From positions 69,302 through 133,301 of the forward strand of contig JAQUOV010000003.1 in the NCBI GenBank assembly GCA_028716965.1: a stretch of DNA of 64,000 nt, in the 5' to 3' direction. Under the pieces are notes generated by a model. The model searched no databases, was not told where the DNA came from, and saw nothing but the letters and a program-made list of their open reading frames with translations. Both the position numbers and the translations under genes were made by a program. Within the stretch, counting starts at the first letter, position 1, and every line of letters begins with the position of its first letter. The DNA is from Candidatus Omnitrophota bacterium. Its GTDB lineage: Bacteria > Omnitrophota > Gorgyraeia > Gygaellales > Profunditerraquicolaceae. Positions 1-64,000 of the stretch are shown one piece after another.

Positions 1-3000
1 GATGTGACCGCTGCCGATAATACCCCGCTTACTTCAGGTAACGAAATCTTCAGCGCTTCTTCCGGAGTAACATAATCAAAAATAATTATTATCCCCAAGC
101 GCTTTTCTCCCCTTTCATTCATCTCCCGGCGCAACTTTACGGCTTGCGAGATAAAATCATCTAAATTAACCCTGCTTGCGTTTAATAACCGTCCTGCATT
201 AATCCCGCCACAGGCTGCTACACCGGCGGCAAAAGACTCTTTTTTCTCTATCAAGGCGATTAAATCAGGGGATATTCTTTGCTTCTTAACAAGCGGGGCA
301 GCCCTTGACTGAAGCAAATAAACAGTCGTCTTGCCATCTCTGGTTTCAGAAGTCAACTCTACCTCCTGAGGCTCCCCTTCTTTTTCCTCAAGCTCTTCAC
401 AAATTTGGGAGAATCTTAAGAATAAATCAGGGTTAGTTTCTTCAAGCGCCGGACCGCTATCTTTGCCTTTCTGTATTCTGCTGACTAATTGTGAATGCCT
501 CGTAGTGCCGGATACCAATCCAAAGCCCTGCGCGCATGATTTATAATCTCCGTGTATAATGCTTTCACTGCTGGCAAAATCACGCGAGAAAACAACTGCT
601 GTCCCTGAATCTCTGTTTAAATTTCCAAATACCATCTCCTGCAAAAGGCAGGCTGTGCCCCAGGCGGACGAAATTTTAAACCTCTGACGGTATCGTAATA
701 CATTCTCTTTATCCCAGGAAAGAAATATCTCGCTGATACAATCTAAGAGGATCTGAAAAGGATCACATAATCCCTCTTCAAAATCGGGCTTGGCCTTTTT
801 AATCTCATCTTTAAATAAGTTAATAAGAATGGTTAAATCCTCTGCGCTGAATTCGCGGATGGTCAGATCTTCTGCTTTTACGGATAGCCCACTTCGATTT
901 ATTATATTGGCCTTCAACTCATCTATCATATATGAGAACCTGACAAATTCTATGCCTGCAAATGCCGAAGCATATGTTCCCAGGAATGTCCTGTAAACGC
1001 CATGGACAAATGAAGACTCTTCTCCTTCAGAAACCATACTTTGCGCAATTGCATCGCTCATAGGAACATTTAGAATCGTATCAAGCTGCCCAGGAAGGCT
1101 GATAAATGAGCCGCCGCGCACAGAAAGCAACAATGTTCCTTTATCAGGCTGTATTTCCTGCCTTGCTTGTATAACTTTTTTTCTTAATCTATCGCTAAGA
1201 AGATTTAAATCAAACGGGAACACCTTCCTAGTTACTGCTTCAAGCTTCAATATTGCATCAACAACCATTCCCTTAAATTCTTCATGGCGGCTGCCGCCGG
1301 ACTTCCATAGTTGGGAATCTCTCCAAGTATCAGTAGTGAAACAAACCCAGGCCGGAACAGTAATACCTAAATGCGCCCGGCTCCTTAAGTTATTCGCTTT
1401 TCCTCCCAAAAGAGCCATAGATATCTCTTTATCCACTTGCGAATAATCCGCAACATAAACTGGTTTTTGCTTCCTTCCCACGGCTATCGCATCTGCTTTG
1501 TCCAAACATGCTTCCACGGTTTTAAGCGCCGTAATAACATATTTCTCAAGAAGCCCGATACAGGCTTCCTGCGCGACTAAATCGCCGATAAACTTCTCCT
1601 GCACATATGCAAAATGCTGTTCATCGTTAAGTTGAATTCCTTGCGGAGGATTGCGGTATTCCGCGCGTAAATTATTTTTGCCAATAGTAGAAGCCATATA
1701 TTTTGGAATATCACCAAAAGCATGATTAAAGAAATCCAGGAAGCGCATTCTTTCCTCATCCAGCAGGCAAAGGATATCCCTGAGCTGGCCGATAGTAAGC
1801 GTTTGTGTTTTAAGCACTTTATTAATTTCAACCAGTCGTTTCGTTGCTAAACCCTGAAACTCAATTTTGTCCAAAACAAGCGTAAGGGCCTCAATAACAA
1901 GTGGGAAATCTACTCCGGGCCCTTGAGCAATGGAGTCTTTAAATTGTTGATTAAACAATTCTTCTAAAATGATATCTTCATATACTTCGTATTGCCTATC
2001 CTTGTTAAAATCGAAGAATTTCCTTTCTTCATAACGGCCATAATACCCAAAGAGCTCAAATCCCCACTCAACTCTGGCCATGTGTCTTCTGGAATACATT
2101 TCTTTGCTGATTAATAATTCTTCGAGAGGGGTTAAAATGTAGCTTTTACTGGTCCGGCGTATCTCTGCTATCTTCTTTAAAGCTGAAAAGTAATCCCCCC
2201 CGTCAATAAATAACGCTACGTCTTTATCAAGCCCTTCTTTTCTGAAATTGCCCTTTATGCTCTCGGCATCGGGATACCGTTTAGTGAGCCATTTATGCAA
2301 TTCCAGGAGAGATTTGATTACCTTTCTTTCCATTTCATTGGCGACACTGATTCTCTCAAAAATCGCATCCAGCATCTCAAGGGGGATTAATACAGGATTG
2401 TCTATATCCTCACCCGTAGTTTCACTATATAGCTGCATAGCGCTTTCCAATATACGATGCGAAGAGTCCATAAAAGAGCAACTGAATGAACTAAAGACCT
2501 CGGCTTGGGCCTGTGGTTTTATGAATTCCTTCACAAGGAGCGGGTTTTGGTTTTGCAAGGCAGAAATTACCGCAAAAATAAAGTCTTTATCGTCTGAGCT
2601 CGGATTTCGATGTAACTTCAGCCTGATATATCTAAATAAATTATTCTTCCTTACATAAAATTCATCAAGCCACTCAGAGAGCTTGCGAATCCTATCTACG
2701 CAATCTGCAGATATATCAATGCCATAGGGTACTGAACGGCAAAGTAGATTAGTTAGATAATAAACACCGCCGATATTACTATTTAAAAGCTCGCTTATGA
2801 CCTCTTGTATGAAATCATCTTCAGAAAAAGAAATAAGTTTTAACCTTAGGGCACAAATAAGAAAAACGATTGTCTGGCGGCCTGCCACAGGATCATGGCA
2901 GACGATTTTAATTATCTCTCTGATTAGGCGGGCATCAATCTGCGCTTGTGAATTTAATATTAAAATCAGCACTGTTCGGATCAACTTTTGATCTGTGTGT

Positions 3001-6000
3001 TTCATCGCCTCCCCCAAAGCTTTTTGTATACCAACTCTTCCGTTTGCAGTATCTGATGGTAAATCAGCTAAGAACATATAAATATTTCTATCAAGCTTTA
3101 GCGGTAGAGATGTCCAATGCCCTACTGCACATAGCCCCCATTTCTTCAATAATTCCTTAAATGGTTTTGTCCCAAGCATATCTTGCAGCTCATAGACTTT
3201 CCCGATAACATCCTTCAAAGCCGCCATTTCATTACTATCTACGTTAACCGTAAAGAAAGACGAATGCAGAAATTCGGAAAGGGTAAGAAATCCACTTAGT
3301 TCTTCCCCTGCCAGCACCCCGGCTAATGACACCCCTTCTTTCCCATAAAGATACTCAAGGTGGGATTGGTTAAATTGAGCGATCTGGTCAAAAATATTGG
3401 CAATAAAAATACGGGCGGCCCATTCTTCAGTATTGATCATCTGGCTTAACAGGATTTCTTCCGCAGCTTTACGTACCTTCTCTTTTCTTAACCAGATAAT
3501 TGCCCTGTCCCTGATTTCCCTGTCTTCATAAGGCATTACTAATCCCAATAAACTCTTGGCTCCATACTCACCCGTAAGAGCCAGGGCTTCCGTAGCGTAA
3601 TATTTTGTTCCATGTGAACAATCCGCGGTTAAAATCTCGTTAATGCGGCTATAAGCAAGCTCTCTAATCTTTGCCGGAATATCCCCGGCAGAAAGCAAAG
3701 CCGAGATAAGCTGAAGGCTAAAACTGCTTAATGAGCCTCCTGCCGAGATAAATAAATCACTTCTAAGAAAAGCTGACCTTAAATCTTCTGCGTTGCTAAG
3801 ATTTCCTCTCACAATATTTTCTATCTTACCCTGGCGTTCGGAAGTATATGTACGCCAAAAACCCATGCCCCACATCTTGTCCAAAAAATCCTTAAACTCT
3901 ATTAACGTCCTGCTCTCTTTATCGGAAAGACCACTTAAGCCGTAGTTCAAAGCTATTTTGCCTATTTCTTCATCCAGCGGGCTTGATGAGTAGTTGTCCC
4001 GGATGAGCTTGAGTGTTTCAAACGCCTGCGACATTTTAAACAAAGTATTTTCTGCGCCGACAGCCTTCTCGACCTCTCCAAAGGCGATGCCGGCAAAAAC
4101 AGCCCAGAAGAAGCTTTCTGTAATTACGGTAGTGCCGTATATCTTCAAACCGGAAAACAAAGTACGCATAAGTTCGTGTTTTGAAAATTTCTTGTAGATA
4201 AACCTGGAGTCCAAGGACCTGGCTAAACGGAAATAACCAAGGGAGTTGACTCCCCTATAACTCAAATCACTCATGATTGCTAATCTGTTTCTACAGGCAA
4301 GGCCCAGCATAAACACCGCTTCAAACATAACGCCGGCTAACTTGTTATTAATCAATTTTCTGTCAACCAGATACCGATACGCTTCTCTGAGATAAAAGGC
4401 TTCTATTATATACTGATCACCTGTATTGGGGATAAGCATGAATTCCGGCCGGTCTAAGATGCGGTCATAGATTATTGCCGAAGGATAAAACGCTTCGCCT
4501 GGAGTAGAAAAATTAACAGCTCCGGACTCTAAAGAAAATAATGCATTTATTGAACTAATTAACGAGAAGGGGCCTGTCATCTCCATTAACTGTTTGGAGA
4601 TTTCATGCTGCTCCGCTTGAGAATAGTTTTTACAGAATATACCAACGATAAAGTCCGAAGCGTCCCGCAAGATGTCTTTTTGTACCGGGGAGAATTCAAT
4701 TTCGCAGAAAGCAGAAATCATGTCTAATCTTCTTAAGGCATAATCGGAAAGCAAATCTCTTAATGTTCCTTCATAATACCTGAATAATGCGGCGGTGAAA
4801 TTAATAAATGCCTGCGCTCTCTCGGAACACAAAATAACCGTTTTCATAGATGACCCGTCGTCGTTAAACCTGAAGGTATCCAATCTTTTTTTTACACTAT
4901 TTATTGCCTTGGCCGCCTCATCTAAGCTACCAATTAACATATTAATTAATACCTGCGGCGCAAGATCCGGTGAAAAATAGTAATCTTTACCCTGAAAAAG
5001 ATCTTTGCTGTTTAGTGCCGAGGAAGACCGGATAAGGGGCACTCCTGGAAGCTTTAGAATCCGGATAGTTCCCACCTCACCCATCCTCCCATAATCTATT
5101 TTCCTTACGCTCAATGTTGCACTATTTTCCAGAATCGTTTCCACTTTTTTGTTCATTTTCCTAACAATGTTGCTTAATTGGGCAACTAAAACATGTTCAC
5201 TGTTCCGGAACTCTTCAATCAAAACTAACTCTTCAGGAGCTTCTTCAAATAAATCCCTATCAAAAAGTCTTCCCAACCATGGAGAATTTATTATAACACC
5301 ACGCATATACCCATTAATATTGGTGACAAATTCTTCAAATGTCTCAAGTAACCTTAAATGGAATTCGCTGCGTATATAGCAAGGATTAAGCGTAGCGGCT
5401 AATGCAACGCATGCTAAACTATGAACATATTGGACGAATCTCATGGATTCAAAATGTATATCACCCGGCACAACTACAGTTGCTCCCCGATATTCAACAC
5501 GGCTGATATTCTTACAGTCCTCAAATAATGAATTATGTAAGGAATGGGCTGGAACCCCCTTGCAGGTGTTGTCATAAAAATAAGATACCTCTCTTGAAAA
5601 ACCCTTGCGCAAGAGACTCCATTTAGCTTCAACCAAATATTCAAGACGGCTGCTTGGCGTGTAAAGAATTGCCTGTAGCGCCGCTATATAATTAACCAAT
5701 TTATTTAATGCCTCTGCATTCTCAAATATAAGGGGCAAGCTGCAAGATATATGTAAACTAAACCACCCCGGAGGAATTAATCCTATCGCAACCATAGAGT
5801 TGATAATTGTTGCTTGCGTAAACCAAGATGAAGCAGGAGGAGAAACAAACTCTATTAATTCATCCGGTCCAGGCACACCTAAATCTAAACCTAAATCTTC
5901 TTGCCAAATCTTTTTTGCTAATTGAAGCGCATAAAACTTGGAATAGGAATTCCATATTTCAACTTCCGTCCCTAAGGGCATAAACAAATTATCCCGACCT

Positions 6001-9000
6001 TCATTCAAGTTAAGACTGAAAAGAAAGTTATTCATAATGTAATTCACAACGTTTTCTTCTTTGCCGGCCTTAGAGAATAATTCAAACATTTTAACCGTTA
6101 TCGCCGTTTTCGCTCCCATACTCATAGTCTCATCAGACAAAAAATATCTTATTTCTGGAAGCTTAACCGAGTTCTTATATTTATGCAAAGCTACTTCATA
6201 CGGCTTACGGTATTCATCTAAAAACTGCAGCATAACACCATAATTGAAGAGATTCCCTGCTTCTTCCGAAGAAACAGGCAATCGGGCAGTTGCGGGAAAA
6301 AGCGGCGATCCTGCGATATGATATGCCTCTTCCCTACGGACCGAGCCTAAATAATACCTTTGACCTCCATAATAACCACCAATTTTTTCCTTACCGAATG
6401 GAACTTTTGGATAATTCTTGAGGCAATATTCTTTGCCTTTTGCATCTTGCTGAGAAAAATATTTATGGCAACAGACTAAATCTATAAGGGGCATTTTTGA
6501 ACTGATATACCGCGAGAATTGATTTGAATATTCTATTATTTCTTCCCCTATCTGGTATCTAACTTGCTTATTTATGCCATATCTACTATTTATTTCGATA
6601 TTATGGATAACCATGTTCCCCTTTATATCAATATACAGCCATGCGCACGCTATGGGATCTTTAATCTTCTCATCAATGATCTCTAAAGAGTTTATGCCTA
6701 TGTCAATAAGTCTATATAATATGGCATCGGGGAACTGATCGCTGTCCATCGCAAGGCAATAACCTACAAAATCACCTTGAAAAAGGTCATATCCAGGGTT
6801 CCTGCGTATAGGCCTGATTACAAATACCCCTCCGGGAAGGCTTTTGTCAATGCAGGAGAAACGTTTCTCCCTGAATCGTTTATCCTCTGATTTCCCCAGC
6901 CATCTTTCTATATCTAAACCATAATCTTCCATCCCTTCTCTTACCAGCCTATTATGTTCAGCTATTTTCCTACCCATAGCATCTTCCTGTTTTTCATTCC
7001 CGATAAAATCCCACACCCTATCTTCAAATAATGCTTTCAAAATGCCTTTAAATAGAGGTACTGAACCCGGGGCAATTCTTAATAAATTCTCTTTAGCCGT
7101 ATTCAACCTGGGTAAAAAAGGCATATACAGTTTATTGTGTATATCAGGATTTATGTTTCCCGCTTGCACACCTAATGAATCAGCAAAATAAGGCAAGAAC
7201 ACTCTTGCTAATTCATTATATAAATTATTGACCCCTCTAATAAAATTACGGTTATCCAATAATATGAGGTTATTTAATTTCTCGGTAAAAAGTTGAACAC
7301 AGCCTGCTTCTACAAAAGAAGAGGATATATCTAATACCTTAAATAATTCTGTCATTGGCACACGGTATTTTGAGCGGGAAGACCTGGTTTCTATTTCCTT
7401 TTTAATCAAAAACAGGGAATTTATGATCTCTTCGTTTTGCAAGCCTTTTTCTTTTGATTCTAAGAAACGGGCAACTACCCGGGAGTGGGAGCTTTGGCTA
7501 AACAAACTCAACATATGTTTAATGGCACCGGGCAATATTGATTCCAATTTACCGGCTAAAGGGAGATGCCTTTGCTTAAATATCATTTCATTGATTTTCC
7601 GTTCAGGATTTATTCTCCTGTTCTGCTTAATAAAAGCACCTAAAAGACTATCCAACAGCGTTTGGATGGGGGAACTGGATTCCTTTAAATCGCTTAATAG
7701 CGCGGAAACATCTTCCTGTGTAATTTTGTCTGTCAGCTTAAATACCACCTTTGAAAAATATGTTTTTCCCCTGGAATAAGCGAGATTATTTACGAGATAC
7801 TTATGAAAGCTGACGTCACCTTCCAGCGCATTTATAAAAGAGCCAAGAAATAGAACGGATGGACCTTTGGTTTCTAAAGATGCCAAGGCTTCATAAAGTG
7901 ACTGATTTTTAGGGAAGGATTCATTTTTAAGAGGCCACTTATTTGAAAACTTGTATTTCAATAACCTCCATAATTGCGTGGCGGCGAACAGATTATTGTA
8001 TTCTCTGGCAAATTTTGCCAATATGTTCCAGGCGCGCGACCTCCAGTAGGGAGTGAACCTTATAATATGGTAAAGGTACCGGGTTATTTCCTCAATTGCC
8101 GCCGGCTCAACAGCAACTTTGAGAAAAGCGCTTATCTCTTTTAACAAGCCTTCATATTTCTTATCCGTAATATCCCACTCGGAAGCCAATTCCCATCTTA
8201 GGCACAAGGTTTTTGCCTTGCCCAATTCGCTATCTTTAAAAGGAGCCGGAGGCGCCCGGGTAAAACGTGAAAGAAAACGCAAGTTCTTATCCCAAGGCGT
8301 AAATATAAGCGTGTACTTTTTACCGGAACCAATATTAACCTCATAAAAATCATCCTTGTCTACTACCATATCTACCGATTCCAACGCTTTCCTAAGAATA
8401 CCCGGAACACAGGCAGATTCCTTTTTTTGCTCCTTTGCCGCTACAAATAAAGTAACGATATTGTTCCCCTGTTCATTATTTACCTCTATCCTATAAGCGC
8501 TAAAGGCTTCATTAAGATATATAGCCCAATGCTGACGGGGTTTCATCATGCTGAATCTTTTGTCTTTGGGCCAACGGTTAACTAACCAGGTAAAAGGTGT
8601 CTCCTTTGCGGGGTTCCTGAAATCAGAGTATATAAGAGTTACCCTTATTGCCGCTATGTCATTAACCAGGGCTTTATCCTTAATAAAGTCCTGCAATCTT
8701 GACCTATCCAATAGCCCCTCAAACATCTTCTGCCATTGATTATCAACAAAAACAAAGTTAAAACTCCACTCCAGGGCCGAACTGGAGGAAATTACCGGCA
8801 AGGCAACAGTGAATTCCGTATATTCCCCTGGTAAACTCTCCACACTTACATTCCCGCCAAGTCCGTCAGCAATCTTTTGTAAACGGTAAAGCGGCATATC
8901 TCCATTATAGGGGTAATGCGAAAGACCAGGGTCTGATTCCTTTAAGGAGTAAAGCGGCAAGAACAGGTAATCGAAATCCTCTTCCTTGATCCCTGCGCCT

Positions 9001-12000
9001 CCTTCATCACGTATCCGTATAATAAACCACTTGTTTTCATGGACAGCAAAGGACACGGAAAAAGTATGGGCGCCGGCCTGTTGAGCGTTCTTGAGCATAT
9101 AAGAGATTATTTTCAATAAAGCAAGCTGGACCGCTACTTTTATTGGCTTATTAAAAACCCTGTCTTCTATGAAAACTTTTATTTTAAAAGATTTCTCTCT
9201 CGCCTTTAATTCATTCCGGATACTTGCTACGATTTCACGTGCATCCATAGGTTGCGGTTGCGCTTTACCGGATAACATATTATTTCTAATACTAATAAGT
9301 AAAAATAATAATTTTGTGGTGTTTTTCCTTATAGTATTAACTTCTTCGAATTCCGGAGCGATAAACTCAATTTCGGCTAATATCGCGTGGATCTTTTTAC
9401 ATATTCCGATAATGTTTTCCACAGCATTATTTAAATTTGCTTCTAATTTACCTAAAGGCCTTGCGTCATTTTGCTCTTCCCTTCCAACAATCCTTAGGGC
9501 ACTGATTATTAAATCCTGGATAGCCCGGGTTTTCTCGTTTGCGCTACCTTTAGTCTTCCTCGCCAGCCGATCAGTAGATTGCCCCATTGCATTAAGAGGG
9601 TTCTTTATAATATGGCTCATTCTTTCGGAAACGATGCAACGGCAATTCTTACCGAATAATTCTTCCGCTTCCCTTCTTACATCTTCGTCAGTATCGCGCC
9701 TTAGTCTTGAAATAAGAAAAGAAGCAACCACTATACTGATCCGGCGCAAATCCTGCACCAATAACATCCTGATCTGCCTACTGCCATTTTCCACAATGCC
9801 TTCCAATGCCTGCTTTGCTAATTCATCATTTATTTCAGCGTGAAACGCAAGGAATTGAAGGACCGAGAACCTTTCATTGTCGTCAGGAATGAAGCTAAGA
9901 TAACGTTGTTTATGCAAAGTAAATATCGTTTCTTTCTCCTTACCCTTTATCGCCTGGGGAGCAAGTATACTGATCTTCGGGTCATTTCCGCGCGCGTTAG
10001 TCCCATATGTCTTGCCATCTTTTGGATCGCCTTTTTCGTCAGCTATATAAAAATACATGGTAAAAGGACACTTCTCTTTCCCTGCGGTTGGCTTACGAGG
10101 ATAACAGCGGACTTCAATTCTAAAAGCATTACCGGATTTCTCAGCGCTGTCATTATTATTTTGATAAGGGCTTACTCTTGTCCAAACATGCTCCAAAATC
10201 TTTATTTCATGCTCTCCCGAACGCTCTGCCTGATATACATCTACAATATGCATATCGCTGTAGTCTCCGCGCGCTTTTCCATTCTCAAACCAGGCAATTA
10301 CTTTAATATATTTATTTAACAAGGCTTCGCACTCAGCCTTTGTAATTACTTTATCCAGCATGATCGTTCCATACAGATAAAACGGCTCCAGAAAATATAC
10401 GCGTTCTGGAGGCATCATCGAATGATCCCTGGTAAGACTCCACCTTAATGCATCCCCGGTTATTATGCCGGGCCAATTTTTCTGATCCTCCAGCAAAGGA
10501 GAAGCTCCTACTTTAGAATATTCGCTGGCGCCGGCCTGGGCAAACAGATGAACAATCATTTCCCGAGGGACAAGAGAGGAGAATCTCTGCTGCATCCTGC
10601 GCAATAATGTGTATGTGTCATTTACCCCCTTGTCACTAAGTATATCGTTGATACTAACCTCAAAATCAAATTCCAGCCTCAGGAATTCCTGCTCCAGTCC
10701 GGTCAATGGGTTCTCATTATTAAGCAACCTGTACGCCAACCAATCTCTCGGCCCGAATAATAAAGGATGGATGGAGCCTTTGAGGTAATGCGCAACTTTC
10801 ATCCCTTCCCTGACTTCAAGCAGTTCATGCATGCGGTGATGAAGCGTTCCCCGCAAAATAATTATTTGTGTAGAAGGCTGGTTGGCTGTTATTTTCTGGA
10901 TAAACCCGTTTAAACTATGATCCCTAAGAAGATAGTTCTTCGCCCATGCTTCCACGGAATCTTTCAACAGAGATAGGTAGCGTACGGGGTCTTGCTTGCG
11001 AACATCACCAGCCAGATACTCCAAAGACTCCCCCTTTATCCGCGATACCCAAGCGTTAAATGGCAAACAGTTATATTCGGAAACAATTTTTATTTCCGGG
11101 AAACGGTTTAAGAAATCGTCAAGCCCTTTGCGGTAAGCCAGGGAAACAGGATCAAGCAACATTCCGGGAACAACTAATCTGCGTTGCCTGGTAAAAGAAA
11201 GAGCGCGTTCCTTACCATCTTCAAATCTACGCCTTAATTCAGCCGGATGTTTGTAAATATGCCTTTTCACCAATTCTTCCGGCCTTATATACGTCCCGTG
11301 CTCCTCCAAAATGAATACGATAGGCAAACCTGAAGCCTCTGCGACAATTTTTTCCAGGATTATTCTGACCTCTTCAAAATGAGCAGCATACCCATGTGGA
11401 CCGTAGATATAGGCGATCTTGGCTACGCTCTCCTCACCAAAAATCACTTGCAATCTATCTACTAAAACAGCCAGTGCCTTGCCTTTCTTGGGGCCTAAAT
11501 CATATCTGGAAAGGATCTTTTCTAAAGCTTTTGCCTTTTTTGTCTTGGAAGAATTCTTCTCGGAAATAATCTCCCTAACTCTATTTAGAATAACGGTATC
11601 ATTATTTATATCATTAACAAGATTAGACAGCAAATCTTCCATTGCAAGCGGGCTGGAGGAATCATTGATACTGTAATTTCTTACTAAGTAATTAAAATTT
11701 ACGGGAATGTGGGTACTTAAATGGGGAATTTCTGATTTTTCAGGGAGGCGCCCTGCGTTATAAGCTTTTGTTAAAATACGGCAATCTTCATCCGTAAGGC
11801 CTATCAGAGAGCCTAAAGCGCGGATTAAAATATTCTCTAAATTCATCCCCTTCTGGAAGTAAACAACTATCCTGGATATGCTGAATTTTACTGCAAGATT
11901 AATTATTGTTTTACGGCTAACCTCAAGGAATGCATAAGCTTCAATTGCAGTAACGGCAATCTCCACATCTACGTGTCCGCCAAAGGTGAGATTTTCGCCG

Positions 12001-15000
12001 CTTACACAATACAAACCAATATTGCCGGGAGGCCCTCTCAAAGGATTATTCTTATAGCCTGCCCGTGCGAATAATCCATCAAAAAATCCTAAAACCTTTT
12101 CCCTGGAAAGGCGGAACTTTTCCAGATTCGTTACCGGCATCACTAAGCTTTTTCCTATCTGCCTGTGGACTTCTTCATGGGTCAAGCTTGAACTTGCGGT
12201 TGAAACTGGCGAACCACTGCTCCCATCGTTAGCGGCGGAGGCGCTGTGAGTGCCTAAGCGGGAAATTAATGCTTCCTGGTAATACTCCATTCTTATTTCA
12301 AAGCTACGTAACAGATAAGAAAGGTTGCTTCTTAATTTTTCAGCCCGCTCAAGAATGGTAAAGCTCAGCTTATTCCTTAGGCTGTCAAAAGATACCTTAA
12401 GAATTGGCTGAGCAAAAGACGAACCTTCTTCATAAGTTAAAACACTTGGTAGATCATGCTTGATCCTGCCGGCATATGGAGCTGCACTCCCATAAACATA
12501 TTCTCCCGATACAGTTATATCAAAACGGGGCTTCCATTTCTCCTGGCCTAAATCTTTGACCAATTCATAGACTCTTAAATAAGCTACTTTATCAATACTC
12601 AATAACTGCTCCGGCACATCAATCTCAGCAATGACTTTACCCCAGAGCGATTCTTGCAGCCTTACCGGCCAAGGTGTAGTCTCACCTTGCGTCCGCGCTA
12701 GCGCTCCGTTAGTTACCGGGCTTCCGGAGGCGGGGCTTCCTGCGAGCTTATTTAAAAATGAAGGGATGAAAGTTTCGACTACCCACTCCTCTAAATGGCC
12801 ATCGCACAACTGCCGTTTATTAAAATATCCGGCTGCCCCTGTACGAACCACGTATTGGATAATAGTATCCGAAGAACAAGTACTAATCATTACTACCGGT
12901 ATATTTTTAGTTCTATTATCTCTTTTAAGAACATCCAATAGGGCAATCCCATCCATTTCAGGCATGCTGATATCAGACGTAACAAGTAAGATGCTCGTGT
13001 TATCTTTTAATATTTCTAATGCCTCTATCCCATTTTTAGCTTCCATAAAGCGCACTGGAATCTTGTGAAAATTAAATATTTCTGACAATAAGTTTTTGAT
13101 TCCTTTCCGCAAGTCCGGTTCGTCATCGACCACTAAAATAGTTACTTCCGGGCTAATGGGGCTTCCGGCTGCGTGACCGGCATAAAGCCGAGCAATACCT
13201 CCAATCATATGCAATATTTCCGAAGCGACAGATTCATTCAAATCCCTATAACCTGTTCCGAAGGAGTGGAATGACAAACCGCGTTGTTCCAAATGCTTTT
13301 TAACAATGTCTATATTTTCGGAAATGATCTCAAAAGCTGTTTCCTTTGATATGGAGAGGCTTGCGTAAGCCAGGATCCTGTTTGTCACCACGGGCATAAC
13401 GCCCCTGAAATCCCAGCTGACCGTCGTATTAGGCAGCGTAGAAATTGTTGAGTCGATTGTGATCTTTTCCTTGCGCATAACAGCCCTGGTCTGTCCTAAG
13501 GGGCCGGTGTATAATATTAAAACCGCTTGCTCTGCGGGATCATCTGCTATGGAATAATCATTGCCTACGCCATTTATAACTTCAGGCTCGTCGTTTTCTC
13601 CGGAAATCGAAATTTTGACTCTGTAAATTTCGTCACCTATGTAGGCAACCCTGATCTGTTTCGGTAAAATGCCGAAACGTCTTTTTATTTGTTCAAGCCC
13701 TATTCTTACTCCGGTGGACTTCGGGGTAGGCGAGATATCTAATGTTGTCTTTCCTCCGGGCTGAGACGCGATGATCAACGGTTTTATATTGCTGAACTCA
13801 GGGTCAAGTTCTCTTATCTCCTGATAAACTCTTTTTATCTCCCCATACTGGTCGGGGCGGATAAATATTTCCTTATCTTGCCCGTTAGAATCTTTAACGC
13901 TGATCTGCCACCGACTGCCTGCCTTACAATTAACCAGGCTATCCAGTTGATGAAGCACGAAAATAGGGTCGCGTAAGATCAAATCCATAAGTATTCCCTG
14001 CTTTCTGCGCTTGATGGATTCGGGCGGCTCATCGCAGGTTCGTTTCATATCGAATCTACCCGAAAGTATACCAGCTATAGCGGCATATCCTAAGATTTCG
14101 TGAGTTTTTTCATCAAGTAAAGGTTCACGCGGCTCTATAACATGGCCGCTTACTTCATATCCTACTTCCGGCATACTCAAGCGGCAGGCCAATTCGATCA
14201 ATTTTGCCTCCGATATACTCATAGAGTTTTGGAATACCTTGACGTAGTTACCGGTTGTCCCGTCATAAATAAAAACCGCGTTCCCGGAAGCAGCGCCTAT
14301 TAATTCCCTTCTAAATATATCGCCTTCATCTTCCGAGAGGCGCCCTACGCCGGTGCGTGTTGATGCCCAGCTTAGCATACGTTCTACCTGTTGATAGGGC
14401 TCAACCATCTGCTTGTATGGGCCCTCAAAAGCCTGGCCAGTAATAACTTCTCTTAAGATCTTGGAACAATGAAAGATCCAGGCAATATAAGCCATCCATT
14501 GGTTTTTCGGCGTTCCAGCGGCTGTTAAAGTGCCGTCCATATCCTTCATAATTACCGGCTCTTTATTGAACACGATTGTCTGGCGCAAGTATCTCATCAG
14601 AGGAACGGCTGCGGATAATTCTCCCAGTATGCCCAGAAATTCTTCCTGTCCTGGATCCCGGTTAATTTCTGACAACAGCTGTTTATGAATCTCGAATTCA
14701 TTCTGGAAATTATCTTCCGCTAAACGTTCCGCTTTCGCGAGTTGAAATCTTAATACGGCTTCCAGGTGTTTCATTCTCTCTCCAGGCGTAAGGCCGGCAG
14801 AAATGATCTCATGAGGCATTAAGATGTCGATCACGCCGGCGCCTTGCCTGATAATACCTAAACGCTGGGCATACTCTCTTTCTAATCTATCGGCCGGCTT
14901 ATCATCCTGGAACGCTCCCGTCTTTCTGTTGGCGATAAATTCTTCATCCGTATCCGTAGGCGATAAAATACGCATTCTTACAGGGATAGATTTTATGCGG

Positions 15001-18000
15001 TAACCTATGCCTAAAGCATCTCCCGCGGAAATACCAAACGTATCGATATCCCTGCCGGTGACATTCCTGATCGCCGTCCGAAGAACATACTGAAACCATG
15101 TTTCCCCCGGCTGTTTGTCATCTGCCCACGCCGGGACCTTGTCCTCATTAAGCCAGGCGTCTAATTCAAGCATTAGATCATCGCGAAAGATCAGTTCAAG
15201 CGGCCCCCTCATTCCAAAACCCGCCCAGGATAAACCCGCTTTGCTCAAAATGCGCTCCAGCTCTTTATGCCTGGCGATCATCCGGAAAACAAGCGGCGTC
15301 TCTAAGGCCTGCCGCGTCCGTTCATCCAATAGCTCCCAAATAGCGCTTGCCAATAACTCCGGAACCGCGTTGATCACAGAATTATAGAGATCGGGATTTT
15401 GTCTTTGGGGAGTCAGGCTAACGCGCATCATCTGCCTGCCGGCGTCTACTTTTATACCGCGCTGCTCCAGGTTTCTTATATCTTCTTCGCTTGGCGTATT
15501 TTCACCGGTATAACCCCCGAACTCGCCGCGATAAGCCTGGGACTCTGTCCCGAAATCCGGCCTGGCGGGGAAAAGCAGCCTCTCTTCTATCCCGGCATTA
15601 CTATTAGCCAAAACCCTGTTCCACATAAGCTCCAAAGGATATCCTGACATTGCCTCTATAAATTCAACGGCAGATTCCCACCACGACAATCCGCGCGTCT
15701 CATCATCTTTAACGGCGTTGGTGAGAAGGTTTTTCACGGCCTTGATATTTCTCACCATAGCTCTTACTAAGCCACGGTTCTTAAGCAGGATGCCCAGGCT
15801 TGTCGCCCAACTGCACAGGCCTGACATTATAAGCTTTGCCTGTTCTATAACGCCGTTAACGCGGCTATGCAGAGGAACAGCAGGATAATAGATATCGATA
15901 TCGCGCATCCGGTAAGCCTTGCGTTCGCCCGCATTCTGCGGCCCGTGCGGCGTATGCGAATAAAACGATTGGCCGATAAGCTCCTGGCCGTCGCGCAGTT
16001 TAATGATCATTTCGTTTCCAAAAGGATGGTCCAGCACCGCCAGGCCTTTTGCGCCTACGAGATTGCTGAATTCAATAAGACCGGCATAAATTCCGTCCGG
16101 ATTCATGAATTCTTCGCCATGACCACGGGTATACAGCATGATTCCATCGGCAATCAGGTTCTTTATACCGTTCCAATCGCAGGATAATTTCGCGTTATCC
16201 GCTTTCTCGGCATAAATTAAGACTTTCTTAAAGAATTCTTCGAATGCCTCTTCCGTACCTTCCTGGACTGCATTCTTACGGGAATTCTTATAAAGAGAAT
16301 GCAATTCCTCGGTCAGCGGCCTGGCTCCTTTCCCGAAACGATGATTAAGCAATGACTTGATGATCTGCGCAGAGGGGGCCCCTTCTATGATTGCCGCCTC
16401 AATCATAAAACGCTGGTGATCTCCGGTTGCCCCCGACTGAATATGCAATGTCGAAGCGTCAAACCCCCGGGTTATCAACGTTGAGCCGCCGTTATCCGTG
16501 CCGCTGATAACAGCCAAAGGCCTGTCTGTCGTCATTCTGGCAATGACTCCTGCCATGGCAATAGAAGCGCCTCCTCCGGATTCAAGAATGATCTTCCTGG
16601 ACAGATCCAAATAGGCTTCTCCTTCCTCAAAAGCATCCAGCTGTTTTAAACGGTGGAGATTGCCTAAGACAATATGTACTTTTCCTGCCAACTCCACGAA
16701 GGCATTTATATCGCGGGAATTGCGTTTTAAGTTTTCCAGTTCCTTATCGAATGTGGCAGTCAAGACAATATTTCCTGATTTGGCTAATTCATTTCCGACG
16801 CTTTGGGCGATCTTCAGGAACATCTCAAAAGCTTCGCGCCGAACACCATCGGTGATGAGCGAAGCTTTGACCTCACTGTCAAAGATTTCTCTTTGGCCGC
16901 TTCCAATAATCTCCTCCAGCGTATCCAAAAGCACATTCGCTGCCAAAATGAACTCCGGATCTTCTGCCTTCTTTACGGCACGCAGCACGGCTATTCTGCC
17001 TGCCTCGTCCACCTCAGGGCTCACTATAGCATCTAATATTCCCAGAATTCGCGCAAAACGGAACTCTTTTTCAGTGAAACTTTGTTCGGCGACAAACTGC
17101 GCCGGATTGTCTTTTATTCTTTTGAAGGCGCGAATGCGATGAATATGTATAAGGCTCATAGCCGCCTGCAGGCTGATGCTGATGGCATCCTTATTTGCGG
17201 CTTCAAGATTAAGCGTAATATAAATGCTGTCTGGAGTGATCCTGCTCTCTGGCCTATCCTTATCGCATACCGCCGTCAATGCCTTTATTGTTTCCTCCGT
17301 ATCAAAATCCTTTAGGCGATAGGCTGCCTGCTGCCTGAGCCAATAATAGCCTTCACCTGTAGCCTGATAATTTAAGAGAACATCGATAAGCAGCCTGTTA
17401 TTTCCCATAGCGGCAATGACTTTTAGGAGCATAGCCTCCATAGCCGTCCATCTTCTTACGGCTTCATAACAAGAGTTAACCCGGAGGTCTAATTTCTCAG
17501 CATAAGCCGCGTTTACCTTACGCTCCCTCTCAACTTCATCAATCATTTTCTGAAGGTTAACAGTGTGCTGATGCGCCCGCAGGCCGGATACGGCAAGCCC
17601 GACCAATTCATTCAAAGATTGCGCCCCTCCCAACATCTGGAGGGCAGCAATAGCTTGCATACTGGCGAAGAAAACATCTTCATGCGTATTTTCTCTTTTC
17701 CGCAGTGATTCCTTATCATCTCTCTCAATATCAACTTCAATGCTCCCGAATCCACCAACAACACTAAAATAATGCCTGGCCTGATTTAATAACAAACCTT
17801 TTAATCTCTGCGTAACATTATCCGTCCCATATGCTTCATTTAACAAACGAGGGATCAATTCTTCTTTTATCCGCAACACTGCTTCATCGGCCCTATCCCC
17901 ATCAAATTCGGTTCCTAAGATCCGGCGCGCAGCCTCCCGGATAGTTACAAATACATGCTGCTCATTAGTCTCACCTGCCTGAAATTCAGATAATACCTCT

Positions 18001-21000
18001 CTAAACTTCTTTGACATTAATCGATATTCTTCAGTATTTCCGTCCGCCACCGGTGAGCTTCCGCCGGGGCTGGAGGAATATATTTTCTTATCTAAGCCAA
18101 TTAACCTATCTAACTCCTCATCGGGAATAATTTCCGGCAAAGCACAGGCTCCTGCCGGCCTCAACCAATCGCAAGGCTTTAACTTGATTTTTGAATAATT
18201 TATAGCAACAACGGGGCTTCTCTTGTAGAAATGCACCGGCTTCCCGGACAAAGTAAGTACCGCAGAATAATCATACATATAATACTGCTTCCCTCCGCAT
18301 TCAATCCATACACCTTCCGTGTAAGGGGCCCCTCGTGGTAAATCTTCATCCGGGGGAAAACGCTCTTCTTCTCCTAAAATATAATACTTATACAGCAAAT
18401 TCGCTCCGGGATTCCCGATTATGGGCCGGATTATCCTGATAATTTCTTCAGGGTCACTGGTATTTGCTATTATCCCTTCCAGATATCCTTCCAATAAATC
18501 AGTGGAGTATCCGTGTCTCTTTATATCAACTAAATAAAACTTTACCAGCTCCACTTTTGCTGCAAGGTCGCCTGCCCTGAAATCTCTCTTTACTCTCATC
18601 AAATATACCCAGTCAATAAAAGTAAACCCGCAAATTGCGTAAAAAGATTCCTTAAGTAAAACAAATGCCAATATTGCCGCGATTGCAGAGTGTAAATTAA
18701 ACGGGTCAAATAATGGCGGAATTAAGGAATATAGATTGAATGGACCAAAAAATGCCGCGATCAAAAACACTAAAATCACTTTCTTTACAATAGAGCTGGA
18801 AGATGAAAACGCTTTCCCGGAGCTTAAAAAATTATTCAAAAGGGGTGCGGCAGAATCAGACCCCACCAGCCACGGAGAGGAATTCTGATTTATAAACTGC
18901 CGCGACCCCCAAAATCGCCTATTAATCTTATCCAACAGCGGACTATTACTTTTAGGTTGGTTTGACAGAAGCTTGGTGCACATCAGGCATCCGAAAAAAG
19001 TATACGCTAAAGGCGAAGCGCTTATGCGCTCAATTTCTTCCAATGTTATAGTTGCCTGACGGCTAACGATATCCACAGGATCTTTAATATATGCTTTAAC
19101 AACCGGGATGAATTCTAGCGGAGCAAGTTGCCCGCTAAAACGTATGCCGGCCGCCCGCAAATAAGGGTTCCGGTCAAATAACATAGAATCTACCCCTTTT
19201 GACCCTAAAGGAAATATATGATTTATCGTTACTTCGGACCAGGGGATAAACATAGTCTTAACTTGCCATATTTTATAAATATCTATTATTGCTTTTTCAA
19301 TCAATCTCCCTTCTGTTTCAACCTCTTTTCTATAATCCCTCATAAGCTCATCATATAAATCTGATGCGCTGAAGAATAATCTACCATTAAAATTCTTTAC
19401 ATTAGTCCAATCATATTGCATAACCCCTTCTTTGACCAATATAAAGTTAAATAAATGGCCTCTTGAGAATATGCTGCGGACATCGTCTATAGAAGGGTAG
19501 CGGTTCCCGCTTGGATGATTATGAGAGAATGCATCGCTTTGCCCGATTTTCAAAAGCGACTTAATCTTTTCCTCTTCAATTAATATTGAGTTATTATCCC
19601 CTTTTATAATAACCAGTCGACGAGCCCGCCTTAAGCGATAAATACCTACCTCAAAAGCCAAGTTTGTTAACTCCCTTATCTCCTCAACTGAAGGAATAGA
19701 AGTCATTAGAAAAATGGTCCCGAATGCAGTTTCCGGATTTTTAAATATCTCAATACATTCCCCGAGTTCTCCTTTATTAATAGAAGGAAGTGACTTCAAC
19801 AACCTTGTTTCTTCTGTTTCTATTGTCATAACAAACCTTTTCCAATCCTGAGAATTAATTGCAGGGGTAAATTCCTGTTCCAAAGAAATAGCGCTGGCGG
19901 CAAAACCTACAGCCTCCCCCTGGACAAGAAGCGGGCTGCCGGAATTGCCCTTCAATGAAGAAGCAAGTTCCCTTGTTTCCGAAAATAATTCTATCCAGCG
20001 CGCTACCTCCTTTTTCTTATCGGTATTAGCGATATTAAGGGGCTCCTGTCTAAGCGTATCTTCTATCTTTGCCCTAAGCTGTTTATAGCCAACAGGGGCT
20101 TCCCCGGGATCAAGAAGGGCAAGCGCGAACATTCCCATCCCATCGCCGCGCTTAACCATAGGCAGCATCTTTTCCGGTTCCGCCTTAATTTTTTCAATAA
20201 AAAGCTCAAGAAAACGCGCCCATCCATTTTCCTTGTGTTGCGTCAACCAATATTGCAATAAGGCGCACCAGATCTCTAATGCTTTCGGCTCATTTAGCTT
20301 ATGTTCATCGCACAGGCGCCGATAAAGGAAATGCAACAAATACGGTTCGCCGTTACTGATCAACGTGTTTATATGTTCTATCTCGGCATCAATGATCTGT
20401 TCTGAAAAAGGATCGCTGGTTCTGGCCCACTTAAAATTTTCCTTCTTGAAAAGTTCAGGATTATCCAGACAACGTTCATATATTGCCTTTAACTGCGGGC
20501 ACTGCGACAACTCCAGCCACTGCACGTTGGGTGAAACTTTATCCCACGCGTAATTCTTCCTGGGGTCTTTTTCTATGTCCTCAGGTATACCCCCAAAGGA
20601 ATATTTACCTTTATCGTCTATTTCATTAAGTATGAGGCGACGCCTGCCTTTTTCATCGATACGCAGTGCGTAGGCATGTTTACGAAATGCGGGCGCCAGA
20701 TGCACCACACCGCCTTCCTCCCAATCCGCATTGTGCAAGGCCAAAAACTCATTAAATGCTTCCTCGCATTCTCTAAGCCTTCCTTCCCTGAATAACCTCT
20801 TCAGGCGCGTTGGCAGGGATTCCTTTACGCTATTCTTTATCAATAATTTTCCAAACTCCAATACCGCACGTCCCGGATGGCACTGCCCCATGGGGATAGC
20901 GATATGGGCCTTGGAGGCATCTATCACAGTGCACCGGACCAGGCGCAGGCCCATGCGGTTCTTAAGCTCCTCAATTACCGGCTCAATATTCTGCGTAAAA

Positions 21001-24000
21001 AACTTTTCATCGAAGGGAACAACCACGACCAGCCCAAAATCTTCACGCTCCTGGCGCGTATAGAGCTTAAAGAAAACCTGCTCTATGCCGATTGCTTTCT
21101 CGTCAGCAAGCAAATCGAAATTATCTTCAGGGAATCCTTTCTTGGCTGTCGCCTTAAGAATATCAATAATCTGCCTTTCGGCAATAACATCCAGTTCTTT
21201 CGGAAGCATATCAATATTTATATTCAGCTTCTCCTTTAAAAGCTTAACGTTTACTTCCCGCCATTTGGGATTATCTATTTTATTAAGCTTATACGCCACC
21301 CACAGCGCCTCCTTAAGACTATGGTTCCAGCATATAATCCCATTCTCAATGGCGCGGATATAAGGAATAATGAATTTTGACTCTTCGGTATCTTCCATTA
21401 TGATCCGGTCACGGATAAAATTTAGGAGAGACTTTCCTTTATCTATCGCGCGATGGATCATGCGGATGTTGCGTATGTCGGTATCAGCATGAATAACCAT
21501 CGGGATGCCGATTTTATTAAGATCTCTATCAGAAGCACTGCCTATGCCTTCTATACAGAAGGTTTTGCTGCCCGGCAAAATCCTCTGCAAGAGCTCGAGT
21601 TTTTTCGGCCTTGAAAATTTTATCTTGCCGATATCTGAAACAAGGTATTTTTTCTTTTCAACAATGAGGACTTTATTCCCCCATTCTGATATAGGAATGA
21701 CGTAGGAAGCGATTTTATCAATAACAATAACTTTTTCCCTGTTTTTTGCATCCTTTACCGGATTACCTTGAAGATCTTTTTCTATCTGCGCTTCCTTGCT
21801 GTGTATATGCAGGATAAATCTTCCTGCTTTTTCTTCCGCGCTAAATCTTAACGTCCTGGCAGAAACTTCCTTTACAGGCTCTCCGTTATGTTCCAGTAAA
21901 TTCCCTTTTCCGTCATTTATCAGATAAACGACCTCAACATCGGGATTTCTGCCTCTTTTTTGATACCAGGATAAATAACCGGCGAAATCTTCGCGCGAGA
22001 AAACTATAGGACGTTCCAACTCAAGGACAAGACGCTCTTTTTCTGTTCCGTCTTCCATCACGTGATACTTTTTTATTAAGTATTCCGTGTCTCGCAATCC
22101 TATCGTGTAATCGCGCGTTCCCAGGTCCCGCGTAAATAGCAGGGTCTTATTGACTTTAAGCGCCGGCTCTGCTTCACCGTCACTTATTCCAAGATGTAAC
22201 AATTGGGGTACCCACTCTCCCTCTACCCAGCGTATTCTTTCCTTACCTAAATATATAGTTATATTCCCGTCAGGCGAATATTCGATCTTAACCCTTCCTC
22301 CTTCACCCGTGCCGTCATATACAGGCATCTCCGTAGGAATATGCCTTCCGTTCAACAAATTCACAAACATTTTCTTCCAGGCCTGGGCGAAACGTTTAAC
22401 CTGGAATTTCTTGTCAAATATCTGGGTTTTCTGCTGCGTTTTAGGGTCTGTCTGCTGCATCTTGGGGTCTAGAGGCCGGTCATCCTTTTCCAATAAAACC
22501 ATGTCAAACTCGTGCGGGTCATATTCCATCCCGACTTCATCGCAAAGCTGCTGAAAATATCCAAGTGCCGTAGTTTTACCTGAACCGCCTAACCCGGTCA
22601 ACAAGTCCAGCGCGAATCCATGCCGATGCATCATCCCTATACCTCTGCCCATAAGCTCATACATCCCTTGTTCAACAGTGGGTCCTCCAATGGCAAAAGT
22701 TCTGATGTGATGCATCCAGGACTCAAAAAGCGCAATTATATATTCCGCGGCATCCAATTCAACCTCATAGATACCGCCTTTACTGTCCCGGTATTTTTCC
22801 TTGATGGCAATCGGAGAATTCGCCGTATCTGTCTTTGCCAGGGAGCAAACGAGGGAACCCAGAGATGAAGAAGACCTGGCTCCGGAAACAATCTCATTCT
22901 TTAAGATGATAATATTTATTAGGCGGGAGATTATTTTTTGTTTCTCTTCATCGGGCAGGCTAAAGAAATAAGGATGGAAGTAAATAGTATCGCGATCGTT
23001 AAATTCTTCGGTGTAATACTTTCTCTGTAAAATACCTCCCTCTGCTACCGCGTGTTCCTTCAAAACCTTTGTCTTGGCGACATTGCAGGCGGCAACATAC
23101 GGGCGGTTTGTTTCGGATTCAAATCCTAATGTATGGAGATCAGTACTAACCTCAAAATTTACATTGAATAATGCTACTGCCTGCTCGGAAACAATATTGA
23201 TTCTTTCCAGCGCTTGCGATGTTAAAGCGATAAAATCATGAAATTCGCGGGTGTATTCACTGCAAACCATACCGACATGTAATTCACCTTCTCCGCTTTC
23301 AATCCTAACTGCGCTCGGTATCCGCTCTCCAAAATCTCCAAATTCAGCTCTGAAAAGTTCTTCCTCGGGAACAGTTGTTTCGTATGGGAATGTTGCTAAC
23401 TGTTGTATAAGGACCTCTAATATCTCAAGAAGGGCGGTATTCTTTCTATAGTTTGTCAAATGAGGCCTGTTTAATTGGTGGATCAATTTAAGCAGCGCAT
23501 TGCTTTTTGGCCTGCCTACAAGAATGGGCTGAAGATACTCAACGTAATCCGTAAAATTCCAGTGTTTTTCGTTACGGAAAACCAGGCCGTATAAGGCGAT
23601 AAAGAACGGTTCGAGCCCGGCGGTTTCGGCACGCACCCTGAAATCTCCGTCAGACACAGCAAACCAGAAAGGCGCCATGCCTGCGGGGCCTACCTTAAGT
23701 ATATCCTTGATCCGTTTAACGATATAGGCACCTCCATTTTCGTCGCGAAGGGAAACAACAAAGTCCTGAATAACGCGCTGTATAGTTTCCTGCCAATCAT
23801 CCCGTTGGCGTACAGCCCTGGCGAGAAGACAAAGTAAACCGCGAGCCTGGTTAACAATGTCACCTTGCGTCAGGCCCATACGCAGCGCATTATAAGCGAG
23901 GATACCATAATCATCAGAATAATGATTAACATAGGCATCGGATAATTCAACTATGCCTTTGACAAAATCCTCCATATCCGGCAGAATCTTTCCGGAAGCA

Positions 24001-27000
24001 TCTTGGGGCAGGTACTTGACAATATAGCCGTTTCCGGAAACAATACGTCCGGCAGCATCTCTTTTTAAGTGTTTCACGCGTTCCGGAATAACTCCATCTG
24101 GGGTGGCAATAGACGGAGCCTGCTGATTACCATAGCTTGTGGGGCCGGCCTCTTTATTATCTTCGGATAACATCCCCCCAAAATCCCTGCCTTGCTGCAG
24201 CCAGGGAGATGTATAGACGTTATGGTCTGAAATAAAAATAAGATGATATCGCATTTCAGGGTATTTTTCAAAGAGGTCGTCAATACGCTTCTTTTCGTTT
24301 ACAAAGAACGTGCTGAATGGCCTTCCGCCGATCAGAAGCACTGCGTTAGAATCAATGACCTCTTTTCTCTTATGATCGCTGAATAAAGAATCAATGATCA
24401 AATTAGGGCATTTGTATTCCACAAACCTGCGCACAAGACTGAAAAACGGCATAGCCATCAGATCTATCCCTTTTTCCTTCAATTCCTCCTGGGTAATGCC
24501 CAATGGCCCAAAGTGATTCTTTAAAAGCAAATCGATAAGCTTTTTCTTCTGCCTTTTTTTGGCAGCGAGGTACTTTTCAATAAATGCCAGCTTTTTCTCT
24601 GTGTCTTTGTCCAGAACCATGAATAAACCTTCGTAGTCTTTATCCGGGATCTCCATTTCTGCCATCGCCTGCGTGATCACGGCTTTTACATCCAGTCCAT
24701 TCCACCTTTCATCATCAGACCCTTCACTATTGCCAAAAAGCGGGTCTTCCCAAACTTTATCCATGTTAGAAGAATAAATTTCTTTACATACTCCGGTATG
24801 TTTTGTAGAACATCCGCTGACACAATCGCATACCGCGCCTGCAATATCCGCAGGATCAACAACTTTCCCATGGCTGGCAAACCCAAATTCCGTAGAAATG
24901 TTCAACGGATCATACATATAATCATGGTACAGGGGCATAGTATCCGTAACTATGCTATGATTATATTTGTGCCCGAATACCTTACGCATAAACGCATCGT
25001 ATTTAAATCTATCGTTCACGACTTGAGGCATCATAAGGATAGTGTTGCCTTCGCTCATGGAAAATACCGGCTTATCACCTATTAAGCCTCTGCGGCGCAA
25101 CCCAAGAATAAACCGCGAGTTTGCCTTACGATAAACATATGATTGCACCGCACGGAAATCATCAATATGTCCTTTTCCGGATTCCGCTTCCGGATATGCC
25201 TCCGGGAAAATCATAGGGCAGTAGAGCCAATATTCCCTTACCCCCGACTTCTTCTTATCACTGACGAATTGAATGGTTACGGTTTCTTTCTGTCTCAACT
25301 TTGCTTTTTCCCTTGCGAATTCTTCCCTGGCCATGCTGATTATATTCTCATCCTTTATGGCATTATTGTATGCCCAGGTAAGAATCTCTTTTGTAGTTGT
25401 CTCCGTAATCTTTTTATGCGCAAGATGCTTTAAGGCATCGGGCAAAGCTTCACGCCTGGTAATATTTCTACATATTTTAAAGTATACCCGGGAGGCGGTT
25501 ACTGAAGCATACTTCGCAATAAGTTCCGGCAGGAGATAAAAATCTAATCTTTGCATCACTATTTCCCGCAGTGCAGGCGGAAGCCATATTTGATATTCCT
25601 CTTCAAACTCCAGCGCCCTAGTAAGAAATAGTTTTACAATATCTTCGTGAATCTGTATCGGCTTTGTAGTCTGCTTGGCCCCTTGGCGCTTGAATATTAT
25701 TTCTTCCGGCAACGCGAATTCCCCACCCTTGATCTTACTTGAATAAAAAATGCCGAATAGGTGGATCTTATTATTGGCCTCAAGTTCACCCCACTCATCT
25801 ACGAATATGCGATAAATGCCCCGGACTAAATCGGGCTTGAAACTCCCCAGGCCCCCGGACATCAATATTTTTGCCAATCTGCCTGTTATTTTGAATGCTT
25901 CGAATTCGCTGTATCCCTCAACAGCCTGAAGATAAATACGAAACGCCTCAAGCAGTGTCCAGGTCGGCATATATTCCATCTGGAATATAAATAAATCACA
26001 GTTACGTAATGTTTTCAACGCTCTTTTCATTACCTCCCGTTTAAACTTGCGGGAAAAACCATAATCAACATTATATGTACCAAACTCCCAATGATAACGT
26101 TCCCTGCCTATCCGGTATTCAAAATCATCCAGTCTATCTTGTGCTCTAATAAGTAAACTTACGGCTTCCATCAGATATCCTGGTTTTTTAGCATCTAAAA
26201 TGTGTTTAATTACGGAGTTGGAGTTTTTCTTTTGGTGCAGCTCATTAAGCCACAATAACTTTTTCCCCAAGATGGTATCGTATTGGTCTTCAGGGAGTGT
26301 AAATATCCTTTCGCTAGATTTTTGAGAGTTATTCTGGGTGGCTGGGGAACTGGTTGTTATTTTTCTTGATTTTGCCTCCGGTCTTTCCACAGATTGGACT
26401 AACGTAGAATCTGCTGAAGGCCCATCTAATATTATCTTTAACCTTTCTATTCTTGCCGCGTCGCAAGGACGCACGTCTATTCCATGCAGCCTCTTTAAAG
26501 AATTGCTCAACGGATTTAATCCTGGAGAAAGATATCCTTTCAGGTAACTCTTATCCAAATCACTTCTCCATTTAAGAAGTTGGACCGCGGTTTCCTGGGC
26601 GTAACCTAAATCCCTTAATGCAAATACGCTAAAGGCGTCGGCATCAAATTCTAACTCATGTAGCTGTGTTTCTATTTCTTCAGCATCTGCCGGAGATAAA
26701 TTGCTTAAGCTGGCCACCATAGTCTCAAGGTAGGTTTTTCTGCTTAAATGGCCGCTAAGAATATGCTTTAATTCGTGGGCAAAAAGCATGACGAGTCCGG
26801 CTTTTCCAAAGCGGGCATAGACTGTCTGCAAAAATCCTTCGAGGTAAGAAATATGCTCCTCCAGCGTATATTGATTCAAAACAACAGCGACTAAATATCC
26901 TGCTCTGGGCGCTAATTCAAGCCTCACAGATTCGAGCAATTTTAAATCGGCTGGATGAACTTTGCCCCACCTTTTCTGATTATCTAATATATAACTTCTT

Positions 27001-30000
27001 ACCTCTCCAAAAGCCTCCTTAAATATCGCTGTATCTATAGCGCTAGCTGCCTTAAGTTCTCCCCTTGCTATTACAAGTGCGCCAAAATTTGTAAGCTTTA
27101 AGTACGGACCGATCGGCGATTGCGCCGAATAATTTGATTTCCTCGTTGCATTGGAAACCGGGCTACCTGAAATGGGAACGAGTGGCTCTACGGCTATCTT
27201 TTTCTCCTTAACGGCTGTGGGAAAAGGCAAACACAATATATCCTTAGGAAGGTGTATATAAACGATCCCGTTTTCGATACCAATACTTTTGATATATTTT
27301 TGGCTTCTTATAGCATGAGCATTGTTGGTAACATTTTCAAAAATCACCTGGGCATTGTTTTCCTTCAGGGAGTTTAACAAACCGCCTCCTACTTCCTGTG
27401 GCAATACACCATGGATGCCTATAAAGGATAATATAAGCAATGCTTCGGTTTGCTGTTCTTCTTTACCCATTTTCATCGCCTGCATTAATGGAGGAATTAT
27501 CTTAGGAATGTTTTGTGAGTTCTTAATAATCAACTCCGTTGTAATATGGGATAAACCGTGAAGTCCGGTGATATTATCACGAAGTATCAAACTTACACAA
27601 CCTGTAAATTCCAAGCTCATCAGTTTATTTTCCGCCCTGGTAAGCCGAAACTCATTTTCACCTACAAGTGAAAAGTTATGCCTTGCTTTTCTAGATTCAG
27701 AAATATATGCACCGGGAAATAGAAAATCCTCTATATCATAGATAAGATATCCATTGTTAAGGCTTACTGGGCTTCCAGAGACAACTTCGCCCAAAACGCT
27801 AATACGATACATAAGATGAGTCCGTAATGTTCTGATCCAGTATTCTTCCAAAGGTTGTACTCCATAATTTTCCGAAAGTATTACATAATGGGACTTTAAA
27901 ACGGATAAAGGCATGTCAAACAAGAATCCCATATCATCGCGGTATCTCAATACGCCATACTGAAATTCCAAAGGCAGTTTATCTCTAAATAAAGCGTAAA
28001 CGAGGTTGATTTTATTTTCTGCTCTCTCGGATAGGTAGAAAAGAAGGGGGAAACCGGTGATAGGGATGAAAGGTTGAATAATAATCTTAAAGATAGTTGG
28101 TGAATGTTCCCAGAAAGACAGCCAACTTAACAATGCCTTCTTGCAATTATCTATTCTTTTCCCGAGAACTTCTTTTAATTGCGGCGATAAATGGGAGGTT
28201 TTTCCTAAAACCGATATGCCCAATTCGGGGCTTAGTCTATTTTCCTTCCCTGAAAACGTTATGTTAATTTCTGTAACCGGCAACTGTTTTTCCTGCCTTG
28301 TTGTTTTGACAACCGCAGGATATACCGCCCTAAACTCTATAGAAAGTGGGCTTGAGGACTCCTGAGGTACAGGTATTTTGGGACAATATAATTCCGCAAG
28401 CTGACGCGCTATTTGCGCTGCTGCCTTACGAATATGCCCTTCTTCCCTATTATCATCCTCTTCCCGGGCATAGAGCTCATCGATATCTATCACAATGACA
28501 CCCCGATTCCGAAGCTCCCCTAAATCAACCGGTTCCCAGCCGCTGATCCTGTCCGTTTCTTTTATTGCTATTTCCGGAACACCCTGTATTTTTGCCTGGG
28601 TATGAGGCGAAATTTTTAGATACACTTCTATAACCATTAATCCTTTATTCTGCAGCCTCTCTAATTCCTCGCTTGTTAGCGGATAGGTCGCTATAGCCGG
28701 CCCTCCATTAAACTCCTCGCTTTCATAAGCTTCTTTTGCCGCTTCGGCATCCAGGTCATTAATGATCTGTTGGATGCCTTGATACTTGGTAAGCCTGTAA
28801 AGAGCTATCTGCATAAAGGTATCTTTTTTCACGGATACTTTTATATGGTCTCTCCAGGTGATTGCCTGCCCTTCCTCAACAGGAGCCGTTGTGCTTACCC
28901 ATTTTTCGTCTATCTTTAGCTCCATGGGGTCTGCCTTCCGGTTGATACGCTCTTTCAGGAAATTCTTCAAATGCTTAATGGCTTCTTTTGAAGATATTAA
29001 TGGCTCGGCGACTAAACGATTGAGGTCATAACCGCTATTACGCAAGTCTTCAACAAAGAAATAAGCCCATGCCCTTAAGATGAATGGAGAATTAAAATAG
29101 TGGAGAATAAGTTCACCATTACAAATCTCATTCCCCTTTTCATCTTCTAAGAAGAGGCCGAAATGACGCGCCAACGGGACTTTTCCGCTTGCGCTGCGTC
29201 CGACAATACGCAATAAAATTGGCTGTCGGGAGCGCGAGGTGTCCCGCTGCATAGCTTTCTCAAAATCTTTTCTGGTAGCGTTAAAGGGCATCTCATATTT
29301 GATGGTTGCTCCCAATCCCGGGCCGTCGCTATAAACCTGCATATAGCCGCCTATGCTATTGAGCCGTTTTATCATCGTATAAATACCTATCCCTTGCCCG
29401 TCTATGCCTGTGCCTTCGTGGAAACGCGCTACCTTTCTTCCAAAAACCTGCAATGCATCGGCAGTCATACCTCGTCCATTATCAACAAGCTTAACTTCCG
29501 TCATGCCTTTATGCCAGTCAAGGGAAACATGGATGTTTACCTTAAGAGGGAGTTCCGGATTACTGTATTTAATAGAATTGATCCCCGCATTTATTAAGAT
29601 CTCGCTGTTTAAAACATGGTAAGTGGAGATCTCTTTATCCGGTACGCTCTTGTCAAATATCACTTCAAAGCAACCTTCGGCTAACCCCTTTGGAAGCCAT
29701 GTCCTGACAACATCTGATTGCGCATAACCAAGTAAAGTTTGTGTGATATTTGTCATTACCTGGCGTAAATTCTTTCGCTCGGCAGAAATATCCACAGGTT
29801 CAAACAAAACAAGAAGCCCTCTTGTAATCCTGCCGTAGCCGTATTTTACATTGCCATACAATTTTGCAAGCTCTTCGTCATTGCTTAATTCCGTAGATCT
29901 AATAAAATTATCGAGCTTTGGATTGAAACGCTTCGCTGCCTCCTGAAACTCATCAGCTAAGTTTTTAAATTCGACGTACGTAGCAACTACATTATTAATC

Positions 30001-33000
30001 AACGCTATGTCTTCGTATCCAGTGCCATTTTTCATATTAAAATCGTTCAGAGATATATCTCTGTCCAACTCATTTTTTGCGGATTCTAACTGCATAACCA
30101 ACGTTGCTATCGATTTAATCCCCGGTTCAGGGCTATCAATACCTATATCGAAGATTCCCGGGAGATTTTGGCCTTTCAATAATTTCAACCTCTTGCTTAC
30201 TCTCCTTAAGTATGCCCCATAAACCATAAGGCCGTTCTTGATCTCATGCAGCGCATCCGGCCCTTTTATCGATAGGTTATTGGCAATACTAAAAGCCTCC
30301 GGGTCTATATTATTACTCTGCCGCTTCCCTTCGTCCTTAACAGGGCTTGCTGCTTCCTTCATAAATTCTGCTTCGGTAGAAAGTGCCTTAATGGGTGAAG
30401 ACGACTTCTTTGCTAAAACATTTAGCCACCTGCCAATAATCTCAGCTACTTCATTATCCGGGAGTCTGAATTTAGATAGCTCGCCGCTTATATGTTCTTC
30501 GGTCACTTTTCTAAAAGAATCGTCATCTAGAGTATACATATTGCCGCTAAGCTCAAGGAAACCGATCCCCGTCTCGCAGAATCCATCCATAGCTAACCTA
30601 AAAGGCGGAACCATCATAATATACGCAATATCATCGTTACCTATGAGCATAGGATGGGGGATATTCATATCCTGCAGTATTTGTATTAATGAATATATCA
30701 CCTTTGTCTGGGATAAAATATATTCTCCTTTAAAGCCTATCACGGGGACAGGATAATCAGTAGCTTCGAATACATCTAATCCGCCTAATCGGGTTATAAT
30801 TCTCTTAGGCGCATTTTCGACAGCTAGTGTATGGTGCCTGACACTATAAAGGATTTGGAAGTGCAGGTGGTTTACAGAGGCACCGAACTGCCAGGGGTTA
30901 AAGCCTATTTTAAAACCGCTGCTTCTGGCTAATTTGGACATAAACAACGCTGCTTCTATAGCTTTCTGCGATAAAAACTGCGGCTCCCCTTTCTCAGGCC
31001 AGGGAAGTAATAAGGAATGATATTGCTGCATAGGGTTTTGATTAATATCTACGACTAATAATCCCATATCCAAATCAAGATCAACGATCCTTCTTTCAAG
31101 GCATTCCTCATACCATTTGTTGAAATTTCCCTTTTCAGGGTCAAATGGTTCGTAAATATTTATCGGTACAGGCACAGAACTTAAGCGCTTGGCTGCTCCG
31201 TGTTCCGCATCATATTGCCTTCTGCCCTCCGGGAAAGTTTGTATAGTATAATTTCCTACCTGCCTTGTTTTGATTTTAGTGTTTGAATAAGAAAATATGC
31301 CTCCTTTTGCCATTTTCCCATCCCAAAGCATTCTAAAGAGATCAATAAAACTTGCGCCACCCGATAAAACTAAATTACCAAGCCCCATACGTTCGCCATC
31401 CAGCCTGCGTTTGTTATCGAATAGGAAAACCCCTTCCTCAAGCGCTGAAGAAGTTGTTCTGCCTTCAATACTGCTGCGATAAAGTTCCAGATATTTGGAA
31501 GCTGATACCTCCCAGCTAAAATTACAATTTATGGCATTTTGAATTAAAGCCCTCCTTAATCTTTCGTTTCTATACGTCCTGACAGCTCTCTGAATAGCTA
31601 AAAATGACTCTGAAGGGTCTGCTTGCTCAAATACAAACCCATTACCCTGGAATGTCTCTTCATTAAACTGTGTTATTGTATCTGCCAAGCCACCGGTCCT
31701 GCGTACAACCGGAAAGCCTCCATACCTAAGGGCATAATCCTGAGTCAATCCACAGGGTTCTTTACGGGAAGGCATTACAAATAAATCTTCTCCGGCTAAC
31801 AGTAATTTATCCAATGTTTTTATTAACCCATCATTGTGATCTTTTAACTCCATTTTGCTGCCTGTACCAAAATTAATACTTACCTTTCCTCTATAACTTA
31901 TATCTTGGCTGATCGCATTAAATGCCTCTGCTATAGCGCCGTGGCCGCTGCCGATAAGCACAAATTGAACTCCTAAATCAATAATCTCCTTAAAACGCTC
32001 CAAAACCAAATCTAACCCTTTATCCGGGACTAATCTGCTGATATTGCCGATAATTGGTAGACCAGGCTCTTGCATAAGACCAAGCTCCCGCTGAAGCATA
32101 GCCTTGTAACGCGATTTGGCTGCCAAAACATTATCTAACGTGTAAGGAGCCGCTTTCTCCAGTATGCTCCATAATTCATAATCTACGCCGTTAAGCACCC
32201 CGTGTAGGTTATCCCTTCTTTTTCTTAATATCCCATCAAGCCCTTCACCATTTTCAGCGGTCTGGATTTGTTGGGCATAAGTGGGGCTTACTGTCATTAT
32301 TTCGTCACTGTAAGTAATGCCTGCCTTCATAAGGTTAATCTTGTCGTAAAATTCTAACCCATCTATTGTAAATACTTCCCATCCTAATCCGGCAATACCC
32401 AGCAGAAACTTATTAAATATACCCTGATAACTTAGGTTATGGATGGAATAAAAAATAGAAGCCCCCTTAAAAGAAGTATCGGCCTTATATTCCGGATGAG
32501 TTTTAACTAAAGGAGCCACCATAGCTGCCTGCCAATCATGCGCGTGAATTACATCAGGGCTTAAGTTAAATTCCCTGGCTATTTCCAGCGCGCCCTTTGA
32601 AAGAAATACCGCCTGTTCAAACCTCAAGCGTTCCAATAAACATTCCAGCTCATTTGAAAATATATCTCTGCCTAATCGCGCGTTTATAATCGGCCTTACC
32701 AAGAAATAATCCCCATCTTCACCCCCTAAATATAATTTCTTTGAATATACAGGGTGCTCTAAGAAAAAGAAATTTACGCCTCGAAACTCTGTCATCCAAA
32801 CCGGAGCAGTTTCTATCCTGCTTGCTATTGCAACCATGACTTTCTTGCCTGTGTCTTTTATACCAAATTTTTGCTTGTCTATTGAATCGTAAAGAATAGT
32901 TGTAACATAAACCTTCTGCCCTAATTTTGCCAGGGCGATAACCAAGCCCTCAAAGGCATCAGCCAGTCCGCCCTCTTTTGAGAATGGGTCTGCTTCGGGG

Positions 33001-36000
33001 CTGATATGGAGTATTGTCATAGGAGAAGAGCCCCCCACTATTGCAACATCAGCTCCGTATGAAAGTATGCCAAGCCCGGCCAGTTTATCCTTAACCCTGC
33101 CTTCACCGGTAAAAACCCCGCCTTTGTATATTTTTAGTTCAAGTTCGTTATAACCACGCCGCTGTGTCCAACTCAAAAGGAAATGTACAAAATCTTCCTG
33201 ATCCGCCATAAGCCTTTCGTCAATATCGCTAAAATTGGCGGTGAACTGATGTGTATGGCCAAGAGCAGGATGCAAGCCTTTGAATAAAGGCGCGAAATGC
33301 TGGTTATTTACTTCACCATAGATACCGAGCTCTTCTAATGCATAAGGCTCTAACTCTGACCAATGGAAGCCTTTTGATATAATCATAAGGCTCCTGTCAC
33401 CCATTTTTAAAAATTCATAACCTGTCTCAACCCCGCCTATAAATAAGAACCTAAAATCACCGCTGGGTATAGGGGCATATACGGGCGTGCCATTGTGGCG
33501 GATATCCTTGCTTTCCAAATCCCGCAAATGCCTGCACCTTTTATAGAGCGCTTCAAACACTAATTCTTGCACGAGCTTGATGTTTTCTTCCGGAAGGCCT
33601 GCAAGGCTTTTTTCAATTAAGTAGCTTGGTTCATTACCCCTGGTATCCTCTTCTTCCATCCACCTCTCTATTAACCGGTCAAAAACTCCGGGTAATCCTA
33701 TCATTTGTTTTATAATAACGCCTCTTGTTTCTGCATCTTCATCTTTGGTGGACTGTATCAACTTCTCGATAAGCTCATCTTCGGGTGACAATTCTTTTAC
33801 GGGCAACATAGAAACATCATTATCCTTAAAGAATACCTTGGCCTTCTCTGGTCCGGGATATGGCCCCTGACCGACCTCAAGCATCTTATTTCGATCACTT
33901 AAGAATTCGATATTATGACCAGCCATGCACAGGATCTTATCACCCGTCTCCAATATAACTTCTGCTACCTGCTCTTTATTTTTAGAATATACAAAGAATC
34001 TAGCTTTCCCCCTCTGTATGATAATTACTTCTAATGGCTGGTTATCAATAGGTGTATGAATGTGCGGCCTTCCTATATCGCCTTTTGGCGGCGCCTTAGT
34101 GCCTACTGCAAGCGGGAATGAATTAGTACAAATCACGGTGAATTTTTCAGGAGCAATATGCGCTTTTAATATCAAGGCAACAGGTTCATTGTTTTCGTCA
34201 TAGACAACTTCAGAGACGCGCTCTCCGTTTATTTCATGCATTGTTAAAGGTTCTTCCGGATTCCTGCTTATAGTCAAAACAGGGGTCTGCCTGACGATCG
34301 TTACCGTAGAATCCTCAAGCATAGTAGCCTTGTATTCAATCAGCGTCGTAGCCGTATCCTGTCTCTCTAATACTATAACCTTGCCTCCAATCTCTATCTG
34401 CACCCTGCCCCTCTCAACATAGAAAACCTCCTGATGTAAAGCCACTCCCCTTGTGTAAATAGCTTCCCCTTTCTTATAATCGAATACTTCCAGCTGAATG
34501 GGTAGTTGTCCTGAAGTTTTACCTCTTTCATTCTTCCCCATAAGGACTGCGCAAGAGTCGCCTTGATTGTCTTTTATTATTACAGAGGATGAAGCTTCAT
34601 TAATATTGGCATATACTTTTATATATAGCCGGGTTCCAAATAGAGTTTCCGATGTGCCCTTATTTAGCGTTAACTGGTTATTATCGCTTTCCTTTGTAAA
34701 TATCCATTGGAATCTTCTTCCGTTAGTATCAATTATAAGTTCAGCCTTATTAAATCCGGTAAGCAAATTGTATAAGTTATAGAATCCCATACCATTACCT
34801 TTTACTCTGTTAGGGCCAACTAAATCCCCGGGCTTTTCAAAGATCCCCGGGATTCCATCCCCATTATCTATTGCTAGTAATTCGAATACTGCAGCCTCTT
34901 CTTCTCTTTTTACCCTGGAGAGCATAATCATATTTCTATTTTGGGGTATGTGCTGGGCATTTAGAGCTAATTCTCCGGCAACCGCGCCAGCCAAGCGCCT
35001 TATATATGAATACCTGCCCAAAAATACACCAAGCTGCCTATCAACCATATCTTCTGCCGCTTCAGAAAATTCGCTCGCCAGAACTAATCCTTCATCAACA
35101 GGCTTGTTGCGAACAACCTTTCCTTTTTCAAATGTAGAAATGATATTGTATCCTGCCTCTCGTAATCCCGCTTTCAGTTCTTCCATCCTTACTGTTTCCA
35201 TAACTTGTTCTATTGAACCAAAGGAGTCAGTTAGGGCCATTTTGAAACCTTTGAATGCGCTGCTTGATCCCATCTGCGTTAACCAACCCAGCAAATCATT
35301 GGTAGAAGGCTCTTCACCCAACCTCAAGCGTAACTCGTCTAATCTGGAATCTTTTATTATTCTTCTATTGGTAGAACAAAGCAGTTTTATTTCAAGAAAC
35401 GGAATATTTAATTTTATGGCCTTCCTTCTGGCCTCAAGATGAGCTTCAAGGGTTTTTATAAAATCAGGATTGTTAAGCTGCGGACTGGGTTTTAAATAGC
35501 CTATTACAGAATAAAACTCATCATCTTCGCGGCCATATATGTGTTTAATGTTGGCATTATCCTCTAATTCACCTCTAATCTTAGCGAGAAGAGTTCTATC
35601 TTCCGCCCTTCCTTTTATTAAGATTAGCCCGTTTGGAGTCACTCTAATTACCTGGTCTTTTCTGCCTTCTCTTAATGCCCCATAAAAAACCTTAATCTCG
35701 AAAGGCCTCTGCTGCTTAATCCATTTCAATATATAGCTTAAATCAATATTTGATTTTCTTATTGAGGATAAGAGGTTATTAATATTCAAAGCGTCTTTTC
35801 CGTGATTATTTTCTGTCAAACATACTATTTCTGCAAGCGTAGCATGAACGTTATACAAATCATATAATTCCAAAGAAGCGCCCACTCCAAATTTATCAAA
35901 TATTTCTTTTAACCCCTGCTGTTCTTTTTTTATCTTTTCCTGTGTATTTACATCAAACGGGCCACCGATAATTAAACTAAGGTCCAGTATATTTTCATTC

Positions 36001-39000
36001 ATCAGCTGGTTCATCTTACGCATGGCTTCCAAATTAAATTGCATCGGAGATGAAACAGCAGCCAAATATTCCATCAAATTCGTAACCGCATGCTTCTGGC
36101 CTAATTTTAATTCCAGTTCTGCCAGGCGGGATTCCCATGTTAGCCTCCTATCAACCGAACAAATCAATCTCATCGAGGTAACGGGGATATTTAATTTTAT
36201 AGTTTTCCTCCGGGCCTCAAGGTAATTTTCAAGGGCGTTTATAAAATCAGATGAATTGATTCTATCATCGGAAGGCTTCAAATAGGCCAAAGCAAAATAG
36301 AACTCGTCGTCTTCCCTGCCGTATGCATGTCTGATACCGGCATGATCTTCCAATTCACCCCTGAGTTTAGCCAAAAGACCACTGTCTCCTATAGGTCTGC
36401 CCTTCAGCACTATCAATCCGCCTGGAGTTACTTTTATCACTTCATCCTTCCTATCTTCTTTCAAGGCGTCCCGGCTTATTTCTACAACAAAAGGCTTCTG
36501 TTGCGTAATCCATCCTAACAAGTAGTTTATATTGATTTTCGACCGGCGGATTATATCAATTAAGCTGGCTATACCCTGATCTCTTGCCGAAGTTACCGCT
36601 ATTCCCGTAAGCGTAGCATGGACATTATATAAATTATAGGATTCTATTAAATCTTCTAAACCGTGGGAATTGAATATGTTTTTTATTCTATCCTGCTCTT
36701 CTTTTATCAACCTTTGCGTATCTGCATCAAACGGGCCGCCCATAATCAAAGTTATATTGCATTCGCCATCGCTAATTATCTGATTAAACTTTTGTATCTT
36801 ATTTAAATCAAATTTTATCGCCGAAGATGCACCTTGTTTGCCATTATGGTTGTTCACTGCCGTTATGCCGATATGGCAGACATCAGATCCGCAGCAGGCA
36901 TTCCTAATACCTTGCAGATACGGCACTATACAGCCGTTAGATATGATATGTTCGTTGGATCTCTGGATGGCGGCACACAAAAGCTGATTAAATCCTTTGA
37001 CCTCCATCGTCGCACCTTTGGACGGCATATGCGACTTCATAAACTCAGTTATGCCCATAGGGTAGTAAAGCCCCTTAAGGCCCGCCTGGATCCTGTCTAT
37101 TGCCTCTTCGCATTCCTGAATCCCCTGCTTTAAGGCCTCCCTCTCCCTGATGAATTCGTAAGCTAAAACCTGGATCTGCTCCTTCATCAATAGTTTTCTT
37201 TCGTTTTCCTCTTGAGAATACGCCAAGGCCCTTTTTAACAAAACACCTAAGACAAATTGGAATACAGGCAAGAGCCGGAACAACACTACCTCTTCATGCC
37301 TGCACTTGCTGTAATGATAGTTCAAGATAAAACTTTTCACGATCTTGGGCCAAAGCTGCACTGTCTCCAACCAGGCATCCTCAATCCTCTGATCCAGATC
37401 CCTGTTGTTCAACTCTGCCAGGCTTTTCAATTTAGCGAAAATATCCTCTGCCAGCATCTCCCGGTAACAGACCTGGAAGAGTTCGCTGAAAAAGTCCTTC
37501 CGGAAAGACTCAATCCACTCTTGGGGATCAATCTCAATATCTTCCGGGGCTTCAGTAGCAGTATTGACCTCCGGGTCAAATACCGTTACCTCAGCCACCC
37601 CTCTGGCTGATACCCGGTAGTCATCCTGGCTGATGGCTTTTTCTCCCCATAAACGGAAGCTATTGCGGATCTCATTAAACAATACGCCGACCACATCATT
37701 GAAGATAACCTCCAATATCCTGTAAGACCTGCCGTTAACCCTTATTGAACTATTCAGCGTCTCTACCGGTATCTGCTTCTTCTGCTTTAAATCTATCTGC
37801 AGGATCCTAAAACCCCTTGAGGCAGAGTTTACCGCAACCCAGAAATCCATGCCCTCCCCTACAATATCCCTGGCGTATAGCAGACGCGGGTCGTCAAGCA
37901 AAGCCTCCAGCAAATCCCTGCCCATGGCGAATTCGCCTGCTCTTGGCTGAGAGAGAGATACTCCGTATATAGCCCTTATTAATTGATAGATAAGTGTCTT
38001 GGTGATCCCTACGCCGGATATAGAGCGTTCATACCAAGAACAGGTCAAATCATATTGGTCAATAAGTTCATAAGGCTTCGCTAATCCTAATGCCAGTAGC
38101 CCATTCTTCATTAAAGGGGCAAGAAGCCCCCTTATGCTGGTCTTATCTAAACCTTGCGTATCCCCTTTAAGGCTCACAAAATAGCCGGCGTTAAGAAGCT
38201 GCGCGATCCTTAAGCCGTAAAGGATGCCGAAACCTCTGCCGAAATTGTTCATCGGCTTTATGATATTCAATTGATGGATATTGTCTGGTGCTTCAACATC
38301 CGCAGAGAAATCCTGCTCCTGCATTTTATATCCTGCTTCAAATATAGGAAGGATAACGTATCTGCCGCCTATGCCCAGCTCCTCCCTAAGCTGCGCTTCC
38401 CCTAAATACTCCTTTAAAGCGGCCTGTATAATACTGATGTTCTCCTCTACGGCCGCGGGGTCTGCATCAAGAGGGCAGGTCAATGCAAAAACTATATCTG
38501 CCTCCTCTCTGCCGAGAGTAGCCTTTAACCGCAAGGCTGATCTTTGCAATTCTTCTTCAAAAGCAAGGACCTCTCTTACTTTAAGCTTTAATGCCTCTAT
38601 CAGAGCTAATATGTCCTGGCTGTGGTCAAAGACCCTGGTGTCTAATTTTACATTGAAGAGAATGGCTATGTCTTTTATGTCAAAAAGGTCCCTTTCGTTA
38701 ATTTCTTCCAGGTTGAGCCCTTCCAAATAGCCGTATATCATCAGGGACAGAGCCGCAAAGGCCTCTGCTCTCTCCCGGCTATTATCCAAGCGCAGGATAG
38801 ATTCATAACGTTTTACGAAGTTCTTCCGCAGACTGTAACCATACTGGTCGAAATAATCCTTAAGGTGACGGCTCACAAGATAATTCTCGATTACGTCAAC
38901 CCTGCCGTTCTCTCCTATAACCTGACTTACCTTTTTATTCTCCAGTAGAATCCGCATCGCCTGTGCCGCCTGGCTGATGGAGAGTTCTCTAAACTTGCCC

Positions 39001-42000
39001 CTATCCGGCTCGGACTCTGGCCTGCCCTGCCTATCAAGCCGTACGCCTACCAATATCCCCCGCATTTTCATCCATTTCTCCCGGGTCTCCTCGTTAAAAA
39101 CCAAATCATTAAACGCATCAAGGCAGGGATAATCCGCCTGCTCTATAAGGCCGCCGGTGGCTCCCAGAATTACCGGCTTACCGCTGCCTGCGAACTTACC
39201 TCCAGCAGCGGCCAAGCCAAATCCTTCCTCTAAAGACTTAAGTAGAATAATAGTAGCGGCATGTTTGCAGGCATTCAGGTAGAGATCATGGCGGTCATCG
39301 GCATTTATTAAGTCAGGGGCGAACCCTGTTTCTTTTAGGGCTCGTTTCTGCTCATCGTTGAATTCGGGATAAAGGTATTTCTTATTCAACCCGGCTGCCT
39401 CCAGGCCACTCTCAAGGTCTTTATTCACCTCATCCTTCTCCTGGGCGAATAAGGGACGTATATATACATATTCCTCCTTATCGGACTTACCTGTCTTGTC
39501 TTTGACCGCCTTCCTGATCTCCTTTCTAATGTTTCCTGCCAGATCAACATATTTCTTGATCACACCTACGACCTGAAGGTCATCAGAGGGAAGCGGGGCA
39601 GTCAGCAGCAGAACCGGCAAGTCTTTAGGATTGACACCTTCCTGAATCAAATCAAGCGCCAGCATCCTATAGGCTATCATTACCCCCTCGGGGTCTTTCA
39701 ATTCATCAAAACGCCCATTCTGCAGAATTATAGTCCTCTCCTGCGGAATGCCTAACTGCTTCAGGCATTCTTTAATAAAGGCCTCTGATTCCAGGTCAAC
39801 GCTTATATACCCGCCGATATCAATAGAGTTGACATTCTCGTAGCAGGGAATAGTTAGGCCTCTGGGGGCGATGCCGCGGTGGAAGATGCTTAAGTGATAG
39901 AACTCATTTATCCCTTTTCTAAGGTAATTCCAGACAAAATTGCTGGCGGTGTTGGGGTCCTGGGATATGTGGAACTGGATGTGCCCCTGCCAGAGGAAGC
40001 GCGTGTCCTTGAATAGTGCGTTAAATTCATCAAATTCCTTTTTATATTCCTTTCTGAACTTGAGCAGGTAGAACATAAAGGCGGGCTGGGGATCATGAAC
40101 GAGGAAGATATCCGGTGGAACCAGGCCTTCTTCTTTTATCTTATTCAGGAAGCCGAGGGCGTTTTTTATGTTGAGGTCTTCATATATCTCAATGATCTTC
40201 TTTTCTATGTCTGCTATGGATAAACCCTTACATACCTTGGAGAGCTGCGGGTAATCTTTTTCAAGGTCGCCGGATCTAAGCCTCTCCAGTAAGTCGTCTT
40301 TTCCGTGGAGTGCGTTATGGAAGAACTTGGTCACTTCAAAATGAAGAGGTTCCCCTTCGATGACCCACCAGCCCCTCTTCAGGCTCATATTGCCGGAATT
40401 AAAGATATTGGTTAGCGGGACAAATCCTTTTAGCAGGTCGGCTACCCCCCCTCCGCTGCCTGAAGAATTTATATCCCAGATCACAACCTCTTTTTTGCGT
40501 ATCGTTTTAATCAGGGCTTCACCGGCCTCCCTCAAACTGTTCATGATCTGGGCTTTCCTGGCACCCAAAGCCTTAACCAAAGTATTTAAAGCGTACTCCT
40601 TAAGTTCTCTTATGTATGGGGTGAGGGGGGAGGAGGTTTGCTGGATTGAGAATGTAACTACGTCTGCGCCTGGTTTTAAGAAAATCGCCGAAGAGGCCAA
40701 GACGAATCTGGTAGTAAAAGGAATGGCCTGGTTGAATGCACATTCATCTCCTTCGGGTAATTTTGCCGTGTGATTTACCAAAATTGATTCCTGCGTTTCC
40801 GTTGGCAGCTGCGCTAAAGAATACGGGCTGGTATGATTAGTATTATTATTATCTGATGCAGCTTGGGTACCCCCCTCATGGATTACAATAACAGGGCATC
40901 TCCCCGAATCGTCAGCCGCGAATAAAGAATAGGCAATCTCTTGTGCTCGTGAAGCAGCGAAGAAATCCGTGTACTTGCGATAACTGGTCAGCTCCAATAG
41001 ATCATCCATTATGTACGCGGGAAATACTCCTTCTAAAATCCGGGTAAGCCTGAACCGATCATAAGCATGATCGCTGGAATGACTTATTGTTTCTCCGCCA
41101 TAAGTATACCTGGCCATCATCGTAGGCGTACCGTGAAAGGCGGGGATGGGTTCTATAGTAAAACTGTTTCTTCCTCCTCCCAGGATCGTCTTTTCATAGA
41201 ATTTCAAAGGAGTAAACTCAATATCATATACCTCGCTCAAACCTTGCTTTAAAATAACTTCCAGCTGATTTCTAAATAATTCAAATATACCCGGCTCAGC
41301 CAAAATACGGATAGGATGGCCTATCTGTTTGCAGCGCTCAAAATACGCTAATGCCCCTGCGACATGGTCTTCATGCATATGAGTGATTGCAAGATGGCTG
41401 ATATATGCCGGGTTGATGGACAATGCTTTAAGCGCAGGTAAAGTAGCACTCCCTACATCTATCAATATGCCGTATTCTCCTGCCCAGATAATATGGTTGG
41501 ATGGCAGCCCGTTCGGGTCTAAGCCGCCACTCGTGCCCAAGAAAGTAACTCCAAATTCGGGAATACGCTTTAGCGGCCTGACCCCTTTAAAATCCACTTC
41601 AACTTCAGAAGCATCTTTGCCATCCAGTACCACTTCAAACCCTTTGTCAACGTCATTAATACGGAAGGTCCCGTCCTGCTGGGAGCGAACATATACATTT
41701 CCCAATGCCGCCTTGCCATGAGAATCAAACTCTATTAATTCCGCCATATCCGGATAAGGGTCTACCATGCTTATTCTGCCATCTATTTCTGCCCTATCAG
41801 CCAGGTAAATAGCTTCACGGCGGAACCTGTCAATTAAACCCTTGCTTAGATACCCCGCTGGATTGGGTAAATAATAAGGATTGCCTAACCGTAGATATTC
41901 AATAATGCGCCCGGCCTGCTCTGGTTGGCATATAATTTTTGTTTTTCTATTATGAAGGAAATAATTACACGTTATGCTGAAATAAATCTGCATAATATTC

Positions 42001-45000
42001 GCACCGTCTTTACCGATCCAGCTGTCTTGAGCAGGCGCGATGATAATAGATGGATAATCATCCTCGTAAGGATAGAGGTGCCTCAACAACATTGACATGC
42101 CCACAGAAATCGCGCCTTCGGATGTCCTTATATAATTGTTATTGGGGTTAGTTACCCGCACCTGGATATTCCCGGCCGGGTAAGTATATATACGGCTTGT
42201 TATGATCGGCGAACCGGAAACCCTTAAACCCTGCAATGCGCCGGAGTTTAACCTTGATATTATCAGCCTGGTTGTCATAAGCGAGCCGACGTCTTTCGGT
42301 GTCGTCATAGCTGAAGAAGCCTTTTCCTTAGTGCCATTCTTTTTTTTCTGCTCGCGGCCTAAATTTACATTGCGGAAAAACTCTTCTACCCCATGGATGC
42401 CGTAACGGCCCTTATAAATAAGTACGTTCTCCACGATATCGCCGGCTAATTCCTCCCTGAAATAAACACCATGGGCATCCGGAAGCGCCTTCAGGATAAC
42501 TTCATTGCCTTTTCCGATAACATACACATCACCTTCACTGAACAACAACTCTTTATTCTTTAACCGTTTATTGTTCAAAAACTTCAGTATCCTGCGGATT
42601 ACCTCGCCACGGTTTACGCCTGCTAAACGCGTGTTAATCGCGCCGCTGCCGGGAGCCTTCTCTGCTATAAGAGGAAGCTTGGCTTTATCAAATTCTCTCT
42701 CCAAATATTCCTTTACCGCGTTCCTTAAGTCATTTAACACGCCTTCTCTCTTTATCTTCGGTAAGTCAACGCTTTTCCTTTCCAATCTCTGATTAAATTC
42801 AGCAACACACTGATCAGGCAGGTCTCTGCGGCCATCCATCTCAAGATTTATCAGTAAGCCGTCCCTGTCATTCACCACTACCTCGCGGTCAACAAGCCCA
42901 TCAGGGCTATATAAACAACGGTCGAGTTCATAACATGCTACCGTGTCCTGAATAATCTCTTTCCATGCCGCTCTTTCTTCTTTAGTAATTAAATCGCTGT
43001 AATCAATGAGCACCTTTTTAGTTATTCTGCTACCCTTAGCGCAACTTTGCTCTTTGAAAACAAAAACCTTTGCCCCGGCATAAGGAGCCAAGACAACCTG
43101 TTTAAGCAGAACTTGTTCATCACCCAAAATTTCCTTTAGCGGCTTTATAAATGCTTCTTCCAGTTCCTTATATCTGAGCGCGGTAACCAATACCAAAACG
43201 CCGCCTGTCTTTAAATAACCTCTTATCCTTTCTCTTATCTTTGGCGTCATATTAAATAGCGGTCTTTGCCTTTCCGAAGACGCGTGGCGGTACCTTAAAA
43301 TCGTATGCGCGCCATTGGCTATGATGATTTCCGGAGGATTTTTCTTGATCTTCTCCGGATCAAGATACAACCAGGGGACCTCTTCTCTTCTTTGCTCTAT
43401 TTCGGTCAATACCTCCAGCGGCGTCCTGATCAATATGTTCGGGTTAAATATCCACCCTCCCTCTCCTTGTCGTAACCTGCGCCTATCATAATCAAGCGCT
43501 TTTTCATCATATCGCATCTCGCCTGCATCATTAGTATAATGGTAATACTTTTCTTTTGTTCTCTGGTATTGCGGGGTGGCCTTGATCTTACCTTCTTGCT
43601 CATTCGTAACTATATATTCAATGATCTGGCCCAATAATTTCCCATCGTAACCCACGCCTCTTTTCTTCTTCGCCTTGCCTGCTGTGCGTTCTTCCTGTTC
43701 TATTATCCTGGCCAGGTTTTCTACAAAGATCTTTACTCCGCTGTATTTTATTTTTTCTTCTTCCCTAATCCCCAACATTCCCCGCGGTTTTTTAGCAGCT
43801 GATGAGAAGTCCGAAGCCTCTCTTGTCTGTGACATAAGCTCTGCTAATTCGTGATCGGTCGGTCCTTTCATTTCGTCTATTACTTCCTGCTTGTTCTGCG
43901 AGGGATCATTCACTATTATGTGAGTGAATAACTCATTTAACTGGCAACCAGTTGTTTTCTTAAATAATCCGGCGATGCGTTCAACTGTTATACCTACGGA
44001 TTCATTATCCTTGTTAGGGTTCATGATAAATATGACGGGTATGCCCTCCGGGCTCTTTTCTTTGAAGGCTTTCACCCGCCTCTTTATCGCTTCAACAATC
44101 TCAGGTATCATTAATACCGGCAGCACGCTTGTTACCAGGCTTCCCGGCCCAAGGACTATTGCTACCTGCGCATTATTGATAAGCTCCAGCACCTTCCTCA
44201 TTGCAGTCGGCTTCTTACCGTCTATAAATCCTGCTTCTATGATCCCGGAGGTATGGATGCTTTCGGTGATATTTGTCTGTTCAATAACCAGCCTTCCCCT
44301 GAACTTAACCGGCGTTTCATTAAAATAAATGATCGTCCCCTGCCCCCTTCTATCCAGAAATACCTTAACTTCTTTATCATTGGCATATTCTGCTAAGCTC
44401 ACTTTCGCGGTAAGAATGTCCCCTTCCTTGCCAACGTACATGTATGTTTTCTTGTGAGGCATGCTCTCATCAATTTCAACGATAGGATCCCTATTTTTCG
44501 TAATCTTTTCTACCTGAATAACTGCCTTGCCTTTACCCGAATCATCCGTTGCAATTTCAATCTTCACTACAGGACATTTTTCCCCATTCTGCAAGATGTA
44601 ACTTCCCTCTGTATAAAGAGTATATTTAGCTTCACCCTTATTCTGGCCTTTTTTATCTTTTTCTATTCCTGTTACCCGGCCTGCTTCTTTATTATCTAAG
44701 ATCAGCGTTTCTCCTACCCCGGGAATGCTGAAATCCTGCACAGCGCATTCCTCTTTAATTATTTCTGTCAGTTTAAATGCCGGCTGCGCATTATCCAAAG
44801 TCACATACAGAATAAAATTGCCCTGTTTTACCTTAAAGCCCCCTCCTCCCAAAACGCTCCACGGCAGGGAAATTAAGGTCCTGCTTTCTTTTGAAGTAAC
44901 CTGCTTGCCAAAATGCTCTTCTATAATACCATCCACTCCCTCTATGCTTAATTTGATCCTGTCGATATTACTGCGGGAGCTGCCTAATTTAATCTCGCTT

Positions 45001-48000
45001 CTGCCTACCCTGACCTTGATACTTCCGCCCGCCTCTAATTCTCCTGTAAACCGTGATGTCAAGATGCTTTTTCTATCCCTTTTCTCTTTCACATCTTCGA
45101 CCTTTACCCTGATGCTTTCTCCTCCTGTCAACAACTCCAATGCCTCCAGCTTGATATAGAGAGTGGCCTGATCCAGGGTGGAATGTAACACAAAGCTGTT
45201 ACTGAGCCCTAATTTTTCTCCCAGCTCCTTCATAGATTCCACAAACATGTTCTCATTTACCCTGCCCTCTTCTCCCAGCGCCTTGTTCTTTATATGCTGT
45301 CCGACGAAGATGAAATTAGGCAGACTTCCTCCTTCAAGGGTTATCACCCCGCTTAGCACCAGGCGATTATCAACCTCTCCCGCCACGTCCAGGAGATAAT
45401 GGATAAAGTAAAGCCAATCCAAGGGAGCTTTATCTGACCCCCGGTTGATCAATTCCTTTGTTTCTGCCTGCAATACTTTTACTACTTCCTGCTTTAGAGT
45501 TGCTCCTTTCTCAAGGCCCTTAAACCTATACCTCAATGCCGTCCTCTTAGCCTGGATTCTGTCGTTCTCCCTGATAGTCAAAGTTGCCTCAAGGTTCATC
45601 GGGTCTCCGGGAGAAGGGATATACCCCCATCCTGCTTTCTTAAGCATTTCCTGTAATTTACGGGAGCTTCCGCCATCATCATGGGGAGAACAAATAATCG
45701 CTATGCTTAAATTTTCGCGGCCGAAGACATCTCCAAGCAGGTTTTCCATGAGGATCGTCGGCACCCCTCCTGAACCACCCATTATTCCCACTATATTAGG
45801 CTTATTGTAAACACTCCTGTCTTCCGGCATCTTATTTAAAACAGGATTATCCCCTTCAGCCATCAATATTACGTCCTTGAACTTTATTTTCCCTTCTTTA
45901 TCGCTATTAATAATCCTGCTGATAAACCTGTTTAATTCATTGCGCCTGCCACCGAACACTTTTAATAAATCATTGTAATAGGGATTAAATAGGATTATTT
46001 CCAGGACCTCTTCTAATTCTTTGTCCGCCTGTCCTTGTCTTTTCTTAAGGGCGTGCCTCTCCCCGCTTTCCAGAAATTTCTTCAGCCTATTTAGCTCTCC
46101 TACCCCGATCAAAACGCTCAATAGTTCATCAAATTCGCCAATCCAGATATCTTTGTCATTTACTTTCTCCGTAATACGCCATTTTGCCTTGATATCCTTT
46201 ACCAAAGTGTCTTTTTCCCTGCCATCTTTTTTACCGAACCCTTTAGTATATAAAGAGCATACTGTATTGCTTTTTAAGTCGTGACGATCCAATAATTCCA
46301 CCAAAACTGCCAGCTTCTGTCTTGCGCTAAGTTCGCTGCCCAGGACGGTATCAAAAAATTCTTCTGTCTTTTGGTGGTGCTTGGCCCATGCGTCAGCGGT
46401 CATCCTGGAATATAACGGTGCAACTAAATTAAAATCGAGCAGTCCTTCATCCAAACCATCTACTATAATCGTATAAGTAAGCTCGCCTATCCGGCTATCC
46501 GTTTTGCTGCGCATTGCCATCATCAATTCGAAAAACTCTTTTTCCAGGCCAAAAATAGGAGCAACCATAAACATCTTGCGCAATACCATGCCATAAGCAT
46601 TTATATCTTTAATGCACAAGCCTAAAAGAAGCTCTTCCACCTTAGGCGCCTTACCCCGCTCCAGCAATTTTATCAATGCCGCGGCAAAGCTTGTATCATT
46701 GCCATCAGATCCATTTCCAACAAGTTTTACCCCCTCATTAACAGATAACTTAAACAACTTTTTTGCAAGATTAAGTTCCTGTTGCATAAGGCCATATATA
46801 CCATATTTTATTAACCCTCGTCCCGAAGGGATAACTGTATTAGCAAGCTTAACGCCTTTTTTGACCCGGACACCACGTTCTACCAACGCGTTGCTTACAT
46901 CTGCCCCTCCTCCTATTATTACCCTTCCCAAAAGCCTGACATTACTTAAAGTTACATCCCTACCCAACCTAACTCCCTCTCTCTTGGCCCCTCCCAGATC
47001 TAAATGCACGCGGCCAATGATGCGTAACCCCCTACCTATTCTTTTGGAAATATTACTGGTAGCAAACCTGCTGTCCGCTCTTCTACCTACGCCTAAGGTC
47101 AATTCGGATTCTACAGTTCTTTTGCCATCTTTAAAATCCTCAAATTCTACTCCTTCAGCCTCTTCTTCATCTTCCGGCGCTTTTTTATGCCTCAGGGCTT
47201 TTCCAAAAATCTCTTTCAATTGCCTTTTATATTGGCTGCTGAAACTGTGCTGCTTCGGGATATCTTTTAAACTCGCGGGAGCTTCCCCTACATCCACAAA
47301 TCCTATCGGCCAGGCGCCATCATATTCTTTCTTCTTTAATTCATTACTTAGCAACCTGATTAAATTCCAGGCCAAGGCAAGCGGCAGTTTTGTCTTATCA
47401 TCCGTCTGCCAATAAGCCTCCCTGCCTCTTCGCCCATGATAAGCGTCAAAATAATTCTCTATATCATTACGGAAGATCACTGTATTGGAATTGATCAGAA
47501 TATTTCCATCTCTGTCTATGGCGTATTCCCCTGTCAATTTTTGTTTCTCTGCCTGAGGCAATAAATGCCAATACTTCAATTCATTACCCAGTTTCTGCAA
47601 TTTATTTTTATCCTCATCTGCCAGCCCGCCCCAGTCAATCAGGGCTACCAACTTTCCCTCCTCGCGCCAGAAATTACCCTTTTTCTCCACCTCAAAGGTC
47701 CCATCGTCCTTACGGGAGGCCTTTTTGCCTCCGGCAGTAATGATATAATCTCCTATTACCGCCTCCATATAGGTTATCAAGCTGGCATTGGTCTTTTTCC
47801 TGTCCTGCGCGCTGGCCATCTCTCCAAAGACTATCTGTTTATAAGCCGTATTATAAAATTCTATTCCCAATGCGTTCTTGGCCAGGCTTGACAAATAATA
47901 TCCCGGTCCGTAGGGCTTACATAAACAAATTATCGCATCTTCGGTAAAATATTTCCTGCGCTTATACAAATCTATTTTATCTTCTGCCAACAGGCCTTCC

Positions 48001-51000
48001 TTCCATCCTTCCGGCAATAACATCCCCGCCTGCTTTTCCTTTATAACGGCGAGCTTTTCTTTTGTAACACGGACATCCTCGCCGCGTTTCTCTTTCTCAA
48101 GGAGCTCCTTCTCCAACGCAACAAATTGCCTCAGGTTATCAGCGCGCTTCTTTTCCATATCATCGATCTTCTCCAGCAATTCAGGTATATATTCATCTTT
48201 AACTATCCAGCGCAACTGGTGCATGGAGATAAATATCACCGGCCTGCTGCCGGGAGTCTTATATGAGCCGTTGATCGCCAGCCTTAAATTGGTTTCCCCT
48301 TGTGCGCCGATAAATAACCCCTTGTGCACCTGGTCGGAGAACCTGCTGCCTTTGCCGGCCAGCGCCACTAATTGCGCGGCGCCGAAGAATTTATTGAAAT
48401 CTTCCCGGGTTACATCCTTCCACAATTTCTTTATTGATTTTGCCGTTTTTACTGCCACCGCTTCCAGGTATGCGCGCGCCCTTCTCACCGCTTCCTGCTC
48501 ATCTTTAACCCGCTGAGAATTTACCAGGTTCTCTATACCGGCATATTCCTCGACCTTCTGCCTGAAAGCGCTTCTATGGAAAACATCCTTGCCGTCATCT
48601 TTTGTATGGCTTATGCCGCAGATAACCGCGTTTATCAACCCTTTACGCACTGCCTGCTTAATACCGGATTTCCTTTCTATTAATCCCAGCTCTATCAGCG
48701 AATCATACAACTCCATATTGTAATCAAAAACCACCTCTGTAAATGTTGTGCCTTTTTCATTTGCCTGCTCCATAATTTCTTCGTTGGCCACGCGTTCATT
48801 ACCGCCGTGCTTTGCCACAATAGCCTTGTATTCATCGGAAGCTATTGCCTGCTTGAATTCTAATAGGGTCTGCCTGGCTACATACTGATTTCTGTCCTCC
48901 TTACCTTCAGCCTTAATAACTTCTCCTGTTTTCTTGAAATAGCTGTCCCCCGTACCAACCGCTATACCGGCGGGTATATACGTAAAGACATACGCCTGTT
49001 GTCTTACGGGAAAACCGGTAGCCATAGATAACCCTTCACCTTTGGCTATTAATTTGTAATACCGTTCGATATTCCATCCCTGCGTACACTCAAAATTTGC
49101 CTGGCCGGAAAATAACCCTATAACCTTATCCGCCCCTTCTCCTCCCAGAAGTTTCGCTAACTCCTCGGTTATCCTCGTTGCGTCTATACCCTGGATTGCC
49201 GGCCCTTTAAGTATATGCACCCTCCTGCCTGTGTCTTTATACGCCCTCAAGTTCTTAAAGATATCTTCGTGCCTCTCAGACTTGTTTTTCAGTATCTCTT
49301 CAACCTGCTCAGATGAAATGTCATTACCCAGCACCTTCTCTTTGCACACCACAAACACCTCAAGGTTCTGGTTAAACTCCATTAATTTCTGGATAAACGC
49401 CAGATCAAATATTGCTTCGCCGTTATTATCAAAGAAATATACCAAACGCACTTTTTTCTGGGAATTTACAACTTCTTCATAAAATCTGCTGAAATCGCGT
49501 TCAAAATCTTTATTTGATAATTCTACGGACTCTGAAAATTTACCCTGTATAAAACCAGTAGGATCATTATCAAACTCCTGGCGTATGATAGGGTTATTGA
49601 TATCTATAACCCCTCCTACAAGCGCCAATTTTAACCAGCGGTCAATCTCTTCTTTGCGGTCAAAAAGCCTGCCGCTACCTGCCTCGTATACCGCGTCTAT
49701 TGCCAAATCATTAGCCATACTATTCACTGCTTTATACGGCTCAAATTCCCCTTGCAGGCTGCCTTCCAATTTTACCTGCATAATCCTACGCACAATATCC
49801 AAAGCGTAACTATTAGTTATGAATTTGCGTAACTGCCTTCCACCCAATTTCTGCGGGCACCACGATAACACCATGCTTACTGCCAATTGCATGTCAGACA
49901 AATACTCTTTTTCTGTACATTTTCCCGGATTTTGCTCTAAGTAAGCCTGCAACTCCTTTGGTATAATGCCCATTAAATATTTATGATAGTTCTCCCAAAA
50001 CGGCTTAGATTCCATCTCACCATGCGTATACAACCCTGCCTTATAATCCCAATGCCTCGGTAGAAGGTCTATTACCTTTATATAATCCGGCACATCGGTA
50101 TCCAATATAGGCAACCCTAAAACTTCGCGAATTATATACTCCTCCATATCCTTTTGAGTAATAGATTCTGCTGTAATCTTTTTTGCTTCAGGCTGCTGAT
50201 TTCTCCATTCAGCAACAAGTTCCTTATTAACCCAGTTGAATATTCCATTTATCTGCTCAAAGCTTGGAGTCTCCTCCCCCAGCGCCGATGAGGCCCCCGA
50301 GATCTGGCTGTACAGCCAGTTTGCCGCATTGATGGTGTTCTGGATATATGTTCCCCTTTCCTGCGGGTCATATCCTTTAAAGTCGTTGTTTCTGTAATTA
50401 TCGCGCTCTCTTAAGGCCTTGATCTTTTCAAGCATCCAGGCGGATATCTTGGGATCCTCCTCCTGCTGATAAAGCTTTAGATAATCCGCCGCGTCATCTC
50501 CAATACCTAAGCGGTATAACATCGCCGGCCTAAAGAAGCTGTCTAAGTAGGCTGTATCCTGGCGCTGGTCTAATACATCCCAGAGCCCCTGTATATAAAG
50601 TGGATCTGCTTTCTGGATATCAGAGGACAAAACATAGTAAGCGCCGAGTATCCCTTTGGCTGGATCTTTGTTATCAATAGCATGGTCTAAGGGATATTCA
50701 ACCATCTGCAGGATATTGTTTCGTAAGACAATTGTCTTGGTAGAACCGGCACTTACATTGATTACCTGCTTGAGATTGCCTCTTAACATCCAGGCAAGGG
50801 AGCCTGGACCGGCAATAAGCGTACCGCAGCGGCTGTTGACCACAACGCTGTCTACAAGGCTGCCTGCATTGATTATAGAGTTGATCACCACTACCTTTCC
50901 TTTGATATGCAGGTCCCCTCTCTTGTAAGAGGCTTCTGCCTCAGGGCTGTTGATAAAGAGAGGATATTTGCTTGATTGGGGGATCTTCAGCAGCGCACAG

Positions 51001-54000
51001 AGCACCTCTTTATTGCCTGTCTCTTCGGATAACAAATCATTGTAACTCTTAAACAGCGTAGGCGCTTCGCCGATATCGATGAAGCGGGATTCTTTTCCGG
51101 CGTCAAGGTAAACTAAACCGTCAACGCTTTCGCGTTCGCAGAGGACTTCTTTTAAACGCTGGGCAAGGTCATATATATAACCATAACGTTCAGTATCGGC
51201 AGCAGTAAGCTCATTGGTATGGGATTTCTTGGTCTTAAGAAGCAGGTATTTCTGCAGGGTCGGCTGGGTCACTGCCTGCAGGATATCAATAGAGAAGTCC
51301 AGGTTGAGCATCTTTAATTGCTGTTTAAGCTCTTCCTGCCTGTCCTTAGTCTCGGTAACAGCCAACTGCTTATGCAAGGCAAGTTTCTGCTGGAAGATGG
51401 TTTCATAATAGAGATCCACTACTACCCTGGCTGCCTCCAGGCTGTATCTGTGGTTCCACCAGTTAAAATTAGTATGGCCGCGTTCAAGGATATCCTTTAA
51501 TTCCATCCAGGTCATCGGCTTTTCGATCATCCTGCTGATCAACAGCGGGCTGTCTTCATCAGGCCAGATCTGGCCTAACTGGCTGATCTTGTAAAGCACC
51601 GGAGTATGGATCTTGCCGAGCCTGCCTTTATCCTTACCTAAGTACTCTTTTAATTTATCGTTAAGTTCGGATTCGGATAGCTTAAGGATAAGACGGTTAC
51701 CTTCCCTGTATATCCAACCCATGGCAATACACTCCTCTACTGCCTGCCGGGCATCCGCATAGTTGCCGAATACCTCAATGCCTTTGCCTAAGCCTCTTAC
51801 CGGCTGGGATATCGCCCAGAACTGGTCATTGGAGATGCAGGTAATAGAGCCTTTTGGAGTATCATCCAGTAATTGCAGAGCCTGCAGGTAAACCTGCTCA
51901 TTCAATTCCAGGGTAACACCTTTGTATACTGCCGGCACGATATTGCAGCCTTTATAGCCAAAACGGCTGGCAGTAAGAGGATAACCGCGGCTGCCTGTGC
52001 CTGCGGTATGTATCATCAGGACTTGCGGGTTAACAGGAAGCCTGCCTTCTTTGATAAGGCCAAGGATATAATGCTGGACAAAGACAGCGCCGTCAAAGTT
52101 ATACATCTCTACCTCTATACCTTCCATGGTACGGGAGATAACTTCTACCTTGGTGTCTTTGAAGAGTTCGCTTATAGGATGGCTGTTAAAACGCTGTCTT
52201 AAGAAGATTGCGTCTTTTTCGGAAGCAGTGGTATAAAACACCAGGTCAAAATTCCTGCCGCTTGCCAAATGCTCCTGCGCGCGCTGGATATAGTAGAGTG
52301 AAGCTTGGGGAGTCTGGTTCTTTACCGCGCGCAGGCCGATAATGAACTCTTCATGTTCCTTAATTAAGGTGATGAGCTCTTCCGGAGTATTCTTCTCAAG
52401 GAAGTTAAGCACTTCAGTACGGTAAATCTTATGTTCAAGCCAATGCCCGATTACGGCCTCAACCAGCTCAAGCTTATTTCTTAATGGCGCCAGGTTATCA
52501 AAGTGATTTTTCATCTCTCGGCTGATAAGCTCTTGCTCAAGAAGGTTATTAGTAAACAGGCGGCGTTCAAAATTCGGCAGCGCGCGTATAAATAGTTCAT
52601 GGAAGGAATTGACATCAGTATTATTTAGAAGCGGGGCAAAGAATGATGCTGCGATATGCTGGATCCTTAGTGAATTTGAGCGGGTTTTCTTGACAAAAGA
52701 ATTTATTAACGATACGATGGCAGCGAGTTCTTCCAGGGCTGTCTCTGCCGGGTTTGGCGCCCGCGCCTGCACGTGCTTAAGCAGAAGATGTAAAAGTATA
52801 TGGCGGAACTCTTCATAGAGCAGCTGATGGTATAAAAGGCTTGGCTCCTCCAGGAGAAGGTTATCAATAATTAAGGTAAGTTTATCTTCATTGTAGTAAA
52901 CAGCAGAGAGTTTTTTATAACCGGTGCGTACCTCAAGATTCAGCCCGGCCTCAATAAGCTCAGGATACATTTTACATCCTGTTTCATATATACCTGCCAG
53001 GTTCTTGGAAGCCGCTATCCTGCCTGCGCGGCGCAGGCTTGCGATAACATCAGGGAAGCTTCCGCTTAAGAGGACCTGCGAGATCTGTCCTTCAGAGAGA
53101 CGGTTAGCAAAAGAAGAGGTAAAGAGCGTGGTAACAAAAGCACCTAATCCTTCCTCCCCCAGCGCCGATGAGGCCCCCGAGATCTGGCTGTACAGCCAGT
53201 TTGCCGCATTGATGGTGTTCTGGATATATGTTCCCCTTTCCTGCGGGTCATATCCTTTAAAGTCGTTGTTTCTGTAATTATCGCGCTCTCTTAAGGCCTT
53301 GATCTTTTCAAGCATCCAGGCGGATATCTTGGGATCCTCCTCCTGCTGATAAAGCTTTAGATAATCCGCCGCGTCATCTCCAATACCTAAGCGGTATAAC
53401 ATCGCCGGCCTAAAGAAGCTGTCTAAGTAGGCTGTATCCTGGCGCTGGTCTAATACATCCCAGAGCCCCTGTATATAAAGTGGATCTGCTTTCTGGATAT
53501 CAGAGGACAAAACATAGTAAGCGCCGAGTATCCCTTTGGCTGGATCTTTGTTATCAATAGCATGGTCTAAGGGATATTCAACCATCTGCAGGATATTGTT
53601 TCGTAAGACAATTGTCTTGGTAGAACCGGCACTTACATTGATTACCTGCTTGAGATTGCCTCTTAACATCCAGGCAAGGGAGCCTGGACCGGCAATAAGC
53701 GTACCGCAGCGGCTGTTGACCACAACGCTGTCTACAAGGCTGCCTGCATTGATTATAGAGTTGATCACCACTACCTTTCCTTTGATATGCAGGTCCCCTC
53801 TCTTGTAAGAGGCTTCTGCCTCAGGGCTGTTGATAAAGAGAGGATATTTGCTTGATTGGGGGATCTTCAGCAGCGCACAGAGCACCTCTTTATTGCCTGT
53901 CTCTTCGGATAACAAATCATTGTAACTCTTAAACAGCGTAGGCGCTTCGCCGATATCGATGAAGCGGGATTCTTTTCCGGCGTCAAGGTAAACTAAACCG

Positions 54001-57000
54001 TCAACGCTTTCGCGTTCGCAGAGGACTTCTTTTAAACGCTGGGCAAGGTCATATATATAACCATAACGTTCAGTATCGGCAGCAGTAAGCTCATTGGTAT
54101 GGGATTTCTTGGTCTTAAGAAGCAGGTATTTCTGCAGGGTCGGCTGGGTCACTGCCTGCAGGATATCAATAGAGAAGTCCAGGTTGAGCATCTTTAATTG
54201 CTGTTTAAGCTCTTCCTGCCTGTCCTTAGTCTCGGTAACAGCCAACTGCTTATGCAAGGCAAGTTTCTGCTGGAAGATGGTTTCATAATAGAGATCCACT
54301 ACTACCCTGGCTGCCTCCAGGCTGTATCTGTGGTTCCACCAGTTAAAATTAGTATGGCCGCGTTCAAGGATATCCTTTAATTCCATCCAGGTCATCGGCT
54401 TTTCGATCATCCTGCTGATCAACAGCGGGCTGTCTTCATCAGGCCAGATCTGGCCTAACTGGCTGATCTTGTAAAGCACCGGAGTATGGATCTTGCCGAG
54501 CCTGCCTTTATCCTTACCTAAGTACTCTTTTAATTTATCGTTAAGTTCGGATTCGGATAGCTTAAGGATAAGACGGTTACCTTCCCTGTATATCCAACCC
54601 ATGGCAATACACTCCTCTACTGCCTGCCGGGCATCCGCATAGTTGCCGAATACCTCAATGCCTTTGCCTAAGCCTCTTACCGGCTGGGATATCGCCCAGA
54701 ACTGGTCATTGGAGATGCAGGTAATAGAGCCTTTTGGAGTATCATCCAGTAATTGCAGAGCCTGCAGGTAAACCTGCTCATTCAATTCCAGGGTAACACC
54801 TTTGTATACTGCCGGCACGATATTGCAGCCTTTATAGCCAAAACGGCTGGCAGTAAGAGGATAACCGCGGCTGCCTGTGCCTGCGGTATGTATCATCAGG
54901 ACTTGCGGGTTAACAGGAAGCCTGCCTTCTTTGATAAGGCCAAGGATATAATGCTGGACAAAGACAGCGCCGTCAAAGTTATACATCTCTACCTCTATAC
55001 CTTCCATGGTACGGGAGATAACTTCTACCTTGGTGTCTTTGAAGAGTTCGCTTATAGGATGGCTGTTAAAACGCTGTCTTAAGAAGATTGCGTCTTTTTC
55101 GGAAGCAGTGGTATAAAACACCAGGTCAAAATTCCTGCCGCTTGCCAAATGCTCCTGCGCGCGCTGGATATAGTAGAGTGAAGCTTGGGGAGTCTGGTTA
55201 TAAACATCCCTTAAAGAAGAGACCAGCCAGGAGTAGCGCTCTAGATCAGCGAATATATCCTCTAAAACAGTAACCCTAAGATAATCTAAAATCTCTTCGC
55301 GGTAGAGGTTATGCTGAAGGTAGTGTTGGATGAGTTCAGGGATTATTGCTTTAGTTGAGTAAAGCGGGGGTAGAGAGTCTATCTCCTGTTTGATACCTTC
55401 GGAAATAATCTTGTGATTTAGTAATAGATACAGCCTTTCTTTTTTGTTTGGAGACAGGGAGCGTAATAATATTTTATAGAAACCATTTTTATCGGTAGAG
55501 TTGATTAGGGGCAAGATAATGTTCTTTTGTTTCTTTGGGGGGAGCTTACCGAACATTTCCAGAAGCCGCATATCCGTGAGCAATTCTTCTAAAGCAATCT
55601 CTTCAAAGTTAGGCGCGCGGGCGCGGACATTGCTCATAAGTATCTGTATTAGCAAATGATGGAATTCTTCATGCATAAGCAGAAGTTGAAGCAGGCGGGA
55701 GTGCTCTAAAAGAAAATCTTCTATTAAAAGAGTAAGCCTGCCGGTGCGGTAATATACAGCAGAGAGTTTATTGTAGCCAGAGGTAATCTCTATCTGGAAG
55801 CCGGATTCGTCTAATTCGGGGTACTCTTTCTTGGCGCGGTTAAATACTTCAGAAAGGTTGCGTGCCTGATTTAACCTGCCTGCTGAACGCAGCGCGGTTA
55901 AAACTTCCTCTTTACTGCCGCGGTAAAGCACATTGAGCACCTGGCCTTCAGCGAGGCGCGTGGCGATTGAAGAGGTTAATAAGGATTCGGACGCGAGAAC
56001 TGGAGAGGCCGCTCCGTTTTCAATGCTGCTCCGATACAATTCCAGATATTTGGCAGCCGATATTTCCCAGCCGAAATTGCCATTTATGGCATTATTAATT
56101 AAAGCCAGCCTGTCTTCATCCTTCTGCCAAGCCATTATCGCCCGTTTAATAGCCGCTACCATTGCATCGGTGTTACACGGTTCAAAGAGAAAACCGTTTC
56201 CCTGCTTTGTCTTGGGATTAAATTCTACTACGGTATCTGCCAGGCCGCCTGTTTCGGAAACAACCGGGATTGTTCCGTTAACAAGGGAATAGATCTGGGT
56301 TAATCCGCAAGGTTCATACCTGGAAGGCATCAAGAATATATCCACTCCTGCCACAAGCAGCTTACCCAACGTTTTTATAACAGGATCATGCTGCTTGATT
56401 TTCATTCTAGTGCCTATACCATAATGCAGGCTGACCCTGCGCCTTAGCTGTTCAGGGAGAAGCCGAGTACGGTCTGTAAATTCCCTAAACAAGCTGTCAT
56501 CATCAGAACCAATCAATACAAACTGCACCCCCAGTTGCATAATTTCCTCAAATTTGTTCAGGATAAAATCAGCTCCTTTTTGCCTTGCAAAGCGGGTAAA
56601 CACTCCGATGATTGGCATATCAGAAAGCTCTAAATTCAATTCCCTTTGCAGCATAGCTTTATACCTGCCTTTGCCTGCTAAAACATTAGGCAGGTTATAT
56701 TCCTCTTCATTTCCTAATGATTTCCATTCATCATAATCTACGCCATTAAGTATTCCATGAAGATGCGCTTTCCTCTCTGATAGAACGCCTTCTAAGCCGG
56801 CGCCGAATTCTTCTCCGGGCTTTAAGATTTCCTTGGCGTACCTGTCGCTTACCGTCGTAATCTCATCCGCATAAATAATCCCGCCTTTCATAAGGTTAAT
56901 CTGGCCGTAAAATTCCAAGCCGTCAATGTTAAGCATCTCTTCCCTGTTTAACCCGGTAAGCTCAAAAAGATGATCATCAAACTTTCCCTGATAGTCAGGG

Positions 57001-60000
57001 CCTAAATTATGAATAGTGTATATTACCCTGCTATTTTCTAAAGATGGCTCATTCTTATAGTCGCTATGCTTTTTAAGTAACGGGGCAATCAAAGCAGCCT
57101 GCCAGTCATGAGGATGGATAATATTCGGGTTTAACTGGAATTCCTTAACCAGCTCTAAAGCGCCCTTAGAAAGAAACACTGCCTGTTCAAACATTAATTC
57201 TTTCAATAAGCCGGCGCGCTCATGCATATAGATCTCCCTACCCAATCTTTGGGTAAGATAATCCTGCGCAAGCTCAAAGTCAGAGTTTTGCGCTCCTAAA
57301 TAGAGTTTCTTGGAATATAGTGGGTGCTGCAGGAAGAATACAGTTACACCGTTAGATTTTGCAATCCATACCGGAGCGAATTCTTTTTTGTTGCCTATTT
57401 TTATTATTAAATCCCTGCCGGTATATTCAATGCCAAGCTTATTTCTTTTATCCTCATTAATGTCATCATAAAGCAGGGTACAGACAGATACTATCTCGCC
57501 GAGCTCGGATTGCGCTTTGGGTAAGATGCCTAAAACATCAGCTAAGCCGCCTGCTTTCGCGTAGGGGACAATCTCCGGGCTGACATGGAGTATCTTTAAC
57601 ATCTCAAGCGCGCTTGAAGCCAAGAGAGGCGGCGCGCGGGGCTGGGATTGTTTCAAGAGTAAAGGCGAAGAATTCGAGCCATTTAAATTATCCATAGGAC
57701 ACCTATATCCAGGCCGTGGCGTCCAACCGTATGGACAAACCCAGCCTTGGTCGCCACAATATACTGTAAAATCAGGACAATCTTTAATTTCAGATGTCGT
57801 AGCTGGCTCAGAAGGGATTTGTCGCTCAACAAGAAGCTGTTCCTCTGCTGAACTGATATCTTCAGCAACTTTTGCTGCAACTATATTAATTGCAAGGTTA
57901 GCTCTTTCTGGCGTCAATGTAAGTTTGCCGTAAGATACCAAGAAAATATTGTTATATTTCATATGAATATTATTAATCTGATCCTGAATTTTCTTTTTCT
58001 TTTCAAGACCATTGATTTTCTCTGAAGGATAAACTTCATTGCCCCAATCATCCACTTCTTGTATAAAACCAGTAATAATGTTGCGATATATGCTGTGAGT
58101 TCTAACCGCGTCTGCCTGAAAATAGCCGTGATAATCCCTTCCGACGAATTCCCATAATTCCATTATGCCATTTACATCCATATGTTTAATTACTTGATTT
58201 AAAGAATATGTTAATTTCTCGAGTCTGGTTAAATCAGCTAATAAATATCTGGCTATTCGCGATGCGTCTATTCCTTCTTTAATAATCTTTTCGGTTACAA
58301 TACATAGCCTTTTGAATAATTCCTGCTTATCATATTTTGAGACATCGCTATAATAATATTCTACTTTATTTATACAGTTGTTTGCTATCGATTCTTCAAT
58401 ATTTAGGTTTTTGATTAAATGTGTTTCAAATATACACATTCTTAACTTATGTAAAAATGATGGTTTTACTGATATTATATCGCCTTGCGACTGCCAACAA
58501 AGCCAACTTAATGAAAATACTATCTTGTTGATAATAAGAAACAGACCTCTCGCCAATCCTAAACCTGCGATGAAAATTAAACTGATCATCCAAGGCGATA
58601 ATGAGGTTATATAAGAGACTGCTGTGCAGCTGGGGACCAACAGCATTAAGCTGCTAATAGATAATACTGATAATATTTTAGCTAAGCGGGAGTTATCTTT
58701 TGGTTGTATCGGAGAGCTTACACCTTGTTTCCGGCTCTTAGATAATTCTTTTTCTATCTCCACTAATACCTGTTTGAGGCGAGCGATCTCTTTCGTGGTC
58801 TGGGATACCATGCGCTTGTCATTATGGTTGATATCCAGCGAGGCTATGGCTTGGGTTAAATCCATAACTATAGCAGTACCTTGCTCACGCACTTCTTCGG
58901 GTAGGGTGTTGACAAAACTAAGGGAATCCTTTATCTCCACTAATACCTGTTTGAGGCGAGCGATCTCTTTCGTGGTCTGGGATACCATGCGCTTGTCATT
59001 ATGGTTGATATCCAGCGAGGCTATGGCTTGGGTTAAATCCATAACTATAGCAGTACCTTGCTCACGCACTTCTTCGGGTAGGGTGTTGACAAAACTAAGG
59101 GAATCCTTTATCTCCACTAATACCTGTTTGAGGCGAGCGATCTCTTTCGTGGTCTGGGATACCATGCGCTTGTCATTATGGTTGATATCCAGCGAGGCTA
59201 TGGCTTGGTTCATGGTCGCGCTAATACGAGCCGCATGTTGCAATTTCAACTCTACATCCAGGCTATCCATAAAAGATTCGCTTTTTTGGACCAATGATAT
59301 TACTCTTTCCAGCGAAGTAATATACGCTAATGTTGCCGCCAGCCCACTTATTGATTTACTGCTGCTTAAGATGGTTTTTAATTTAGCTCTTTGCTCGTCT
59401 AAGCTCTTCAGGGTCTGCTGACATAAACTGTACACACTACCAGGTAAAGAGGTCATGTAACCGACTATTGCATTTAATTTCTTCATTACATTAATGATCA
59501 AATTCAACTCCTGCCTGGCCCACTCACGTTCAGTATTTTCATATAACGAACTTATTTTCTTTTTCGTATGCTCTATCTCCTCAGTAATTGCGGCCAATTC
59601 ACCGGCCTTCCGGGAACGGATGTCTTCAGCTATGCCCTCCGCGGCAATTTCTCCTTTTAGTTCGGCAATCTTATCATTATCTCTTAACAACTCTTCTCTC
59701 AATGGGGCAACCTTACTATGAAGGGTGTTGACGGCTTTCGCCAACTCATCAGCCGGAGTACCTTCGGGCGTAAGCCCAAATTCTTCAACCATAGCGGCCG
59801 CATATTCTGTTTTCCCAGGGAAAACCAACTTTCTCATCTCAGTTAAAGCCCCCTCAATATAATTGTACGCTTCCTGATGGAAGAATATCCTAGTCTGCTG
59901 TAAGCGGGCTTCGACTGTGCTGCGGGTTTCAAAATCAAGATTATCCCGGACAGCTTCAAAATCAGCGACTATACCAAGATAAGACTCCTGCAGTTTATTC

Positions 60001-63000
60001 AGTTTATAGCACCCGATTATCTTGGATAAGACAATGTGGGTAAGGAGGATACCACCTATCCAACCCACATACACGAATAACTCGCCGAAAGTAACCTTTA
60101 ACATAGCCTTGCCTAAAGCCAGGTAGAAATAATCCGGAAGAGGGACAAGGCCGAATAAGAAGAATGCGGTTGTGCCGATAACGTAAAAGCGGCTCAATTC
60201 CCACAATGCTCTATGCCATTTTGGCCAAGTGGATTTATTCTTTAGTATCTTATCAATGCCTAGTAATAAGGTTTTAACAATTAAATCACGCATATGACCT
60301 AATAGTACGGGCTTGCCTGCTTTAGGCATATAGGCCGAAAGAACATATAAAAGCATGAATGCGCTTAATATTAATGGCACAGCAAATATCCCCATATAGG
60401 CTAATCCAATGATGAAAGACCCAGAAGATTTTAAAGCGCCGTGCAGGAAATAAATCGTAATTATACCTAAGCCCAAGCCCAAAGTATCTATTGCTCTATC
60501 CCCCCACTCTCTGAAGCAGCCCTTGAAAAACGGCCATCTTTGGATACCTTTACCTAAGCTTACTCCCGGCTTATTCTCGCTTACAAAAGGACCGATTACC
60601 ATAGAGATACCGAAGAATGTGGAGATAAACAGGAATATGGCATTGGTTAAATCCAGCCCGACCATGAAGGCTATGACATTGAAAGTGGTCAAGACAATGC
60701 CGACTCCTATCTCTAATCTATAAAGTTTCCTGTTCTTTGATAAATTCATCTTAGAGAGAATATTATACTCCCCAAAGTTTCCGGCTCCGGAAGTAGCAAA
60801 GATGTATCCTACTCCTTTATAGCTCATTACCTGTGCTAAAGCTTCAAACATTACGCGATGGGCAAAAAGTATGATGTCTCTGGGTCGCTGGGATAACCAG
60901 CGTCCGACTCCCAGGAACGAAGCGCTGGAGAAAAATCCGTAAACGCCGATAATCGCGGAGATAACAATCCCACCGAATAAGTAATAATATAAATAAGCCA
61001 ATAATAAGCCTCCGATAATTCCACGGGCGAATTGCTTCGGTGAGGCAAATAACGAAGGCACGCCGGAAACTGCGCGTAAGTGCGCGCCGAATCCGTTAAA
61101 AGTGCTTATCTGATTGAATGCCGTACCGATAATTACAAAGGCTGCTCCTATCCCGACAAAAGGTAGCGTATCCAAAATAATGCCTAACGGTATAAGGAAC
61201 AAACCAAGCATAGCCACCGGCATAGTTACGTAGAACCTGGCAGTGTCTCTTCTGCCATCGCGCTCAAAAATAGCTTCCGGCCCAAAATCATTTATGGCCT
61301 GAATGATATAGCTACCCAGCGTCTGCGTTAACCCCCAGGACCAGCGCGGTACGGCATTCTCCAATTCTGCAGTGCTGTAACTTTCTCTCATCTTAAAGGC
61401 TAAAGCAAAGGAAAGCGCAAAATTCGGCCTTACCCCTAAAGCAATCAGGTTATGCGTCTGATACATAACATCCACAAAATCTTCGCTCTGATGCGGGGCG
61501 CTCGGGCCTAAACCTATTAAACCGTAACGATACCAATCGTTATATTGAGAATAAGGATACATCTCTTGCATTTCACTAGTAATGGGCATGACCGGCTGAT
61601 CAGAATTTCTTAAGGCCGCTAGATATCCATCCTCACCTTGATCAAGCAATTTCATGATGTTCATCCAACCCGTGCCTATTTTATCGTTCCATCCCAACAT
61701 TGAATATCCGTGTCCACCTTCTACTAACCAGGACATATTACCGAGAGGCATACGTATGTTAGTAGTATTCCTTAAAGCCGGCATGATTACAATCTCCGGA
61801 TTACTGATCATTCTCTTTAAATCATAAGCAAATGTATTTACATCAAGAGAGTTAGAGTTCCTATCCATAACTACGAGATACTTTAAGCGACTCATAATAT
61901 CATGCGGAAGCATAAATACCCCAAGCATCGCCCCTGATTTCAAAGTGGAAGGATTGGCGTTATGAGTATTGTAGAATCTCCCCCCTCCGGAGATATATTC
62001 AAAGAGTGTGCCGAGTACTTCATAATTCGCGATATCATCTTCTTGCCACCACTTTCCGAACTGATTATGTGTAGGCACCAAGACAAGATTCTTACCTAAA
62101 CCTTCTTCTCTGAGTTTGGCCGCAATATCCATAATATTTATCGGGGCATCAAAGGGCCAAAGGGCAGTGTTAGTCATTATGAGATGCCTTCTAACCGCGT
62201 GACCTATTCTGATTCTTGTTAACTCATCTTCGCTTACAGCTCTAATTCTGCAGATATCGGTGACATTAGGATCCTCAACCTGAACTAAGCTGAAAAGCGG
62301 AATGCCGTTAGCCACACTTTCCCATGTATGTTTCATAAGCTTCTTTTCCGCATCATCTAAATTTGACGACTTAATAAATGCCTTCATCTTATCCTGATAG
62401 TCTCTGTCTCTATAATATTTAAATACAAGCGTATCTTCATCGGGATTCTCAAAGAATTGCTGCCACTTGTTACTTCCTCCAAACATTTCCAGTATAATTC
62501 TTCTTGGAATTCGCGGCTCTTTCTCTTTGTTTCCAAGAACATTGAGTGCTTGCTCGATTTCTCTCATCACCTCTTCATCGCTTAAATTCATATTCTGAAG
62601 CATGACCCTTACTTCATCAAAAATGACATTGACCTCGGGAGAGTAATTATCTATCAGGTGTTGCAAACACGACATCATGGCTGCTGGATTCCTTACACTG
62701 TTCGAATGGAGCGGATGCCCCACATAGTTAATAAATATTAGATTGTTGCTTTCGATAAACTCGCTTATCTTAGTCTCGTCTACCTTGGTGGGACCGTGCT
62801 CTTCTTTATAAATAATGGTGGAGAGCCAAGTAACAAACGGCCATATACCATATTCCAAAAGATATACGAATAATGCCAGCCCTGAATAAATGCCTAAGGT
62901 AGCCCGGGCATACAATCCCGCATCAAAATGACTATAAATCCAAGGTAATGAGAACCAGCTAATTACTAATCCCAAACTCATAAATAAGGAGTATTTAGCT

Positions 63001-64000
63001 AAGCGTAATAACACTGTCCTCGGCCTGCCTACACCAATAGAAGGCCTAAAATTCCGGTAGCATGATAAACCCACCAAAGAGCGTCCGAAAACCAGGTTTA
63101 TTAACCCTTCCAAATATAAGGTAGTCACCAAGAAAACCTTTAAAACAAAGGTGCTTACTGAAACCACCGGCATAATACTGTGGAGTATGCCGGTTAAAGC
63201 AAGAATCAGCATACCATTAATGCTGAATAAATTACGTTGCGCACCAAATCTTAAGCGGGCCATTCTTCCGTACTGATAAAATGTGTTGAATAAAACAAGT
63301 AATGATACTACTGCCAACGCTTGCGGCACCAAGGCAGCGGCAAATATCGCCGAAAGCTTCCCGCTTATAGCCCAAGCATAAAGCGCAGCCGTATTAAAGC
63401 CCAAAATAAGCGCGTAAGGCAGGTAATAAGCCATCTCAATCAGATAGGGAGGTATGGACTTTGCCCCCCAGCCCAATCTTCTTTGCCATCTTTCTTTCCA
63501 GAAGCTCTTGAGTTCTTTTTTGATTATCTTGAACTCTTCAGGTAAAACATAAGGTGTAGCCGGATCAGTATTCTTTATGCTTATGCCGAGTTTTTGCAAA
63601 TCCTGCTGTAGGCTTTTAAAATCTTCCTTCTCCTCTCCCTCGGCCTTAACAGAGATTACCTCCTCAAGAGTTCTTTGGTTACCGACTTCTTTTTTGGCTT
63701 CAAATATTGTCTCGCTTCTCTTTCTAATTCTCTCGATCAATGCTGCCAAATCCTGACTAATCTCCCGATCAAACAATGTAATTCCTTCGGCTTTAAGAAA
63801 ACTCCGGAAATGCTCTAGGTCAAAATCGCCATCCACAAGCCTTATCTCTTTAAGAATACTGTCGAAACTATTCCTATCGCCAGTAACCAAGGCTTTCCTT
63901 AATTTATGCTCTATATTAAGGAAATACAGCTCCAGCTTATCCAGGATTTCTTCATCCGGATGCCCGATCTGATTATATGGGCTGTCTAAATTCAGAACGT
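1..64000 (-). CDS. Single giant multidomain ORF, partial at both ends (about 21,330 codons in window); protein larger than 21 kaa
   Basis: Minus-strand frame with codons at + positions 3k..3k+2 has no stop (no tta/cta/tca triplet in that register) in a line-by-line scan of 22611-64000 and in a hand translation of 1-22610. The frame register is the same at both ends (partial codons at 1-2 and 63999-64000). Recognisable protein motifs occur in this frame all along the window. No + strand ORF exceeds 267 aa. Confidence 0.85.
300..1450 (-). other. PPDK_N-like PEP/pyruvate-binding ATP-grasp domain (pyruvate phosphate dikinase / PEP synthase N-terminal family)
   Basis: MALLGGKANNLRSRAHLGITVPAWVCFTTDTW at about 1380-1440, GGSFISLPGQLDTILNVPMSD, SSAWGTACLLQEMVFGN...GTAVVFSRDF, and GKTTVYLLQSRAAP. 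Confidence 0.55.
8760..9700 (-). other. Histidine-kinase core: HisKA H-box plus HATPase_c (copy c)
   Basis: H-box MSHIIKNPLNAMG at about 9600-9630. N-box region LKIISYMLKNAQQAG, G1 box IRIRDEGGAGI at about 8985-9010, and G2 box GGNVSVESLPGEYTEFTVALP. Confidence 0.55.
12780..13150 (-). other. Response-regulator receiver (REC, CheY-like) domain
   Basis: VTILVVDDEPDLRKGIKNLL...LLVTSDISMPEMDGIALLDVLK...IPVVMIST...GAAGYFNK, with the acidic pocket, phospho-Asp and conserved Lys in canonical spacing. Confidence 0.6.
15750..16620 (-). other. YvcK/CofD-like (UPF0052) domain 1
   Basis: ILESGGGASIAMAGVIARM...LAVISGTDNGGSTLITRG at about 16450-16580. Confidence 0.4.
17000..21000 (-). other. Alpha-helical (HEAT/ARM-like) repeat region
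   Basis: Long Leu/Ala/Glu-rich helical periodicity in translation; weak call. Confidence 0.25.
21400..22610 (-). other. P-loop NTPase / kinase-like domain
   Basis: Walker A LDLLTGLGGSGKTTALGY at 22562-22610. Confidence 0.45.
26500..27000 (-). other. HExxH zinc-metallopeptidase-like motif (M48/M56-like)
   Basis: GLVMLFAHELKHILSGH, with the HELKH codons at about 26750-26764. Confidence 0.35.
29181..29201 (-). other. Walker A P-loop motif (GRSASGK) of a small kinase-like domain
   Basis: Translation ILLRIVGRSASGKVPLARHFGLF. Confidence 0.3.
29250..29650 (-). other. GHKL/HATPase_c-like ATPase domain (copy b)
   Basis: VKLVDNGRGMTADALQ at about 29450-29490 and GTGIDGQGIGIYTM. Confidence 0.45.
30600..31440 (-). 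other. HIT-like GDP-hexose phosphorylase / GalT-Apa2-like domain
   Basis: FGASVNHLHFQILY (H-x-H-x-Q) at about 30830-30880. Confidence 0.35.
31440..33020 (-). other. glgA: Glycogen/starch synthase-like domain 1 (GlgA, GT5 family)
   Basis: An in-frame Met at 33018-33020 starts MTILHISPEADPFSKEGGLADA. Further motifs: IHAHDWQAAMVAPL, FYSIHNLSYQG, RLVPDKGLDL, MPSRKEPCGLTQ, RTGGLADTI, and a C-terminal NFSWEVSASKYLELYRSS. Confidence 0.8.
33030..34130 (-). other. Cupin-like domain (class II phosphomannose-isomerase-like)
   Basis: GDIGRPHIHTPIDNQPLEVIIIQRGKARF at about 34030-34100, then HPALGHTHQFTA (a His-rich motif) closer to the GlgA domain. Confidence 0.35.
34600..34900 (-). other. GHKL/HATPase_c-like ATPase domain (copy a)
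   Basis: LAIDNGDGIPGIF (D-x-G-x-G) at about 34850-34875 and GNGMGF at about 34780-34800. Confidence 0.45.
35330..36880 (-). repeat. Tandem duplication of a roughly 258-aa domain (two diverged copies, period about 774 bp), unknown function
   Basis: Both copies share IMGGPFD / IIGGPFD, LYNVHATL, YGREDDEFY, KPSxxxNxxDFI and RRKxIKLNIP motifs. The + strand shadow ORFs 34948..35442 and 36022..36225 share ...GIFNF..FL.ASR ends. Confidence 0.6.
38900..40400 (-). other. GT-B glycosyltransferase domain (trehalose-6-P synthase / sucrose-P synthase-like)
   Basis: Translation WWVIEGEPLHFEVTKFF...IFLVHDPQPAFMFYLLKF...WQGHIQFHISQD...TIILQNGRFDELKDPEGVMIAYRMLAL...LLLTAPLPSDD resembles the OtsA/GT20 and GT4 pattern. 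Confidence 0.35.
40450..41400 (-). other. Metallo-beta-lactamase-fold domain
   Basis: HMHEDH motif (H-x-H-x-D-H) at 41364-41387 inside ISHLAITHMHEDHVAGALAYFE, with downstream His/Asp positions. Confidence 0.5.
44100..45800 (-). other. YvcK/CofD-like (UPF0052, 2-phospho-L-lactate transferase / gluconeogenesis-factor family) domain 2
   Basis: N-terminal IMGGSGGVPTILMENLLGDV and SIAIICSPHDDGGSSRKL...YIPSPGDPMN (about 45670-45800), and C-terminal IVLGPGSLVTSVLPVLMIPEIVEAIKR (about 44100-44180). Confidence 0.4.
50272..52319. repeat. 2,048-bp exact direct repeat, copy 2
   Basis: As above. Mismatches flank both ends (50271 vs 53151; 52320 vs 55200). Confidence 0.95.
50900..52100 (-). other. Nucleotidyltransferase-like (UDPGP / fucose-pyrophosphorylase-like) domain inside each repeat copy
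   Basis: Gly-rich NTP-binding-like stretch LMIHTAGTGSRGYPLTASRFGYKGCNIVP, followed by a beta-strand-rich stretch KGKVVVINSIINAGSLVDSVVVNSRCGTLIAGPGSLAWM. Assignment is tentative. Confidence 0.3.
53152..55199. repeat. 2,048-bp exact direct repeat, copy 1; in-frame coding of about 682 aa that includes a sugar-nucleotidyltransferase-like domain
   Basis: Nucleotide-identical to 50272-52319, offset 2,880 bp (a multiple of 3). The duplicated + strand track ORFs 53536..53808, 54094..54288, 54198..54380 and 54753..55082 equal 50656..50928 and so on. Confidence 0.95.
55200..56030 (-). other. Module A variable helical region (diverged paralog of 52320-53150)
   Basis: Translation starting SGAASPVLASESLLTSSIATRLAEGQVLNVLYRGS aligns at roughly 40% identity with the region upstream of repeat copy 2 (GEEGLGAFVTTLFTSSFANRLSEGQISQVLLSGS). 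Confidence 0.5.
56030..57602 (-). other. glgA: Glycogen/starch synthase-like domain 2 (GlgA, GT5 family)
   Basis: An in-frame Met at 57600-57602 starts MLKILHVSPEIVPYAKAGGLADV. Further motifs follow in the same frame: HPHDWQAALIAPLL, IYTIHNLGPDYQG, RFARQKGADF, MPSRYEPCGLTQIY, ETGGLADTV, and a C-terminal W-x-x-SA-x-x-YLELYRS. Confidence 0.75.
57696..57790 (-). other. Cys-rich knot CPDFTVYCGDQGWVCPYGWTPRPGYRCP (possible Zn or disulfide motif)
   Basis: Five Cys residues within 28 residues in the ORF frame; no family recognised. Confidence 0.25.
58520..58700 (-). other. Hydrophobic transmembrane-like segment(s)
   Basis: Translation ILSVLSISSLMLLVPSCTAVSYITSLSPWMISLIFIAGLGLARGLFLIINKIV. Confidence 0.4.
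58755..59208. repeat. Perfect 177-bp tandem repeat, about 2.6 copies (58758-58934, 58935-59111, 59112-about 59208); encodes 59-aa repeats in the minus-strand ORF
   Basis: Identical DNA units seen directly. The minus-strand translation per unit is about KDSLSFVNTLPEEVREQGTAIVMDLTQAIASLDINHNDKRMVSQTTKEIARLKQVLVEI. The + strand ORF 58624..59421 is its antisense shadow. Confidence 0.9.
59215..60000 (-). other. Coiled-coil-like charged helical segment
   Basis: Heptad-like Glu/Lys/Leu-rich translation (ELLRDNDKIAELKGEIAAEGIAEDIRSRKAGELAAITEEIEHTKKKISSLYENTEREWARQEL). Confidence 0.3.
60000..63550 (-). other. Polytopic membrane region (multiple hydrophobic helices) flanking a roughly 430-aa soluble loop at about 61500-62800; possible membrane-embedded synthase/anchor module
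   Basis: Translation gives long hydrophobic runs such as LILALTGILHSIMPVVSVSTFVLKVFLVTTLYL, MPVAMLGLFLIPLGIILDTLPFVGIGAAFVIIGTAF and IGVGIVLTTFNVIAFMVGLDLTNAIFLFISTFFGISMVIGPF. The loop contains GHAVRRHLIMTNTALWPFD...LVLVPTHNQFGKWW. Confidence 0.5.

Follow-up and report, generated by a model that had tools for sequence, protein, structure and literature searches.

An internal fragment of a giant Omnitrophota gene with a predicted GT2-synthase-like membrane module

The stretch of 64,000 nt analyzed here (the window) is very probably an internal piece, at least 21,332 codons long, of a giant Omnitrophota gene that is genuinely protein-coding and belongs to the class described as 'Archaeovorin' or 'multi-enzyme' proteins. 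Six-frame translation of the 64,000 nt showed that the minus-strand register 3k..3k+2 is open from 3 to 63998 and runs into both window edges, with no stop in its 21,332 codons and with TAA, TAG and TGA each used zero times. ORFs of at least 10,000 aa are common in Omnitrophota, and the giant gene itself is real and not new, except for a hidden membrane module that resembles cellulose synthases. The sequence-only reading had claimed one uninterrupted minus-strand frame over the whole 64 kb between five frames full of stops, and both parts are borne out, also for the frame containing + positions 22608-22610 that it had singled out, which is a codon of the open frame.

Several lines of evidence show that the open frame is coding and not a compositional accident, as had been proposed. 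The remaining five frames contain 649, 994, 1404, 1639 and 1814 stops, and their longest open run is 272 codons. The base composition predicts 1,360 stops in the open frame by chance, and the log10 probability of finding none is about -610. In each 1,000-codon bin of the frame GC1 exceeds GC3, which in turn exceeds GC2, while the two shifted frames hold 49-110 stops per bin, and both composition and codon signature are uniform along the window. Protein matches in the frame extend from + 3-1415, the N-terminal domain of a pyruvate phosphate dikinase (PPDK), to + 63995, where residue 2 is aligned to the Omnitrophota protein P0001. The + strand ORFs are all at most 267 aa long and were rejected as real genes, being antisense shadows. 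Likewise, RNA genes or introns splitting the ORF were rejected, as no tRNA gene or Rfam family was found within the 64-kb window. The supplied ORF track does omit the giant ORF and lists only short antisense ORFs, because the lister leaves out ORFs that are still open at the ends of its source.

The true start and stop of the gene lie beyond the window edges, in agreement with the earlier claim. At the 3' end (low coordinates), the window breaks off in the middle of the PPDK-like unit, before the expected phospho-histidine motif. At the 5' end (high coordinates), the first residues align to residue 846 of P0001, residue 2648 of P0004 and residue 3151 of L009, and the nearest relatives therefore have at least 850-3,150 further residues upstream. 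L009 is a stop-free ORF on an unclassified metagenome contig, and no Pfam match was found in the 3,150 aa upstream of its aligned part. Protein searches showed that the closest relatives are 48-57% identical and are fragments of stop-free ORFs from Omnitrophota MAGs or the unclassified metagenome contig, the nearest match in the protein database having 57% identity. Two other relatives are found in MAG records titled 'uncultured Planctomycetales'. No marker gene is present in the window, and the taxonomic assignment is based on these matches of 48-57% identity. The best named matches are Candidatus Omnitrophota/Omnitrophica MAG proteins, which fits the statement of the sequence-only reading that giant genes occur in a few uncultivated phyla. 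Its statement that such genes are extremely rare in prokaryotes holds overall but not within Omnitrophota, as giant ORFs above 20 kb are present in 77/116 Velamenicoccia genomes (PMC10066038) and one corpus contains 3,650 proteins of at least 10 kAA, with a concentration in Omnitrophota (10.64898/2026.06.07.730766).

Near the upstream end of the ORF lies a conserved polytopic membrane module (59964..63491, minus strand; aa 170-1345), a 15-17-TM unit consisting of 6 predicted TM segments, a soluble GT-A-like domain and approximately 9 further predicted TM segments. The GT-A-like domain (61230..62822, minus strand; aa 393-923) was delimited by a 35-sequence alignment, the secondary structure of the model, hydrophobicity and K+R counts. 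Further downstream, hydropathy predicts a TM hairpin (58530..58676, minus strand; aa 1775-1823), which is the final pair of hydrophobic segments ahead of the long tail. In total, about 17 hydropathy-predicted TM segments are clustered in aa 193-1823, with a few isolated ones later. Loops rich in K+R alternate with short ones that are poor in K+R, and the positive-inside count thereby places aa 393-923 and everything after aa 1824 on the inside, a topology derived from crude hydropathy and charge counting and not from a trained predictor.

The predicted fold of the module matches that of membrane-integrated processive GT2 polysaccharide synthases such as BcsA, hyaluronan synthase and chitin synthase, in which a catalytic domain of GT-A fold is flanked by TM helices, and this is a purely structural assignment. 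Fold searches put GT2 synthases first, with low global TM-scores in Foldseek (0.2-0.3). Among the 35 aligned sequences, E839-D840 ('SED'), K869/R871/E872 and R885-W886 ('PRW') of the GT-A-like domain are invariant, and D712-R713 ('MDRN') is near-invariant. In the model of aa 482-1345, E839-D840 and R885-W886 are found at helix starts, as expected for GT2 synthases. However, of the GT2 synthase motifs D, DxD, (T/G)ED and QxxRW, the DxD position at the strand end is here taken by D712-R713-N714, and QxxRW is reduced to P-R-W with the Q missing. The module has only about 9-12% identity to processive GT2 synthases (BcsA, HAS, CHS, plant CesA/CslF6, Cgs), i.e., no detectable sequence similarity, and unlike the known synthases it forms part of a polypeptide exceeding 21,000 aa. 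No Pfam family was found at E <= 0.5 in aa 1-1000 and none of relevance in aa 1001-2000, so that none of the Pfam models Glycos_transf_2, Glyco_tranf_2_3, Cellulose_synt and Chitin_synth matched, and searching PDB sequences with a profile of the 35-sequence alignment returned only noise (chitin synthase at E 6.7). A relationship to GT48 (FKS/callose-synthase-like), first considered on the basis of 'SED...PRW', was rejected since the fold searches rank GT2 synthases first.

The membrane module is also found in proteins of approximately 4,300 aa, including at least one from a Verrucomicrobiota MAG. The Verrucomicrobiota-type relatives P0031 and P0024 contain no Pfam family at all. Distant relatives of the module have signal-peptide-like N-termini, followed by approximately 3,400 aa and then the module.

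The tail downstream of the module contains enzyme and signalling domains, all encoded on the minus strand. Among them are two glycogen/starch synthase modules. The first, composed of GT5 and GT1 (56001..57599; aa 2134-2666), matches Pfam at 4e-56, TIGR02095 with 374.4 bits and GlgA in the PDB at 1.6e-57, and the second (31440..33044; aa 10319-10853) matches Pfam at 2.6e-58 and TIGR02095 with 396 bits. Both match TIGR02095 over its full length and above its curated cutoff of 328.45 bits, while scoring below all species-level 'equivalog' cutoffs. The modules are 52% identical to each other and have kept the K-x-GGL and E-P-C-G-L motifs of GlgA (GT5) intact, as KAGGL and EPCGL in module 1 and KEGGL and EPCGL in module 2, EPCGL being the motif with the catalytic Glu. 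In contrast to free-standing GlgA, both lie inside a giant polypeptide.

Other domains are spread along the tail. These include an ARMT1-like damage-control phosphatase domain (49035..49796; aa 4735-4988; Pfam 2.6e-19, also NCBIfam), a CofD/YvcK-like domain (43848..44405; aa ~6532-6717; Pfam 6e-20, TIGR01826 2e-14), a second CofD-like region (15672..16595; aa 15802-16109; TIGR04357 4.3e-8 and a weak Pfam CofD match), a metallo-beta-lactamase-fold hydrolase of the RNase Z / Apyc1-like type (41034..41552; aa ~7483-7655; Pfam, PDB and NCBIfam) and a TreT-like (trehalose synthase) GT N-terminal domain (39879..40514; aa ~7829-8040; Pfam 2.3e-17, PDB 6zj4 4.6e-17). The PPDK-like unit cut by the window edge (3..1415; aa 20862-21332) comprises the N-terminal ATP-grasp domain and the first part of the central domain, with a Pfam match at 1.1e-15 and a match to PPDK in the PDB at 8e-30 over PPDK residues 16-358. 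A weak lead at aa ~5,200-5,750 resembles a nucleotidyltransferase-plus-LbH region.

Two-component-type domains are present as well. A histidine-kinase-like unit (29283..30251; aa 11250-11572) has an H-box-like 'LHEIKNGL' followed by HATPase_c carrying the N, G1 and G2 boxes (Pfam 9.9e-10). HEAT repeats followed by a second such unit, with an H-box-like 'SHIIKNPL' and HATPase_c, occupy 8793..9884 (aa 18039-18402). The G2 box is clear in the first unit only, and neither unit matches Pfam HisKA. A response-regulator receiver domain (12813..13148; aa 16951-17062) matches Pfam at 1e-15 and CheY structures at 3.6e-11, and alignment to CheY shows that the DD pair, D57 and K109 are conserved.

Overall, recognisable domains cover approximately 15% of the residues and approximately 85% have none, with 11 distinct Pfam families at E <= 0.001 in the window and at most 2 copies of any of them. 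Scanning 1,000-aa pieces against Pfam at E <= 0.5 gave nothing reliable beyond the first scan. The Pfam scans of the 21,332 aa found no SecA_DEAD match, and neither methyltransferase nor NUDIX domains, nor any glycoside hydrolase, peptidase, lytic transglycosylase, dockerin, lectin or adhesin domain, were found in the window.

Repeats in the window, as seen by TRF and self-BLAST, are restricted to a 177-bp array and a 2,048-bp near-tandem pair. The former is a perfect tandem repeat of 2.6 copies (58755..59208, minus strand) which encodes a 59-aa helical repeat at aa ~1598-1748. The latter forms the cores of two tandem units of approximately 960 aa with no assigned function (50181..55985, minus strand; aa 2672-4606). 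Over 2,048 bp these cores (+ 53152-55199 and + 50272-52319) show 100% identity, one lying 2,880 bp from the other and in frame with it, while their flanks have just 48-75% protein identity. The only outside homologue of the unit is P0158, a free-standing protein of 848 aa with 52% identity. Assembly may have duplicated the perfect 2,048-bp repeat, and the copy number of the ~960-aa unit is therefore uncertain.

The ORF resembles the Archaeovorins in being stop-free over tens of kb and in its Omnitrophota relatives, clustered TM helices and largely unannotated sequence. The type protein, from Velamenicoccus archaeovorus LiM, has 39,678 aa, and the set is defined by lengths above 90,000 bp or 30,000 aa (West-Roberts et al. 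2023, 10.1101/2023.11.21.568195); compared with the >30,000 aa of this class, the ORF here has at least 63,996 bp or 21,332 aa as a fragment only. Archaeovorins contain numerous TM regions, an N-terminal signal peptide and/or a C39 or S8 peptidase, and domains such as GT5 glycogen-synthase-like (the commonest GT), GT1, HEAT, PPDK, methyltransferase, NUDIX, glycosyl hydrolase and peptidase, and most, not all, full-length members have a divergent SecA DEAD-like domain (10.1101/2023.11.21.568195). Of this vocabulary, GT5 (twice), GT1 (twice), HEAT and PPDK are present here, whereas the SecA-DEAD-like, methyltransferase, NUDIX, glycoside hydrolase and peptidase domains are absent from the window and perhaps lie outside it. 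The GT2-synthase-like membrane module seen here is not mentioned in the Archaeovorin paper (10.1101/2023.11.21.568195). Giant genes described in the literature have T2SS/pilus and carbohydrate-import loci in their vicinity.

Similarly, in the multi-enzyme class many Pfam families tile the protein and none is dominant (Nielsen & Lui 2026, 10.64898/2026.06.07.730766), which is also the case here. The families correspond to Module 2 of that study (PF08323 starch synthase, PF00534 GT1 and PF00072 receiver) together with its Module 1 (PF02518 HATPase_c), and HEAT repeats are present as scaffolding. Among the hypotheses that survived in that work is a TM-only, inner-membrane-anchored and cytoplasm-facing reading (10.64898/2026.06.07.730766). 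However, its catalogue draws on complete genomes, in which the ends are known, and on DeepTMHMM topologies, compared with a fragment and a crude topology here, and unlike the giant ORF described here it reports no processive-synthase-like module (10.64898/2026.06.07.730766).

Taken together, the membrane-anchored GT2-like module and the cytoplasmic tail may form one tethered carbohydrate-handling and signalling assembly, a mechanism which we regard as quite possible. The synthase-like module would anchor the giant protein in the inner membrane, and both the GT-A-like domain and the tail of at least 19,500 aa that follows the last TM hairpin would face the cytoplasm. A cytoplasm-facing tail is suggested because of the positive-inside count and because all recognisable tail domains need ATP, NDP-sugar or phosphotransfer. 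The tail might then, under control of the two-component type, make or modify alpha-glucan or sugar-nucleotide intermediates, while the GT2-like module would polymerise a glycan and/or thread it across the membrane, and the product possibly adds to the cell coat or to host-cell contact. A more far-reaching version is put forward tentatively, as it is rather doubtful in its entirety: the conserved core of the giant family would be an unrecognised, highly divergent processive polysaccharide synthase/translocase with a GT2-like fold invisible to Pfam, shared with the ~4,300-aa proteins and in Omnitrophota joined to a cytoplasmic tail, tens of thousands of residues long, with glycogen-synthase, sugar-nucleotide-related and two-component modules. 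The whole would be a self-contained and self-regulated glycan factory for a cell coat or host-contact glycan, and not a cell-wall-degrading effector.

Two other explanations concern the frame itself. That it is non-coding, either by compositional accident or through a reassigned stop codon, is exceedingly improbable given the chance expectation above and the domain and homologue matches that follow the frame along its whole length. As all three stops are absent from it and abundant in the other five frames, no reassignment is needed, and an alternative genetic code was rejected. It is also very unlikely that the ORF is an assembly artefact, i.e., a chimera or a repeat-collapsed or -expanded consensus of a genome that really has several shorter genes. 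The perfect 2,048-bp direct repeat and the 177-bp tandem repeat can mislead assemblers, but both leave the frame intact, since they are offset by 2,880 and 177 nt, both multiples of 3. Random joins would keep frame and strand at 1/6 per junction and would bring in stops. A chimeric assembly cannot create a 64-kb stop-free frame. The uniform composition and codon signature also speak against an artefact, as do the relatives in independent assemblies, which are equally stop-free over 15-57 kb, including on gap-free contigs.

The remaining two explanations, both of which we consider unlikely, accept the gene and concern the fate of its product. In the published interpretation of Archaeovorin-type proteins, most of the polypeptide is exported and surface-displayed as an extracellular predation effector which binds and degrades or remodels the prey or host cell wall. 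Their domains are predicted to be mostly extracellular, predictions that the authors themselves flag as unreliable (West-Roberts et al., 10.1101/2023.11.21.568195), and many large members of the class combine a signal peptide with TM helices. The part upstream of the window may well be extracytoplasmic, considering the signal-peptide-like starts of the distant module relatives. Within the window, however, there is no Pfam domain for wall degradation or adhesion, few hydrophobic segments follow aa 1823, the positive-inside count puts the tail inside, and the recognisable domains all need cytoplasmic cofactors (ADP-glucose, ATP, phosphotransfer). Alternatively, the ORF might be a polyprotein or fused operon that yields many separate enzymes by proteolysis or internal initiation, its size having no mechanical role. 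Each glycogen synthase module does start with a Met exactly at the start of free-standing GlgA, after a Ser/Pro-rich linker, the ~960-aa unit has its free-standing 848-aa homologue, and peptidase domains of the C39 and S8 types close to the N-termini of other giants have been suggested to cleave them (10.1101/2023.11.21.568195). On the other hand, no peptidase domain is seen in the window, and Shine-Dalgarno sequences are not enriched before internal ATGs (1.9% vs 3.1% in controls); this gives no sign of systematic internal translation starts, which were therefore rejected. Moreover, 64 kb kept in one frame with zero stops are hard to explain for independent products. Peptides of the giant protein of V. 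archaeovorus have been detected (10.1101/2023.11.21.568195; PMC10066038).

As a giant gene, the ORF is one more fragmentary example of a phenomenon that has been described since 2022-2023 and catalogued in thousands of cases, and its size teaches little. Proposed roles for the Omnitrophota giants include a surface coat, an adhesin, prey-wall degradation and a membrane-anchored enzyme cluster. Here, the most conserved stretch of the ORF family has a predicted cellulose/hyaluronan-synthase-like fold with invariant ED and RW, beside intact glucan synthases of the ADP-glucose type. This turns a module of approximately 1,200 aa, small enough to be expressed and assayed, into a concrete and testable hypothesis of polysaccharide synthesis and export. 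Furthermore, the link between the Omnitrophota giants and the ~4,300-aa proteins, of which one comes from a Verrucomicrobiota MAG, suggests that the giants may have grown by adding a tail to a membrane synthase.

Six-frame translation of the entire 64-kb window gave no stop among the 21,332 codons of the minus-strand frame running from + positions 3-5 to 63996-63998, in agreement with the sequence-only reading, which had claimed a stop-free frame in register 3k..3k+2 across the whole stretch. From the minus-strand base composition 1,360 stops are expected in this frame, and log10 P of finding none is about -610. TAA, TAG and TGA each occur zero times in-frame, and therefore no codon reassignment is needed. 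The other five frames, described earlier as full of stops, contain 649, 994, 1404, 1639 and 1814, with a longest open run of at most 272 codons. That the open frame is coding, as was also claimed, is borne out by domain matches (Pfam, NCBIfam and PDB-sequence searches), which all lie in this frame from its extreme 3' end to near its 5' end, and by a uniform codon-position signature: GC1 > GC3 > GC2 in every 1,000-codon bin, while a shift of one or two bases gives 49-110 stops per bin. The + strand ORFs (up to 267 aa) behave as antisense shadows, and neither tRNA genes nor Rfam families were found in the 64-kb window. The giant ORF is absent from the ORF track because ORFs running off the source ends go unreported.

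The claim that the ORF extends beyond both edges also held. At the 3' side, the N-terminal ATP-grasp domain of a pyruvate-phosphate dikinase (PPDK) occupies aa 20862-21242 (numbered from the first full codon at the 5' end), and the window stops about 90 residues on, within the next PPDK sub-domain; thus, the ORF runs on beyond + position 1. At the 5' side, window residues 2, 4 and 1 align with residue 846 of P0001 (an Omnitrophota protein fragment), residue 2648 of the database protein P0004 and residue 3151 of the stop-free ORF of L009 (JGI contig Ga0315308_1000048, which is free of gaps), respectively. Since these alignments begin deep inside the relatives, the gene continues past + 64000, and provided that it resembles them, the upstream part would comprise at least 850-3,150 residues.

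Identity to the closest relatives is 48-57% across the conserved N-proximal region; most of them are annotated as partial hypothetical proteins from Candidatus Omnitrophota/Omnitrophica MAGs. In every related locus fetched, the matching frame is free of stops from end to end, or as far as scaffold gaps of 100 N; this includes the whole 29.7-kb contig L001, L003 (15.6 kb), L005, L006, L009 (23.4 kb) and the 64.5-kb scaffold L007, which carries fragments of at least 10,788, 309 and 4,631 aa on one strand. In the public MAG scaffolds L001, L002, L004 and L007, giant ORFs are broken at such gaps, and each piece is annotated as a partial protein of its own under a misleading name, for example 'glycogen/starch synthase, partial', 'ElyC/SanA/YdcF family protein, partial' or 'MFS transporter'. 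An assembly artefact is an unlikely cause of the open frame, and the window is very probably a genuine fragment of an Omnitrophota giant gene, with homology as the basis for the taxonomic assignment.

Within the ORF, a perfect 2,048-bp direct repeat (100% identical; + 50272-52319 and 53152-55199, in-frame offset 2,880 bp) encodes aa 3894-4576 and 2934-3616, inside two tandem units of about 960 aa without assigned function (aa 2672-4606), whose flanks share just 48-75% protein identity. The region has a higher GC3 (0.51-0.53) and a GC skew near zero compared with the rest of the window. The repeat could reflect recent gene conversion or an assembly duplication, and its copy number is provisional. 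The single database homologue of the unit, P0158, is a free-standing hypothetical protein of 848 aa labelled Candidatus Aminicenantes (52% identity), which could be a mis-binned fragment or the unit existing as an independent gene. A perfect 177-bp x 2.6 tandem repeat (58755-59208, 100% identical) encodes the 59-aa helical unit '...LSFVNTLPEEVREQGTAIVMDLTQAIASLDINHNDKRMVSQTTKEIARLKQVLVEIKDS'; the matching region of P0001 is also internally repetitive but diverged. Separately, the + strand between 42000 and 50000 has an unusually negative GC skew (-0.20 to -0.32) and a strongly negative AT skew. This stretch corresponds to K/E/G-rich protein (aa ~4,700-7,300), and no repeat or special feature was found in it.

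The most conserved part of the giant ORF is aa 170-1345. No Pfam family matched it at a threshold as loose as E 0.5, and an exhaustive search of 1.84 billion cluster representatives with its profile retrieved only 149 proteins, the majority with lengths in the thousands of residues. A soluble segment conserved in relatives (aa 1-192) is followed by six predicted TM segments (aa 193-392), a soluble domain (aa 393-923) and about nine further predicted TM segments (aa 924-1325). As the module's 'MDRN', 'SED' and 'PRW' motifs recall processive glycosyltransferases, the idea was tested structurally. An AF2 model from four sequences (pLDDT 40) was not used, but a model of aa 482-1345 from a 35-sequence alignment reached pLDDT 78.5 and pTM 0.80. 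Its top 35 Foldseek matches in the PDB were exclusively membrane-integrated processive GT2 synthases, including chitin synthases (E 2.9e-7), BcsA (1.1e-5), hyaluronan synthases (2.3e-5), CesA8 and a 'membrane-integrated glycosyltransferase' deposit, with probability 1.0 for nearly all and global TM-scores of just 0.2-0.3. Across the 35 sequences, E839-D840, K869, R871-E872 and R885-W886 are among the invariant residues, with D712-R713 close to invariant. The model puts D712 after a beta-strand, at the usual DxD position; E839-D840 open one helix, like the TED motif of BcsA, and R885-W886 open the next, placed like QxxRW. However, sequence identity to GT2 synthases is 9-12%, no GT2 HMM matches the module, D-R-N takes the place of DxD, and the QxxRW motif lacks its Q. 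The model thus indicates resemblance in fold and not family membership.

The module is followed by a helical region (aa 1400-1770) containing the 59-aa repeat, a predicted TM hairpin (aa 1775-1823) and a tail of about 19,500 aa that begins at aa 1824 and in which hydrophobic segments are few and isolated. Two ADP-glucose-type glycogen synthase (GlgA) modules (aa 2134-2666 and 10319-10853; 52% identical) score 374 and 396 bits, both above the curated TIGR02095 cutoff of 328.45, and keep the KxGGL and EPCGL motifs. Besides the 960-aa units, the tail contains an ARMT1-like phosphatase (aa 4735-4988), CofD-like regions (a CofD/YvcK-like domain at ~aa 6532-6717; aa 15802-16109), an MBL-fold hydrolase (~aa 7483-7655), a TreT-like GT N-domain (~aa 7829-8040), a histidine-kinase-like unit with an H-box-like LHEIKNGL and HATPase_c (aa 11250-11572), a receiver domain keeping the CheY DD, D57 and K109 positions (aa 16951-17062), HEAT repeats with a second kinase-like unit (aa 18039-18402) and, last, the PPDK domain, which runs to the window edge. 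Recognisable domains cover about 15% of residues, and the remainder is non-repetitive and of ordinary composition. Positions ~46750-48400 (aa ~5200-5750) resemble a sugar-phosphate nucleotidyltransferase ('VALAGKGSRF', G-x-G-x-R-like) with left-handed beta-helix hexapeptide repeats after it. The sole support for this is a Pfam LbH_EIF2B match below threshold (19 bits, cutoff 54; E 0.0012); such an enzyme, if real, would place NDP-sugar supply next to the glycogen synthases.

The 149 matches include a group of ~4,200-4,600-aa proteins (P0022, P0024, P0031, P0043 and P0046 among them), at least one from a Verrucomicrobiota/Limisphaerales MAG, with a Met start, a signal-peptide-like N-terminus and an end 50-100 residues past the module, which thus lies at the extreme C-terminus. 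The two members scanned with Pfam, P0024 and P0031, gave no match at any position. This group may be the original form of the family, before it became giant. The Omnitrophota relatives continue from the module into long tails that differ in content and are not colinear: P0004 resembles the window in having GlgA there, the tail of L009 (13517-23359) carries HEAT, B12-binding and radical SAM domains, and that of L001 (9611-19510) carries epimerase, radical SAM, RNHCP and UDPGP domains. Two parts of the window's tail, the 960-aa unit and aa 10873-11242, are also present in L009, but their distances from the module differ greatly there, which indicates module shuffling. The simplest reading of these comparisons is that the membrane module is conserved and that the tail appended to it is modular and changes fast.

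In a rough count that treats the hydrophobic stretch at aa 994-1030 as a hairpin, K+R-rich loops alternate with short K+R-poor loops, a pattern that would put both aa 393-923 and the whole sequence beyond the TM hairpin in the cytoplasm. All recognisable domains of the tail work with ADP-glucose, ATP or phosphoryl transfer, which are cytoplasmic, and the window has no glycoside hydrolase, peptidase, lectin or dockerin. Together, these observations favor a two-part protein anchored in the inner membrane, and they fit poorly with the published model of a surface effector degrading the prey cell wall, although that model may well apply to the part of the protein that lies upstream of the window. 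A polyprotein or fused operon is a rival explanation: both GlgA modules begin with Met after Ser/Pro-rich linkers, but Shine-Dalgarno sequences are not enriched before internal ATGs (1.9% compared with 3.1% in controls) and the window has no protease domain. In the anchored protein, the GT2-like module might polymerise a glycan, pass it across the membrane, or both, while the cytoplasmic tail would tether glucan-synthesising, sugar-nucleotide/phosphosugar-handling and two-component-type regulatory modules beside it. As a whole, we propose this arrangement tentatively, as possible rather than probable.

The sequence-only reading had called giant genes extremely rare and reported in a few uncultivated phyla. 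This is supported in general, but such genes are common within the source phylum: ORFs > 20 kb occur in 77 of 116 Velamenicoccia genomes, and the V. archaeovorus giant protein has 39,678 aa (PMC10066038); 46 genes exceed 90 kb and encode up to 85,804 aa (10.1101/2023.11.21.568195); and one corpus holds 3,650 proteins >= 10 kAA, concentrated in Omnitrophota, of up to 147,155 aa (10.64898/2026.06.07.730766). Giant ORFs are thus a documented hallmark of Omnitrophota, and size alone is of moderate interest. The window shares its domain vocabulary with the Archaeovorins, in which GT5 glycogen-synthase-like domains are the most prevalent GT, alongside GT1, HEAT and PPDK (10.1101/2023.11.21.568195). 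Its domain set fits the multi-enzyme metabolic class as well, which has PF08323, PF00534, PF00072 and PF02518 among its Pfam modules (10.64898/2026.06.07.730766). Neither report mentions a cellulose-, chitin-, glucan-synthase-like or 'processive' module. The finding, from structure, that a processive-synthase-like membrane module invisible to Pfam lies at the conserved core of the ORF family offers a useful and testable lead on the function of these giants.

Follow-up and report, generated by a model that had tools for sequence, protein, structure and literature searches.

A 64-kb section of a giant Omnitrophota gene joining predicted alpha-glucan, trehalose and sugar-nucleotide enzymes in one reading frame

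The analysed stretch of DNA from a Candidatus Omnitrophota bacterium (64,000 nt, hereafter the window) is an internal section of one genuine giant bacterial gene. Minus-strand frame 2 (reverse-complement offset 2) contained no stop codon across the 64,000 nt, and its translation carried no '*', which showed that the open reading frame (ORF) encodes at least 21,332 residues and extends past both window ends. Over the same 64,000 nt, the remaining five frames contained 649-1,814 stops each, or one per 12-33 codons. The GC content at the three codon positions (~0.50/0.35/0.45) was uniform across all 3-kb slices of the ORF. The original prediction of a single frame at 300-57602 was right about the frame, but the ORF exceeds those limits on both sides. 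Its central claim, that normally stand-alone alpha-glucan, trehalose and sugar-nucleotide enzymes are fused in this frame, was confirmed: GlgA, TreT-like, pyrophosphorylase-like, GDPGP1-like HIT phosphorylase, CofD/YvcK-like and PPDK ATP-grasp modules are covalently joined (Table 1), and key catalytic motifs are intact. Domains above the Pfam cutoffs cover ~11% of the residues and the remaining ~89% lie outside such domains; a pathway reading of the giant protein draws on this recognisable minority, and the bulk of the chain is unexplained.

Table 1. Features encoded in the window, listed from the N-terminal side of the chain.
Feature	Position (nt)	Strand	Residues (aa)	Basis
Single ORF, open at both window ends	1..64000 (codons at 3-63998)	-	>=21,332	
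N-terminal membrane region, ~12 TM-like helices	58530..63461	-	clusters 180-303, 924-1325, 1775-1823	hydropathy, flank charges
GlgA module 1, ADP-glucose-type glycogen/starch synthase, GT5+GT1	56028..57596	-	2135-2657	PF08323 E 4e-56; PF00534
Two copies of ~800-aa module	50208..55553	-	2816-3616 and 3777-4597	self-BLAST; HTAGTGSRGYPLT motif and LbH-like stretch
Conserved super-module: DUF89/ARMT1 phosphatase, pyrophosphorylase-like+LbH, split CofD/YvcK-like with C-terminal extension	42303..50156	-	4615-7232	colinear relatives
DUF89/ARMT1-like damage-control phosphatase domain	49083..49796	-	4735-4972	PF01937 E 3e-20; NF040824 E 2.5e-10; PDB 2g8l
Pyrophosphorylase-like domain (GxGSRFS..HK loop), then left-handed beta-helix (LbH)	46491..48584	-	5139-5836	AF2 and Foldseek
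CofD/YvcK-like domain 1, split	43848..45785	-	N-terminal half ~6072-6302; C-terminal half 6567-6717	PF01933; TIGR01826; PDB 2hzb
Metallo-beta-lactamase (MBL) fold domain, HMHEDH motif, RNase Z/Apyc1-like	41034..41555	-	7482-7655	PF00753 E 4e-7
TreT-like GT4 glycosyltransferase with large insertions	38844..40514	-	7829-8385	PF21269 E 2e-17; NF041139 E 5e-19
Possible bicupin, directly upstream of GlgA module 2	33840..34481	-	9840-10053	sub-threshold: Cupin_2 E 9e-4; cupin_WbuC E 6e-4
GlgA module 2, ADP-glucose-type glycogen/starch synthase	31473..33020	-	10327-10842	PF08323 E 3e-58; GT1
GDPGP1/VTC2-like HIT-superfamily NDP-hexose phosphorylase domain with VNHLHFQ	30399..31211	-	~10930-11200	homologues' Pfam; motifs
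HATPase_c domain 1	29283..29603	-	11466-11572	PF02518 E 1e-9
M48-like HExxH region (HELKH)	26706..26807	-	12398-12431	PF01435 20.2 bits vs cutoff 20.3; 34/186 profile positions
Second TM-like hairpin	18630..18776	-	15075-15123	hydropathy and K/R flanks
CofD-like domain 2	15672..16595	-	15802-16109	TIGR04357 E 4e-8 (profile positions 3-293); PF01933 E 3e-4
Response-regulator receiver domain	12813..13139	-	16954-17062	PF00072 E 1e-15; CheY matches in PDB
Weak HEAT repeat and histidine-kinase-like HisKA(?)/HATPase_c domain 2	8793..9884	-	18039-18402	PF02518 E 2e-7; HEAT_2 E 1e-5
PPDK N-terminal ATP-grasp nucleotide-binding domain; protein continues beyond window end	273..1454	-	20849-21242	PF01326 E 2e-15

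From the N-terminal side, a cluster of TM-like helices is followed by a soluble stretch of ~13,000 residues that carries both GlgA modules and the TreT-like GT4, pyrophosphorylase and LbH, GDPGP1-like HIT, DUF89, CofD/YvcK-like, MBL and HATPase_c domains. The second TM hairpin comes next, and beyond it lie CofD-like domain 2, the receiver, the histidine-kinase-like ATPase and the PPDK ATP-grasp domain. The two GlgA modules were found almost exactly where they had been proposed (31440-33020 and 56030-57602). Modules 1 and 2 scored 374 and 396 bits against TIGR02095, above the curated cutoff of 328 bits, and both matched GlgA/SS4 chains in the PDB near full length. Module 1 contains the motifs KAGGL, HNL..YQG, R/K, EPCGL and TGGLADT, and a residue-level alignment of module 2 with E. 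coli GlgA revealed that K15, H161, R300, K305 and E377 are kept; KxGGL and the equivalents of H161, R300, K305 and E377 are present in both modules. Self-BLAST revealed 52% identity between the two, whereas identity to the best-matching stand-alone GlgA found did not exceed 38% and that to GlgA of other giant fragments was ~27%, and the pair is therefore most simply explained by internal duplication.

The GT-B domain that had been described as OtsA/SPS-like is a glycosyltransferase, but its Pfam match and its alignment to residues 17-391 of 6zj4, with GGGVA, HDPQP, R.D..KDP and EGFGL present, place it in a TreT-like GT4 family instead; this module is colinear with the giant fragment P0004. The VNHLHFQ segment, read earlier as a GDP-hexose phosphorylase motif, proved to belong to a true GDPGP1-family homologue. 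No direct Pfam match was obtained for this segment of the giant ORF; in a search of a database of 5.8e9 sequences, all five homologues found carried PF26216/PF26217 (GDPGP1; E 4e-5 to 5e-4), and PFDP, H.LL.P and ASVNHLHF were invariant. Its best fold match was the Ap4A phosphorylase Apa2, from a weak model with a pLDDT of only 47. The AF2 model of residues 5139-5836 had a pLDDT of 68, and its best 50 Foldseek PDB matches were all UAP1, UGPase, GlmU, eIF2B, RmlA or GlgC. LbH_EIF2B matched this block with E 1e-3 and three homologues with about 2e-4, and the profile of the block matched the start of the GlmU LbH (E 0.018), so a putative sugar-nucleotide pyrophosphorylase-like domain with an LbH is supported at the fold level. 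Because equivalog cutoffs were missed and large insertions are present, any substrates assigned to the TreT-like, pyrophosphorylase-like and GDPGP1-like modules are tentative. A PMI-like cupin domain had also been proposed; the cupin matches are sub-threshold and the region had no PDB match, and the order of cupin-like block followed by GlgA is conserved in the Omnitrophota fragment P0003. The PPDK_N domain, above the Pfam cutoff as anticipated, matched residues 16-358 of PPDK in the PDB (E 1.5e-29) and TIGR01828 (E 3e-44), the latter restricted to profile positions 4-336.

The super-module is colinear with P0011 (43-51% identity) and also with P0013, P0017, P0021, P0015 and P0012, the last of which is a complete separate gene of 1,400 aa carrying the DUF89 and pyrophosphorylase-like/LbH block. 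As judged from these alignments, at least one large super-module is predicted to have been acquired as a unit that occurs elsewhere as a gene of its own. A search of 1.84e9 representatives gave only 29 relatives of the block at residues 5100-6299, and most of these are multi-kaa fragments that fill their contigs. Of the two expected YvcK/CofD-like domains, domain 1 lies above the Pfam cutoff (PF01933 E 6e-20 for the C-terminal half and 1.6e-3 for the N-terminal half; TIGR01826 YvcK E 2e-14), whereas domain 2 is significant yet below the curated TIGR04357 and Pfam cutoffs. The nucleotidyltransferase-like assignment held at the fold level for residues 5139-5836 but not for the duplicated ~800-aa module, for which no known fold was supported by Pfam, the PDB or hhalign. 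Exact repeat mapping revealed a perfect 2,048-nt direct repeat inside the module pair (50272-52319 = 53152-55199), and its offset of exactly 960 codons keeps the copies in frame. The only relative of this module, P0010, is 51-55% identical and is itself a contig-filling fragment.

The MBL fold was likewise recovered above the Pfam cutoff with its HMHEDH motif, and RNase Z models (E 2e-13) and Apyc1 in the PDB matched it. The region of HATPase_c domain 2 matched a PrsK-like kinase model (E 9e-10) and HisKA with E 0.54 only. In a pairwise alignment the receiver keeps the DD, D57, S87 and K109 equivalents and is predicted to be phospho-competent. The HELKH motif of the proposed M48-like element is present, but the match falls just below the Pfam cutoff over few profile positions and does not establish a peptidase domain. 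DUF89, the two HATPase_c domains, the phospho-competent receiver, the HEAT repeats and the ~12 TM-like helices are additional to the features originally listed. No Pfam domains were found in the N-terminal membrane region (58530..63461). A Kyte-Doolittle scan with flank charge counts, a crude hydropathy and positive-inside analysis, revealed that the TM-like helices are mostly hairpins with K/R-rich outer flanks and short uncharged loops. GlgA, TreT, PPDK and histidine kinases use nucleotide or NDP-sugar substrates. Since the hairpin flanks are K/R-rich and all recognisable enzymes have such substrates, we infer that a membrane-anchored scaffold with its enzymes on the cytoplasmic face is the most likely arrangement.

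The original prediction knew of no described protein with this architecture; however, such Omnitrophota giants have been described. In Omnitrophota 'Archaeovorin' giant proteins, the GT5 glycogen-synthase-like domain is the second commonest, and GT1, HATPase_c, PPDK_N and HEAT also occur (West-Roberts et al. 2023). In the 'multi-enzyme metabolic' giant class defined by Nielsen & Lui (2026), PF00534, PF00072 and PF08323, the last present in 153 proteins, belong to a sugar module, and HIT content is scattered. The giant ORF shares PF08323, PF00534, PF00072, PF02518, PF01326, HEAT and HIT with these published giants, and its sparse database matches fit the 80% share of sequence singletons among such proteins (Nielsen & Lui 2026). 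Nine of the named relatives of its rare blocks are Ca. Omnitrophota giant-gene fragments; some relatives carry the labels Aminicenantes, Desantisbacteria and Theionarchaea, and the homologies are weak to moderate. Considered as a whole, the window probably encodes part of a genuine giant of the Archaeovorin/multi-enzyme metabolic type, a membrane-anchored cytoplasmic scaffold that would tether NDP-glucose, alpha-glucan and trehalose enzymes.

It is unlikely that the protein is instead an exported, membrane-anchored effector whose enzyme domains bind or remodel prey or host envelope glycans outside the cell, with GT5/GT4 acting on extracellular glycopolymers in the forward or the reverse direction (the Archaeovorin hypothesis). 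Although the HEAT repeats and many TM helices of the giant ORF would suit such an effector, GlgA (ADP-glucose), PPDK/HATPase_c (ATP), the receiver and the pyrophosphorylase-like domain (NTP) depend on cofactors of the cytoplasm. Moreover, the K/R-rich hairpin flanks adjoin long soluble stretches, and the window, which contains neither gene end, yielded no signal peptide, dockerin, lytic transglycosylase or glycoside hydrolase. West-Roberts et al. (2023) predicted most giant-protein domains to be extracellular and linked giants to predation, T2SS-like loci and sugar importers, but they themselves called some localisations 'highly unlikely'. For a 147-kaa multi-enzyme giant, DeepTMHMM puts the metabolic content on the periplasmic/extracellular side, and the sugar and signalling modules are considered compatible with an inner-membrane-anchored cytoplasmic reading (Nielsen & Lui 2026); published work on giants leaves open cytoplasmic versus extracellular roles.

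The fusion could also be a feature of gene organisation, with one chain, or pieces from internal starts, cleaved into conventional enzymes. The M48-like motif at the Pfam threshold and the super-module that is a separate gene elsewhere would agree with this; however, no peptidase domain was established in the window, no linker or cleavage motif was seen to recur, and TM hairpins at intervals in the chain point to a polypeptide that stays whole and anchored. The proteomic data published so far are too few to decide the matter, and we regard cleavage as improbable. That the domains persist in a binding or structural role, or drift as mobile-element cargo without a coherent pathway, seems a slim prospect: most residues lie outside recognised domains, the TreT-like, CofD and pyrophosphorylase-like modules have large insertions and miss equivalog cutoffs, and 'integrative-element passenger genes' survive among the hypotheses of Nielsen & Lui (2026), but every catalytic residue checked (both GlgA modules, the GDPGP1-like motif, the MBL motif and the receiver) is conserved, which speaks for activity being under purifying selection, and 64 kb are free of stops and frameshifts. 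Least probable is a mis-joining of segments from separate genes or organisms. The perfect repeat could be its symptom, since its edges are abrupt and the composition of the ORF deviates most where it lies (tetranucleotide correlation 0.82 vs ~0.94, with a GC skew close to 0). However, random joins could not leave 21,332 codons stop-free, codon-position GC is uniform, the repeat is in frame and P0010 independently matches the duplicated module. The DUF89-block-CofD junction (P0011 and others) and the cupin-like block-GlgA junction (P0003) recur on independent contigs, and giant ORFs of this kind have been validated by complete long-read genomes; a chimeric assembly is very unlikely.

Within the cytoplasmic scaffold, the helical hairpins would anchor the polypeptide in the inner membrane and the enzyme-bearing stretches would face the cytoplasm, the compartment that supplies ADP-glucose, NTPs and ATP. 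The pyrophosphorylase-like domain may activate hexose-1-phosphate, which the GlgA modules would consume to form alpha-1,4-glucan and the TreT-like module to form trehalose or a related glucoside, while the GDPGP1-like phosphorylase and DUF89 phosphatase may recycle or remove NDP-hexoses and sugar phosphates that fall outside the pathway, and the embedded kinase-like and receiver domains may regulate activity in cis. A tethered NDP-glucose/alpha-glucan/trehalose 'assembly line' is a reasonable hypothesis because normally stand-alone enzymes are covalently joined with their key catalytic motifs intact. The roles originally suggested, in making storage glucan, exopolysaccharide or compatible solutes, are likewise hypothetical. 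From its sequence, we read the giant ORF as a unique addition to the known Omnitrophota giant-protein class, one that would serve as a hub for NDP-hexoses with its enzymes covalently tethered.

Stop codons were counted in all six frames of the window. The count revealed that the reverse-complement frame at offset 2 contained no TAA, TAG or TGA over the whole 64,000 nt; each of the remaining five had 649–1,814 stops. The stop-free translation, referred to here as the giant protein, therefore comprised at least 21,332 residues and was open at both window ends, which is why no ORF of at least 300 aa was found wholly within the window. The codon-position GC contents (approximately 0.50/0.35/0.45) and the off-frame stop densities were uniform in every 3-kb slice. 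Together with the stop-free frame, these results indicated that the ORF is real and that the gene ends lie outside the window, which confirmed the giant single-frame protein of the original prediction and extended it beyond positions 300–57602. Reassignment of stop codons was considered and found to be unnecessary, since the frame lacks all three. We also observed that plus-strand frame 0, which is antisense in codon register, had 649 stops compared with 994–1,814 in the other non-coding frames, and that its open stretches reached 819 nt; the codon composition of the sense frame probably accounts for this, and not antisense genes. Rfam gave no match in the window, which also holds no marker genes.

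The giant protein was scanned with Pfam in chunks of up to 5,000 aa and in 1,000-aa tiles, and then compared with NCBIfam and PDB sequences. PF08323 (twice), PF00534 (twice), PF21269, PF01933, PF01937, PF00753, PF02518 (twice), PF00072 and PF01326 all scored above the Pfam gathering cutoffs, and this list includes the PPDK_N-like ATP-grasp domain and the MBL fold that had been read from the sequence. HEAT repeats were weak. Roughly 75–89% of the chain carried no annotation.

Recognisable domains of the giant protein (aa, residues of the minus-strand translation; positions are those of the window)
Feature	Residues (aa)	Window	Strand	Evidence
GlgA module 1	2135-2657	56028-57596	minus	Pfam, TIGR02095
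DUF89/ARMT1	4735-4972		minus	Pfam PF01937
CofD/YvcK domain 1	6567-6717 (N-terminal half ~6072-6302)	43848-45785	minus	PF01933
MBL with HMHEDH	7482-7655		minus	PF00753
TreT-like GT4	7829-8385		minus	PF21269, NF041139, 6zj4 alignment
GlgA module 2	10327-10842	31473-33020	minus	Pfam, TIGR02095
HATPase_c (two)	11466-11572, 18291-18402		minus	PF02518
CofD-like domain 2	15802-16109		minus	TIGR04357
Receiver domain	16954-17062		minus	PF00072
PPDK ATP-grasp	20849-21242		minus	PF01326

Both glycogen synthase (GlgA) modules aligned end to end with stand-alone GlgA (TIGR02095; E. coli 2qzs and A. tumefaciens 1rzu). The 'ADP-glucose type' model TIGR02095 gave 374.4 bits for module 1 and 396.0 bits for module 2 over profile positions 1/2–476 of 477, above the curated cutoff of 328.45, and the two full domains lay in one frame essentially where they had been predicted. 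Upon residue-level alignment with E. coli GlgA, module 2 was found to keep K15 (of KxGGL), H161, R300, K305 and E377, and module 1, aligned to module 2, was identical to it at these positions; the TGGLADT loop was also kept in both modules. The two modules shared 52% identity with each other. Their identity to stand-alone GlgA reached 38% at most among the matches found, and to GT5 domains in fragments of other giants it was approximately 27%. The figure of 38% comes from a scan of genome contigs with module 2 and the adjoining GDPGP1-like segment, in which the matches were mostly ordinary GlgA genes. Because of this difference in identity, the two modules are most simply explained as a putative internal duplication. 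In contrast to stand-alone GlgA, which has approximately 480 residues, the enzyme is here embedded twice in a chain of more than 21 kaa; it has no glgC/glgB/glgP operon next to it, and a pyrophosphorylase-like domain occurs just once, in a highly divergent form of UGPase/GlmU-like type.

The GT-B glycosyltransferase described as OtsA/SPS-like was resolved as a TreT-like GT4 module, which scored 63 bits with PF21269, the N-terminal TreT_GT1 domain (Pfam cutoff, 27). Its likeness to TreT (GT4; PDB 6zj4 and 2x6q) extended to the motifs GGGVA, HDPQP, R.D..KDP and EGFGL, all of which were kept. In contrast, the alignment to residues 17–391 of 6zj4 was broken into four pieces by large insertions (approximately 200 aa of inserted sequence), and the NF041139 score was 68 bits compared with an equivalog cutoff of 775. 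As the module reaches neither the TreT equivalog score nor a full-length colinear match, it is best called TreT-like.

The HIT-like GDP-hexose phosphorylase motif (VNHLHFQ) was traced to a GDPGP1 homologue. Pfam gave no match at this segment in chunk, tile or direct scans. A search with aa 10870–11235 returned five homologues (E 4e-5 to 5e-4 in a database of 5.8e9 sequences), all of which carried PF26216/PF26217 and one of which was named GDP-D-glucose phosphorylase 1-like. PFDP, H.LL.P and ASVNHLHF were invariant in the alignment. We accept the segment, by this pairwise homology, as a predicted member of the GDPGP1/VTC2 HIT-type family (HIT superfamily, GalT/Apa branch), with which it shares the HLHF(Q) histidine motif and the upstream H.LL.P. 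The AF2 model was poor (pLDDT 47, from a 6-sequence alignment), and its sole significant PDB match, the HIT-type Ap4A phosphorylase Apa2, is weak corroboration. The segment differs from the family in its low identity (25–29%) and in being fused immediately C-terminal to a glycogen synthase.

Nucleotidyltransferase-like domains had also been proposed, and this held for one region at the fold level. In aa 5139–5836 the AAGxGSRFS loop was conserved, Pfam NTP_transferase gave no sequence-level match, and LbH_EIF2B was sub-threshold, recurring in the block and in three homologues. The AF2 model (pLDDT 68) was compared with the PDB using Foldseek, and the top 50 matches were all sugar-nucleotide pyrophosphorylases (UAP1, UGPase, GlmU, eIF2B, RmlA and GlgC), with E values down to 3.6e-6, a probability of 1.0 and TMt of 0.35–0.62. 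The model thus supports a sugar-nucleotide pyrophosphorylase-like domain with a GT-A-like fold followed by a left-handed beta-helix, of the GlmU/UGPase/eIF2B-epsilon type. The proposal did not hold for the duplicated module, an approximately 800-aa unit present in two copies (aa 2816–3616 and 3777–4597). Its assignment relied on the motif HTAGTGSRGYPLT only; no support came from Pfam scans of tiles and short segments, from a profile search of the PDB or from hhalign to the pyrophosphorylase-like block.

The remaining assignments were of unequal strength. The first of the two predicted YvcK/CofD-like domains scored 67.8–72 bits (PF01933 gathering score, 30), while the second was significant (TIGR04357 E 4e-8 over 290 profile positions; PF01933 20.5 bits) but below the curated cutoffs, and counts as 'CofD-like'. 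The first domain was apparently split, with profile positions 4–155 and 133–273 separated by approximately 260 aa of inserted sequence. The receiver domain kept the DD/D57/S87/K109 equivalents in a pairwise alignment. The PPDK match (TIGR01828) covered the N-terminal ATP-grasp, profile positions 4–336 of 865, before the window end. Beyond it the chain continues to the window end (aa 21243–21332; window 3–272), and in the last residues (..VSGVLSAAVT) the TSH motif of a phospho-histidine swivel domain is not obvious. The candidate cupin segment scored 19.3 bits with Cupin_2 PF07883 (cutoff, 27.2; E 9e-4) and 19.7 bits with the WbuC cupin (cutoff, 42; E 6e-4), and a PDB profile search with it gave no match. 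The M48-like HExxH turned out to be a motif and not a domain: PF01435 scored 20.2 bits against a cutoff of 20.3, and only 34 profile positions (61–94 of 186) aligned around HELKH. Two further candidates were rejected, namely an extra HATPase-like domain at aa 9650–9790, which a Pfam scan of the segment did not support, and a metalloprotease reading of HEEFH at aa 2776, since the paralogous copy reads YEEFRH.

An exhaustive HMMER search with aa 5100–6299 found 29 relatives among 1.84 billion representatives, nearly all of them multi-kaa proteins. Local BLAST revealed that a super-module (aa 4615–7232), consisting of DUF89, the pyrophosphorylase-like domain with LbH, an unknown region and CofD, was colinear with one relative (P0011) at 43–51% identity; several others shared it less closely. 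We also found that the super-module (window 42303–50156; positions 1803–6005 of a relative's locus, L083) recurs colinearly in approximately 10 other proteins. Another relative, P0012, is a complete 1,400-aa gene comprising DUF89, the pyrophosphorylase-like/LbH block and a guanylate kinase, and the gene upstream of it is divergently transcribed. The super-module may itself constitute a functional unit, so far uncharacterised. The source contig was absent from the GTDB representatives and the JGI metagenomes. An alignment-based scan returned only the contigs of P0012, a metagenome scan with aa 1–400 gave no match, and a word-indexed search with 5,000 aa gave only 4 weak matches, probably limited by the word prefilter. 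The named relatives were nine partial proteins of Ca. Omnitrophota, annotated 'glycogen/starch synthase', 'DUF89 family', 'CofD family' or 'YvcK family', versus three others: one Desantisbacteria protein, one Theionarchaea cluster and one Aminicenantes-labelled 2.5-kb contig. The last of these, JACNKL010000009.1 (positions 1–2544; GCA_014382045.1), holds the sole database relative of the duplicated module, at 51–55% identity. The ORF there spans the entire contig and closes at neither end; the MAG carries the label Candidatus Aminicenantes. This ORF probably belongs to another giant gene, and it is doubtful whether so short a contig was binned correctly.

An assembly artefact, in which segments of separate genes were joined, has to be weighed against a genuine giant gene. 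The duplicated module (window 50208..55553) contains a perfect direct repeat of 2,048 nt (2^11), in which 50272–52319 is identical to 53152–55199 at an offset of 2,880 nt, or 960 codons, in frame. The repeat has abrupt edges and an unrelated 832-nt spacer between the copies, and its region is the most atypical in composition in the ORF (GC skew near 0, a higher GC3 of 0.53 and the lowest tetranucleotide correlation, 0.82). Either a recent duplication or gene conversion, or a polishing or assembly artefact, could account for this repeat. As for the chain as a whole, several domain junctions were confirmed on independent contigs, which argues against a chimeric assembly and for the genuine giant gene. 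Weaker protein similarity was also observed N-terminal to the repeat, where aa 2802–2933 resembles aa 3754–3893. Elsewhere, two adjacent repeats of approximately 260 aa (aa 9056–9582; window 35253–36833) had 48% mutual identity and no Pfam match.

Hydropathy analysis revealed approximately 12 TM-like helices at aa 180–1825 and a hairpin at aa 15075–15123. The outer flanks of the TM-like hairpins are rich in K/R, and the hairpin loops are short and uncharged; by the positive-inside rule, in what is a crude analysis, the long soluble parts of the chain would therefore face the cytoplasm. Between the TM clusters, a 177-nt tandem repeat (window 58755–59285; two identical copies and a third at 69%) encodes 59-aa repeats (aa ~1572–1748) in a charged coiled-coil-like stretch.

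The claim that no protein with this architecture had been described is outdated, as the class appears in two reports. West-Roberts et al. (2023, bioRxiv 10.1101/2023.11.21.568195) described Omnitrophota giants as 'Archaeovorins', the type being the giant protein of Velamenicoccus archaeovorus LiM and 'giant' meaning more than 30 kaa; HEAT was their most common domain and GT5 glycogen-synthase-like the second, GT1, HATPase_c and PPDK_N were frequent, TM regions were numerous and glycolytic enzyme domains occasional. The giant protein resembles them in carrying GT5 and GT1, HEAT, HATPase_c, PPDK_N and numerous TM regions on one giant ORF and in having relatives annotated Ca. Omnitrophota. In contrast, TPR was not seen, and a flanking T2SS-like locus, or pilZ with a sugar ABC importer, would lie beyond the ends of this internal fragment. 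Pfam also gave no SecA_DEAD, N-terminal C39/S8 peptidase, NUDIX, methyltransferase or glycosyl hydrolase in these 21,332 residues, which are internal to a protein whose termini lie outside the window.

According to Nielsen & Lui (2026, bioRxiv 10.64898/2026.06.07.730766), 916 Omnitrophota proteins have at least 10 kaa, and their class 1, 'multi-enzyme metabolic', has a sugar module of PF08323 (153 proteins), PF00534 and PF00072 and a signalling module centred on PF02518; HIT domains are scattered among these giants, of which 80% are singletons in sequence and 94% associate with membranes. The giant protein shares with class 1 a length above 10 kaa, many distinct Pfams tiling the chain with none dominating, the same sugar module with PF02518 signalling, HIT, HEAT scaffolding, interspersed TM-like helices (by hydropathy), and a unique sequence with few relatives. 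It differs in that PGM/PMM, ROK kinase, radical SAM, methyltransferase and NUDIX domains, typical of the catalogue, were not found in these 21 kaa, and in its TreT-like, GDPGP1-like and DUF89-pyrophosphorylase-CofD content, which the text consulted does not itemise. The window agrees with the multi-enzyme metabolic class in its length and domain repertoire, in its TM content and unique sequence, and in the taxonomy of its relatives. The giant protein is thus very probably a sequence-unique addition to an already described class of Omnitrophota giants, and it opens no new category because this class of architecture has been published.

How the giant protein works is a more tentative matter. The idea of a metabolic assembly line gained partial support, in that NDP-hexose chemistry is the common theme of the domains that could be recognised, while the mechanism itself is inferred. 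The pyrophosphorylase-like domain would activate the hexose, the two GlgA modules and the TreT-like module would consume the NDP-hexose, the GDPGP1-like and DUF89 domains would carry out phosphorolysis and clean-up, and the YvcK-like domain may bind NDP-sugars; the PPDK ATP-grasp, HATPase_c and receiver domains would add ATP-dependent and phosphorelay functions. The whole would form a tethered enzyme hub for alpha-glucan and trehalose-type metabolism, anchored in the inner membrane, facing the cytoplasm and regulated in cis.

Such a hub competes with an exported effector, a processed polyprotein and a non-enzymatic scaffold. An extracellular, predation-related role is favoured for the Archaeovorins by West-Roberts et al. 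(10.1101/2023.11.21.568195), and Nielsen & Lui (10.64898/2026.06.07.730766) leave the choice between cytoplasmic membrane-anchored and extracellular open for such content. We favour the cytoplasm-facing hub because all recognisable domains need cytoplasmic cofactors. A processed polyprotein would release its enzymes as separate pieces, and a scaffold would hold the same domains without catalysis; the sugar-metabolism domains are not decayed relics, as each glycogen synthase passes a subfamily model of equivalog grade with all of its catalytic residues intact. The tethered cytoplasmic hub is nevertheless offered as a possibility that we hold with considerable doubt. A fuller version is less likely still: a cis-tethered, inner-membrane-anchored NDP-glucose metabolon that would combine sugar activation, two glycogen synthases, a trehalose-synthase-like enzyme, two 'metabolite-proofreading' activities (GDPGP1-like phosphorylase and DUF89 phosphatase) and a built-in phosphorelay switch, with the super-module as a pathway unit not characterised before, which would also circulate in Omnitrophota as a protein of its own of 1.4–2.9 kaa.

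The multi-enzyme giants of Omnitrophota are encoded by some of the longest known genes, and at least one super-module of 2.6 kaa in this fragment is a conserved, portable unit. Expressible pieces of approximately 500–700 aa each allow biochemical tests of whether such proteins are cytoplasmic metabolons or extracellular effectors.

Follow-up and report, generated by a model that had tools for sequence, protein, structure and literature searches.

A kinase-like module of unusual build and a distant CheY-like receiver within a giant multi-enzyme open reading frame of Candidatus Omnitrophota

Giant proteins of the Omnitrophota have been described as products of single ORFs of more than 10,000 codons that carry many enzyme families, none of them dominating (Nielsen & Lui, bioRxiv 2026, 10.64898/2026.06.07.730766; West-Roberts et al., bioRxiv 2023, 10.1101/2023.11.21.568195; both preprints). 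HATPase_c, receiver and starch-synthase domains were already catalogued in these proteins, with REC present in 105 and HATPase_c in 136 of the 916 proteins of at least 10 kAA, and the published clustering placed HATPase_c and REC in different co-occurrence modules. Neither preprint mentions phosphorelay or two-component systems, the signalling domains being counted only as Pfam matches.

The window analysed here, a stretch of 64,000 bases, revealed the same kind of gene. Minus strand frame 2 contained no TAA, TAG or TGA across the whole window, compared with 124–853 stop codons of each kind in every other frame, and the window is thus a single open frame that spans 21,332 codons or more. Some ten different Pfam families were spread along it, and those shared with the described giant proteins were PF08323 (starch synthase), PF00534, PF00072, PF02518, PPDK_N and HEAT. 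The nearest sequence relatives were proteins from Candidatus Omnitrophota MAGs; the window itself was present in neither the GTDB representatives nor the JGI metagenome contigs, and its placement in the phylum is an inference. The protein has a mosaic build and contains internal duplications, as in the described examples; the two starch/glycogen-synthase-like pairs are 51% identical to each other, and the pyruvate-phosphate-dikinase-like region also received a partial match to NCBIfam TIGR01828 (150 bits). The window therefore comes from the interior of a giant 'multi-enzyme' gene of the Omnitrophota type. All features were located on the minus strand, coordinates thus falling from the N to the C terminus, and the prediction that the signalling domains share one ORF could be confirmed. 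The mix of domains was already catalogued; the kinase module itself is the new part.

Table 1. Features of the giant ORF in the 64,000-base window, in N-to-C order
Feature	Coordinates	Strand	Residues or codons	Basis
Internal fragment of giant ORF, open at both ends	1..64000	-	codons 63998 down to 3	
Starch/glycogen-synthase-like GT5 + GT1 pair number 1	56088..57596	-	2135-2637	PF08323 E 4e-56; PF00534 E 4e-13
Unconfirmed third GHKL-like segment	34629..34991	-	~9670-9790	motifs only
Starch/glycogen-synthase-like GT5 + GT1 pair number 2	31530..33014	-	10329-10823	PF08323 E 3e-58; PF00534 E 6e-10
Orphan CA/HATPase_c domain 2 (CA2)	29268..29669	-	11444-11577	Pfam
CheY-like receiver (REC)	12816..13142	-	16953-17061	Pfam PF00072
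Conserved 'domain X', between REC and kinase module	10545..11591	-	~17470-17818	phmmer relatives, alignment A2
Four short HEAT-like helices, ahead of kinase module	9699..9878	-	~18041-18100	AF2 model helices 2-60
Four-helix DHp-like region	9273..9686	-	18105-18242	AF2 model, hhalign
CA/HATPase_c domain 1 (CA1)	8790..9254	-	18249-18403	Pfam PF02518
Pyruvate-phosphate-dikinase-like N-terminal ATP-grasp region, near window end	294..1454	-	~20849-21235	Pfam PPDK_N E 5e-15

The receiver matched the Pfam Response_reg profile at E 1.8e-17 (63.9 bits vs. a cutoff of 30.2) and scored 112 bits with a local REC profile, being the sole REC within the window. Alignment to CheY revealed all five signature and catalytic residues, namely D16958/D16959, the acceptor D17009 (12972–12974), S17039 at the T87 position, and K17061. 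Both the canonical CheY-like receiver predicted at 12780–13150 and its Asp pocket could thus be verified.

The H-box SHIIKNPLNAM (9585–9617) lies on helix 1 of the DHp-like region, with the codon of His18129 at 9612–9614, and is followed by an inserted helical hairpin and helix alpha-2. An H-box regular expression matched the protein once, and the H-box site was the only match of a DHp-only profile in the whole protein, 20 shuffles reaching at most -0.7 bits; the motif is unique in the protein and exceeds chance expectation. Comparison by hhalign with 90 hybrid-kinase cores gave a probability of 98.7% (E 1.7e-16) for an alignment that included the H-box and contained an insertion of about 59 amino acids. 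His18129 was invariant in alignment A1, which comprised canonical kinases and giant-type modules, and was retained in six of the seven Omnitrophota modules. The predicted phospho-acceptor His therefore held up as a specific and conserved residue, whereas its assignment to HisKA did so only in part, since the Pfam HisKA match remained below threshold (16 bits vs. a cutoff of 26.9; E 0.013) and the spacing from His to N-box was 175 residues. With HMMER alone, canonical H-box helices aligned preferentially 60 residues further downstream, to a helix that has no His.

The AF2 model of the kinase module was confident (pLDDT 82, pTM 0.73) and showed a complete CA fold preceded by long helices at 66–109 (44 residues, His-bearing), 112–137, 143–174 and 179–203. 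Its input alignment comprised only 16 sequences, with the canonical kinases positioned by their H-box, a possible source of bias, and as a monomer model it cannot tell whether the four helices make one bundle. Foldseek matched the module to HK853, ZraS, WalK, CpxA and KinB at E~1e-8. CA1 matched HATPase_c at E 3e-8 (34.4 bits vs. a cutoff of 26.4), and the HK-core profile and alignment A1 located N18304, the G1 residue D18331 (DEGGAGI) and the F box. The G2 box, however, lacked its glycines: NGDMPLY replaces it, with YNGDMPL opposite GGTGLGL, and disorder in the model was confined to the lid. The HATPase_c domain at about 8760–9130, predicted as part of a histidine-kinase core, could thus be confirmed with its N and G1 boxes, while the G2 box is lost. 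ATP use by CA1 is doubtful because the phosphate-contacting G2 glycines are absent here and in four of the six relatives' modules.

The HisKA-family kinases HK853, WalK/YycG, CpxA and ZraS share with the module the H-box pattern S-H-x-x-K/R-x-P-L, the aligned His, alpha-2, and the N, G1 and F boxes of a CA domain. Unlike them, the module has alpha-1 and alpha-2 separated by an inserted hairpin of about 59 residues, for four helices in total, its His-to-N-box spacing is 175 residues compared to about 110 in canonical kinases, and HEAT repeats occupy the usual place of the sensor or HAMP/PAS domains. A canonical kinase core could be ruled out by the four-helix DHp, the degenerate G2 box, the sub-threshold HisKA match and the 175-residue spacing. 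A family profile from which the window sequence had been left out matched the module over its full length with 113.6 bits, and on this sequence evidence the module is one of a family found in long proteins of Candidatus Omnitrophota, in which the Asn of the N-box, the Asp/Gly of G1 and the F box are conserved throughout. In the nearest relative (P0096, Candidatus Omnitrophota), a HEAT-His-CA module is preceded, about 130 residues upstream, by a REC-like domain that has an acceptor Asp, so the order of REC then kinase recurs in one relative. The kinase module is a distinct, previously undescribed variant.

CA2 was found as predicted at 29250–29650, with a HATPase_c match of E 1e-9 (39 bits) and N11470/N11474, the G1 residue D11506 (VDNGRGM) and the G2 box GQGIGI all intact. 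Its PDB matches were ZraS, KinB, KdpD and CheA. The HK-core profile, hhalign (96.7%) and the Omnitrophota module profile (37 bits) aligned the CA part only, and none of the three revealed a DHp, H-box or His helix upstream. The segment predicted as HATPase_c-like at 34600–34900 carries an N-box-like GELALNAQH (N9680), a G1-like DNGDGI (D9711) and a G2-like GNGMGF (9734), and the protein has only two occurrences of the G1...G2 motif pair, where 0.06 would be expected. No Pfam match, PDB sequence match or homolog could be found for it at E<=10, hhalign gave a probability of 0.9%, and the HK-core and Omnitrophota module profiles were also negative; its model was unreliable (pLDDT 37.7), with sub-threshold Foldseek matches to GyrB ATPase domains. 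Only two of the three GHKL ATPase domains of the original prediction could therefore be demonstrated, and the signalling hardware in the megaprotein is reduced to one receiver, one unusual kinase-like module and one stand-alone ATPase domain.

As in hybrid histidine kinases, the His, an ATPase domain and the receiver Asp occur in one polypeptide, and the best database matches of the stretch from REC to kinase were hybrid kinases. In 89 of 90 real hybrid kinases, however, the REC comes after the ATPase domain, separated from it by a median of 35 and at most 113 residues, whereas in the window the order is reversed. With its receiver 1,068 residues ahead of His18129 and none after the kinase module, the protein does not have a hybrid-kinase layout. 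CA2 is 5,376 residues from the REC and about 6,600 from the kinase module. The direct coupling to glucan-synthesis domains that had been proposed found no positional support: the nearest such module is GT5 + GT1 pair number 2, with the REC some 6,100 residues and the kinase module some 7,300 residues downstream. Only CA2, about 620 residues after the GT1 domain, is fairly near. The only link to sugar metabolism is a published co-occurrence statistic that groups the receiver with starch synthase (Nielsen & Lui 2026), which is a whole-protein association and describes no mechanism.

For the predicted intramolecular phosphorelay, a conserved His beside an ATPase domain together with an intact REC in one polypeptide makes intramolecular His-to-Asp transfer chemically plausible. 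The best reading, tentative and at somewhat less than even confidence, is a lineage-specific two-component-like switch acting in cis, presumably in the cytoplasm. One part would consist of the HEAT repeats, the long helix with H18129, the extra hairpin, helix alpha-2 and the CA ATPase domain, and the other of the canonical receiver upstream. CA1, or the motif-complete CA2 in trans, would phosphorylate H18129 using ATP, and the phosphoryl group may then pass to D17009 of the same polypeptide or of a neighbouring copy; the pairing of these two residues is a guess because of the 1,068 residues between them. The phosphorylated receiver could shift conformation and thereby influence how neighbouring, as yet unannotated modules work or pack. 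With the extra hairpin, one chain may supply all four helices of the DHp bundle, which usually forms as a dimer, as the predicted secondary structure suggests, so that the module could work without in-register homodimerisation of a protein of more than 21,000 residues. A precedent is EL346, a monomeric HWE/HisKA2 kinase which autophosphorylates without DHp homodimerisation, an intramolecular element covering its dimerisation face (PMC10359499). In EL346 the cover is the LOV domain, a role proposed here for the inserted hairpin, and its DHp family (HisKA_2/HWE) differs from that of the window module.

The least improbable alternative, itself unlikely, is that the parts are functionally unconnected and reside together through the accretion of domains in mosaic genes. 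The GHKL domains would then be ATP-driven clamps or chaperone-like modules (cf. GyrB, MutL and Hsp90) that fold or organise the giant protein, and the REC a switch in its own right that obtains its phosphoryl group from acetyl phosphate or from a kinase outside the protein. The large gaps on both sides of the REC, the missing His partner of CA2, the mosaic and duplicated protein, the published separation of HATPase_c from REC, and the GyrB-type rather than kinase-type character of the weak matches at the third site are all consistent with this. CA1 is nevertheless fused in register to the conserved His helix, in sequence and fold searches CA1 and CA2 matched histidine kinases best, not GyrB, MutL or Hsp90, and P0096 repeats the REC-then-kinase order. 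Next in rank, and likewise improbable, the module may be a pseudokinase or a histidine phosphotransferase of the Spo0B/ChpT type, in which a DHp-like carrier of the His, joined to a CA-like domain that no longer uses ATP, relays or removes phosphate without generating it, the ATP step coming from CA2 or a kinase encoded elsewhere. The loss of the G2 glycines, seen also in four of the six relatives' modules despite retention of the His, the disordered lid, and the intact CA domain lacking a His helix in the same protein all favour it. Family-wide conservation of the N, G1 and F residues would be unexpected for a dead nucleotide site, and CA2 is distant; moreover, a canonical G2 box is found in two members of the family, which therefore is not ATP-dead throughout.

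PDK and BCKDK are mitochondrial-type GHKL protein kinases of Ser-kinase chemistry that retain a glycine-rich G2 box. PDK1-4 and BCKDK combine a single-chain helical bundle with a following GHKL domain and act on a multi-enzyme assembly, as the module would, and the least probable of the readings takes the module for such a kinase with Ser/Thr targets on the megaprotein's enzyme modules, as PDK regulates the pyruvate dehydrogenase mega-complex; the His would be structural or regulatory and the REC served by another donor. Foldseek matched BCKDK and PDK1/2/4 at E ~2e-8, the same as for histidine kinases, over alignments of 310–370 compared to 235–270 columns, four long helices precede the CA domain in the model, and dimerisation would be unnecessary on a multi-enzyme scaffold. 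The TM-scores were low (0.3, rmsd ~16 A), however, and the longer alignment may reflect generic helices only. The N-terminal domain family of PDK/BCKDK was absent among the Pfam matches, the module lacks the glycine-rich G2 box, and S-H-x-x-K-N-P-L is a HisKA signature whose His is kept in six of seven family modules.

The sequence flanking all signalling domains matched no known family, and no sensor, HPt or output domain could be identified around the signalling parts. The HEAT-like segment had weak NblB/HEAT similarity, with a D..VR..A repeat kept in relatives, and HEAT_2 matches were also found in P0096 and P0244. Domain X had no Pfam or PDB match; exhaustive phmmer searching matched it to the Omnitrophota long proteins P0093/94/95/100/105/110, with the invariant motifs PH, E, LRD and LRG..H.

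The stop-codon count showed one frame open along the whole window. Minus-strand frame 2 contained 0 stop codons in 64,000 bases, whereas each stop codon occurred 124–853 times in all other frames; the window thus lies wholly within a single giant gene on the minus strand, whose frame is open for at least 21,332 codons. A plus-strand or several-gene reading could be ruled out, as minus frame 2 alone is open, and it is open throughout. The ORF list, from which ORFs running off the window are excluded, held seven ORFs of at least 150 aa. Window bases 63996-3(i-1) to 63998-3(i-1) encode residue i, so that the protein is read towards decreasing coordinates. Along the ORF, Pfam and NCBIfam recognised about ten different enzyme families, each once or twice. 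With at least 21,332 residues, where at least 10,000 are required, and with no family dominating, the gene has the size and mosaic composition of the class 1 multi-enzyme proteins. Searching with the GT5 module of a starch-synthase-like GT5+GT1 pair returned ordinary glgA genes from many phyla at no more than 39% identity, a result without taxonomic information. An exact 40-mer from the window had no match among GTDB representatives or JGI metagenome contigs. The nearest relatives of two separate window segments were proteins from Candidatus Omnitrophota MAGs, from which an Omnitrophota origin is inferred. If a phospho-His swivel domain follows the PPDK-like region beyond the window, the protein would be equipped for His phosphotransfer a second time, by an unrelated device that may be of glucan-water-dikinase type. 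A crude Kyte-Doolittle hydropathy scan of this gene fragment revealed clustered TM-like segments in its N-terminal part and one isolated pair, a possible TM hairpin, between the second HATPase_c domain (CA2) and the receiver.

Features of the giant minus-strand ORF, in N- to C-terminal order where coordinates are given
Feature	Residues	Window positions	Remarks
TM-like cluster	~218-1830	~58500-63350	about ten strongly hydrophobic 19-residue stretches
Diverged internal repeat	1474-1650 vs 1604-1761		37% identity
GT5+GT1 starch-synthase pair	2135-2637		51% identical to the other pair
Direct repeat, one copy	3001-3616	53151-55199	2,049 bp
Direct repeat, other copy	3961-4576	50271-52319	2,049 bp
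CofD-like domain		43848-44300	
Diverged internal repeat	9056-9200 vs 9314-9463		44% identity
Third GHKL site (disputed)		34629-34991	
GT5+GT1 starch-synthase pair	10329-10823		51% identical to the other pair
CA2 (orphan HATPase_c)	11444-11577	29268-29669	
CA2, Pfam match	11466-11572		
Possible TM hairpin	15069-15123		isolated pair
CofD-like domain		15672-16595	
Receiver	16953-17061		
Domain X	~17470-17818	10545-11591	~350 residues
Putative acceptor His	18129		in H-box SHIIKNPLNAM
CA1 (HATPase_c of kinase-like module)	18249-18403		
CA1, Pfam match	18291-18402		
PPDK-like ATP-grasp N-terminal region	~20849-21235	294-1454	C-terminal edge; NCBIfam 150 bits, partial
ARMT1-like phosphatase			Pfam/NCBIfam
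Metallo-beta-lactamase			Pfam/NCBIfam
TreT-like glycosyltransferase			Pfam/NCBIfam

The direct repeat has a period of 2,880 bp and is near-perfect: the 1,848 bp compared differ at 1 position, and the protein is 100% identical over 616 residues, while the remainder of the ~960-residue repeat unit shows only ~69% protein identity. It could have arisen by very recent duplication or by gene conversion, or be an artefact of the assembly. Outside 50-56 kb, where GC skew is near zero or positive, the skew is negative across the window. Of the other, diverged internal repeats, the pair with 44% identity stands shortly before the disputed third GHKL site.

The original prediction had placed five elements of two-component signalling inside this ORF, namely a HisKA H-box, three GHKL ATPase domains and a CheY-like receiver. 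Four could be recovered, and the third HATPase_c-like site could not. The clearest was the receiver, to which Pfam Response_reg (PF00072) assigned 63.9 bits (cutoff 30.2; E 1.8e-17). A partial NCBIfam CheY match of 52 bits was also obtained, and a local profile built from 225 receiver domains gave 112 bits at this position, the sole receiver in the window. Alignment to CheY structures placed the active-site residues of CheY, namely the acidic pair D12/D13, the phospho-acceptor D57, T87 and K109, on D16958/D16959, D17009, S17039 and K17061. Judged by these alignments, the predicted receiver is canonical. Elsewhere in the window, the REC and kinase profiles revealed neither a further REC domain nor a further kinase core.

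The histidine-kinase core predicted around SHIIKNPLNAM was upheld in part. The HisKA site is present, yet it stays below the Pfam threshold (16 bits vs a cutoff of 26.9, E 0.013). The proposed phospho-acceptor, H18129, proved invariant when the module was aligned by MAFFT to three relatives and twelve canonical kinases; the Asp and Gly residues of the G1 box were invariant as well, and the N-box Asn nearly so. Profile-profile comparison by hhalign aligned MSHIIKNPLNAM to MSHELRTPLNSI, followed by an insertion of ~59 residues and then by helix alpha-2 and the CA domain (98.7%, E 1.7e-16). A DHp-only profile had one match in the whole protein, at the H-box, while 20 block-shuffled controls scored -0.7 bits or less, and the H-box regular expression also matched the protein once. 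The possibility that this H-box is spurious arose from phmmer against the PDB and from an HMMER profile of 90 hybrid-kinase cores, both of which put the canonical H-box helix on EANLNNAVEN, a helix with no His, about 60 residues downstream of SHIIKNPLNAM and at canonical spacing to the N-box. This reading was rejected because of the gap-tolerant hhalign result, the MAFFT alignment with relatives, the specificity test and the structural model.

The first ATPase domain, CA1, was supported by Pfam (34.4 bits vs a cutoff of 26.4) together with N, G1 and F boxes, and only the G2 box of the original prediction failed, since the canonical GxGxGL is replaced by NGDMPL. An AF2 model of the module, computed from the same MAFFT alignment (16 sequences only, anchored on the H-box), reached a pLDDT of 82 and a pTM of 0.73. 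It predicted four short HEAT-like helices, a 44-residue helix bearing the His with three further long helices after it, and a CA alpha/beta domain that is complete and disordered in the lid/G2 region alone. A canonical DHp is a two-helix hairpin whose His stands about 110 residues from the N-box; here four helices are predicted, and 175 residues separate H18129 from N18304. The putative acceptor His and the ATPase domain are thus both real and fused to each other, but the predicted core is not a canonical one. An origin of the inserted hairpin by internal duplication of the first hairpin received no support, the pairwise score lying below the shuffle mean (z = -1.1).

Of the two further GHKL sites predicted, CA2 scored above the Pfam threshold (39 bits, E 1e-9), and its Bergerat-fold motif set is intact, with N11470/N11474, D11506-x-G-x-G and GQGIGI. 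Three different profiles found neither a DHp nor a His helix upstream of it. The third site gave no match in Pfam, among PDB sequences or in a homolog search, each at E <= 10; hhalign against the alignment of 90 kinases returned 0.9%, and two kinase profiles returned nothing with filters off. The site carries LALNAQH, then 31 aa, DNGDGI, then 17 aa and GNGMGF, motifs that alone do not prove the fold; a G1...G2 motif pair occurs 2 times in the 21,332 residues, against 0.06 expected from shuffles. A single-sequence AF2 model was unreliable (pLDDT 37.7), and Foldseek with this unreliable model retrieved mostly GyrB/ParE ATPase domains (E >= 0.006, TM ~0.25). A third GHKL domain at this site is regarded as possible, though unconfirmed.

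Relatives of the kinase-like module could be found by exhaustive HMMER search alone. A word-seeded search with the 1,521-aa stretch from receiver to kinase returned generic hybrid kinases only, each covering 5-10% of that stretch, and one with the 521-aa kinase region returned nothing at E <= 1e-3. Exhaustive HMMER searching of 1.84 billion representatives with a 1,200-residue linker-to-kinase query gave 390 matches at E <= 1e-3, five of them at E <= 1e-10. Kinase-module relatives were P0096 (1,768 aa), P0097 (3,377 aa) and P0111/P0244, and those relatives that carry an organism label are proteins from Candidatus Omnitrophota MAGs, with one exception labelled Bacteroidales. In a comparison of seven modules from five proteins, the His column is kept in six and the long helical spacer in all seven. 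The six modules from outside the window were made into a profile, which recovered the window module at 113.6 bits (E 5e-37) over positions 8-361 of 365 and aligned its His; on CA2 it matched the ATPase part only (37 bits), and at the third site it had no match.

Between the receiver and the kinase-like module lies a conserved linker segment, domain X, which is kept in the long Omnitrophota proteins P0093, P0094, P0095 (6,905 aa), P0100, P0105 and P0110 (best E 9e-26). It has no Pfam or PDB match, even by profile search. Its invariant motifs, PH, E, LRD and LRG..H, look catalytic from their sequence and may resemble those of the TraB/Tiki type. P0094 (MFA4997924.1), a partial protein of 5,736 aa, is labelled Bacteroidales and 'glycogen/starch/alpha-glucan phosphorylase'; either it stems from a mis-binned Omnitrophota contig or such proteins exist outside the phylum.

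The layout of these parts differs from that of hybrid histidine kinases. Among 90 hybrid kinases retrieved, the receiver was C-terminal to the CA domain in 89, the gap being 35 residues at the median and 113 at most; in 8, a receiver was also present ahead of the core, at a distance of 141-968 residues. In the window, no receiver stands directly C-terminal to a CA domain: the only one precedes the His by 1,068 residues, and the remaining ~2,900 residues contain no other. From the nearest GT5/GT1 pair it is ~6,100 residues downstream to the receiver and ~7,300 to the kinase module, and the sequence flanking the receiver, CA2 and the kinase module matched no Pfam family at E <= 1; because of these distances and flanks, the proposed direct coupling to glucan synthesis has no positional support. 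CA2 alone is fairly near that pair, about 620 residues away. One of the two CofD-like domains, matched by the NCBIfam 'GAK system CofD-like protein' (E 1e-8), lies ~850 residues upstream of the receiver.

The reading that we favour, tentatively and as a little short of probable, is a cis-acting His-to-Asp switch, for which we infer all catalytic steps. H18129 would undergo ATP-dependent phosphorylation, the phosphoryl group would pass from H18129 to D17009, and the receiver, by changing conformation, would then affect neighbouring unannotated modules. The inserted hairpin plausibly closes the four-helix bundle within one chain, so that in-register dimerisation of the giant protein would not be needed. 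A precedent for such non-dimeric working is EL346, a functional monomeric kinase (PMC10359499), beside which the module would stand as a second natural solution for a histidine kinase that does not dimerise. The main weaknesses of the cis switch are the glycine-free lid, the long REC-His separation and the want of a recognisable input or output domain. The first of these bears on a rival in which the module is a Spo0B/ChpT-like phosphotransferase with a dead ATPase domain, and the ATP step could come from the intact CA2. G2 glycines are absent from five of the seven aligned modules, the window's among them, and a canonical G2 is found in the other two.

The module may also be a PDK/BCKDK-like Ser/Thr kinase. 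Foldseek matched these kinases at E ~2e-8, the same as for histidine kinases, and over more columns (310-370 vs 235-270), but the TM was ~0.3 and no PDK/BCKDK N-terminal family was among the Pfam matches. In a further explanation, to which the separation of receiver and His lends itself, the signalling parts are functionally unconnected within a mosaic protein. Against this explanation, P0096 has a receiver-like domain with an acceptor Asp ~130 residues upstream of a HEAT-His-CA module. Should the parts prove unconnected or the kinase dead, the window would present an ordinary case of an already catalogued domain mix. Module and receiver in one chain offer a concrete hypothesis for the internal regulation of a megaprotein. 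An extension that we consider unlikely is that Omnitrophota giant proteins hold a dedicated 'single-chain' histidine-kinase lineage, in which the hairpin completes an intrachain DHp bundle and makes dimerisation unnecessary, and which would form with embedded receivers intramolecular phosphorelays that switch enzyme blocks. Post-translational regulatory circuitry would then be hard-wired within one megaprotein of more than 20,000 residues.

In the giant proteins of Omnitrophota, HATPase_c and PPDK_N are among the twenty most frequent domains, and GT5/GT1 is their second most common class (West-Roberts et al. 2023, 10.1101/2023.11.21.568195). Nielsen & Lui 2026 (10.64898/2026.06.07.730766) catalogued 916 proteins of at least 10 kAA, with PF02518 in 136, PF00072 in 105 and PF08323 in 153, defined a 'multi-enzyme metabolic cluster' class and placed the receiver domain and starch synthase in one co-occurrence module. 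Two-component-type domains inside an enzyme megaprotein are thus already on record at the level of Pfam counts; phosphorelay, residue conservation and kinase architecture are discussed in neither paper. What appears to be new is a conserved lineage-specific module in which HEAT helices, a His helix and an extra hairpin are followed by a CA domain mostly lacking G2, sometimes with a receiver before the module. At least one type of kinase-like module is, on this evidence, a conserved variant specific to the lineage, with the His kept, a predicted four-helix DHp, an altered ATP lid and a fully intact receiver in the same chain.

P0096 (MCF7877417.1) would be a compact model for work on this long-DHp module family. 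Its residues ~735-1540 comprise the receiver-like domain, a tandem pair of long-DHp kinase-like modules and, after these, a domain resembling cytidylate kinase. In this pair, G2 is missing from the first module, and the second has a canonical G2 and the H-box FHIVKNAL, which is very like that of the window.

Follow-up and report, generated by a model that had tools for sequence, protein, structure and literature searches.

Introduction

Modules of polyketide synthases (PKSs) and NRPSs can be "trapped" in concerted evolution while their diverged domains escape (PMC4256081). In the mycolactone PKS, recombination-mediated domain replacement has left like domains with 100% nucleotide identity to one another (PMC2569948). 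Among long proteins positive for Pfam, 65% repeat a Pfam, and strictly identical back-to-back nucleotide repeats were found in only 17% of long genes, where they always make up small fractions of the coding sequence; the 2026 survey that reports these values concludes that the repeat architecture of long genes is mostly ancient (bioRxiv 10.64898/2026.06.07.730766).

Here we analyze a 64,000-nucleotide stretch of DNA (the window) that carries an exact 2-kb repeat inside one giant gene. Like the Omnitrophota "Archaeovorins" or "multi-enzyme metabolic cluster" class, this gene is one ORF of tens of kb, and, as is the rule in that class, it repeats domains within a single polypeptide.

Results

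The window is a single giant reading frame

An ORF scan revealed that the entire window is one stop-free frame on the minus strand (1..63998; 21,332 codons), open at both window ends. The gene is at least 64 kb long and contains all of the repeat modules in its frame, consistent with the preliminary description, which had placed the repeat in a giant gene. Domain searches identified GT5 (two copies), ARMT1-like, CofD, TreT_GT1, metallo-beta-lactamase, HATPase_c (two copies), Response_reg, HEAT, and PPDK_N domains, and clusters of transmembrane segments are followed by long soluble stretches. This combination of HEAT repeats, GT5/GT1 glycosyltransferases, other enzymes, and transmembrane segments resembles the Archaeovorin type; the window carries no marker gene. 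HEAT, GT5 glycogen-synthase-like, GT1, HATPase_c, PPDK_N, and response regulator domains are common to both, where the likeness is judged against the published description rather than the sequence of the V. archaeovorus type protein (bioRxiv 10.1101/2023.11.21.568195; 10.64898/2026.06.07.730766). No KS/AT/ACP or C/A/T domains were found in the window ORF by domain searches, and a PKS/NRPS-like assembly line, as the term "enzyme modules" had implied, was rejected because such domains are absent.

Directly upstream of the duplicated modules lies a full-length glycogen-synthase-like (GT5 + GT1) domain (56031..57599, minus strand; Pfam Glyco_transf_5, E 4e-56). Along its full length (100%), this GlgA-like domain matches free-standing GlgA proteins at 36-40% identity; the matches listed are 35-40% identical, the named ones are spread over many phyla, and the domain carries no taxonomic signal. 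In the same gene, a repeat search detected a second exact in-frame tandem repeat (58755..59208, minus strand) with a period of 177 nt (59 aa) and 2.56 identical units; the unit that adjoins it is older, with 69% identity. The amino acid identity of other duplications within the gene is 50-51%. For the 1,200 aa downstream of the second module, homology search gave no match at all.

An exact 2,048-nt repeat coincides with one predicted catalytic domain

Direct string comparison of 50272-52319 with 53152-55199 showed that 2,048 of 2,048 nucleotides are the same, with 0 mismatches, and a repeat search of the window returned the same pair. A match this long practically cannot arise by chance. The copies are offset by 2,880 nt, equal to 960 codons, and the minus-strand frame is open throughout. 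Both points agree with the preliminary description, which had reported identity at every nucleotide and an offset that preserves the frame. At this offset the repeat is the sole run of identity of 25 nt or longer; outside it, the identity per 200 nt drops to 0.2-0.38.

In the reading direction, the first copy (53152..55199, minus strand) is the C domain of module A (aa 2934-3616 of the window ORF), and the second (50272..52319, minus strand; located by string comparison, BLASTP, and HMM) is the C domain of module B (aa 3894-4576). The junctions are sharp. Over the 90 nt upstream, the nucleotide identity is ~35%, with no gradient as the junction is approached, while the sequences downstream are unrelated. 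Identity begins at the first codon of the C domain, within 3 aa of where homology to the C domain of an Omnitrophota relative begins, and stops where the module stops. The repeated segment is exactly one complete predicted catalytic domain of 683 aa, a point that the preliminary description does not make.

The repeat length of 2,048 equals 2^11, which we flagged as a suspicious number. A data-block copy error was rejected, as neither 128 nor any larger power of two divides 2,880 and the repeat begins and ends at natural domain boundaries; no artifact mechanism that fits the 2^11 length was found.

The repeat is embedded in two old modules with saturated N domains

The two modules, A (aa 2657-3616) and B (aa 3617-4576), are adjacent, homologous, and in the same orientation and frame. 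Each 960-aa module consists of an N domain (277 aa) and a C domain (683 aa). BLASTP and HMM searches of the window's 21,332 aa found the module at these two places only, and hidden extra N or C copies were rejected, as HMM search of the window found none. The N domain of module A (N_A; aa 2657-2933; 55200..56030, minus strand) contains the motif HEEFH at 55659-55673. The linker and N domain of module B (N_B; aa 3617-3893; 52320..53151, minus strand), with the motif EEFRH at 52800-52814, form the 832-bp spacer that separates the exact copies.

Aligned over 278 columns, N_A and N_B share 40.6% amino acid identity, with three small indels; in nucleotides they are 49.7% identical, and the last 75 aa before the junction align free of indels. 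At conserved residues, the third-position identity was 0.396 versus the 0.378 expected from codon usage, and we therefore consider the synonymous sites saturated. The stretches preceding each copy (55200-56030 and 52320-53150, "preceding" meaning upstream on the coding strand) had been called homologous at about 40% and the module duplication old; the alignment of the modules and the saturation corroborate both.

The N domain is probably a zincin-like fold, an assignment with modest scores; Foldseek returned nothing significant for it. Its family carries an [E/H]ExxH helix and a downstream Glu-Glu, and the nearest known counterparts are the minimal zincin metallopeptidases (SprT/Spartan, Wss1/WLM, minigluzincins). 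Unlike in those enzymes, the first metal-binding His is replaced by Glu in most members, and the domain is a putative peptidase only.

The C domain is predicted to be a sugar-1-phosphate nucleotidyltransferase

Sequence-only annotation of the module gave nothing (Pfam, NCBIfam, and PDB by sequence); the module could be annotated only by structure prediction and fold search. The AF2 model of the C domain (pLDDT 83.6, pTM 0.81) has a GlgC-like nucleotidyltransferase fold, a left-handed beta-helix, and a helical tail. Foldseek matched it to ADP-glucose pyrophosphorylase and mannose-1-P transferase (E ~1e-5, prob ~1.0), and the top 44 hits were all ManC-like or AGPase chains (E 1.6e-5 to 1.4e-3, prob 0.91-1.0), at low TM-scores of 0.2-0.4 and ~9% sequence identity to the solved enzymes.

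A predicted nucleotide-binding signature, G-T-G-S-R, identified by family conservation, lies at 54867..54881 (minus strand) in the C domain of module A, and the same motif lies at 51987-52001 (minus strand) in that of module B. In 16 family members, G107, R111, and K123 are invariant and D165 is nearly so; the acidic residue in "SNDQFW" is conserved, and the G-x-G-[ST]-R...K signature is present. A PDB profile search aligned the GTGSR to the RmlA motif GGSGTR(L)YP(V)T. The C copies of the window reached the threshold of none of the Pfam or NCBIfam models, and the NTP_transferase and Fucose_pyrophosphorylase Pfam models were each matched weakly by 2 of 16 relatives. We accordingly describe the C domain as having the fold and signature of these enzymes and not as a family member.

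The model and signature residues indicate a sugar-1-phosphate nucleotidyltransferase fold of the ADP-glucose pyrophosphorylase type, and the domain would then catalyze the reaction of NTP and sugar-1-phosphate to NDP-sugar and PPi. Like GlgC and the related RmlA, ManC, and FKP pyrophosphorylase domain, the predicted structure has a nucleotidyltransferase fold, followed as in the GlgC type by a left-handed beta-helix, and the G-x-G-[ST]-R...K residues. It differs from these enzymes in having ~250 additional residues, among them a large helical insertion and tail. The gene glgC neighbors glgA in many operons, and the C domain likewise adjoins a protein region with a GlgA-like domain. A foreign origin of the C domain was rejected: its GC3, at 0.555, is on the high side yet does not leave the range found elsewhere in the gene.

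The module belongs to a rare family

The module family is rare and undescribed, with 28 relatives among 1.84 billion representatives in an exhaustive HMMER search, none closer than 55%. A protein word-index search with the module gave one match, at 52% identity and labeled Aminicenantes, and the GTDB species genomes gave one locus at 29% identity. Neither the JGI metagenomes, queried with different conserved peptides, nor IMG/VR gave a match, and no two-module orthologous locus was found in the genome, metagenome, viral, and protein collections searched. In comparison with the Omnitrophota giants, the best homologue of the module is labeled Aminicenantes, and only a 29-31% relative comes from an Omnitrophota MAG. 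The contig of the closest homologue, 2,544 bp long, is ORF throughout and broken at both ends, and gives no context.

N is directly followed by C in the closest relatives (P0001, P0002), and an insert of ~100 aa lies between them in P0004/L001. N domains without a C domain, and in multiple copies, occur in other relatives (P0008, P0009 with two, P0012, P0018, and P0020/P0021 with three). Over the last ~120 aa of N, the part that P0001 covers, each of N_A, N_B, and the Aminicenantes homologue is 32-33% identical to the other two, and N_A and N_B are equidistant from the outgroup. The C domain is 57% identical to the same homologue.

Discussion

We propose, with somewhat better than even confidence, that an ancient tandem duplication of the module was followed by very recent homogenization of the C domain, or by its being kept homogeneous, through intragenic recombination. 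In the order of events that we infer, the 960-residue module would have been duplicated in tandem long ago, the N domains would have drifted apart to saturation, and very recently one C domain would have been overwritten by the other, or both held homogeneous, by gene conversion or recombination-mediated domain replacement. The upstream edge of identity would then be where N-domain divergence blocks heteroduplex extension, and the downstream edge the end of the original duplicated unit.

The identical part, without a single difference over 2,048 nt, must be of very recent date, as the preliminary description had held, and the contrast between 100% nucleotide identity in the C domain and 49.7% in the N domain exceeds what differences in constraint explain. 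Since N_A, N_B, and the homologue are 32-33% identical to each other and the C domain is 57% identical to that homologue, the C copies would be expected to be ~57% identical without homogenization, not 100%. A simple 2,880-bp tandem duplication was rejected, as only 2,048 of 2,880 bp are identical and the rest is saturated. The second exact tandem repeat at 58755..59208 shows that recent recombination occurs in this gene. Several points speak against homogenization. RecA-type recombination needs near-identical flanks, and the present ones are ~35% identical upstream and unrelated downstream, so the model requires either C copies that were never far apart or a tract that took up the entire homologous block. 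A fuzzy upstream edge would be expected from long-running conversion, and the edge here is perfectly sharp. An orthologue with two diverged C copies, the state before conversion, was absent from the collections searched, and a length of 2^11 is suspicious.

Assemblers notoriously struggle with exact 2-kb repeats, and near-identical C copies might have been flattened by graph simplification or by consensus polishing with multi-mapped reads, or a single module passed through twice by the assembler or in manual curation. The exact 2^11 length and the 2,544-bp all-ORF contig of the close homologue, which suggests a region that is hard to assemble, fit such an artifact, which we nevertheless consider unlikely. 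N_A and N_B are homologous, in register, and saturated, so two modules truly exist, and traversing the same segment twice would leave N_B unexplained. A block-copy error would call for an offset divisible by 2,048, 1,024, or 256, which 2,880 is not; the intact frame over 64 kb argues for an accurate consensus, and both edges coincide with natural domain boundaries. Had polishing erased a few differences, the copies would already have been near-identical and the biology would be unchanged.

Abrupt edges on both sides, with neither flanking homology nor gradient, are also what a recent non-homologous copy of C alone into an N_A-N_B-C or N_A-C-N_B gene would leave, whether by replication template switching or microhomology-mediated repair; no earlier second C would then have existed to be converted. 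Relatives with N lacking C or with several N domains make an N-N arrangement plausible, the junction lies where an N domain naturally ends, regardless of what follows, and the same gene contains a plain recent tandem duplication. However, segment and insertion point both fall at domain boundaries to within one residue with the frame kept, a precision improbable without guidance by homology unless strong selection filtered the outcomes, and the closest relatives have N directly followed by C; we regard this reading as less probable than an artifact. The same final pattern could result from a recent duplication of the whole 2,880-bp module in which one N was then replaced by a divergent homologue, whether from beyond the window in the same gene, from a different gene, or from a different strain. 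The gene runs past both window ends, leaving room for donors, and N domains are promiscuous in relatives. This reading is the most improbable of those considered: it needs two events, the second of which meets the same problems of register and flank homology, there is no third N copy within the available 21,332 aa, and N_A and N_B are equally far from the outgroup, with no sign of a foreign one.

Homogenization would place the gene beside mycolactone mlsA/mlsB, the rapamycin-family PKSs, and some NRPSs, giant modular genes in which like domains are up to 100% identical in nucleotides while their neighbors differ, identity blocks track domain boundaries, and repeats are substrates for in-frame deletion and expansion. 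Unlike those systems, the present gene is without assembly-line domains and has two copies only. Its flanks are saturated or unrelated, whereas the like domains of mls are near-identical in all modules and offer many stretches for recombination. The preliminary description had called the periodicity of whole enzyme modules unusual, a view that is not supported: repeated domains are the rule in comparable giant genes (65%; bioRxiv 10.64898/2026.06.07.730766), and domain-level nucleotide identity of 100% between modules is documented in the mycolactone PKS (PMC2569948). The understanding of gene duplication and conversion is unchanged, since the pattern is well known from modular PKSs; on balance, we see here a clean but not unprecedented case in which one domain of a duplicated module was probably overwritten by its twin in recent times. 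Relative to the 2026 survey, the 2-kb exact repeat would be at the recent extreme; as its detector scores back-to-back copies, a pair spaced by 832 bp would go unscored.

Direct repeats of 2 kb with an 832-bp spacer obviously lend themselves to in-frame deletion or expansion, which supports the view of the site as recombination-prone, and recombination between them could take a 2,880-bp in-frame unit out of the locus or add one. It is very doubtful, though conceivable, that the repeats act as an in-frame copy-number switch in which RecA recombination removes or adds "N_B + C" units of 960 codons with the 64-kb frame intact. If so, the population would carry giant proteins with 1, 2, 3, or more sugar-activating modules, and the supply of NDP-sugar to the fused glycogen-synthase domain would be tunable. 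Sugar-1-phosphate nucleotidyltransferases are normally oligomeric, and because enzymes of this type normally act as oligomers, the two identical predicted catalytic domains of the protein may form an intramolecular pair. More speculatively, the zincin-like N domains may be proteases that release working enzymes by cleaving the giant polyprotein.

The analysis defines a rare, unannotated two-domain module, zincin-like and GlgC-like, fused behind a glycogen-synthase-like domain, and this fusion suggests that part of the giant protein is a covalently linked glucan-synthesis line. If the repeat is real, it is a specific candidate locus for in-frame copy-number variation, and it directly documents ongoing, domain-by-domain remodeling of a giant multi-enzyme gene by recombination, set against the mostly ancient repeat architecture that the recent survey describes for such genes.

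The exact repeat is one whole domain of a giant gene

From 1 to 63998 the minus strand of the window is a single stop-free frame of 21,332 codons that is open at both ends, and the gene is therefore longer than 64 kb; the "giant gene" of the preliminary description was, if anything, an understatement. In the other frames of the 64-kb window, stop codons interrupt every run before it reaches 300 codons. The window contains no marker gene. Pfam recognizes in the window ORF two glycogen/starch-synthase GT5+GT1 domains, one of which stops directly ahead of the first module, together with ARMT1-like, CofD, TreT-type GT1, metallo-beta-lactamase, response-regulator receiver, HEAT, and PPDK_N domains and two HATPase_c domains. 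Hydrophobic clusters lie close to the N-terminal end of the ORF. After them, no clear transmembrane segment is seen for more than 10,000 residues, the stretch in which the modules sit. This repertoire is like that of the "Archaeovorin" giant proteins of Omnitrophota (West-Roberts et al., bioRxiv 10.1101/2023.11.21.568195) and agrees with the "multi-enzyme metabolic cluster" class recognized in a 2026 survey of giant genes (bioRxiv 10.64898/2026.06.07.730766), which also shows that module periodicity, initially regarded as unusual, is not so for this class of gene.

In the reading direction, the order of domains is GT5, N_A (55200-56030), C_A (53152-55199), N_B (52320-53151), and C_B (50272-52319), where each module consists of an N domain of 277 residues and a C domain of 683. 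Direct comparison of 50272-52319 with 53152-55199 revealed identity at 2,048 of 2,048 positions, and a separate repeat search of the window recovered the same pair. The offset of 2,880 nt equals 960 codons and so keeps the frame; the coordinates, full identity, and in-frame offset first reported were thus all borne out. The tract is the sole long run of identity at this offset (elsewhere 0.2-0.38 per 200 nt). It begins exactly where the first codon of the C domain does (the N of NQTPQAS), within 3 residues of where homology to the C domain of an Omnitrophota relative begins, and stops after the second base of the module's final codon (...SSALGEE). The exact repeat is therefore one whole domain, edge to edge. 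In the 90 nt upstream of the tract the copies are ~35% identical. Past its downstream end the sequences are unrelated, one copy leading into N_B and the other into a different region.

The 1,200 residues directly downstream of module B (46671-50270, minus strand), which include the ARMT1-like domain found by Pfam, had no detectable relatives in a word-indexed search of 5.8 billion proteins. Plus-strand GC skew is -0.2 to -0.32 at 42-50 kb and jumps to ~0 over the module region at 50-56 kb, and the C domain has a GC3 of 0.555, toward the upper end of the gene's range; both probably reflect amino-acid composition.

The N domains have diverged, whereas the C domains are identical

Alignment of the two N domains spans 278 columns, includes three small indels, and gives 40.6% identity, close to the "about 40%" estimated earlier for the stretches preceding the repeat; in nucleotides they are 49.7% identical over 261 aligned codons. 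Their third positions are saturated, matching at 0.396 among conserved residues as against 0.378 expected from the codon usage of the gene. Identity between N_A and N_B did not rise toward the junction, and the windows nearest to it were the least similar. The relative P0001 covers only the last ~120 residues of the N domain, and over that part every pairing among N_A, N_B, and P0001 is 32-33% identical; for the C domain, identity to P0001 is 57%. Given as much time to diverge as the N copies, the C copies should by this sequence comparison have roughly 57% protein identity. We observed 0 differences in 2,048 nt, for a 95% upper bound of ~0.15% divergence.

The module combines a zincin-like domain with a predicted nucleotidyltransferase

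The C domain gave a confident AlphaFold2 model from a 16-sequence alignment (pLDDT 83.6, pTM 0.81). Its top 44 PDB matches in Foldseek were one mannose-1-phosphate transferase-type structure (2cu2) and ADP-glucose pyrophosphorylases, with E-values of 1.6e-5 to 1.4e-3 and probabilities of 0.91-1.0 at low TM-scores (0.2-0.4) and ~9% identity. In the C-domain family alignment, G107, R111, and K123 are invariant, D165 is nearly so, and these residues fall in the motifs HTAGTGSRGYPLT...K and SNDQFW; a profile search aligned the first motif to the RmlA signature GGSGTRLYPVT. Weak Pfam matches to Fucose_pyrophosphorylase were found in two relatives and matches to NTP_transferase in two. We conclude that the C domain has the predicted fold and the signature of a sugar-1-phosphate nucleotidyltransferase; we do not assign it to any curated family, since none of the models scores above threshold. 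Because it directly follows a GlgA-like domain, the obvious predicted role is a GlgC-like one, in which it would make NDP-glucose for the GlgA-like synthase. The GT5 domain itself is 35-40% identical to free-standing GlgA proteins, and the named ones among the matches listed span many phyla. For the N domain, the predicted model (pLDDT 90.8) had no significant fold match in Foldseek. Its alignment contains an [E/H]ExxH helix with a Glu-Glu pair further downstream, and we regard the domain as zincin-like.

The module family is very rare. Pfam, NCBIfam, and PDB sequence searches did not recognize the module. Among 5.8 billion proteins, the word-indexed search returned one relative, P0001, which is labelled Candidatus Aminicenantes, is 52% identical, and comes from a 2,544-bp contig with an ORF from end to end. 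GTDB species genomes yielded one (29% identical, within a 2,740-aa ORF of an Omnitrophota MAG), and HMMER, run exhaustively over 1.84 billion cluster representatives, only 28, mostly proteins of 1,200-7,200 aa. Mapping of the relatives splits the module into two separable domains: the N domain occurs alone or as two to three copies in several of them, and the C domain occurs without it. P0022, a 265-aa fragment in the representative library, bridges two C domains: the first stops and the second starts within a few residues, with no intervening N domain, and tandem arrays of the C domain therefore exist elsewhere. The 2,544-bp contig of the only close module homologue (GCA_014382045.1, JACNKL010000009.1) is coding from first base to last, and the region may be repeated and assembly-breaking in that genome too.

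Other duplications in the gene

The other internal duplications are at 50-51% amino-acid identity; they are the pair of GT5 domains and a tandem pair of 258 aa. An old in-frame tandem at 35316-36833 (minus strand) comprises two ~250-aa units at residues 9056-9300 and 9314-9561 with 50% identity. The GT5 domains lie 24.5 kb apart with 51% protein identity overall and share a C-terminal patch (56000-56111 with 31445-31556; also 56723-56932 with 32168-32371). This short patch has 79% nucleotide identity, with third positions at 0.75-0.85 versus ~0.45 elsewhere, and may have been left by an older conversion. A second exact in-frame tandem, at 58755-59208 (minus strand), has 2.56 identical units with a period of 177 nt (59 aa), beside an older unit (to 59285) of 69% identity, and lies directly upstream of two hydrophobic, probably transmembrane, segments. 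Recombination therefore seems to have left recent and older footprints in more than one spot.

Origin of the identical C domains

The short list first proposed (old duplication, recent homogenization, or artefact) is still right, and we lean toward the old duplication with homogenization. The N+C module would have been duplicated in tandem long ago, and intragenic homologous recombination would recently have overwritten one C domain with its twin, or kept both identical, while the N domains escaped. The downstream edge of identity would then be the end of the original duplicated unit, and the upstream edge the point where saturated divergence halts heteroduplex extension. The same model, in which domains are trapped in concerted evolution unless divergence protects them, has been proposed for PKS/NRPS domains (PMC4256081). 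The mycolactone PKS is the most extreme case: recombination-mediated domain replacement has left like domains 98.7-100% identical there, and the repeats lead to frequent deletions (PMC2569948). The weak points of the model are that the present flanks lack homology to initiate recombination, and that the upstream edge is sharper than predicted for long-running conversion.

An alternative, in which an N-N-C or N-C-N ancestor recently received an inserted copy of just the C domain, would fit the sharp edges and the promiscuity of the N domain in relatives, but three breakpoints would have to hit domain boundaries in frame, and we think this rather improbable. An assembly or polishing artefact is a somewhat stronger contender, though still unlikely: 2,048 is 2^11, an odd number to meet, but two modules clearly exist, since N_B lies in register and is a genuine, saturated paralogue. 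In addition, an offset of 2,880 fits no block-aligned copy error, and the repeat starts and stops at natural domain boundaries. Polishing may at most have removed a few genuine differences between the C copies. Least probable of all, to our mind, is a recent duplication of the whole module with later replacement of one N domain.

Implications

In the 2026 survey, strictly identical nucleotide repeats were uncommon and small in giant genes (bioRxiv 10.64898/2026.06.07.730766). The phenomenon is of a known kind; new here are its setting, a non-assembly-line giant multi-enzyme gene, and the module, a rare, unannotated unit, predicted to be zincin-like plus GlgC-like, fused behind a glycogen synthase. 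Enzymes of the C-domain fold normally act as oligomers, and it is therefore conceivable that the two identical catalytic domains could pair intramolecularly within one chain. Direct repeats of 2 kb lying 832 bp apart would also give RecA a strong substrate for removing or adding 2,880 bp in frame, and copy-number variants of this unit should be present in the population at some frequency.

Follow-up and report, generated by a model that had tools for sequence, protein, structure and literature searches.

The 64,000-nt stretch of Omnitrophota DNA analysed here (the window) contains a run of contiguous, nucleotide-identical 177-bp units, and the question that it raises is whether such a run represents a device for varying a protein, as an earlier note had suggested in proposing a length-variable spacer or stalk and a candidate contingency locus, or a recent trace of the way in which a very long gene grows. 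We consider the latter probable: an older helical array would very recently have gained one or two units in frame, acting as a length-tolerant spacer in which added copies would be near-neutral. The features on which the argument draws are collected in Table 1.

Table 1. Features of the window discussed in the text, with the basis of each assignment.
Feature	Position	Strand	Residues of the window ORF	Basis
Single stop-free frame, 21,332 codons	3..63998	(-)		Six-frame scan; open at both window ends
Conserved membrane module	59760..63995	(-)	2-1413	51-57% identity to P0001/L001, L002 and P0002/L003
Loop of ~440 aa between two membrane anchors, holding the repeat array	58683..60011	(-)	1330-1772	Hydropathy scan; K/R-rich flanks
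Lineage-specific helical part of the linker	59349..59759	(-)	1414-1550	BLASTP homology with L002 stops at aa 1413
Older diverged unit 0	59209..59348	(-)	1551 to ~1596	Final 14 residues extend into the perfect repeat
Nucleotide-perfect tandem repeat	58755..59208	(-)	1597-1748	Tandem Repeats Finder; exact string check
Helical unit 1, family register	58992..59168	(-)	1611-1669	Unit-profile hmmsearch i-Evalue 6.6e-30, a match partly by construction (profile of one window unit and two P0002 units)
Helical unit 2	58815..58991	(-)	1670-1728	Nucleotide-identical to unit 1
Truncated unit 3, first helix only	58740..58814	(-)	1729-1753	hmmsearch i-Evalue 4e-06 / 2e-04, profile positions 1-24
Two-helix TM hairpin	58515..58682	(-)	1773-1795 and 1802-1828	Kyte-Doolittle maxima 1.91 and 2.33
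GlgA-like glycosyltransferase (Glyco_transf_5 + Glycos_transf_1)	56088..57596	(-)	2135-2637	PF08323 4e-56, PF00534 4e-13

Tandem Repeats Finder describes the run with a period of 177, 2.6 copies, 100% matches, 0% indels and a score of 908, which makes it the strongest tandem in the window (the runner-up scores 61). String comparison gives the same picture, in that copies 1 (58755-58931) and 2 (58932-59108) match base for base, as does the partial third copy (59109-59208, 100 nt); the resulting exact tandem of 2 x 177 + 100 nt is read in frame, as 59 codons per unit, and its identity extends not one base further on either flank. In gene orientation the architecture is A(BA)2, where segment A (100 nt) codes for QAIASLDINHNDKRMVSQTTKEIARLKQVLVEI and segment B (77 nt) codes for KDSLSFVNTLPEEVREQGTAIVMDLT. 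Both methods bear out the perfect 177-bp (59-aa) repeat of about 2.6 copies reported in the earlier note, and the peptide quoted there reappears in the translation. CRISPR arrays are non-coding and consist of 23-50-nt repeats with unique spacers between them; here the units are contiguous, segment B, the would-be spacer, recurs exactly as well, and the whole array is part of a long ORF, so that the earlier dismissal of a CRISPR array holds. A DGR target was likewise rejected: in such targets VR and TR differ from each other at adenine positions and a reverse transcriptase is encoded close by, whereas the present copies are identical and Pfam gave no RT domain anywhere in the window-long ORF. 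Foreign insertion was also rejected as the source of the repeat, given a unit GC of 0.46 (window, 0.43) and a unit family common to relatives. The minus coding strand, the window-long ORF and the older unit family were absent from the earlier account.

The 59-aa unit is a member of an older repeat family, not an evolutionary novelty. In the register of that family, the first 20 residues of unit 3 are those of units 1 and 2 and diverge thereafter (EKELS...), and the flank upstream of the repeat aligns with the unit at a Smith-Waterman score of 62, which none of 500 shuffles reaches (32.9 +/- 6.3); a profile built without this flanking unit 0 still recovers it at an i-Evalue of 0.007. An exhaustive phmmer search over 1.84 billion representatives returned four hits in all, two of which carry the unit: P0002 (E 1e-8), in which a membrane module 57% identical to that of the window is followed by units such as VIRLKELLIEIKTALVFIQALPGSV, and P0003 (E 4e-8), another giant protein, with at least seven diverged units. 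On L003, the contig of P0002, the array has at least four units with a period of 177 nt, as in the window; these are ~59% identical overall and share exact runs of 43 nt (at an offset of 177) and of 59 nt (across a 100-N scaffold gap that the array holds), and this patchy exact identity is a mosaic typical of conversion. At a further locus, L002, the membrane module is present and the array absent. Since L003 amounts to the L002 architecture plus an inserted array, the number of units appears free to vary. L002, the nearest locus among GTDB representatives, carries the submitter label 'uncultured Planctomycetales bacterium'; the window itself contains no marker genes.

Across 12 units from the three proteins, the family pattern has a period of 58-62 aa and reads K..I..L...L...K....FL..L(P)....k......I..L...L..LN, such that the proteins have in common the hydrophobic positions and a near-invariant Leu before a turn that usually contains Pro. 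Units from different proteins share little sequence (17-28% identity), much as might be expected of a structural spacer. Residues 1331-2130 found no homologues in a 5.8-billion protein set (by a word-indexed search), in GTDB representative genomes, in JGI metagenome contigs or in IMG/VR; the 12-unit profile had no match in the 5.8-billion set, and BLASTP detected no similarity between aa 1414-1550 and the homologous position in L002. A weak linker match to a tape measure protein, P0005 (E 3.3e-4; PF10145 at 179 bits), is near noise and sits upstream of the perfect repeat, and P0004, a GYR/YLP repeat protein, was discarded as a relative because its match is a chance one of repeat on repeat. The 59-aa helical linker unit is previously uncatalogued, its family being defined here without a database entry; neither the unit nor the membrane module has a Pfam family, and neither is described in the searched text of two preprints on giant proteins (10.1101/2023.11.21.568195; 10.64898/2026.06.07.730766). 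A literature search on GCA_028690815 gave no match.

The array belongs to a frame whose length would arise by chance with a log10 P of about -610. Spread along the entire ORF are Pfam domains that include PF08323/PF00534 and PF02518 (HATPase_c), each twice, together with PF00072 (Response_reg), PF01326 (PPDK_N), PF01933 (CofD), PF01937 and PF00753. In its length (>10,000-30,000 aa in that type), its many TM helices and its characteristic Pfam repertoire, the ORF agrees with giant multi-enzyme proteins published for Omnitrophota, the repertoire being judged against the lists in the two preprints, where starch synthase PF08323, GT1 PF00534, Response_reg, HATPase_c and PPDK_N count as typical (10.1101/2023.11.21.568195; 10.64898/2026.06.07.730766). 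Such proteins appear there as 'Archaeovorins', giant multi-enzyme membrane proteins (West-Roberts et al., 2023, bioRxiv 10.1101/2023.11.21.568195), and as a 'multi-enzyme metabolic' class (bioRxiv 10.64898/2026.06.07.730766). Internal domain duplication is a further likeness, and the window supplies a second case of old duplication with recent homogenisation: the modules at aa 2672-3616 and 3624-4576 are ~51% (aa) and ~55% (nt) identical over their first 260 aa and from there on are suddenly identical, over 2,048 nt, the two exact copies lying only 832 nt apart on a contig that runs through both. Strict identical tandems are reported in a preprint for 17% of long Omnitrophota genes, always as small fractions of the CDS (10.64898/2026.06.07.730766), which places the short identical tandem of the window with a minority of such genes; the repeat architecture of these genes is, according to a recent survey, mostly ancient.

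The loop that holds the array is anchored in the membrane at both ends. On its N-terminal side, the hydropathy scan places TM-like clusters at 63087-63362 and 60012-61241 (aa 213-304 and 920-1329 of the membrane module), with a soluble domain of ~600 aa in between; on its C-terminal side, the hydrophobic stretch that the earlier note had marked as a TM segment resolves into two TM-like helices joined by an uncharged loop of six residues. Its placement of the repeat with a multi-TM region on one side and a TM segment on the other is therefore upheld. Lys and Arg around the hairpin number six in the N-flank, none in the connecting loop and two in the C-flank, and the next enzyme domain past the hairpin is the GlgA-like, nucleotide-sugar-dependent GT5/GT1 domain; because of this charge distribution and this neighbour, the positive-inside rule and the substrate expected of a GlgA-like enzyme would most plausibly put the repeat loop on the cytoplasmic face. 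For proteins of this size, the published topology predictions are admittedly unreliable, and metabolic domains are placed outside the cell in some of them (10.1101/2023.11.21.568195; 10.64898/2026.06.07.730766). The membrane module matched no Pfam family at E<=10 over aa 536-1330 and none at E<=0.01 over the remainder, and AF2 of its soluble domain from a 2-sequence alignment gave a pLDDT of 36.9. It contains an 'SED ... RW' motif (HQSEDF ... PRWSWG) that might suggest a processive GT2/GT48-like enzyme; assignment of the module to that class was set aside, as no tool supported it, and the motif is a lead at most. P0003 has a module with a similar-looking motif, in which homology to the membrane module of the window was not detectable.

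That the encoded unit is amphipathic and helical, as had been claimed, is upheld; single-sequence AF2 of the linker is all-helical in the repeat, albeit at a pLDDT <50 there (mean of the linker 52.5); by AF2 DSSP, aa 1414-1550 are also helical, at a pLDDT of ~45 to the low 80s that falls to <60 from about aa 1490. The description of the segment as coiled-coil-like survives in part. One heptad-like stretch of ~28 residues per unit (RMVSQTTKEIARLKQVLVEIKDSLSFVN) scores 0.62 against an ORF 99th percentile of 0.42 on a crude, home-made and uncalibrated scale, but each unit is interrupted by Pro/Gly/Asn-rich turns (SFVNTLP and SLDINHND by AF2 DSSP, pLDDT <50), and the unit is probably helix-turn-helix. 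Because the linker model is of low confidence, both this form and the spacer role are proposed from secondary-structure prediction only. Pfam matches on the linker were all below the curated cut-off or inflated by the repeat (UBM, at 24.4 bits, is a 13-residue match counted twice), and every match of the linker and membrane module in a PDB sequence search was insignificant.

In the reading that we favour, neighbouring units of the old array would have traded sequence by gene conversion or replication slippage, which would have left a short exact direct repeat, A-B-A; the exact copies of A could then have paired in unequal homologous recombination, adding a further B-A to give A-B-A-B-A. The non-integer copy number (2.565) calls for at least two events, of which this order is a proposal, and neither the B segment nor the flanks showed similarity at the nucleotide level from which the first step could be traced. 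Each added helical unit would lengthen the loop by 59 aa and leave frame and topology unchanged, so that a cytoplasmic array that serves as a structural spacer and tolerates changes in length could gain copies almost neutrally, as a snapshot of giant-gene growth and internal homogenisation and not as a regulated switch. We infer the recombination pathway, the cytoplasmic location and the spacer role, and assume the neutrality. The perfect identity agrees with the very recent change that the earlier note had envisaged, here read as expansion.

The copy number might instead be a product of assembly, the real sequence being A...A (at least A-B-A) and the loop having been traversed an arbitrary number of times by the assembler, in which case '2.6 copies' would be uninformative on a recent expansion of that exact size. 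Short reads are unable to count copies that are identical across 177 nt, since this stretch exceeds typical short reads or k-mers, and the scaffold gap of L003 falls exactly at the homologous array, which shows that such arrays defeat short-read assembly. We nevertheless regard this explanation as unlikely, as the contig crosses the 2,048-nt exact repeat and its nearby twin, a feat that normally takes long reads or manual curation, and long reads that resolved 2,048 nt would cover 454 nt many times over; the repeat also keeps the reading frame, with a period that corresponds to the conserved unit of 59 aa. Even as an assembly product, the exact 100-nt repeat at 177-nt spacing would be real, and the recent homogenisation therefore stands.

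Two further explanations seem to us improbable, to much the same degree. One would make the array an adaptive length-variable stalk or contingency-type locus, in which units are often gained and lost so as to adjust how far a domain reaches or how it is spaced, or to vary an exposed epitope; selection for variation would then preserve the identity, as it does for identical repeats in certain surface proteins of Gram-positive bacteria. The repeats are indeed identical and in frame, unit number ranges across lineages from none (L002) through at least four (L003) to at least seven (P0003), homogenised patches recur in the independent L003 lineage, and one preprint argues for an outward orientation of many domains in the giant proteins of Omnitrophota (10.64898/2026.06.07.730766). 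Against this, there are only 2.6 copies of a unit that is unable to shift the frame, a cytoplasmic position is favoured by the charge pattern and by the GlgA-like domain nearby, and the presence in this ORF of another exact repeat, of very different size (2,048 nt), speaks more for recombination as a general background than for a site dedicated to variation. Of the length-variable spacer or stalk put forward earlier, the variable length thus finds indirect support in the unit counts, while the stalk is doubtful: with both ends anchored in the membrane, the segment is a loop. The other explanation holds that the heptad-like helix of each unit has a binding partner (a second molecule of the giant protein, a different loop or a soluble enzyme) and that extra units raise valency, for which the high heptad score of RMVSQTTKEIARLKQVLVEIKDSLSFVN and a unit pattern conserved in three proteins would speak; that score is uncalibrated, however, Pfam and PDB sequence searches matched no known interaction domain, the divergence between proteins is what a structural spacer would be expected to show, and the array is dispensable in L002.

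Comparison with known repeat systems leads in the same direction. Contingency loci have units of 1-9 nt in long tracts, whose shifts of frame or promoter spacing switch expression; the window shares with them a within-gene repeat tract prone to gain and loss of units, but its unit is 177 nt (3 x 59), lies deep inside the 21,332-codon ORF and is present in only 2.6 copies, so that changes in copy number would be unable to switch the gene on or off, and the earlier candidacy as a contingency locus finds no support. Gram-positive surface repeats (alpha C / Rib, SasG / Aap, Esp) likewise consist of long, nucleotide-identical units in multiples of three, among which recombination changes copy number and protein length only, and the in-frame tandem of the window resembles them in this respect. 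These repeats are secreted, wall-anchored, beta-rich and present in many copies, with documented strain-to-strain variation, whereas the unit of the window is helical, lies between membrane anchors, is probably cytoplasmic and occurs in 2.6 copies in one assembly. In helical spacers and rulers, such as spectrin-type repeats and phage tape measure proteins, the number of tandem helical units sets length; the unit of the window is shorter than that of spectrin (59 against 106 aa), and the likeness to tape measure proteins lies in the tandem helical units and in the one weak linker match to P0005. We know of no ruler function for the 59-aa array. A bolder proposal, which we think has a slim chance of being correct, is that the array forms a tunable tether, exclusive to giant membrane proteins, whose unit number is adjusted recurrently through recombination among deliberately homogenised units; were it true, the tether would set the spacing between a possibly glycan-synthase-like membrane module and the next membrane-anchored glycosyltransferase, and copy number would be an adaptive, fast-evolving parameter of a single-polypeptide machine for polysaccharide assembly.

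The 177-nt repeat looks like an ordinary recent in-frame duplication, of the kind by which genes grow internally, and its value is as a dated trace of how giant bacterial genes are built and reshaped. Taken together with the 2,048-nt exact repeat and the patchy identity in L003, it indicates that recombination between internal paralogous segments is ongoing. The array also marks a site at which assemblies of giant genes break, exactly as in L003, or may miscount, and the 59-aa unit may aid in segmenting giant proteins into modules for structure prediction. A 265-aa ORF on the plus strand (58624-59421), considered as a gene and rejected as antisense to the giant ORF, owes its length to the 177-nt repeat.

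Tandem Repeats Finder reports one strong tandem array in the window, at 58755-59208 (period 177, 2.6 copies, 100% matches, no indels, score 908), all other tandem repeats there scoring 61 or less. By string comparison, 58755-58931 is identical to 58932-59108, 59109-59208 (100 nt) reproduces the unit's first 100 nt, and the identity ends sharply at both edges, not one extra base being shared; the earlier note's coordinates and period, its copy number and its claim of perfect identity are thereby borne out. The period equals 59 codons, and in the minus-strand ORF the repeat accounts for aa 1597-1748; in the register of the 59-aa unit family, it begins in the tail of a diverged unit and finishes after helix 1 of the final, truncated unit. 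The repeat is a real and recent feature that makes biological sense, and its kind is known: internal in-frame duplication or homogenisation in the repeat linker of a giant gene.

Judged from its sequence, the 59-aa unit is an old repeat that has recently been re-expanded. Aligned to the 266 aa upstream, it scores 62 (shuffles 32.9 +/- 6.3, 0/500 as high), and the alignment covers two more unit lengths. The linker that holds the array found no match in a word-indexed set of 5.8 billion proteins, GTDB representatives, JGI metagenomes or IMG/VR, and four among 1.84 billion representatives searched exhaustively with phmmer, two of which are informative: P0002 (E 1e-8), a protein carrying the same membrane module as the window (57% identity) followed by units such as DAISSLIVKVIRLKELLIEIKTALVFIQALPGSVFLRGDDLIKDLKAQLDLLNAQRANRQA, and P0003 (E 4e-8), a giant protein with seven or more diverged units, each of 58-61 aa. 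A profile made from three units, one of the window and two of P0002, was searched against the window's 21,332 aa and located the units tabulated below and no further 59-aa unit elsewhere in the ORF. The unit has no convincing family in Pfam or the PDB, where matches were insignificant; UBM, the sole above-cut-off match (Pfam, 24.4 vs 23.3 bits), was rejected as a 13-residue match counted twice. By these searches, the family appears uncatalogued and confined to a few very large ORFs. P0003 itself (5,641 aa, JAFGHF010000069.1) has the same ten residues, MRNLAASLGS, at both ends, and its gene fills the 16,980-nt contig, which suggests that the contig closes on itself via a repeat or is a looped assembly.

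Features of the minus-strand ORF of the window
Feature	Nucleotides	Residues (aa)	Strand	Basis or remark
Membrane module	59760-63995	2-1413	minus	upstream of repeat; TM-like clusters aa 213-304 and 920-1329
Diverged unit 0		1551-1612	minus	unit profile, i-Evalue 0.007
Identical full units 1, 2		1611-1669, 1670-1728	minus	unit profile
Truncated unit		1729-1753	minus	unit profile
Glyco_transf_5 + Glycos_transf_1		2135-2637	minus	Pfam
Second Glyco_transf_5 + Glycos_transf_1		near 10327-10853	minus	Pfam
ARMT1-like, CofD, Lactamase_B, TreT_GT1			minus	Pfam
HATPase_c (twice), Response_reg, PPDK_N			minus	Pfam

Besides the window, only three metagenomic fragments of giant ORFs were found to carry the membrane module (51-57% identity), and the array is not constant among them. 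L002, a 14.7-kb uninterrupted ORF whose homology to window aa 2-1413 (51.5% identity) then ends, passes from the membrane module straight into another module with no array between; among GTDB representatives it was the sole relative detected, under the submitter label 'uncultured Planctomycetales bacterium'. L003, the contig of P0002, shares the L002 architecture except that an array is interposed between the membrane module and the following one. The units of this array, again of 177-nt period, are 59% identical overall and match exactly over 43 nt (at offset 177) and over 59 nt (across a 100-N scaffold gap); patchy gene conversion produces mosaic identity of this sort. P0002 (called 2,375 aa) stops only owing to that gap, the frame being open from the contig start and resuming past it. 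In L001, a lone in-frame TAA (~1156-1170, ERZ27250192 k141_810696) lies between two same-frame ORFs, both homologous to one continuous L003 ORF; the codon may be read through, may stem from a sequencing error, or may reflect a real gene start ~456 aa upstream of the window edge.

If short reads underlie the assembly, the copy number could be wrong and the '2.6 copies' a miscount. The gap in L003 (7851-7950, JAQVAM010000030.1), lying as it does within the homologous array, shows that 59-aa arrays defeat short-read assembly; the window's contig, however, runs through a 2-kb exact repeat, which points to long reads or manual curation. That second repeat lies in the same ORF, 50272-52319 being identical to 53152-55199 over 2,048 nt (2^11 by chance) at an in-frame offset of 2,880 nt, or 960 codons, with 832 unique nt between the copies. 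The copies form the C-terminal parts of two tandem ~950-aa modules (aa 2672-3616 and 3624-4576), whose N-terminal 260 aa share ~51% identity in protein and ~55% in DNA before an abrupt jump, with no gradient, to 100%; this pattern requires an old duplication and then a very recent replacement or conversion. The module, which has no Pfam match, contains a HExxH-like motif (MHEEFHH, 55656-55676, in copy 1; degenerate YEEFRH, 52800-52817, in copy 2) that may be a metalloprotease-like site, and an apparently equivalent module of L002 has HHEFYH near aa 2530. At 50001-56000, coinciding with the duplicated modules, the GC skew lies close to zero (-0.07 to +0.06), vs -0.1 to -0.3 in the remaining window.

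Both exact repeats follow the same A-B-A logic. Written in gene orientation as A(BA)2 (A, 100 nt; B, 77 nt), the 177-nt repeat comprises 2.565 exact copies, and since one tandem duplication would yield exactly two, at least two events are needed. In the simplest order consistent with all observations, an old array, its 59-aa units already diverged, would first have acquired, by conversion or slippage, an exact A...A pair one unit apart, and unequal homologous exchange between these two A copies would then have added a further B-A; all three steps must be recent enough for the 454 nt to show no substitution. String checks and inspection found no microhomology at the repeat junctions and no nucleotide similarity between B and the flanks. 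The repeat matters chiefly as a sign that giant genes still recombine internally, and as a caution to anyone assembling them.

The earlier note had placed the array beside a TM-like segment, which is indeed hydrophobic and consists of two helices rather than one (aa 1773-1795 and 1802-1828), with an uncharged six-residue connecting loop and six Lys/Arg in the N-flank. Given TM regions both upstream and downstream, the repeat sits in a ~440-aa loop membrane-anchored at both ends, most plausibly cytoplasmic in view of the positive-inside rule and of the GlgA-like (GT5/GT1) domain that starts ~300 aa past the hairpin and requires nucleotide sugars, although topology predictions for Omnitrophota giant proteins are stressed as unreliable in two reports (10.1101/2023.11.21.568195; 10.64898/2026.06.07.730766). 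In the membrane module, which has no Pfam or PDB match, a ~600-aa soluble domain (AF2 pLDDT 36.9) separates the TM-like clusters. This domain is strongly conserved and includes MPLGNMSWLVEGGHGY and HQSEDF...PRWSWG (61476-61493 and 61332-61349), the latter with a SED...RW spacing reminiscent of processive glycan synthases.

A single-sequence AF2 model of the linker (pLDDT <50 in the repeat) is all-helical, with two helices of ~25 and ~19 residues per unit separated by SFVNTLP and SLDINHND turns, so that the unit is a predicted helix-turn-helix; a crude heptad score finds one ~28-residue stretch per unit above the ORF's 99th percentile. We take the array more readily for a helical spacer that tolerates changes in length than for a switch or an exposed stalk, because it is missing in one relative and varies in unit number in others, because units of other proteins share just 17-28% identity with the window's unit, and because the loop is tethered to the membrane at either end, which also disfavours the stalk raised in the earlier note. 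The contingency locus proposed there is, in the accepted sense, excluded by the 177-nt unit size and the preserved frame. Copy gain in the spacer is presumably neutral.

The ORF itself, from 3 to 63998, comprises 21,332 codons with no stop and is open at either end (chance at this base composition ~10^-610), and ~85% of it has no Pfam match. In architecture and domain repertoire it agrees with published descriptions of giant membrane-associated Omnitrophota multi-enzyme proteins (bioRxiv 10.1101/2023.11.21.568195; 10.64898/2026.06.07.730766), the latter of which lists starch synthase PF08323 and GT1 PF00534 among their commonest domains. An old ~265-aa tandem duplication with no Pfam match lies at 35253-36833 (aa 9056-9321 vs 9314-9582, 48% identity). 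The second GlgA-like module, at 31440-33020, lies 24.5 kb downstream of that at 56088-57596, the two sharing 52% protein identity and, in patches, 72-79% nucleotide identity.

What the first reader, a model, noticed from the sequence alone, without database searches (positions are those of the whole stretch)
60000..63550. Membrane-embedded module with a large loop near the N-terminal side of the window; the megaprotein is probably membrane-anchored
At least 8-10 strongly hydrophobic helices flank a roughly 430-aa soluble loop (GHAVRRHLIMTNTALWPFD…LVLVPTHNQFGKWW…). The layout is reminiscent of processive membrane glycan synthases or exporters. Together with the downstream GlgA-like and GT-B domains it could form a membrane-coupled polysaccharide synthesis and export machine. 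I recognised no classical Q-x-x-R-W motif.
Basis: partly seen in the sequence, partly recalled or inferred. Interest (0 to 1): 0.55.

Follow-up and report, generated by a model that had tools for sequence, protein, structure and literature searches.

The report
Hidden cellulose-synthase-like module in giant protein
Near the start of a gene longer than 64 kb, probably from an Omnitrophota-type bacterium, sits a 1,200-residue membrane module that no sequence database recognises but that is predicted to fold like cellulose, chitin and hyaluronan synthases, suggesting the giant protein makes a sugar polymer and pushes it across the membrane.

Summary
The whole window is one stop-free minus-strand frame of 21,332 codons. 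Residues 184-1329 (window 60012-63449) form 6 + 10 predicted membrane helices around a 525-residue cytosolic region.

Pfam, NCBIfam and PDB sequence and profile searches find nothing. An exhaustive search of 1.84 billion proteins finds only 131 relatives, nearly all in very long proteins or fragments of them. Four relatives lie in PVC-group MAGs, three labelled Omnitrophota and one Planctomycetales.

Two AlphaFold models (pLDDT 72, pTM 0.66 and 0.71) match, by Foldseek, only membrane-integrated GT-A glycan synthases at the top: CesA, BcsA, hyaluronan, chitin, CslF6 and cyclic-glucan synthases.

Fifty-nine diverse relatives keep an invariant catalytic-type set: K687, D712-R-N, E760, G-W778, S-E839-D840, K869-x-R-E, [A/S]-x-P-R885-W886-x-x-G, and a possible gating loop F1067-x-x-S-G. 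Charge distribution puts the GT domain and both ends of the module in the cytoplasm.

Best reading: a new, sequence-orphan family of processive glycan synthase-translocases. It has GT2-like R-W and a DxN motif like fungal Fks1 (GT48). Profile comparison with fungal GT48 is negative. The product is unknown. GH16 or GH5 genes next to some relatives hint at a beta-glucan.

The parts
3..63998 (-). One uninterrupted reading frame of 21,332 codons, open at both window ends. It is part of a giant gene.
   Evidence: Six-frame scan. P(no stop) is about 1e-610. Pfam domains occur along its length.
63450..63551 (-). K/R-rich cytosolic helices just before TM1 (residues 150-183).
   Evidence: 9 K+R in 34 residues. 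Helices 4-26 of the model. The flank is conserved in relatives.
62811..63449 (-). N-terminal bundle of six transmembrane helices, TM1-TM6 (residues 184-396).
   Evidence: Hydropathy, AlphaFold helices, loop charges. Collinear with P0001 and others.
63024..63086 (-). Conserved arginine-rich cytosolic loop between TM4 and TM5 (residues 305-325, GRSLVGLSCYRNFRPSIGVGR).
   Evidence: In alignment A4, S307 is invariant and P319, R325 and R327 are nearly invariant. 4 K+R.
62202..62810 (-). Variable, mostly helical cytosolic sub-domain preceding the GT core (residues 397-599). It carries an insertion of about 70 residues relative to P0001.
   Evidence: BLASTP against P0001. Model secondary structure and low-pLDDT stretches.
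61236..62201 (-). GT-A-type glycosyltransferase core with interface helices (residues 600-921).
   Evidence: AlphaFold models. Foldseek hits to CesA, BcsA, HAS and CHS. Invariant residues.
61938..61940 (-). K687, invariant lysine. Proposed nucleotide-sugar phosphate contact, by its position relative to Fks1 K1082.
   Evidence: 59/59. Fks1 residue roles from PMC10499315.
61857..61865 (-). D712-R713-N714, a 'DxN' motif at the end of a beta strand, in the place of the GT-A DxD.
   Evidence: D 59/59, R 58/59, N 50/59, with D at the third position in only 2/59. The strand ends at model residue 562.
61479..61487 (-). S838-E839-D840 at the N-terminus of a helix (a finger-helix 'ED' motif). Proposed catalytic base.
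   Evidence: 58/59, 59/59 and 59/59. Helix 690-704 of the model.
61383..61394 (-). K869-M-R871-E872, an invariant K-x-R-E motif.
   Evidence: K, R and E each 59/59. Same pattern and spacing as Fks1 K1246-G-R1248-D.
61332..61355 (-). A882-V-P-R885-W886-S-W-G889, a degenerate QxxRW-type motif on an interface helix.
   Evidence: R, W and G 59/59. Position 882 is A (48) or S (11), never Q. Helix 727-746 of the model.
60012..61235 (-). C-terminal bundle of ten transmembrane helices, TM7-TM16 (residues 922-1329). It includes an amphipathic helix (1028-1059) and conserved P946-F947 and N962-Q963.
60786..60800 (-). F1067-A-T-S1070-G1071, a conserved loop after the amphipathic helix. Candidate gating loop.
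   Evidence: F 57/59, S 57/59, G 50/59. Low-pLDDT loop 916-929 of the model. The gating role is inferred from position only.
58515..58691 (-). A further hydrophobic hairpin (residues 1770-1828) between the module and the GlgA-like unit.
   Evidence: Hydropathy. Translation.
56088..57596 (-). GlgA-like GT5 + GT1 (GT-B) unit (residues 2135-2637) in the same frame.
   Evidence: Pfam Glyco_transf_5 at 4e-56 and Glycos_transf_1 at 3e-13.

Best explanation
Residues about 150-1340 of the giant protein form an autonomous membrane-integrated GT-A glycosyltransferase of the cellulose-synthase fold class. Six N-terminal and ten C-terminal transmembrane helices surround a cytosolic catalytic domain.

Inferred mechanism: a nucleotide sugar binds at K687 and D712-R-N714. 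The E839/D840 pair on a finger helix deprotonates the acceptor hydroxyl. R885/W886 on an interface helix hold the end of the growing chain. The polymer is pushed, one sugar at a time, through a channel formed by the flanking helices to the outside of the cytoplasmic membrane.

Both ends of the module are cytosolic. The rest of the megaprotein (GlgA-like GT5/GT1, TreT-like GT, PPDK-N-like, kinase and receiver domains) would therefore sit on the cytoplasmic face, tethered by this module.

The family is a sequence orphan. It combines a GT2-like R-W-x-x-G with a DxN and a K-x-R-[D/E] pattern otherwise described for fungal Fks1 (GT48). The product is not known. A beta-linked glucan is the best guess.
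For: SHOWN
- One 21,332-codon frame.
- Hydrophobic clusters on either side of a 525-residue region.
- K+R in alternate short loops is 34 versus 3, which places the N-terminus, the GT region and the C-terminus inside.
- No Pfam, NCBIfam or PDB sequence or profile match.
- 131 relatives in 1.84e9 proteins, 74 of them at E<=1e-30.
- A 59-sequence alignment has invariant K687, D712, D726, R743, E760, G777-W778, E839-D840, K869, R871-E872, R885-W886 and G889.
- The window copy keeps all of these residues.
- AlphaFold core model: pLDDT 72.4, pTM 0.66. Full-module model: pLDDT 72.1, pTM 0.71.
- Foldseek against PDB, core model: the top hits are chitin and hyaluronan synthases (E 1e-4 to 1e-2), and BcsA also appears.
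- Foldseek against PDB, full module: ranks 1-23 are all membrane glycan synthases (CesA 8vi0 at 4.7e-5, BcsA 5ej1/4p00/4hg6, HAS 7sp8, CHS 7wjo, CslF6 8dqk, Cgs 8rf9). The best CesA and BcsA alignments span roughly 740-920 columns, and most hits have probability 0.94-1.0.

INFERRED
- Residue roles come from their order, their spacing and the secondary-structure elements they sit on. They are compared with roles published for BcsA and Fks1 (PMC10499315).
- Processivity and export are inferred from the fold class.
- A beta-glucan product is suggested by the genes next to relatives: GH16 immediately downstream of two, GH5 next to one, and a BACON/GH2-like gene next to one.
Against: - Model confidence is moderate, and the alignments behind the models are shallow (14-19 sequences).
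- TM-scores to the hits are low (0.14-0.33 on the query, 0.2-0.4 on the target), and global rmsd is 15-29 A. The match is at the level of fold class, not a close superposition.
- I could not obtain residue-level structural alignments, so the equivalence of motifs rests on order and spacing.
- There is no DxD and no Q of QxxRW.
- Three of seven informative neighbourhoods have no hydrolase gene.
- No expression or biochemical data exist.
Confidence: 0.68

Rival explanations
1. A non-processive membrane GT-A that transfers a single sugar to a lipid carrier or another membrane acceptor, in the manner of DPMS, GtrB or ArnC. In this reading the helices bind the lipid rather than form a polymer channel.
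For: Such enzymes also appear in the fold lists: PcManGT 6yv7, DPMS 5mm1 and GtrB 9nyf. Fold class alone cannot prove processivity.
Against: These enzymes rank below the polymer synthases, at E 0.04 to 1. With the full module they drop out of the top 23. They have 2-4 helices, not 16. They lack an invariant R-W-x-x-G interface-helix motif and an F-x-x-S-G loop.
Confidence: 0.15
2. A true bacterial member or sister of the GT48 beta-1,3-glucan synthases (Fks1, callose synthase), making and exporting beta-1,3-glucan without a metal ion.
For: - DRN takes the place of DxD, as Fks1 has DAN.
- K, [S/N]-E-D, K-x-R-[D/E] and a basic residue on IF2 occur in the same order with similar spacing: 25, 127, 30 and 16 residues here against 20, 119, 25 and 15 in Fks1.
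- The 6 + 10 helices here compare with the two clusters totalling 15-17 helices in Fks1.
- GH16 genes lie directly downstream of two relatives.
Against: Pfam PF02364 does not match. hhalign of the family profile against Fks1 alone, and against an 87-sequence fungal GT48 profile, gives probability 0.2. Fks1 is not among the top 50 Foldseek hits of either model. The R-W-x-x-G motif is GT2-like, not GT48-like.
Confidence: 0.12
3. A catalytically dead anchor: a relic synthase fold that now only tethers the giant protein to the membrane.
For: The rest of the protein needs an anchor. There is no DxD and no Q of QxxRW.
Against: About 20 polar or charged residues at catalytic-type positions are invariant across 59 sequences that share only about 30-40% identity overall. 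The same module ends otherwise unrelated 4,200-4,600-residue proteins.
Confidence: 0.04
4. A transporter of the RND/MMPL or ABC kind with a large soluble loop.
Against: No such fold appears among the hits, except one ABC chain at probability 0.04. The loop has a GT-A strand and helix order. No Pfam transporter family matches.
Confidence: 0.01

Closest known systems
Cellulose synthases BcsA / CesA (CAZy GT2; PDB 4hg6, 4p00, 5ej1, 6wlb, 8vi0)
   Same: They are the best fold matches of the full module. They share a cytosolic GT-A domain between helix bundles, an E-D on a finger helix, R-W-x-x-G on an interface helix, and a conserved loop in the gating-loop position.
   Different: - No sequence or profile similarity.
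- DRN instead of DxD.
- A or S instead of Q in QxxRW.
- 16 helices against 7-8.
- No PilZ domain.
- Embedded in a polypeptide of more than 21,000 residues.
[quoted passage not shown]
   Same: Both have the cellulose-synthase-like fold class. Both have a DxN motif at the DxD position (DAN in Fks1, which is reported to be metal-independent). K, [N/S]-E-D and K-x-R-[D/E] occur in the same order and spacing. Both have two helix clusters with six helices before the GT domain.
   Different: hhalign probability is 0.2. PF02364 does not match. Fks1 is not in the top 50 fold hits. Fks1 has no R-W motif. Fks1 is eukaryotic and regulated by Rho1.
Chitin and hyaluronan synthases (GT2; PDB 7wjo, 8k52, 7stl, 8smn, 7sp8)
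   Same: They are the top fold matches of the core model. They are membrane-integrated GT-A enzymes with their own translocation channel.
   Different: They have canonical DxD and Q-x-x-R-W motifs, about six helices, and no sequence similarity to the module.
Cyclic beta-1,2-glucan synthase Cgs (GT84; PDB 8rf9, 8rf0)
   Same: It is a fold hit at rank 19. It is a precedent for a membrane GT-A synthase fused in one very long polypeptide (about 2,800 residues) to other carbohydrate-active domains.
   Different: A different family, about 6 helices, a defined GH94 partner domain, and a tenth of the size.
Giant 'Archaeovorin' / multi-enzyme proteins of Omnitrophota (bioRxiv 10.1101/2023.11.21.568195; 10.64898/2026.06.07.730766)
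   Same: - A frame of more than 21,000 residues.
- GT5, GT1, PPDK, HATPase_c and receiver domains.
- Many membrane helices.
- Three of the four genome-derived relatives lie in Omnitrophota MAGs.
   Different: Those papers left the helix-rich regions out of structure prediction and report N-terminal regions without identifiable domains. Neither mentions a cellulose-synthase-like, GT2 or GT-A module. No SecA_DEAD, HEAT or dockerin hit was found in this window.

Membership tests
CAZy GT2 processive synthases (BcsA/CesA/CHS/HAS) | Sequence match to a GT2 family model (Glycos_transf_2, Glyco_tranf_2_3, Cellulose_synt, Chitin_synth) | tested here: not met
   The window protein has no Pfam or NCBIfam hit at E<=1. 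None of 19 family members matches at E<=10. The family profile against PDB sequences gives 0 hits at E<=10.
CAZy GT2 processive synthases (BcsA/CesA/CHS/HAS) | GT-A domain packed on a helix bundle (the cellulose-synthase fold) | tested here: met
   Foldseek ranks 1-23 (full module) and 1-17 (core) are such enzymes, most at probability 0.94-1.0. TM-scores are low (0.2-0.4).
CAZy GT2 processive synthases (BcsA/CesA/CHS/HAS) | D, DxD, (T)ED and Q-x-x-R-W signature | tested here: inconclusive
   E-D and R-W-x-x-G are invariant. DxD is replaced by D-R-N, and Q by A or S. The structural equivalence of these positions was not checked residue by residue.
CAZy GT48 (Fks1 / callose synthase) | Sequence or profile match to Glucan_synthase PF02364 or GT48 proteins | tested here: not met
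   No Pfam hit. hhalign against Fks1 residues 821-1514, and against an 87-sequence fungal GT48 profile, gives probability 0.2. The GT48 profile was fungal only.
CAZy GT48 (Fks1 / callose synthase) | DAN-type (DxN) motif replacing DxD, plus K, N-E-D and K-x-R active-site residues | tested here: met
   D712-R-N714, K687, S-E-D 838-840 and K869-x-R871 occur in the same order and with similar spacing. This is a pattern match only, without statistical support.
CAZy GT48 (Fks1 / callose synthase) | Production of beta-1,3-glucan from UDP-glucose | not testable with these tools
   The only evidence is indirect: GH16 genes downstream of two relatives.
Omnitrophota giant (Archaeovorin-type / multi-enzyme) proteins | Predicted protein of more than 10,000 residues with many membrane helices | tested here: met
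   21,332 codons without a stop. Hydrophobic clusters at residues 184-1329, 1770-1828 and 15063-15128.
Omnitrophota giant (Archaeovorin-type / multi-enzyme) proteins | GT5, GT1 and PPDK-type domains; Omnitrophota origin | tested here: met
   Pfam hits. Relatives at 47-69% identity lie in three Omnitrophota MAGs and one MAG labelled Planctomycetales. The window's own organism was not found.
Omnitrophota giant (Archaeovorin-type / multi-enzyme) proteins | SecA_DEAD, HEAT, TPR or C39 domains reported as typical | tested here: not met
   None was listed at E<=1e-3 in the 21,332 residues of the window. The gene extends beyond the window on both sides.
RND / MMPL exporters | Twelve-helix RND fold with periplasmic loops | tested here: not met
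   No such hit in Pfam or in the fold searches. Charge counts place the loop in the cytoplasm.

The most novel reading that the evidence does not exclude
The module represents a bacterial lineage specifically related to the eukaryotic GT48 beta-1,3-glucan synthases. It shares the metal-independent DxN chemistry, the K-x-R-[D/E] motif, six helices before and about ten after the GT domain, and has GH16 partners. It still keeps the GT2-type R-W motif. On this reading it is a missing link between GT2 and GT48, carried by PVC-group and Omnitrophota giant proteins.
Probability: 0.12. Interest if true: 0.85.

Novelty: new variant of a known kind. Interest (0 to 1): 0.62.

Why it matters
What the giant proteins of Omnitrophota do is an open question. 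Published proposals centre on attachment to prey and degradation of prey cell walls. The helix-rich and N-terminal parts have been left as dark matter.

A conserved synthase-translocase module that looks catalytically intact points instead, or in addition, to the synthesis and export of a polymer. It also gives a 1,200-residue unit that can be expressed and assayed on its own.

For glycobiology it would be a new family of membrane-integrated processive glycosyltransferases that current family models do not detect. Its DxN motif has so far been discussed as a peculiarity of fungal Fks1.

The same module closes 4,200-4,600-residue proteins that have no Pfam domain at all. It therefore offers a first functional handle on those proteins too.

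Tried and rejected
Sequence and profile searches
- Pfam and NCBIfam on residues 1-1499 gave nothing.
- phmmer and a 19-sequence profile against PDB sequences gave nothing.
- Pfam scans of 19 family members at E<=10 gave only noise.
- The word-indexed protein search found one relative with the single sequence and one with the profile. The exhaustive search was needed.

GT48 hypothesis
- I checked that the Fks1 sequence I recalled is identical to PDB 7xe4_F.
- hhalign against it, and against a fungal GT48 profile, was then negative.

Genome scans
- Window-specific peptides found nothing.
- A five-sequence alignment found four MAG loci.

Other checks
- The RND/MMPL/ABC idea is rejected by the fold lists.
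- A second copy of the module in the window was looked for and is absent.
- The idea that a GlgA-like unit always follows the module is rejected.
- The idea that a hydrolase gene always follows the module-bearing gene holds in only 4 of 7 informative contexts.
Full report
WHAT IS THERE

The window contains no ordinary genes. Its minus strand is one stop-free frame from 63998 to 3, 21,332 codons long and open at both ends. From base composition, the chance of that is about 10^-610.

Pfam finds real domains all along the frame. There are two GlgA-like GT5+GT1 units, plus ARMT1-like, CofD-like, metallo-beta-lactamase, TreT-like GT, two HATPase_c, a receiver and a PPDK-N domain.

This is the domain repertoire described for the giant 'Archaeovorin' or multi-enzyme proteins of Omnitrophota. 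Relatives of the region studied here lie in three MAGs labelled Candidatus Omnitrophota and one labelled Planctomycetales. The window's own organism was not found.

THE OBSERVATION

Because the gene runs on the minus strand, 60000-63550 corresponds to residues about 150-1333, near the N-terminal end of the window.

Twenty of the 36 strongly hydrophobic 19-residue segments of the whole frame fall in this 5% of its length. The AlphaFold model resolves them into six helices (residues 184-396) and ten helices (922-1329), on either side of a 525-residue soluble region.

Short loops on one side carry 34 K+R and those on the other side carry 3. By the positive-inside rule, the segment before TM1, the soluble region and the segment after TM16 are all cytoplasmic. 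The helix count and loop length were underestimated.

A SEQUENCE ORPHAN WITH A SMALL, COHERENT FAMILY

Pfam and NCBIfam give no hit at E<=1. PDB sequences give none.

An exhaustive HMMER search of 1.84 billion representative proteins finds 131 relatives, 74 of them at E<=1e-30. Nearly all are very long proteins or fragments of them, up to 7,464 residues. Only one copy of the module exists in the window.

In a 59-sequence alignment sharing about 30-40% identity, the following are kept in 57-59 sequences:
- N645, K687, D712, R713 and D726
- R743, T745 and E760
- G777-W778
- S838-E839-D840
- K869, R871 and E872
- R885, W886 and G889
- P946-F947 and N962-Q963
- F1067 and S1070

The window copy has all of them. 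Neither the family profile nor its members match PDB or Pfam.

FOLD

Two AlphaFold2 runs were made without templates. The GT core plus four helices (19-sequence alignment) reached pLDDT 72.4 and pTM 0.66. The full 1,191-residue module (14 sequences) reached pLDDT 72.1 and pTM 0.71.

Foldseek against PDB with the core model puts chitin synthases and hyaluronan synthases first (E 1e-4 to 1e-2). BcsA follows, and then soluble GT-A enzymes.

With the full module, ranks 1-23 are exclusively membrane-integrated glycan synthases:
- plant CesA (8vi0 at 4.7e-5, 8vht, 6wlb)
- BcsA (5ej1, 4p00, 4hg6)
- hyaluronan synthase (7sp8)
- chitin synthases
- CslF6
- cyclic beta-1,2-glucan synthase

The best CesA and BcsA alignments span roughly 740-920 columns, and most hits have probability 0.94-1.0. 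TM-scores are low (0.2-0.4) and global rmsd is large. This is a fold-class assignment, not a close match. No transporter fold appears.

ANATOMY AGAINST KNOWN ACTIVE SITES

This part is inferred. It rests on the order and spacing of the motifs and on the secondary-structure elements of the model.
- D712 ends a beta strand, as a DxD does. The motif here is D-R-N.
- S-E-D (838-840) starts a helix, like the finger-helix TED or NED.
- K-x-R-E (869-872) follows a strand.
- [A/S]-x-P-R-W-[S/A]-x-G lies on the next helix, like QxxRW on interface helix 2.
- After four helices and an amphipathic helix comes a conserved, poorly ordered F-x-x-S-G loop. That is where cellulose synthases have the gating loop.

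The published Fks1 active site is K1082, D1102-A-N1104 (the 'DAN' motif, metal-independent), E1155, N1220-E-D1222, K1246, R1248 and K1261 on IF2. It has the same order and very similar spacing. I verified the Fks1 sequence I used against PDB 7xe4.

Even so, hhalign against Fks1 and against an 87-sequence fungal GT48 profile is negative, and Fks1 is not among the top 50 fold hits. The module therefore shares features with both GT2 (R-W-x-x-G) and GT48 (DxN, K-x-R-[D/E], six helices before the GT domain). It cannot be filed in either family.

CONTEXT IN RELATIVES

- In P0001 the gene starts 455 residues before the point that aligns with the window's first residue.
- In the Omnitrophota locus L003 the frame opens about 1,750 residues before the GT core.
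- In P0002, the closest relative, at least 2,750 residues precede the module and a GT5 domain follows it within about 210 residues.
- In locus L005 the module is followed by DUF218 and radical-SAM domains instead.
- A large sub-family consists of complete genes of 4,200-4,600 residues with no Pfam domain at all, and the module forms their C-terminal end.
- One of these genes sits in a neighbourhood with a PVC-type ECF sigma factor.

The module is therefore a self-contained unit that recurs in different long proteins.

Seven neighbourhoods have readable downstream genes. Two have a GH16 gene 6-35 nt downstream. One has a convergent GH5 gene. One has a BACON/GH2-like gene. Three have none. This recalls the hydrolase genes of cellulose-synthase operons and hints at a beta-glucan product, but no more than that.

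CONCLUSION

The most likely reading (about 0.68) is a new, sequence-orphan family of processive glycan synthase-translocases with a cytosolic active site. It anchors the megaprotein to the inner face of the membrane.

The rivals are:
- a non-processive lipid-directed or acceptor-directed GT-A (0.15)
- a genuine bacterial GT48 relative (0.12, and the most novel reading)
- a dead anchor (0.04)
- a transporter (0.01)

The two papers on Omnitrophota giant genes held in the library do not mention such a module. The first states that helix-rich regions were excluded from structure prediction and that N-terminal regions lack identifiable domains.

Noticed in passing
window 50256-52343 and 53136-55223 (minus strand; residues 2926-3621 and 3886-4581): A 2,088-nt segment occurs twice inside the giant frame, exactly 2,880 nt apart. 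The copies are 98.6% identical at DNA level, with 30 mismatches. It is either a recent internal duplication or a collapsed or expanded repeat in the assembly. GC skew also changes from about -0.3 to about 0 at 50-56 kb.
   Followed up: partly
window about 58750-59205 (minus strand; residues about 1598-1750): A perfect tandem repeat of a 59-residue unit (QAIASLDINHNDKRMVSQTTKEIARLKQVLVEIKDSLSFVNTLPEEVREQGTAIVMDLT), about 2.6 copies, just before the hydrophobic hairpin at residues 1770-1828.
   Followed up: partly
window 56088-57596 and about 31500-33010 (minus strand): Two GlgA-like GT5+GT1 units lie about 8,190 residues apart in the same frame and share scattered identical 8-mers. The frame also holds TreT-like GT, CofD-like, ARMT1-like, metallo-beta-lactamase, two HATPase_c, a receiver and a PPDK-N domain.
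   Followed up: no
window 18615-18812 (minus strand; residues 15063-15128): Another cluster of two or three hydrophobic helices lies deep inside the frame, far from the module. If these helices insert, later parts of the protein could change sides of the membrane.
   Followed up: no
L007 4945-5754; L010 19791-20645; L011 13357-15225; L006 15389-17776: Glycoside-hydrolase genes lie directly next to genes that end with the module: GH16 twice, GH5 once, and BACON/GH2-like once. Three other neighbourhoods have none.
   Followed up: partly
P0022, P0012 (and P0014, P0045, P0029, P0033, P0051): These are complete genes of 4,200-4,600 residues whose only recognisable part is the C-terminal module. P0022 and P0012 have no Pfam family at all at E<=1e-4.
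   Followed up: partly
P0084, P0086, P0112 (relatives): In three relatives the two halves of the GT core match in swapped order. The K-x-R-E/R-W/helix half comes 250-600 residues before the K/DRN/SED half. This could be a permuted or split module, or two partial modules.
   Followed up: no
window 54753-55082, 55933-56292, 58624-59421 (plus strand): The only ORFs listed by the ORF tool in this part of the window are short plus-strand frames lying antisense inside the giant gene. They are most likely spurious.
   Followed up: no
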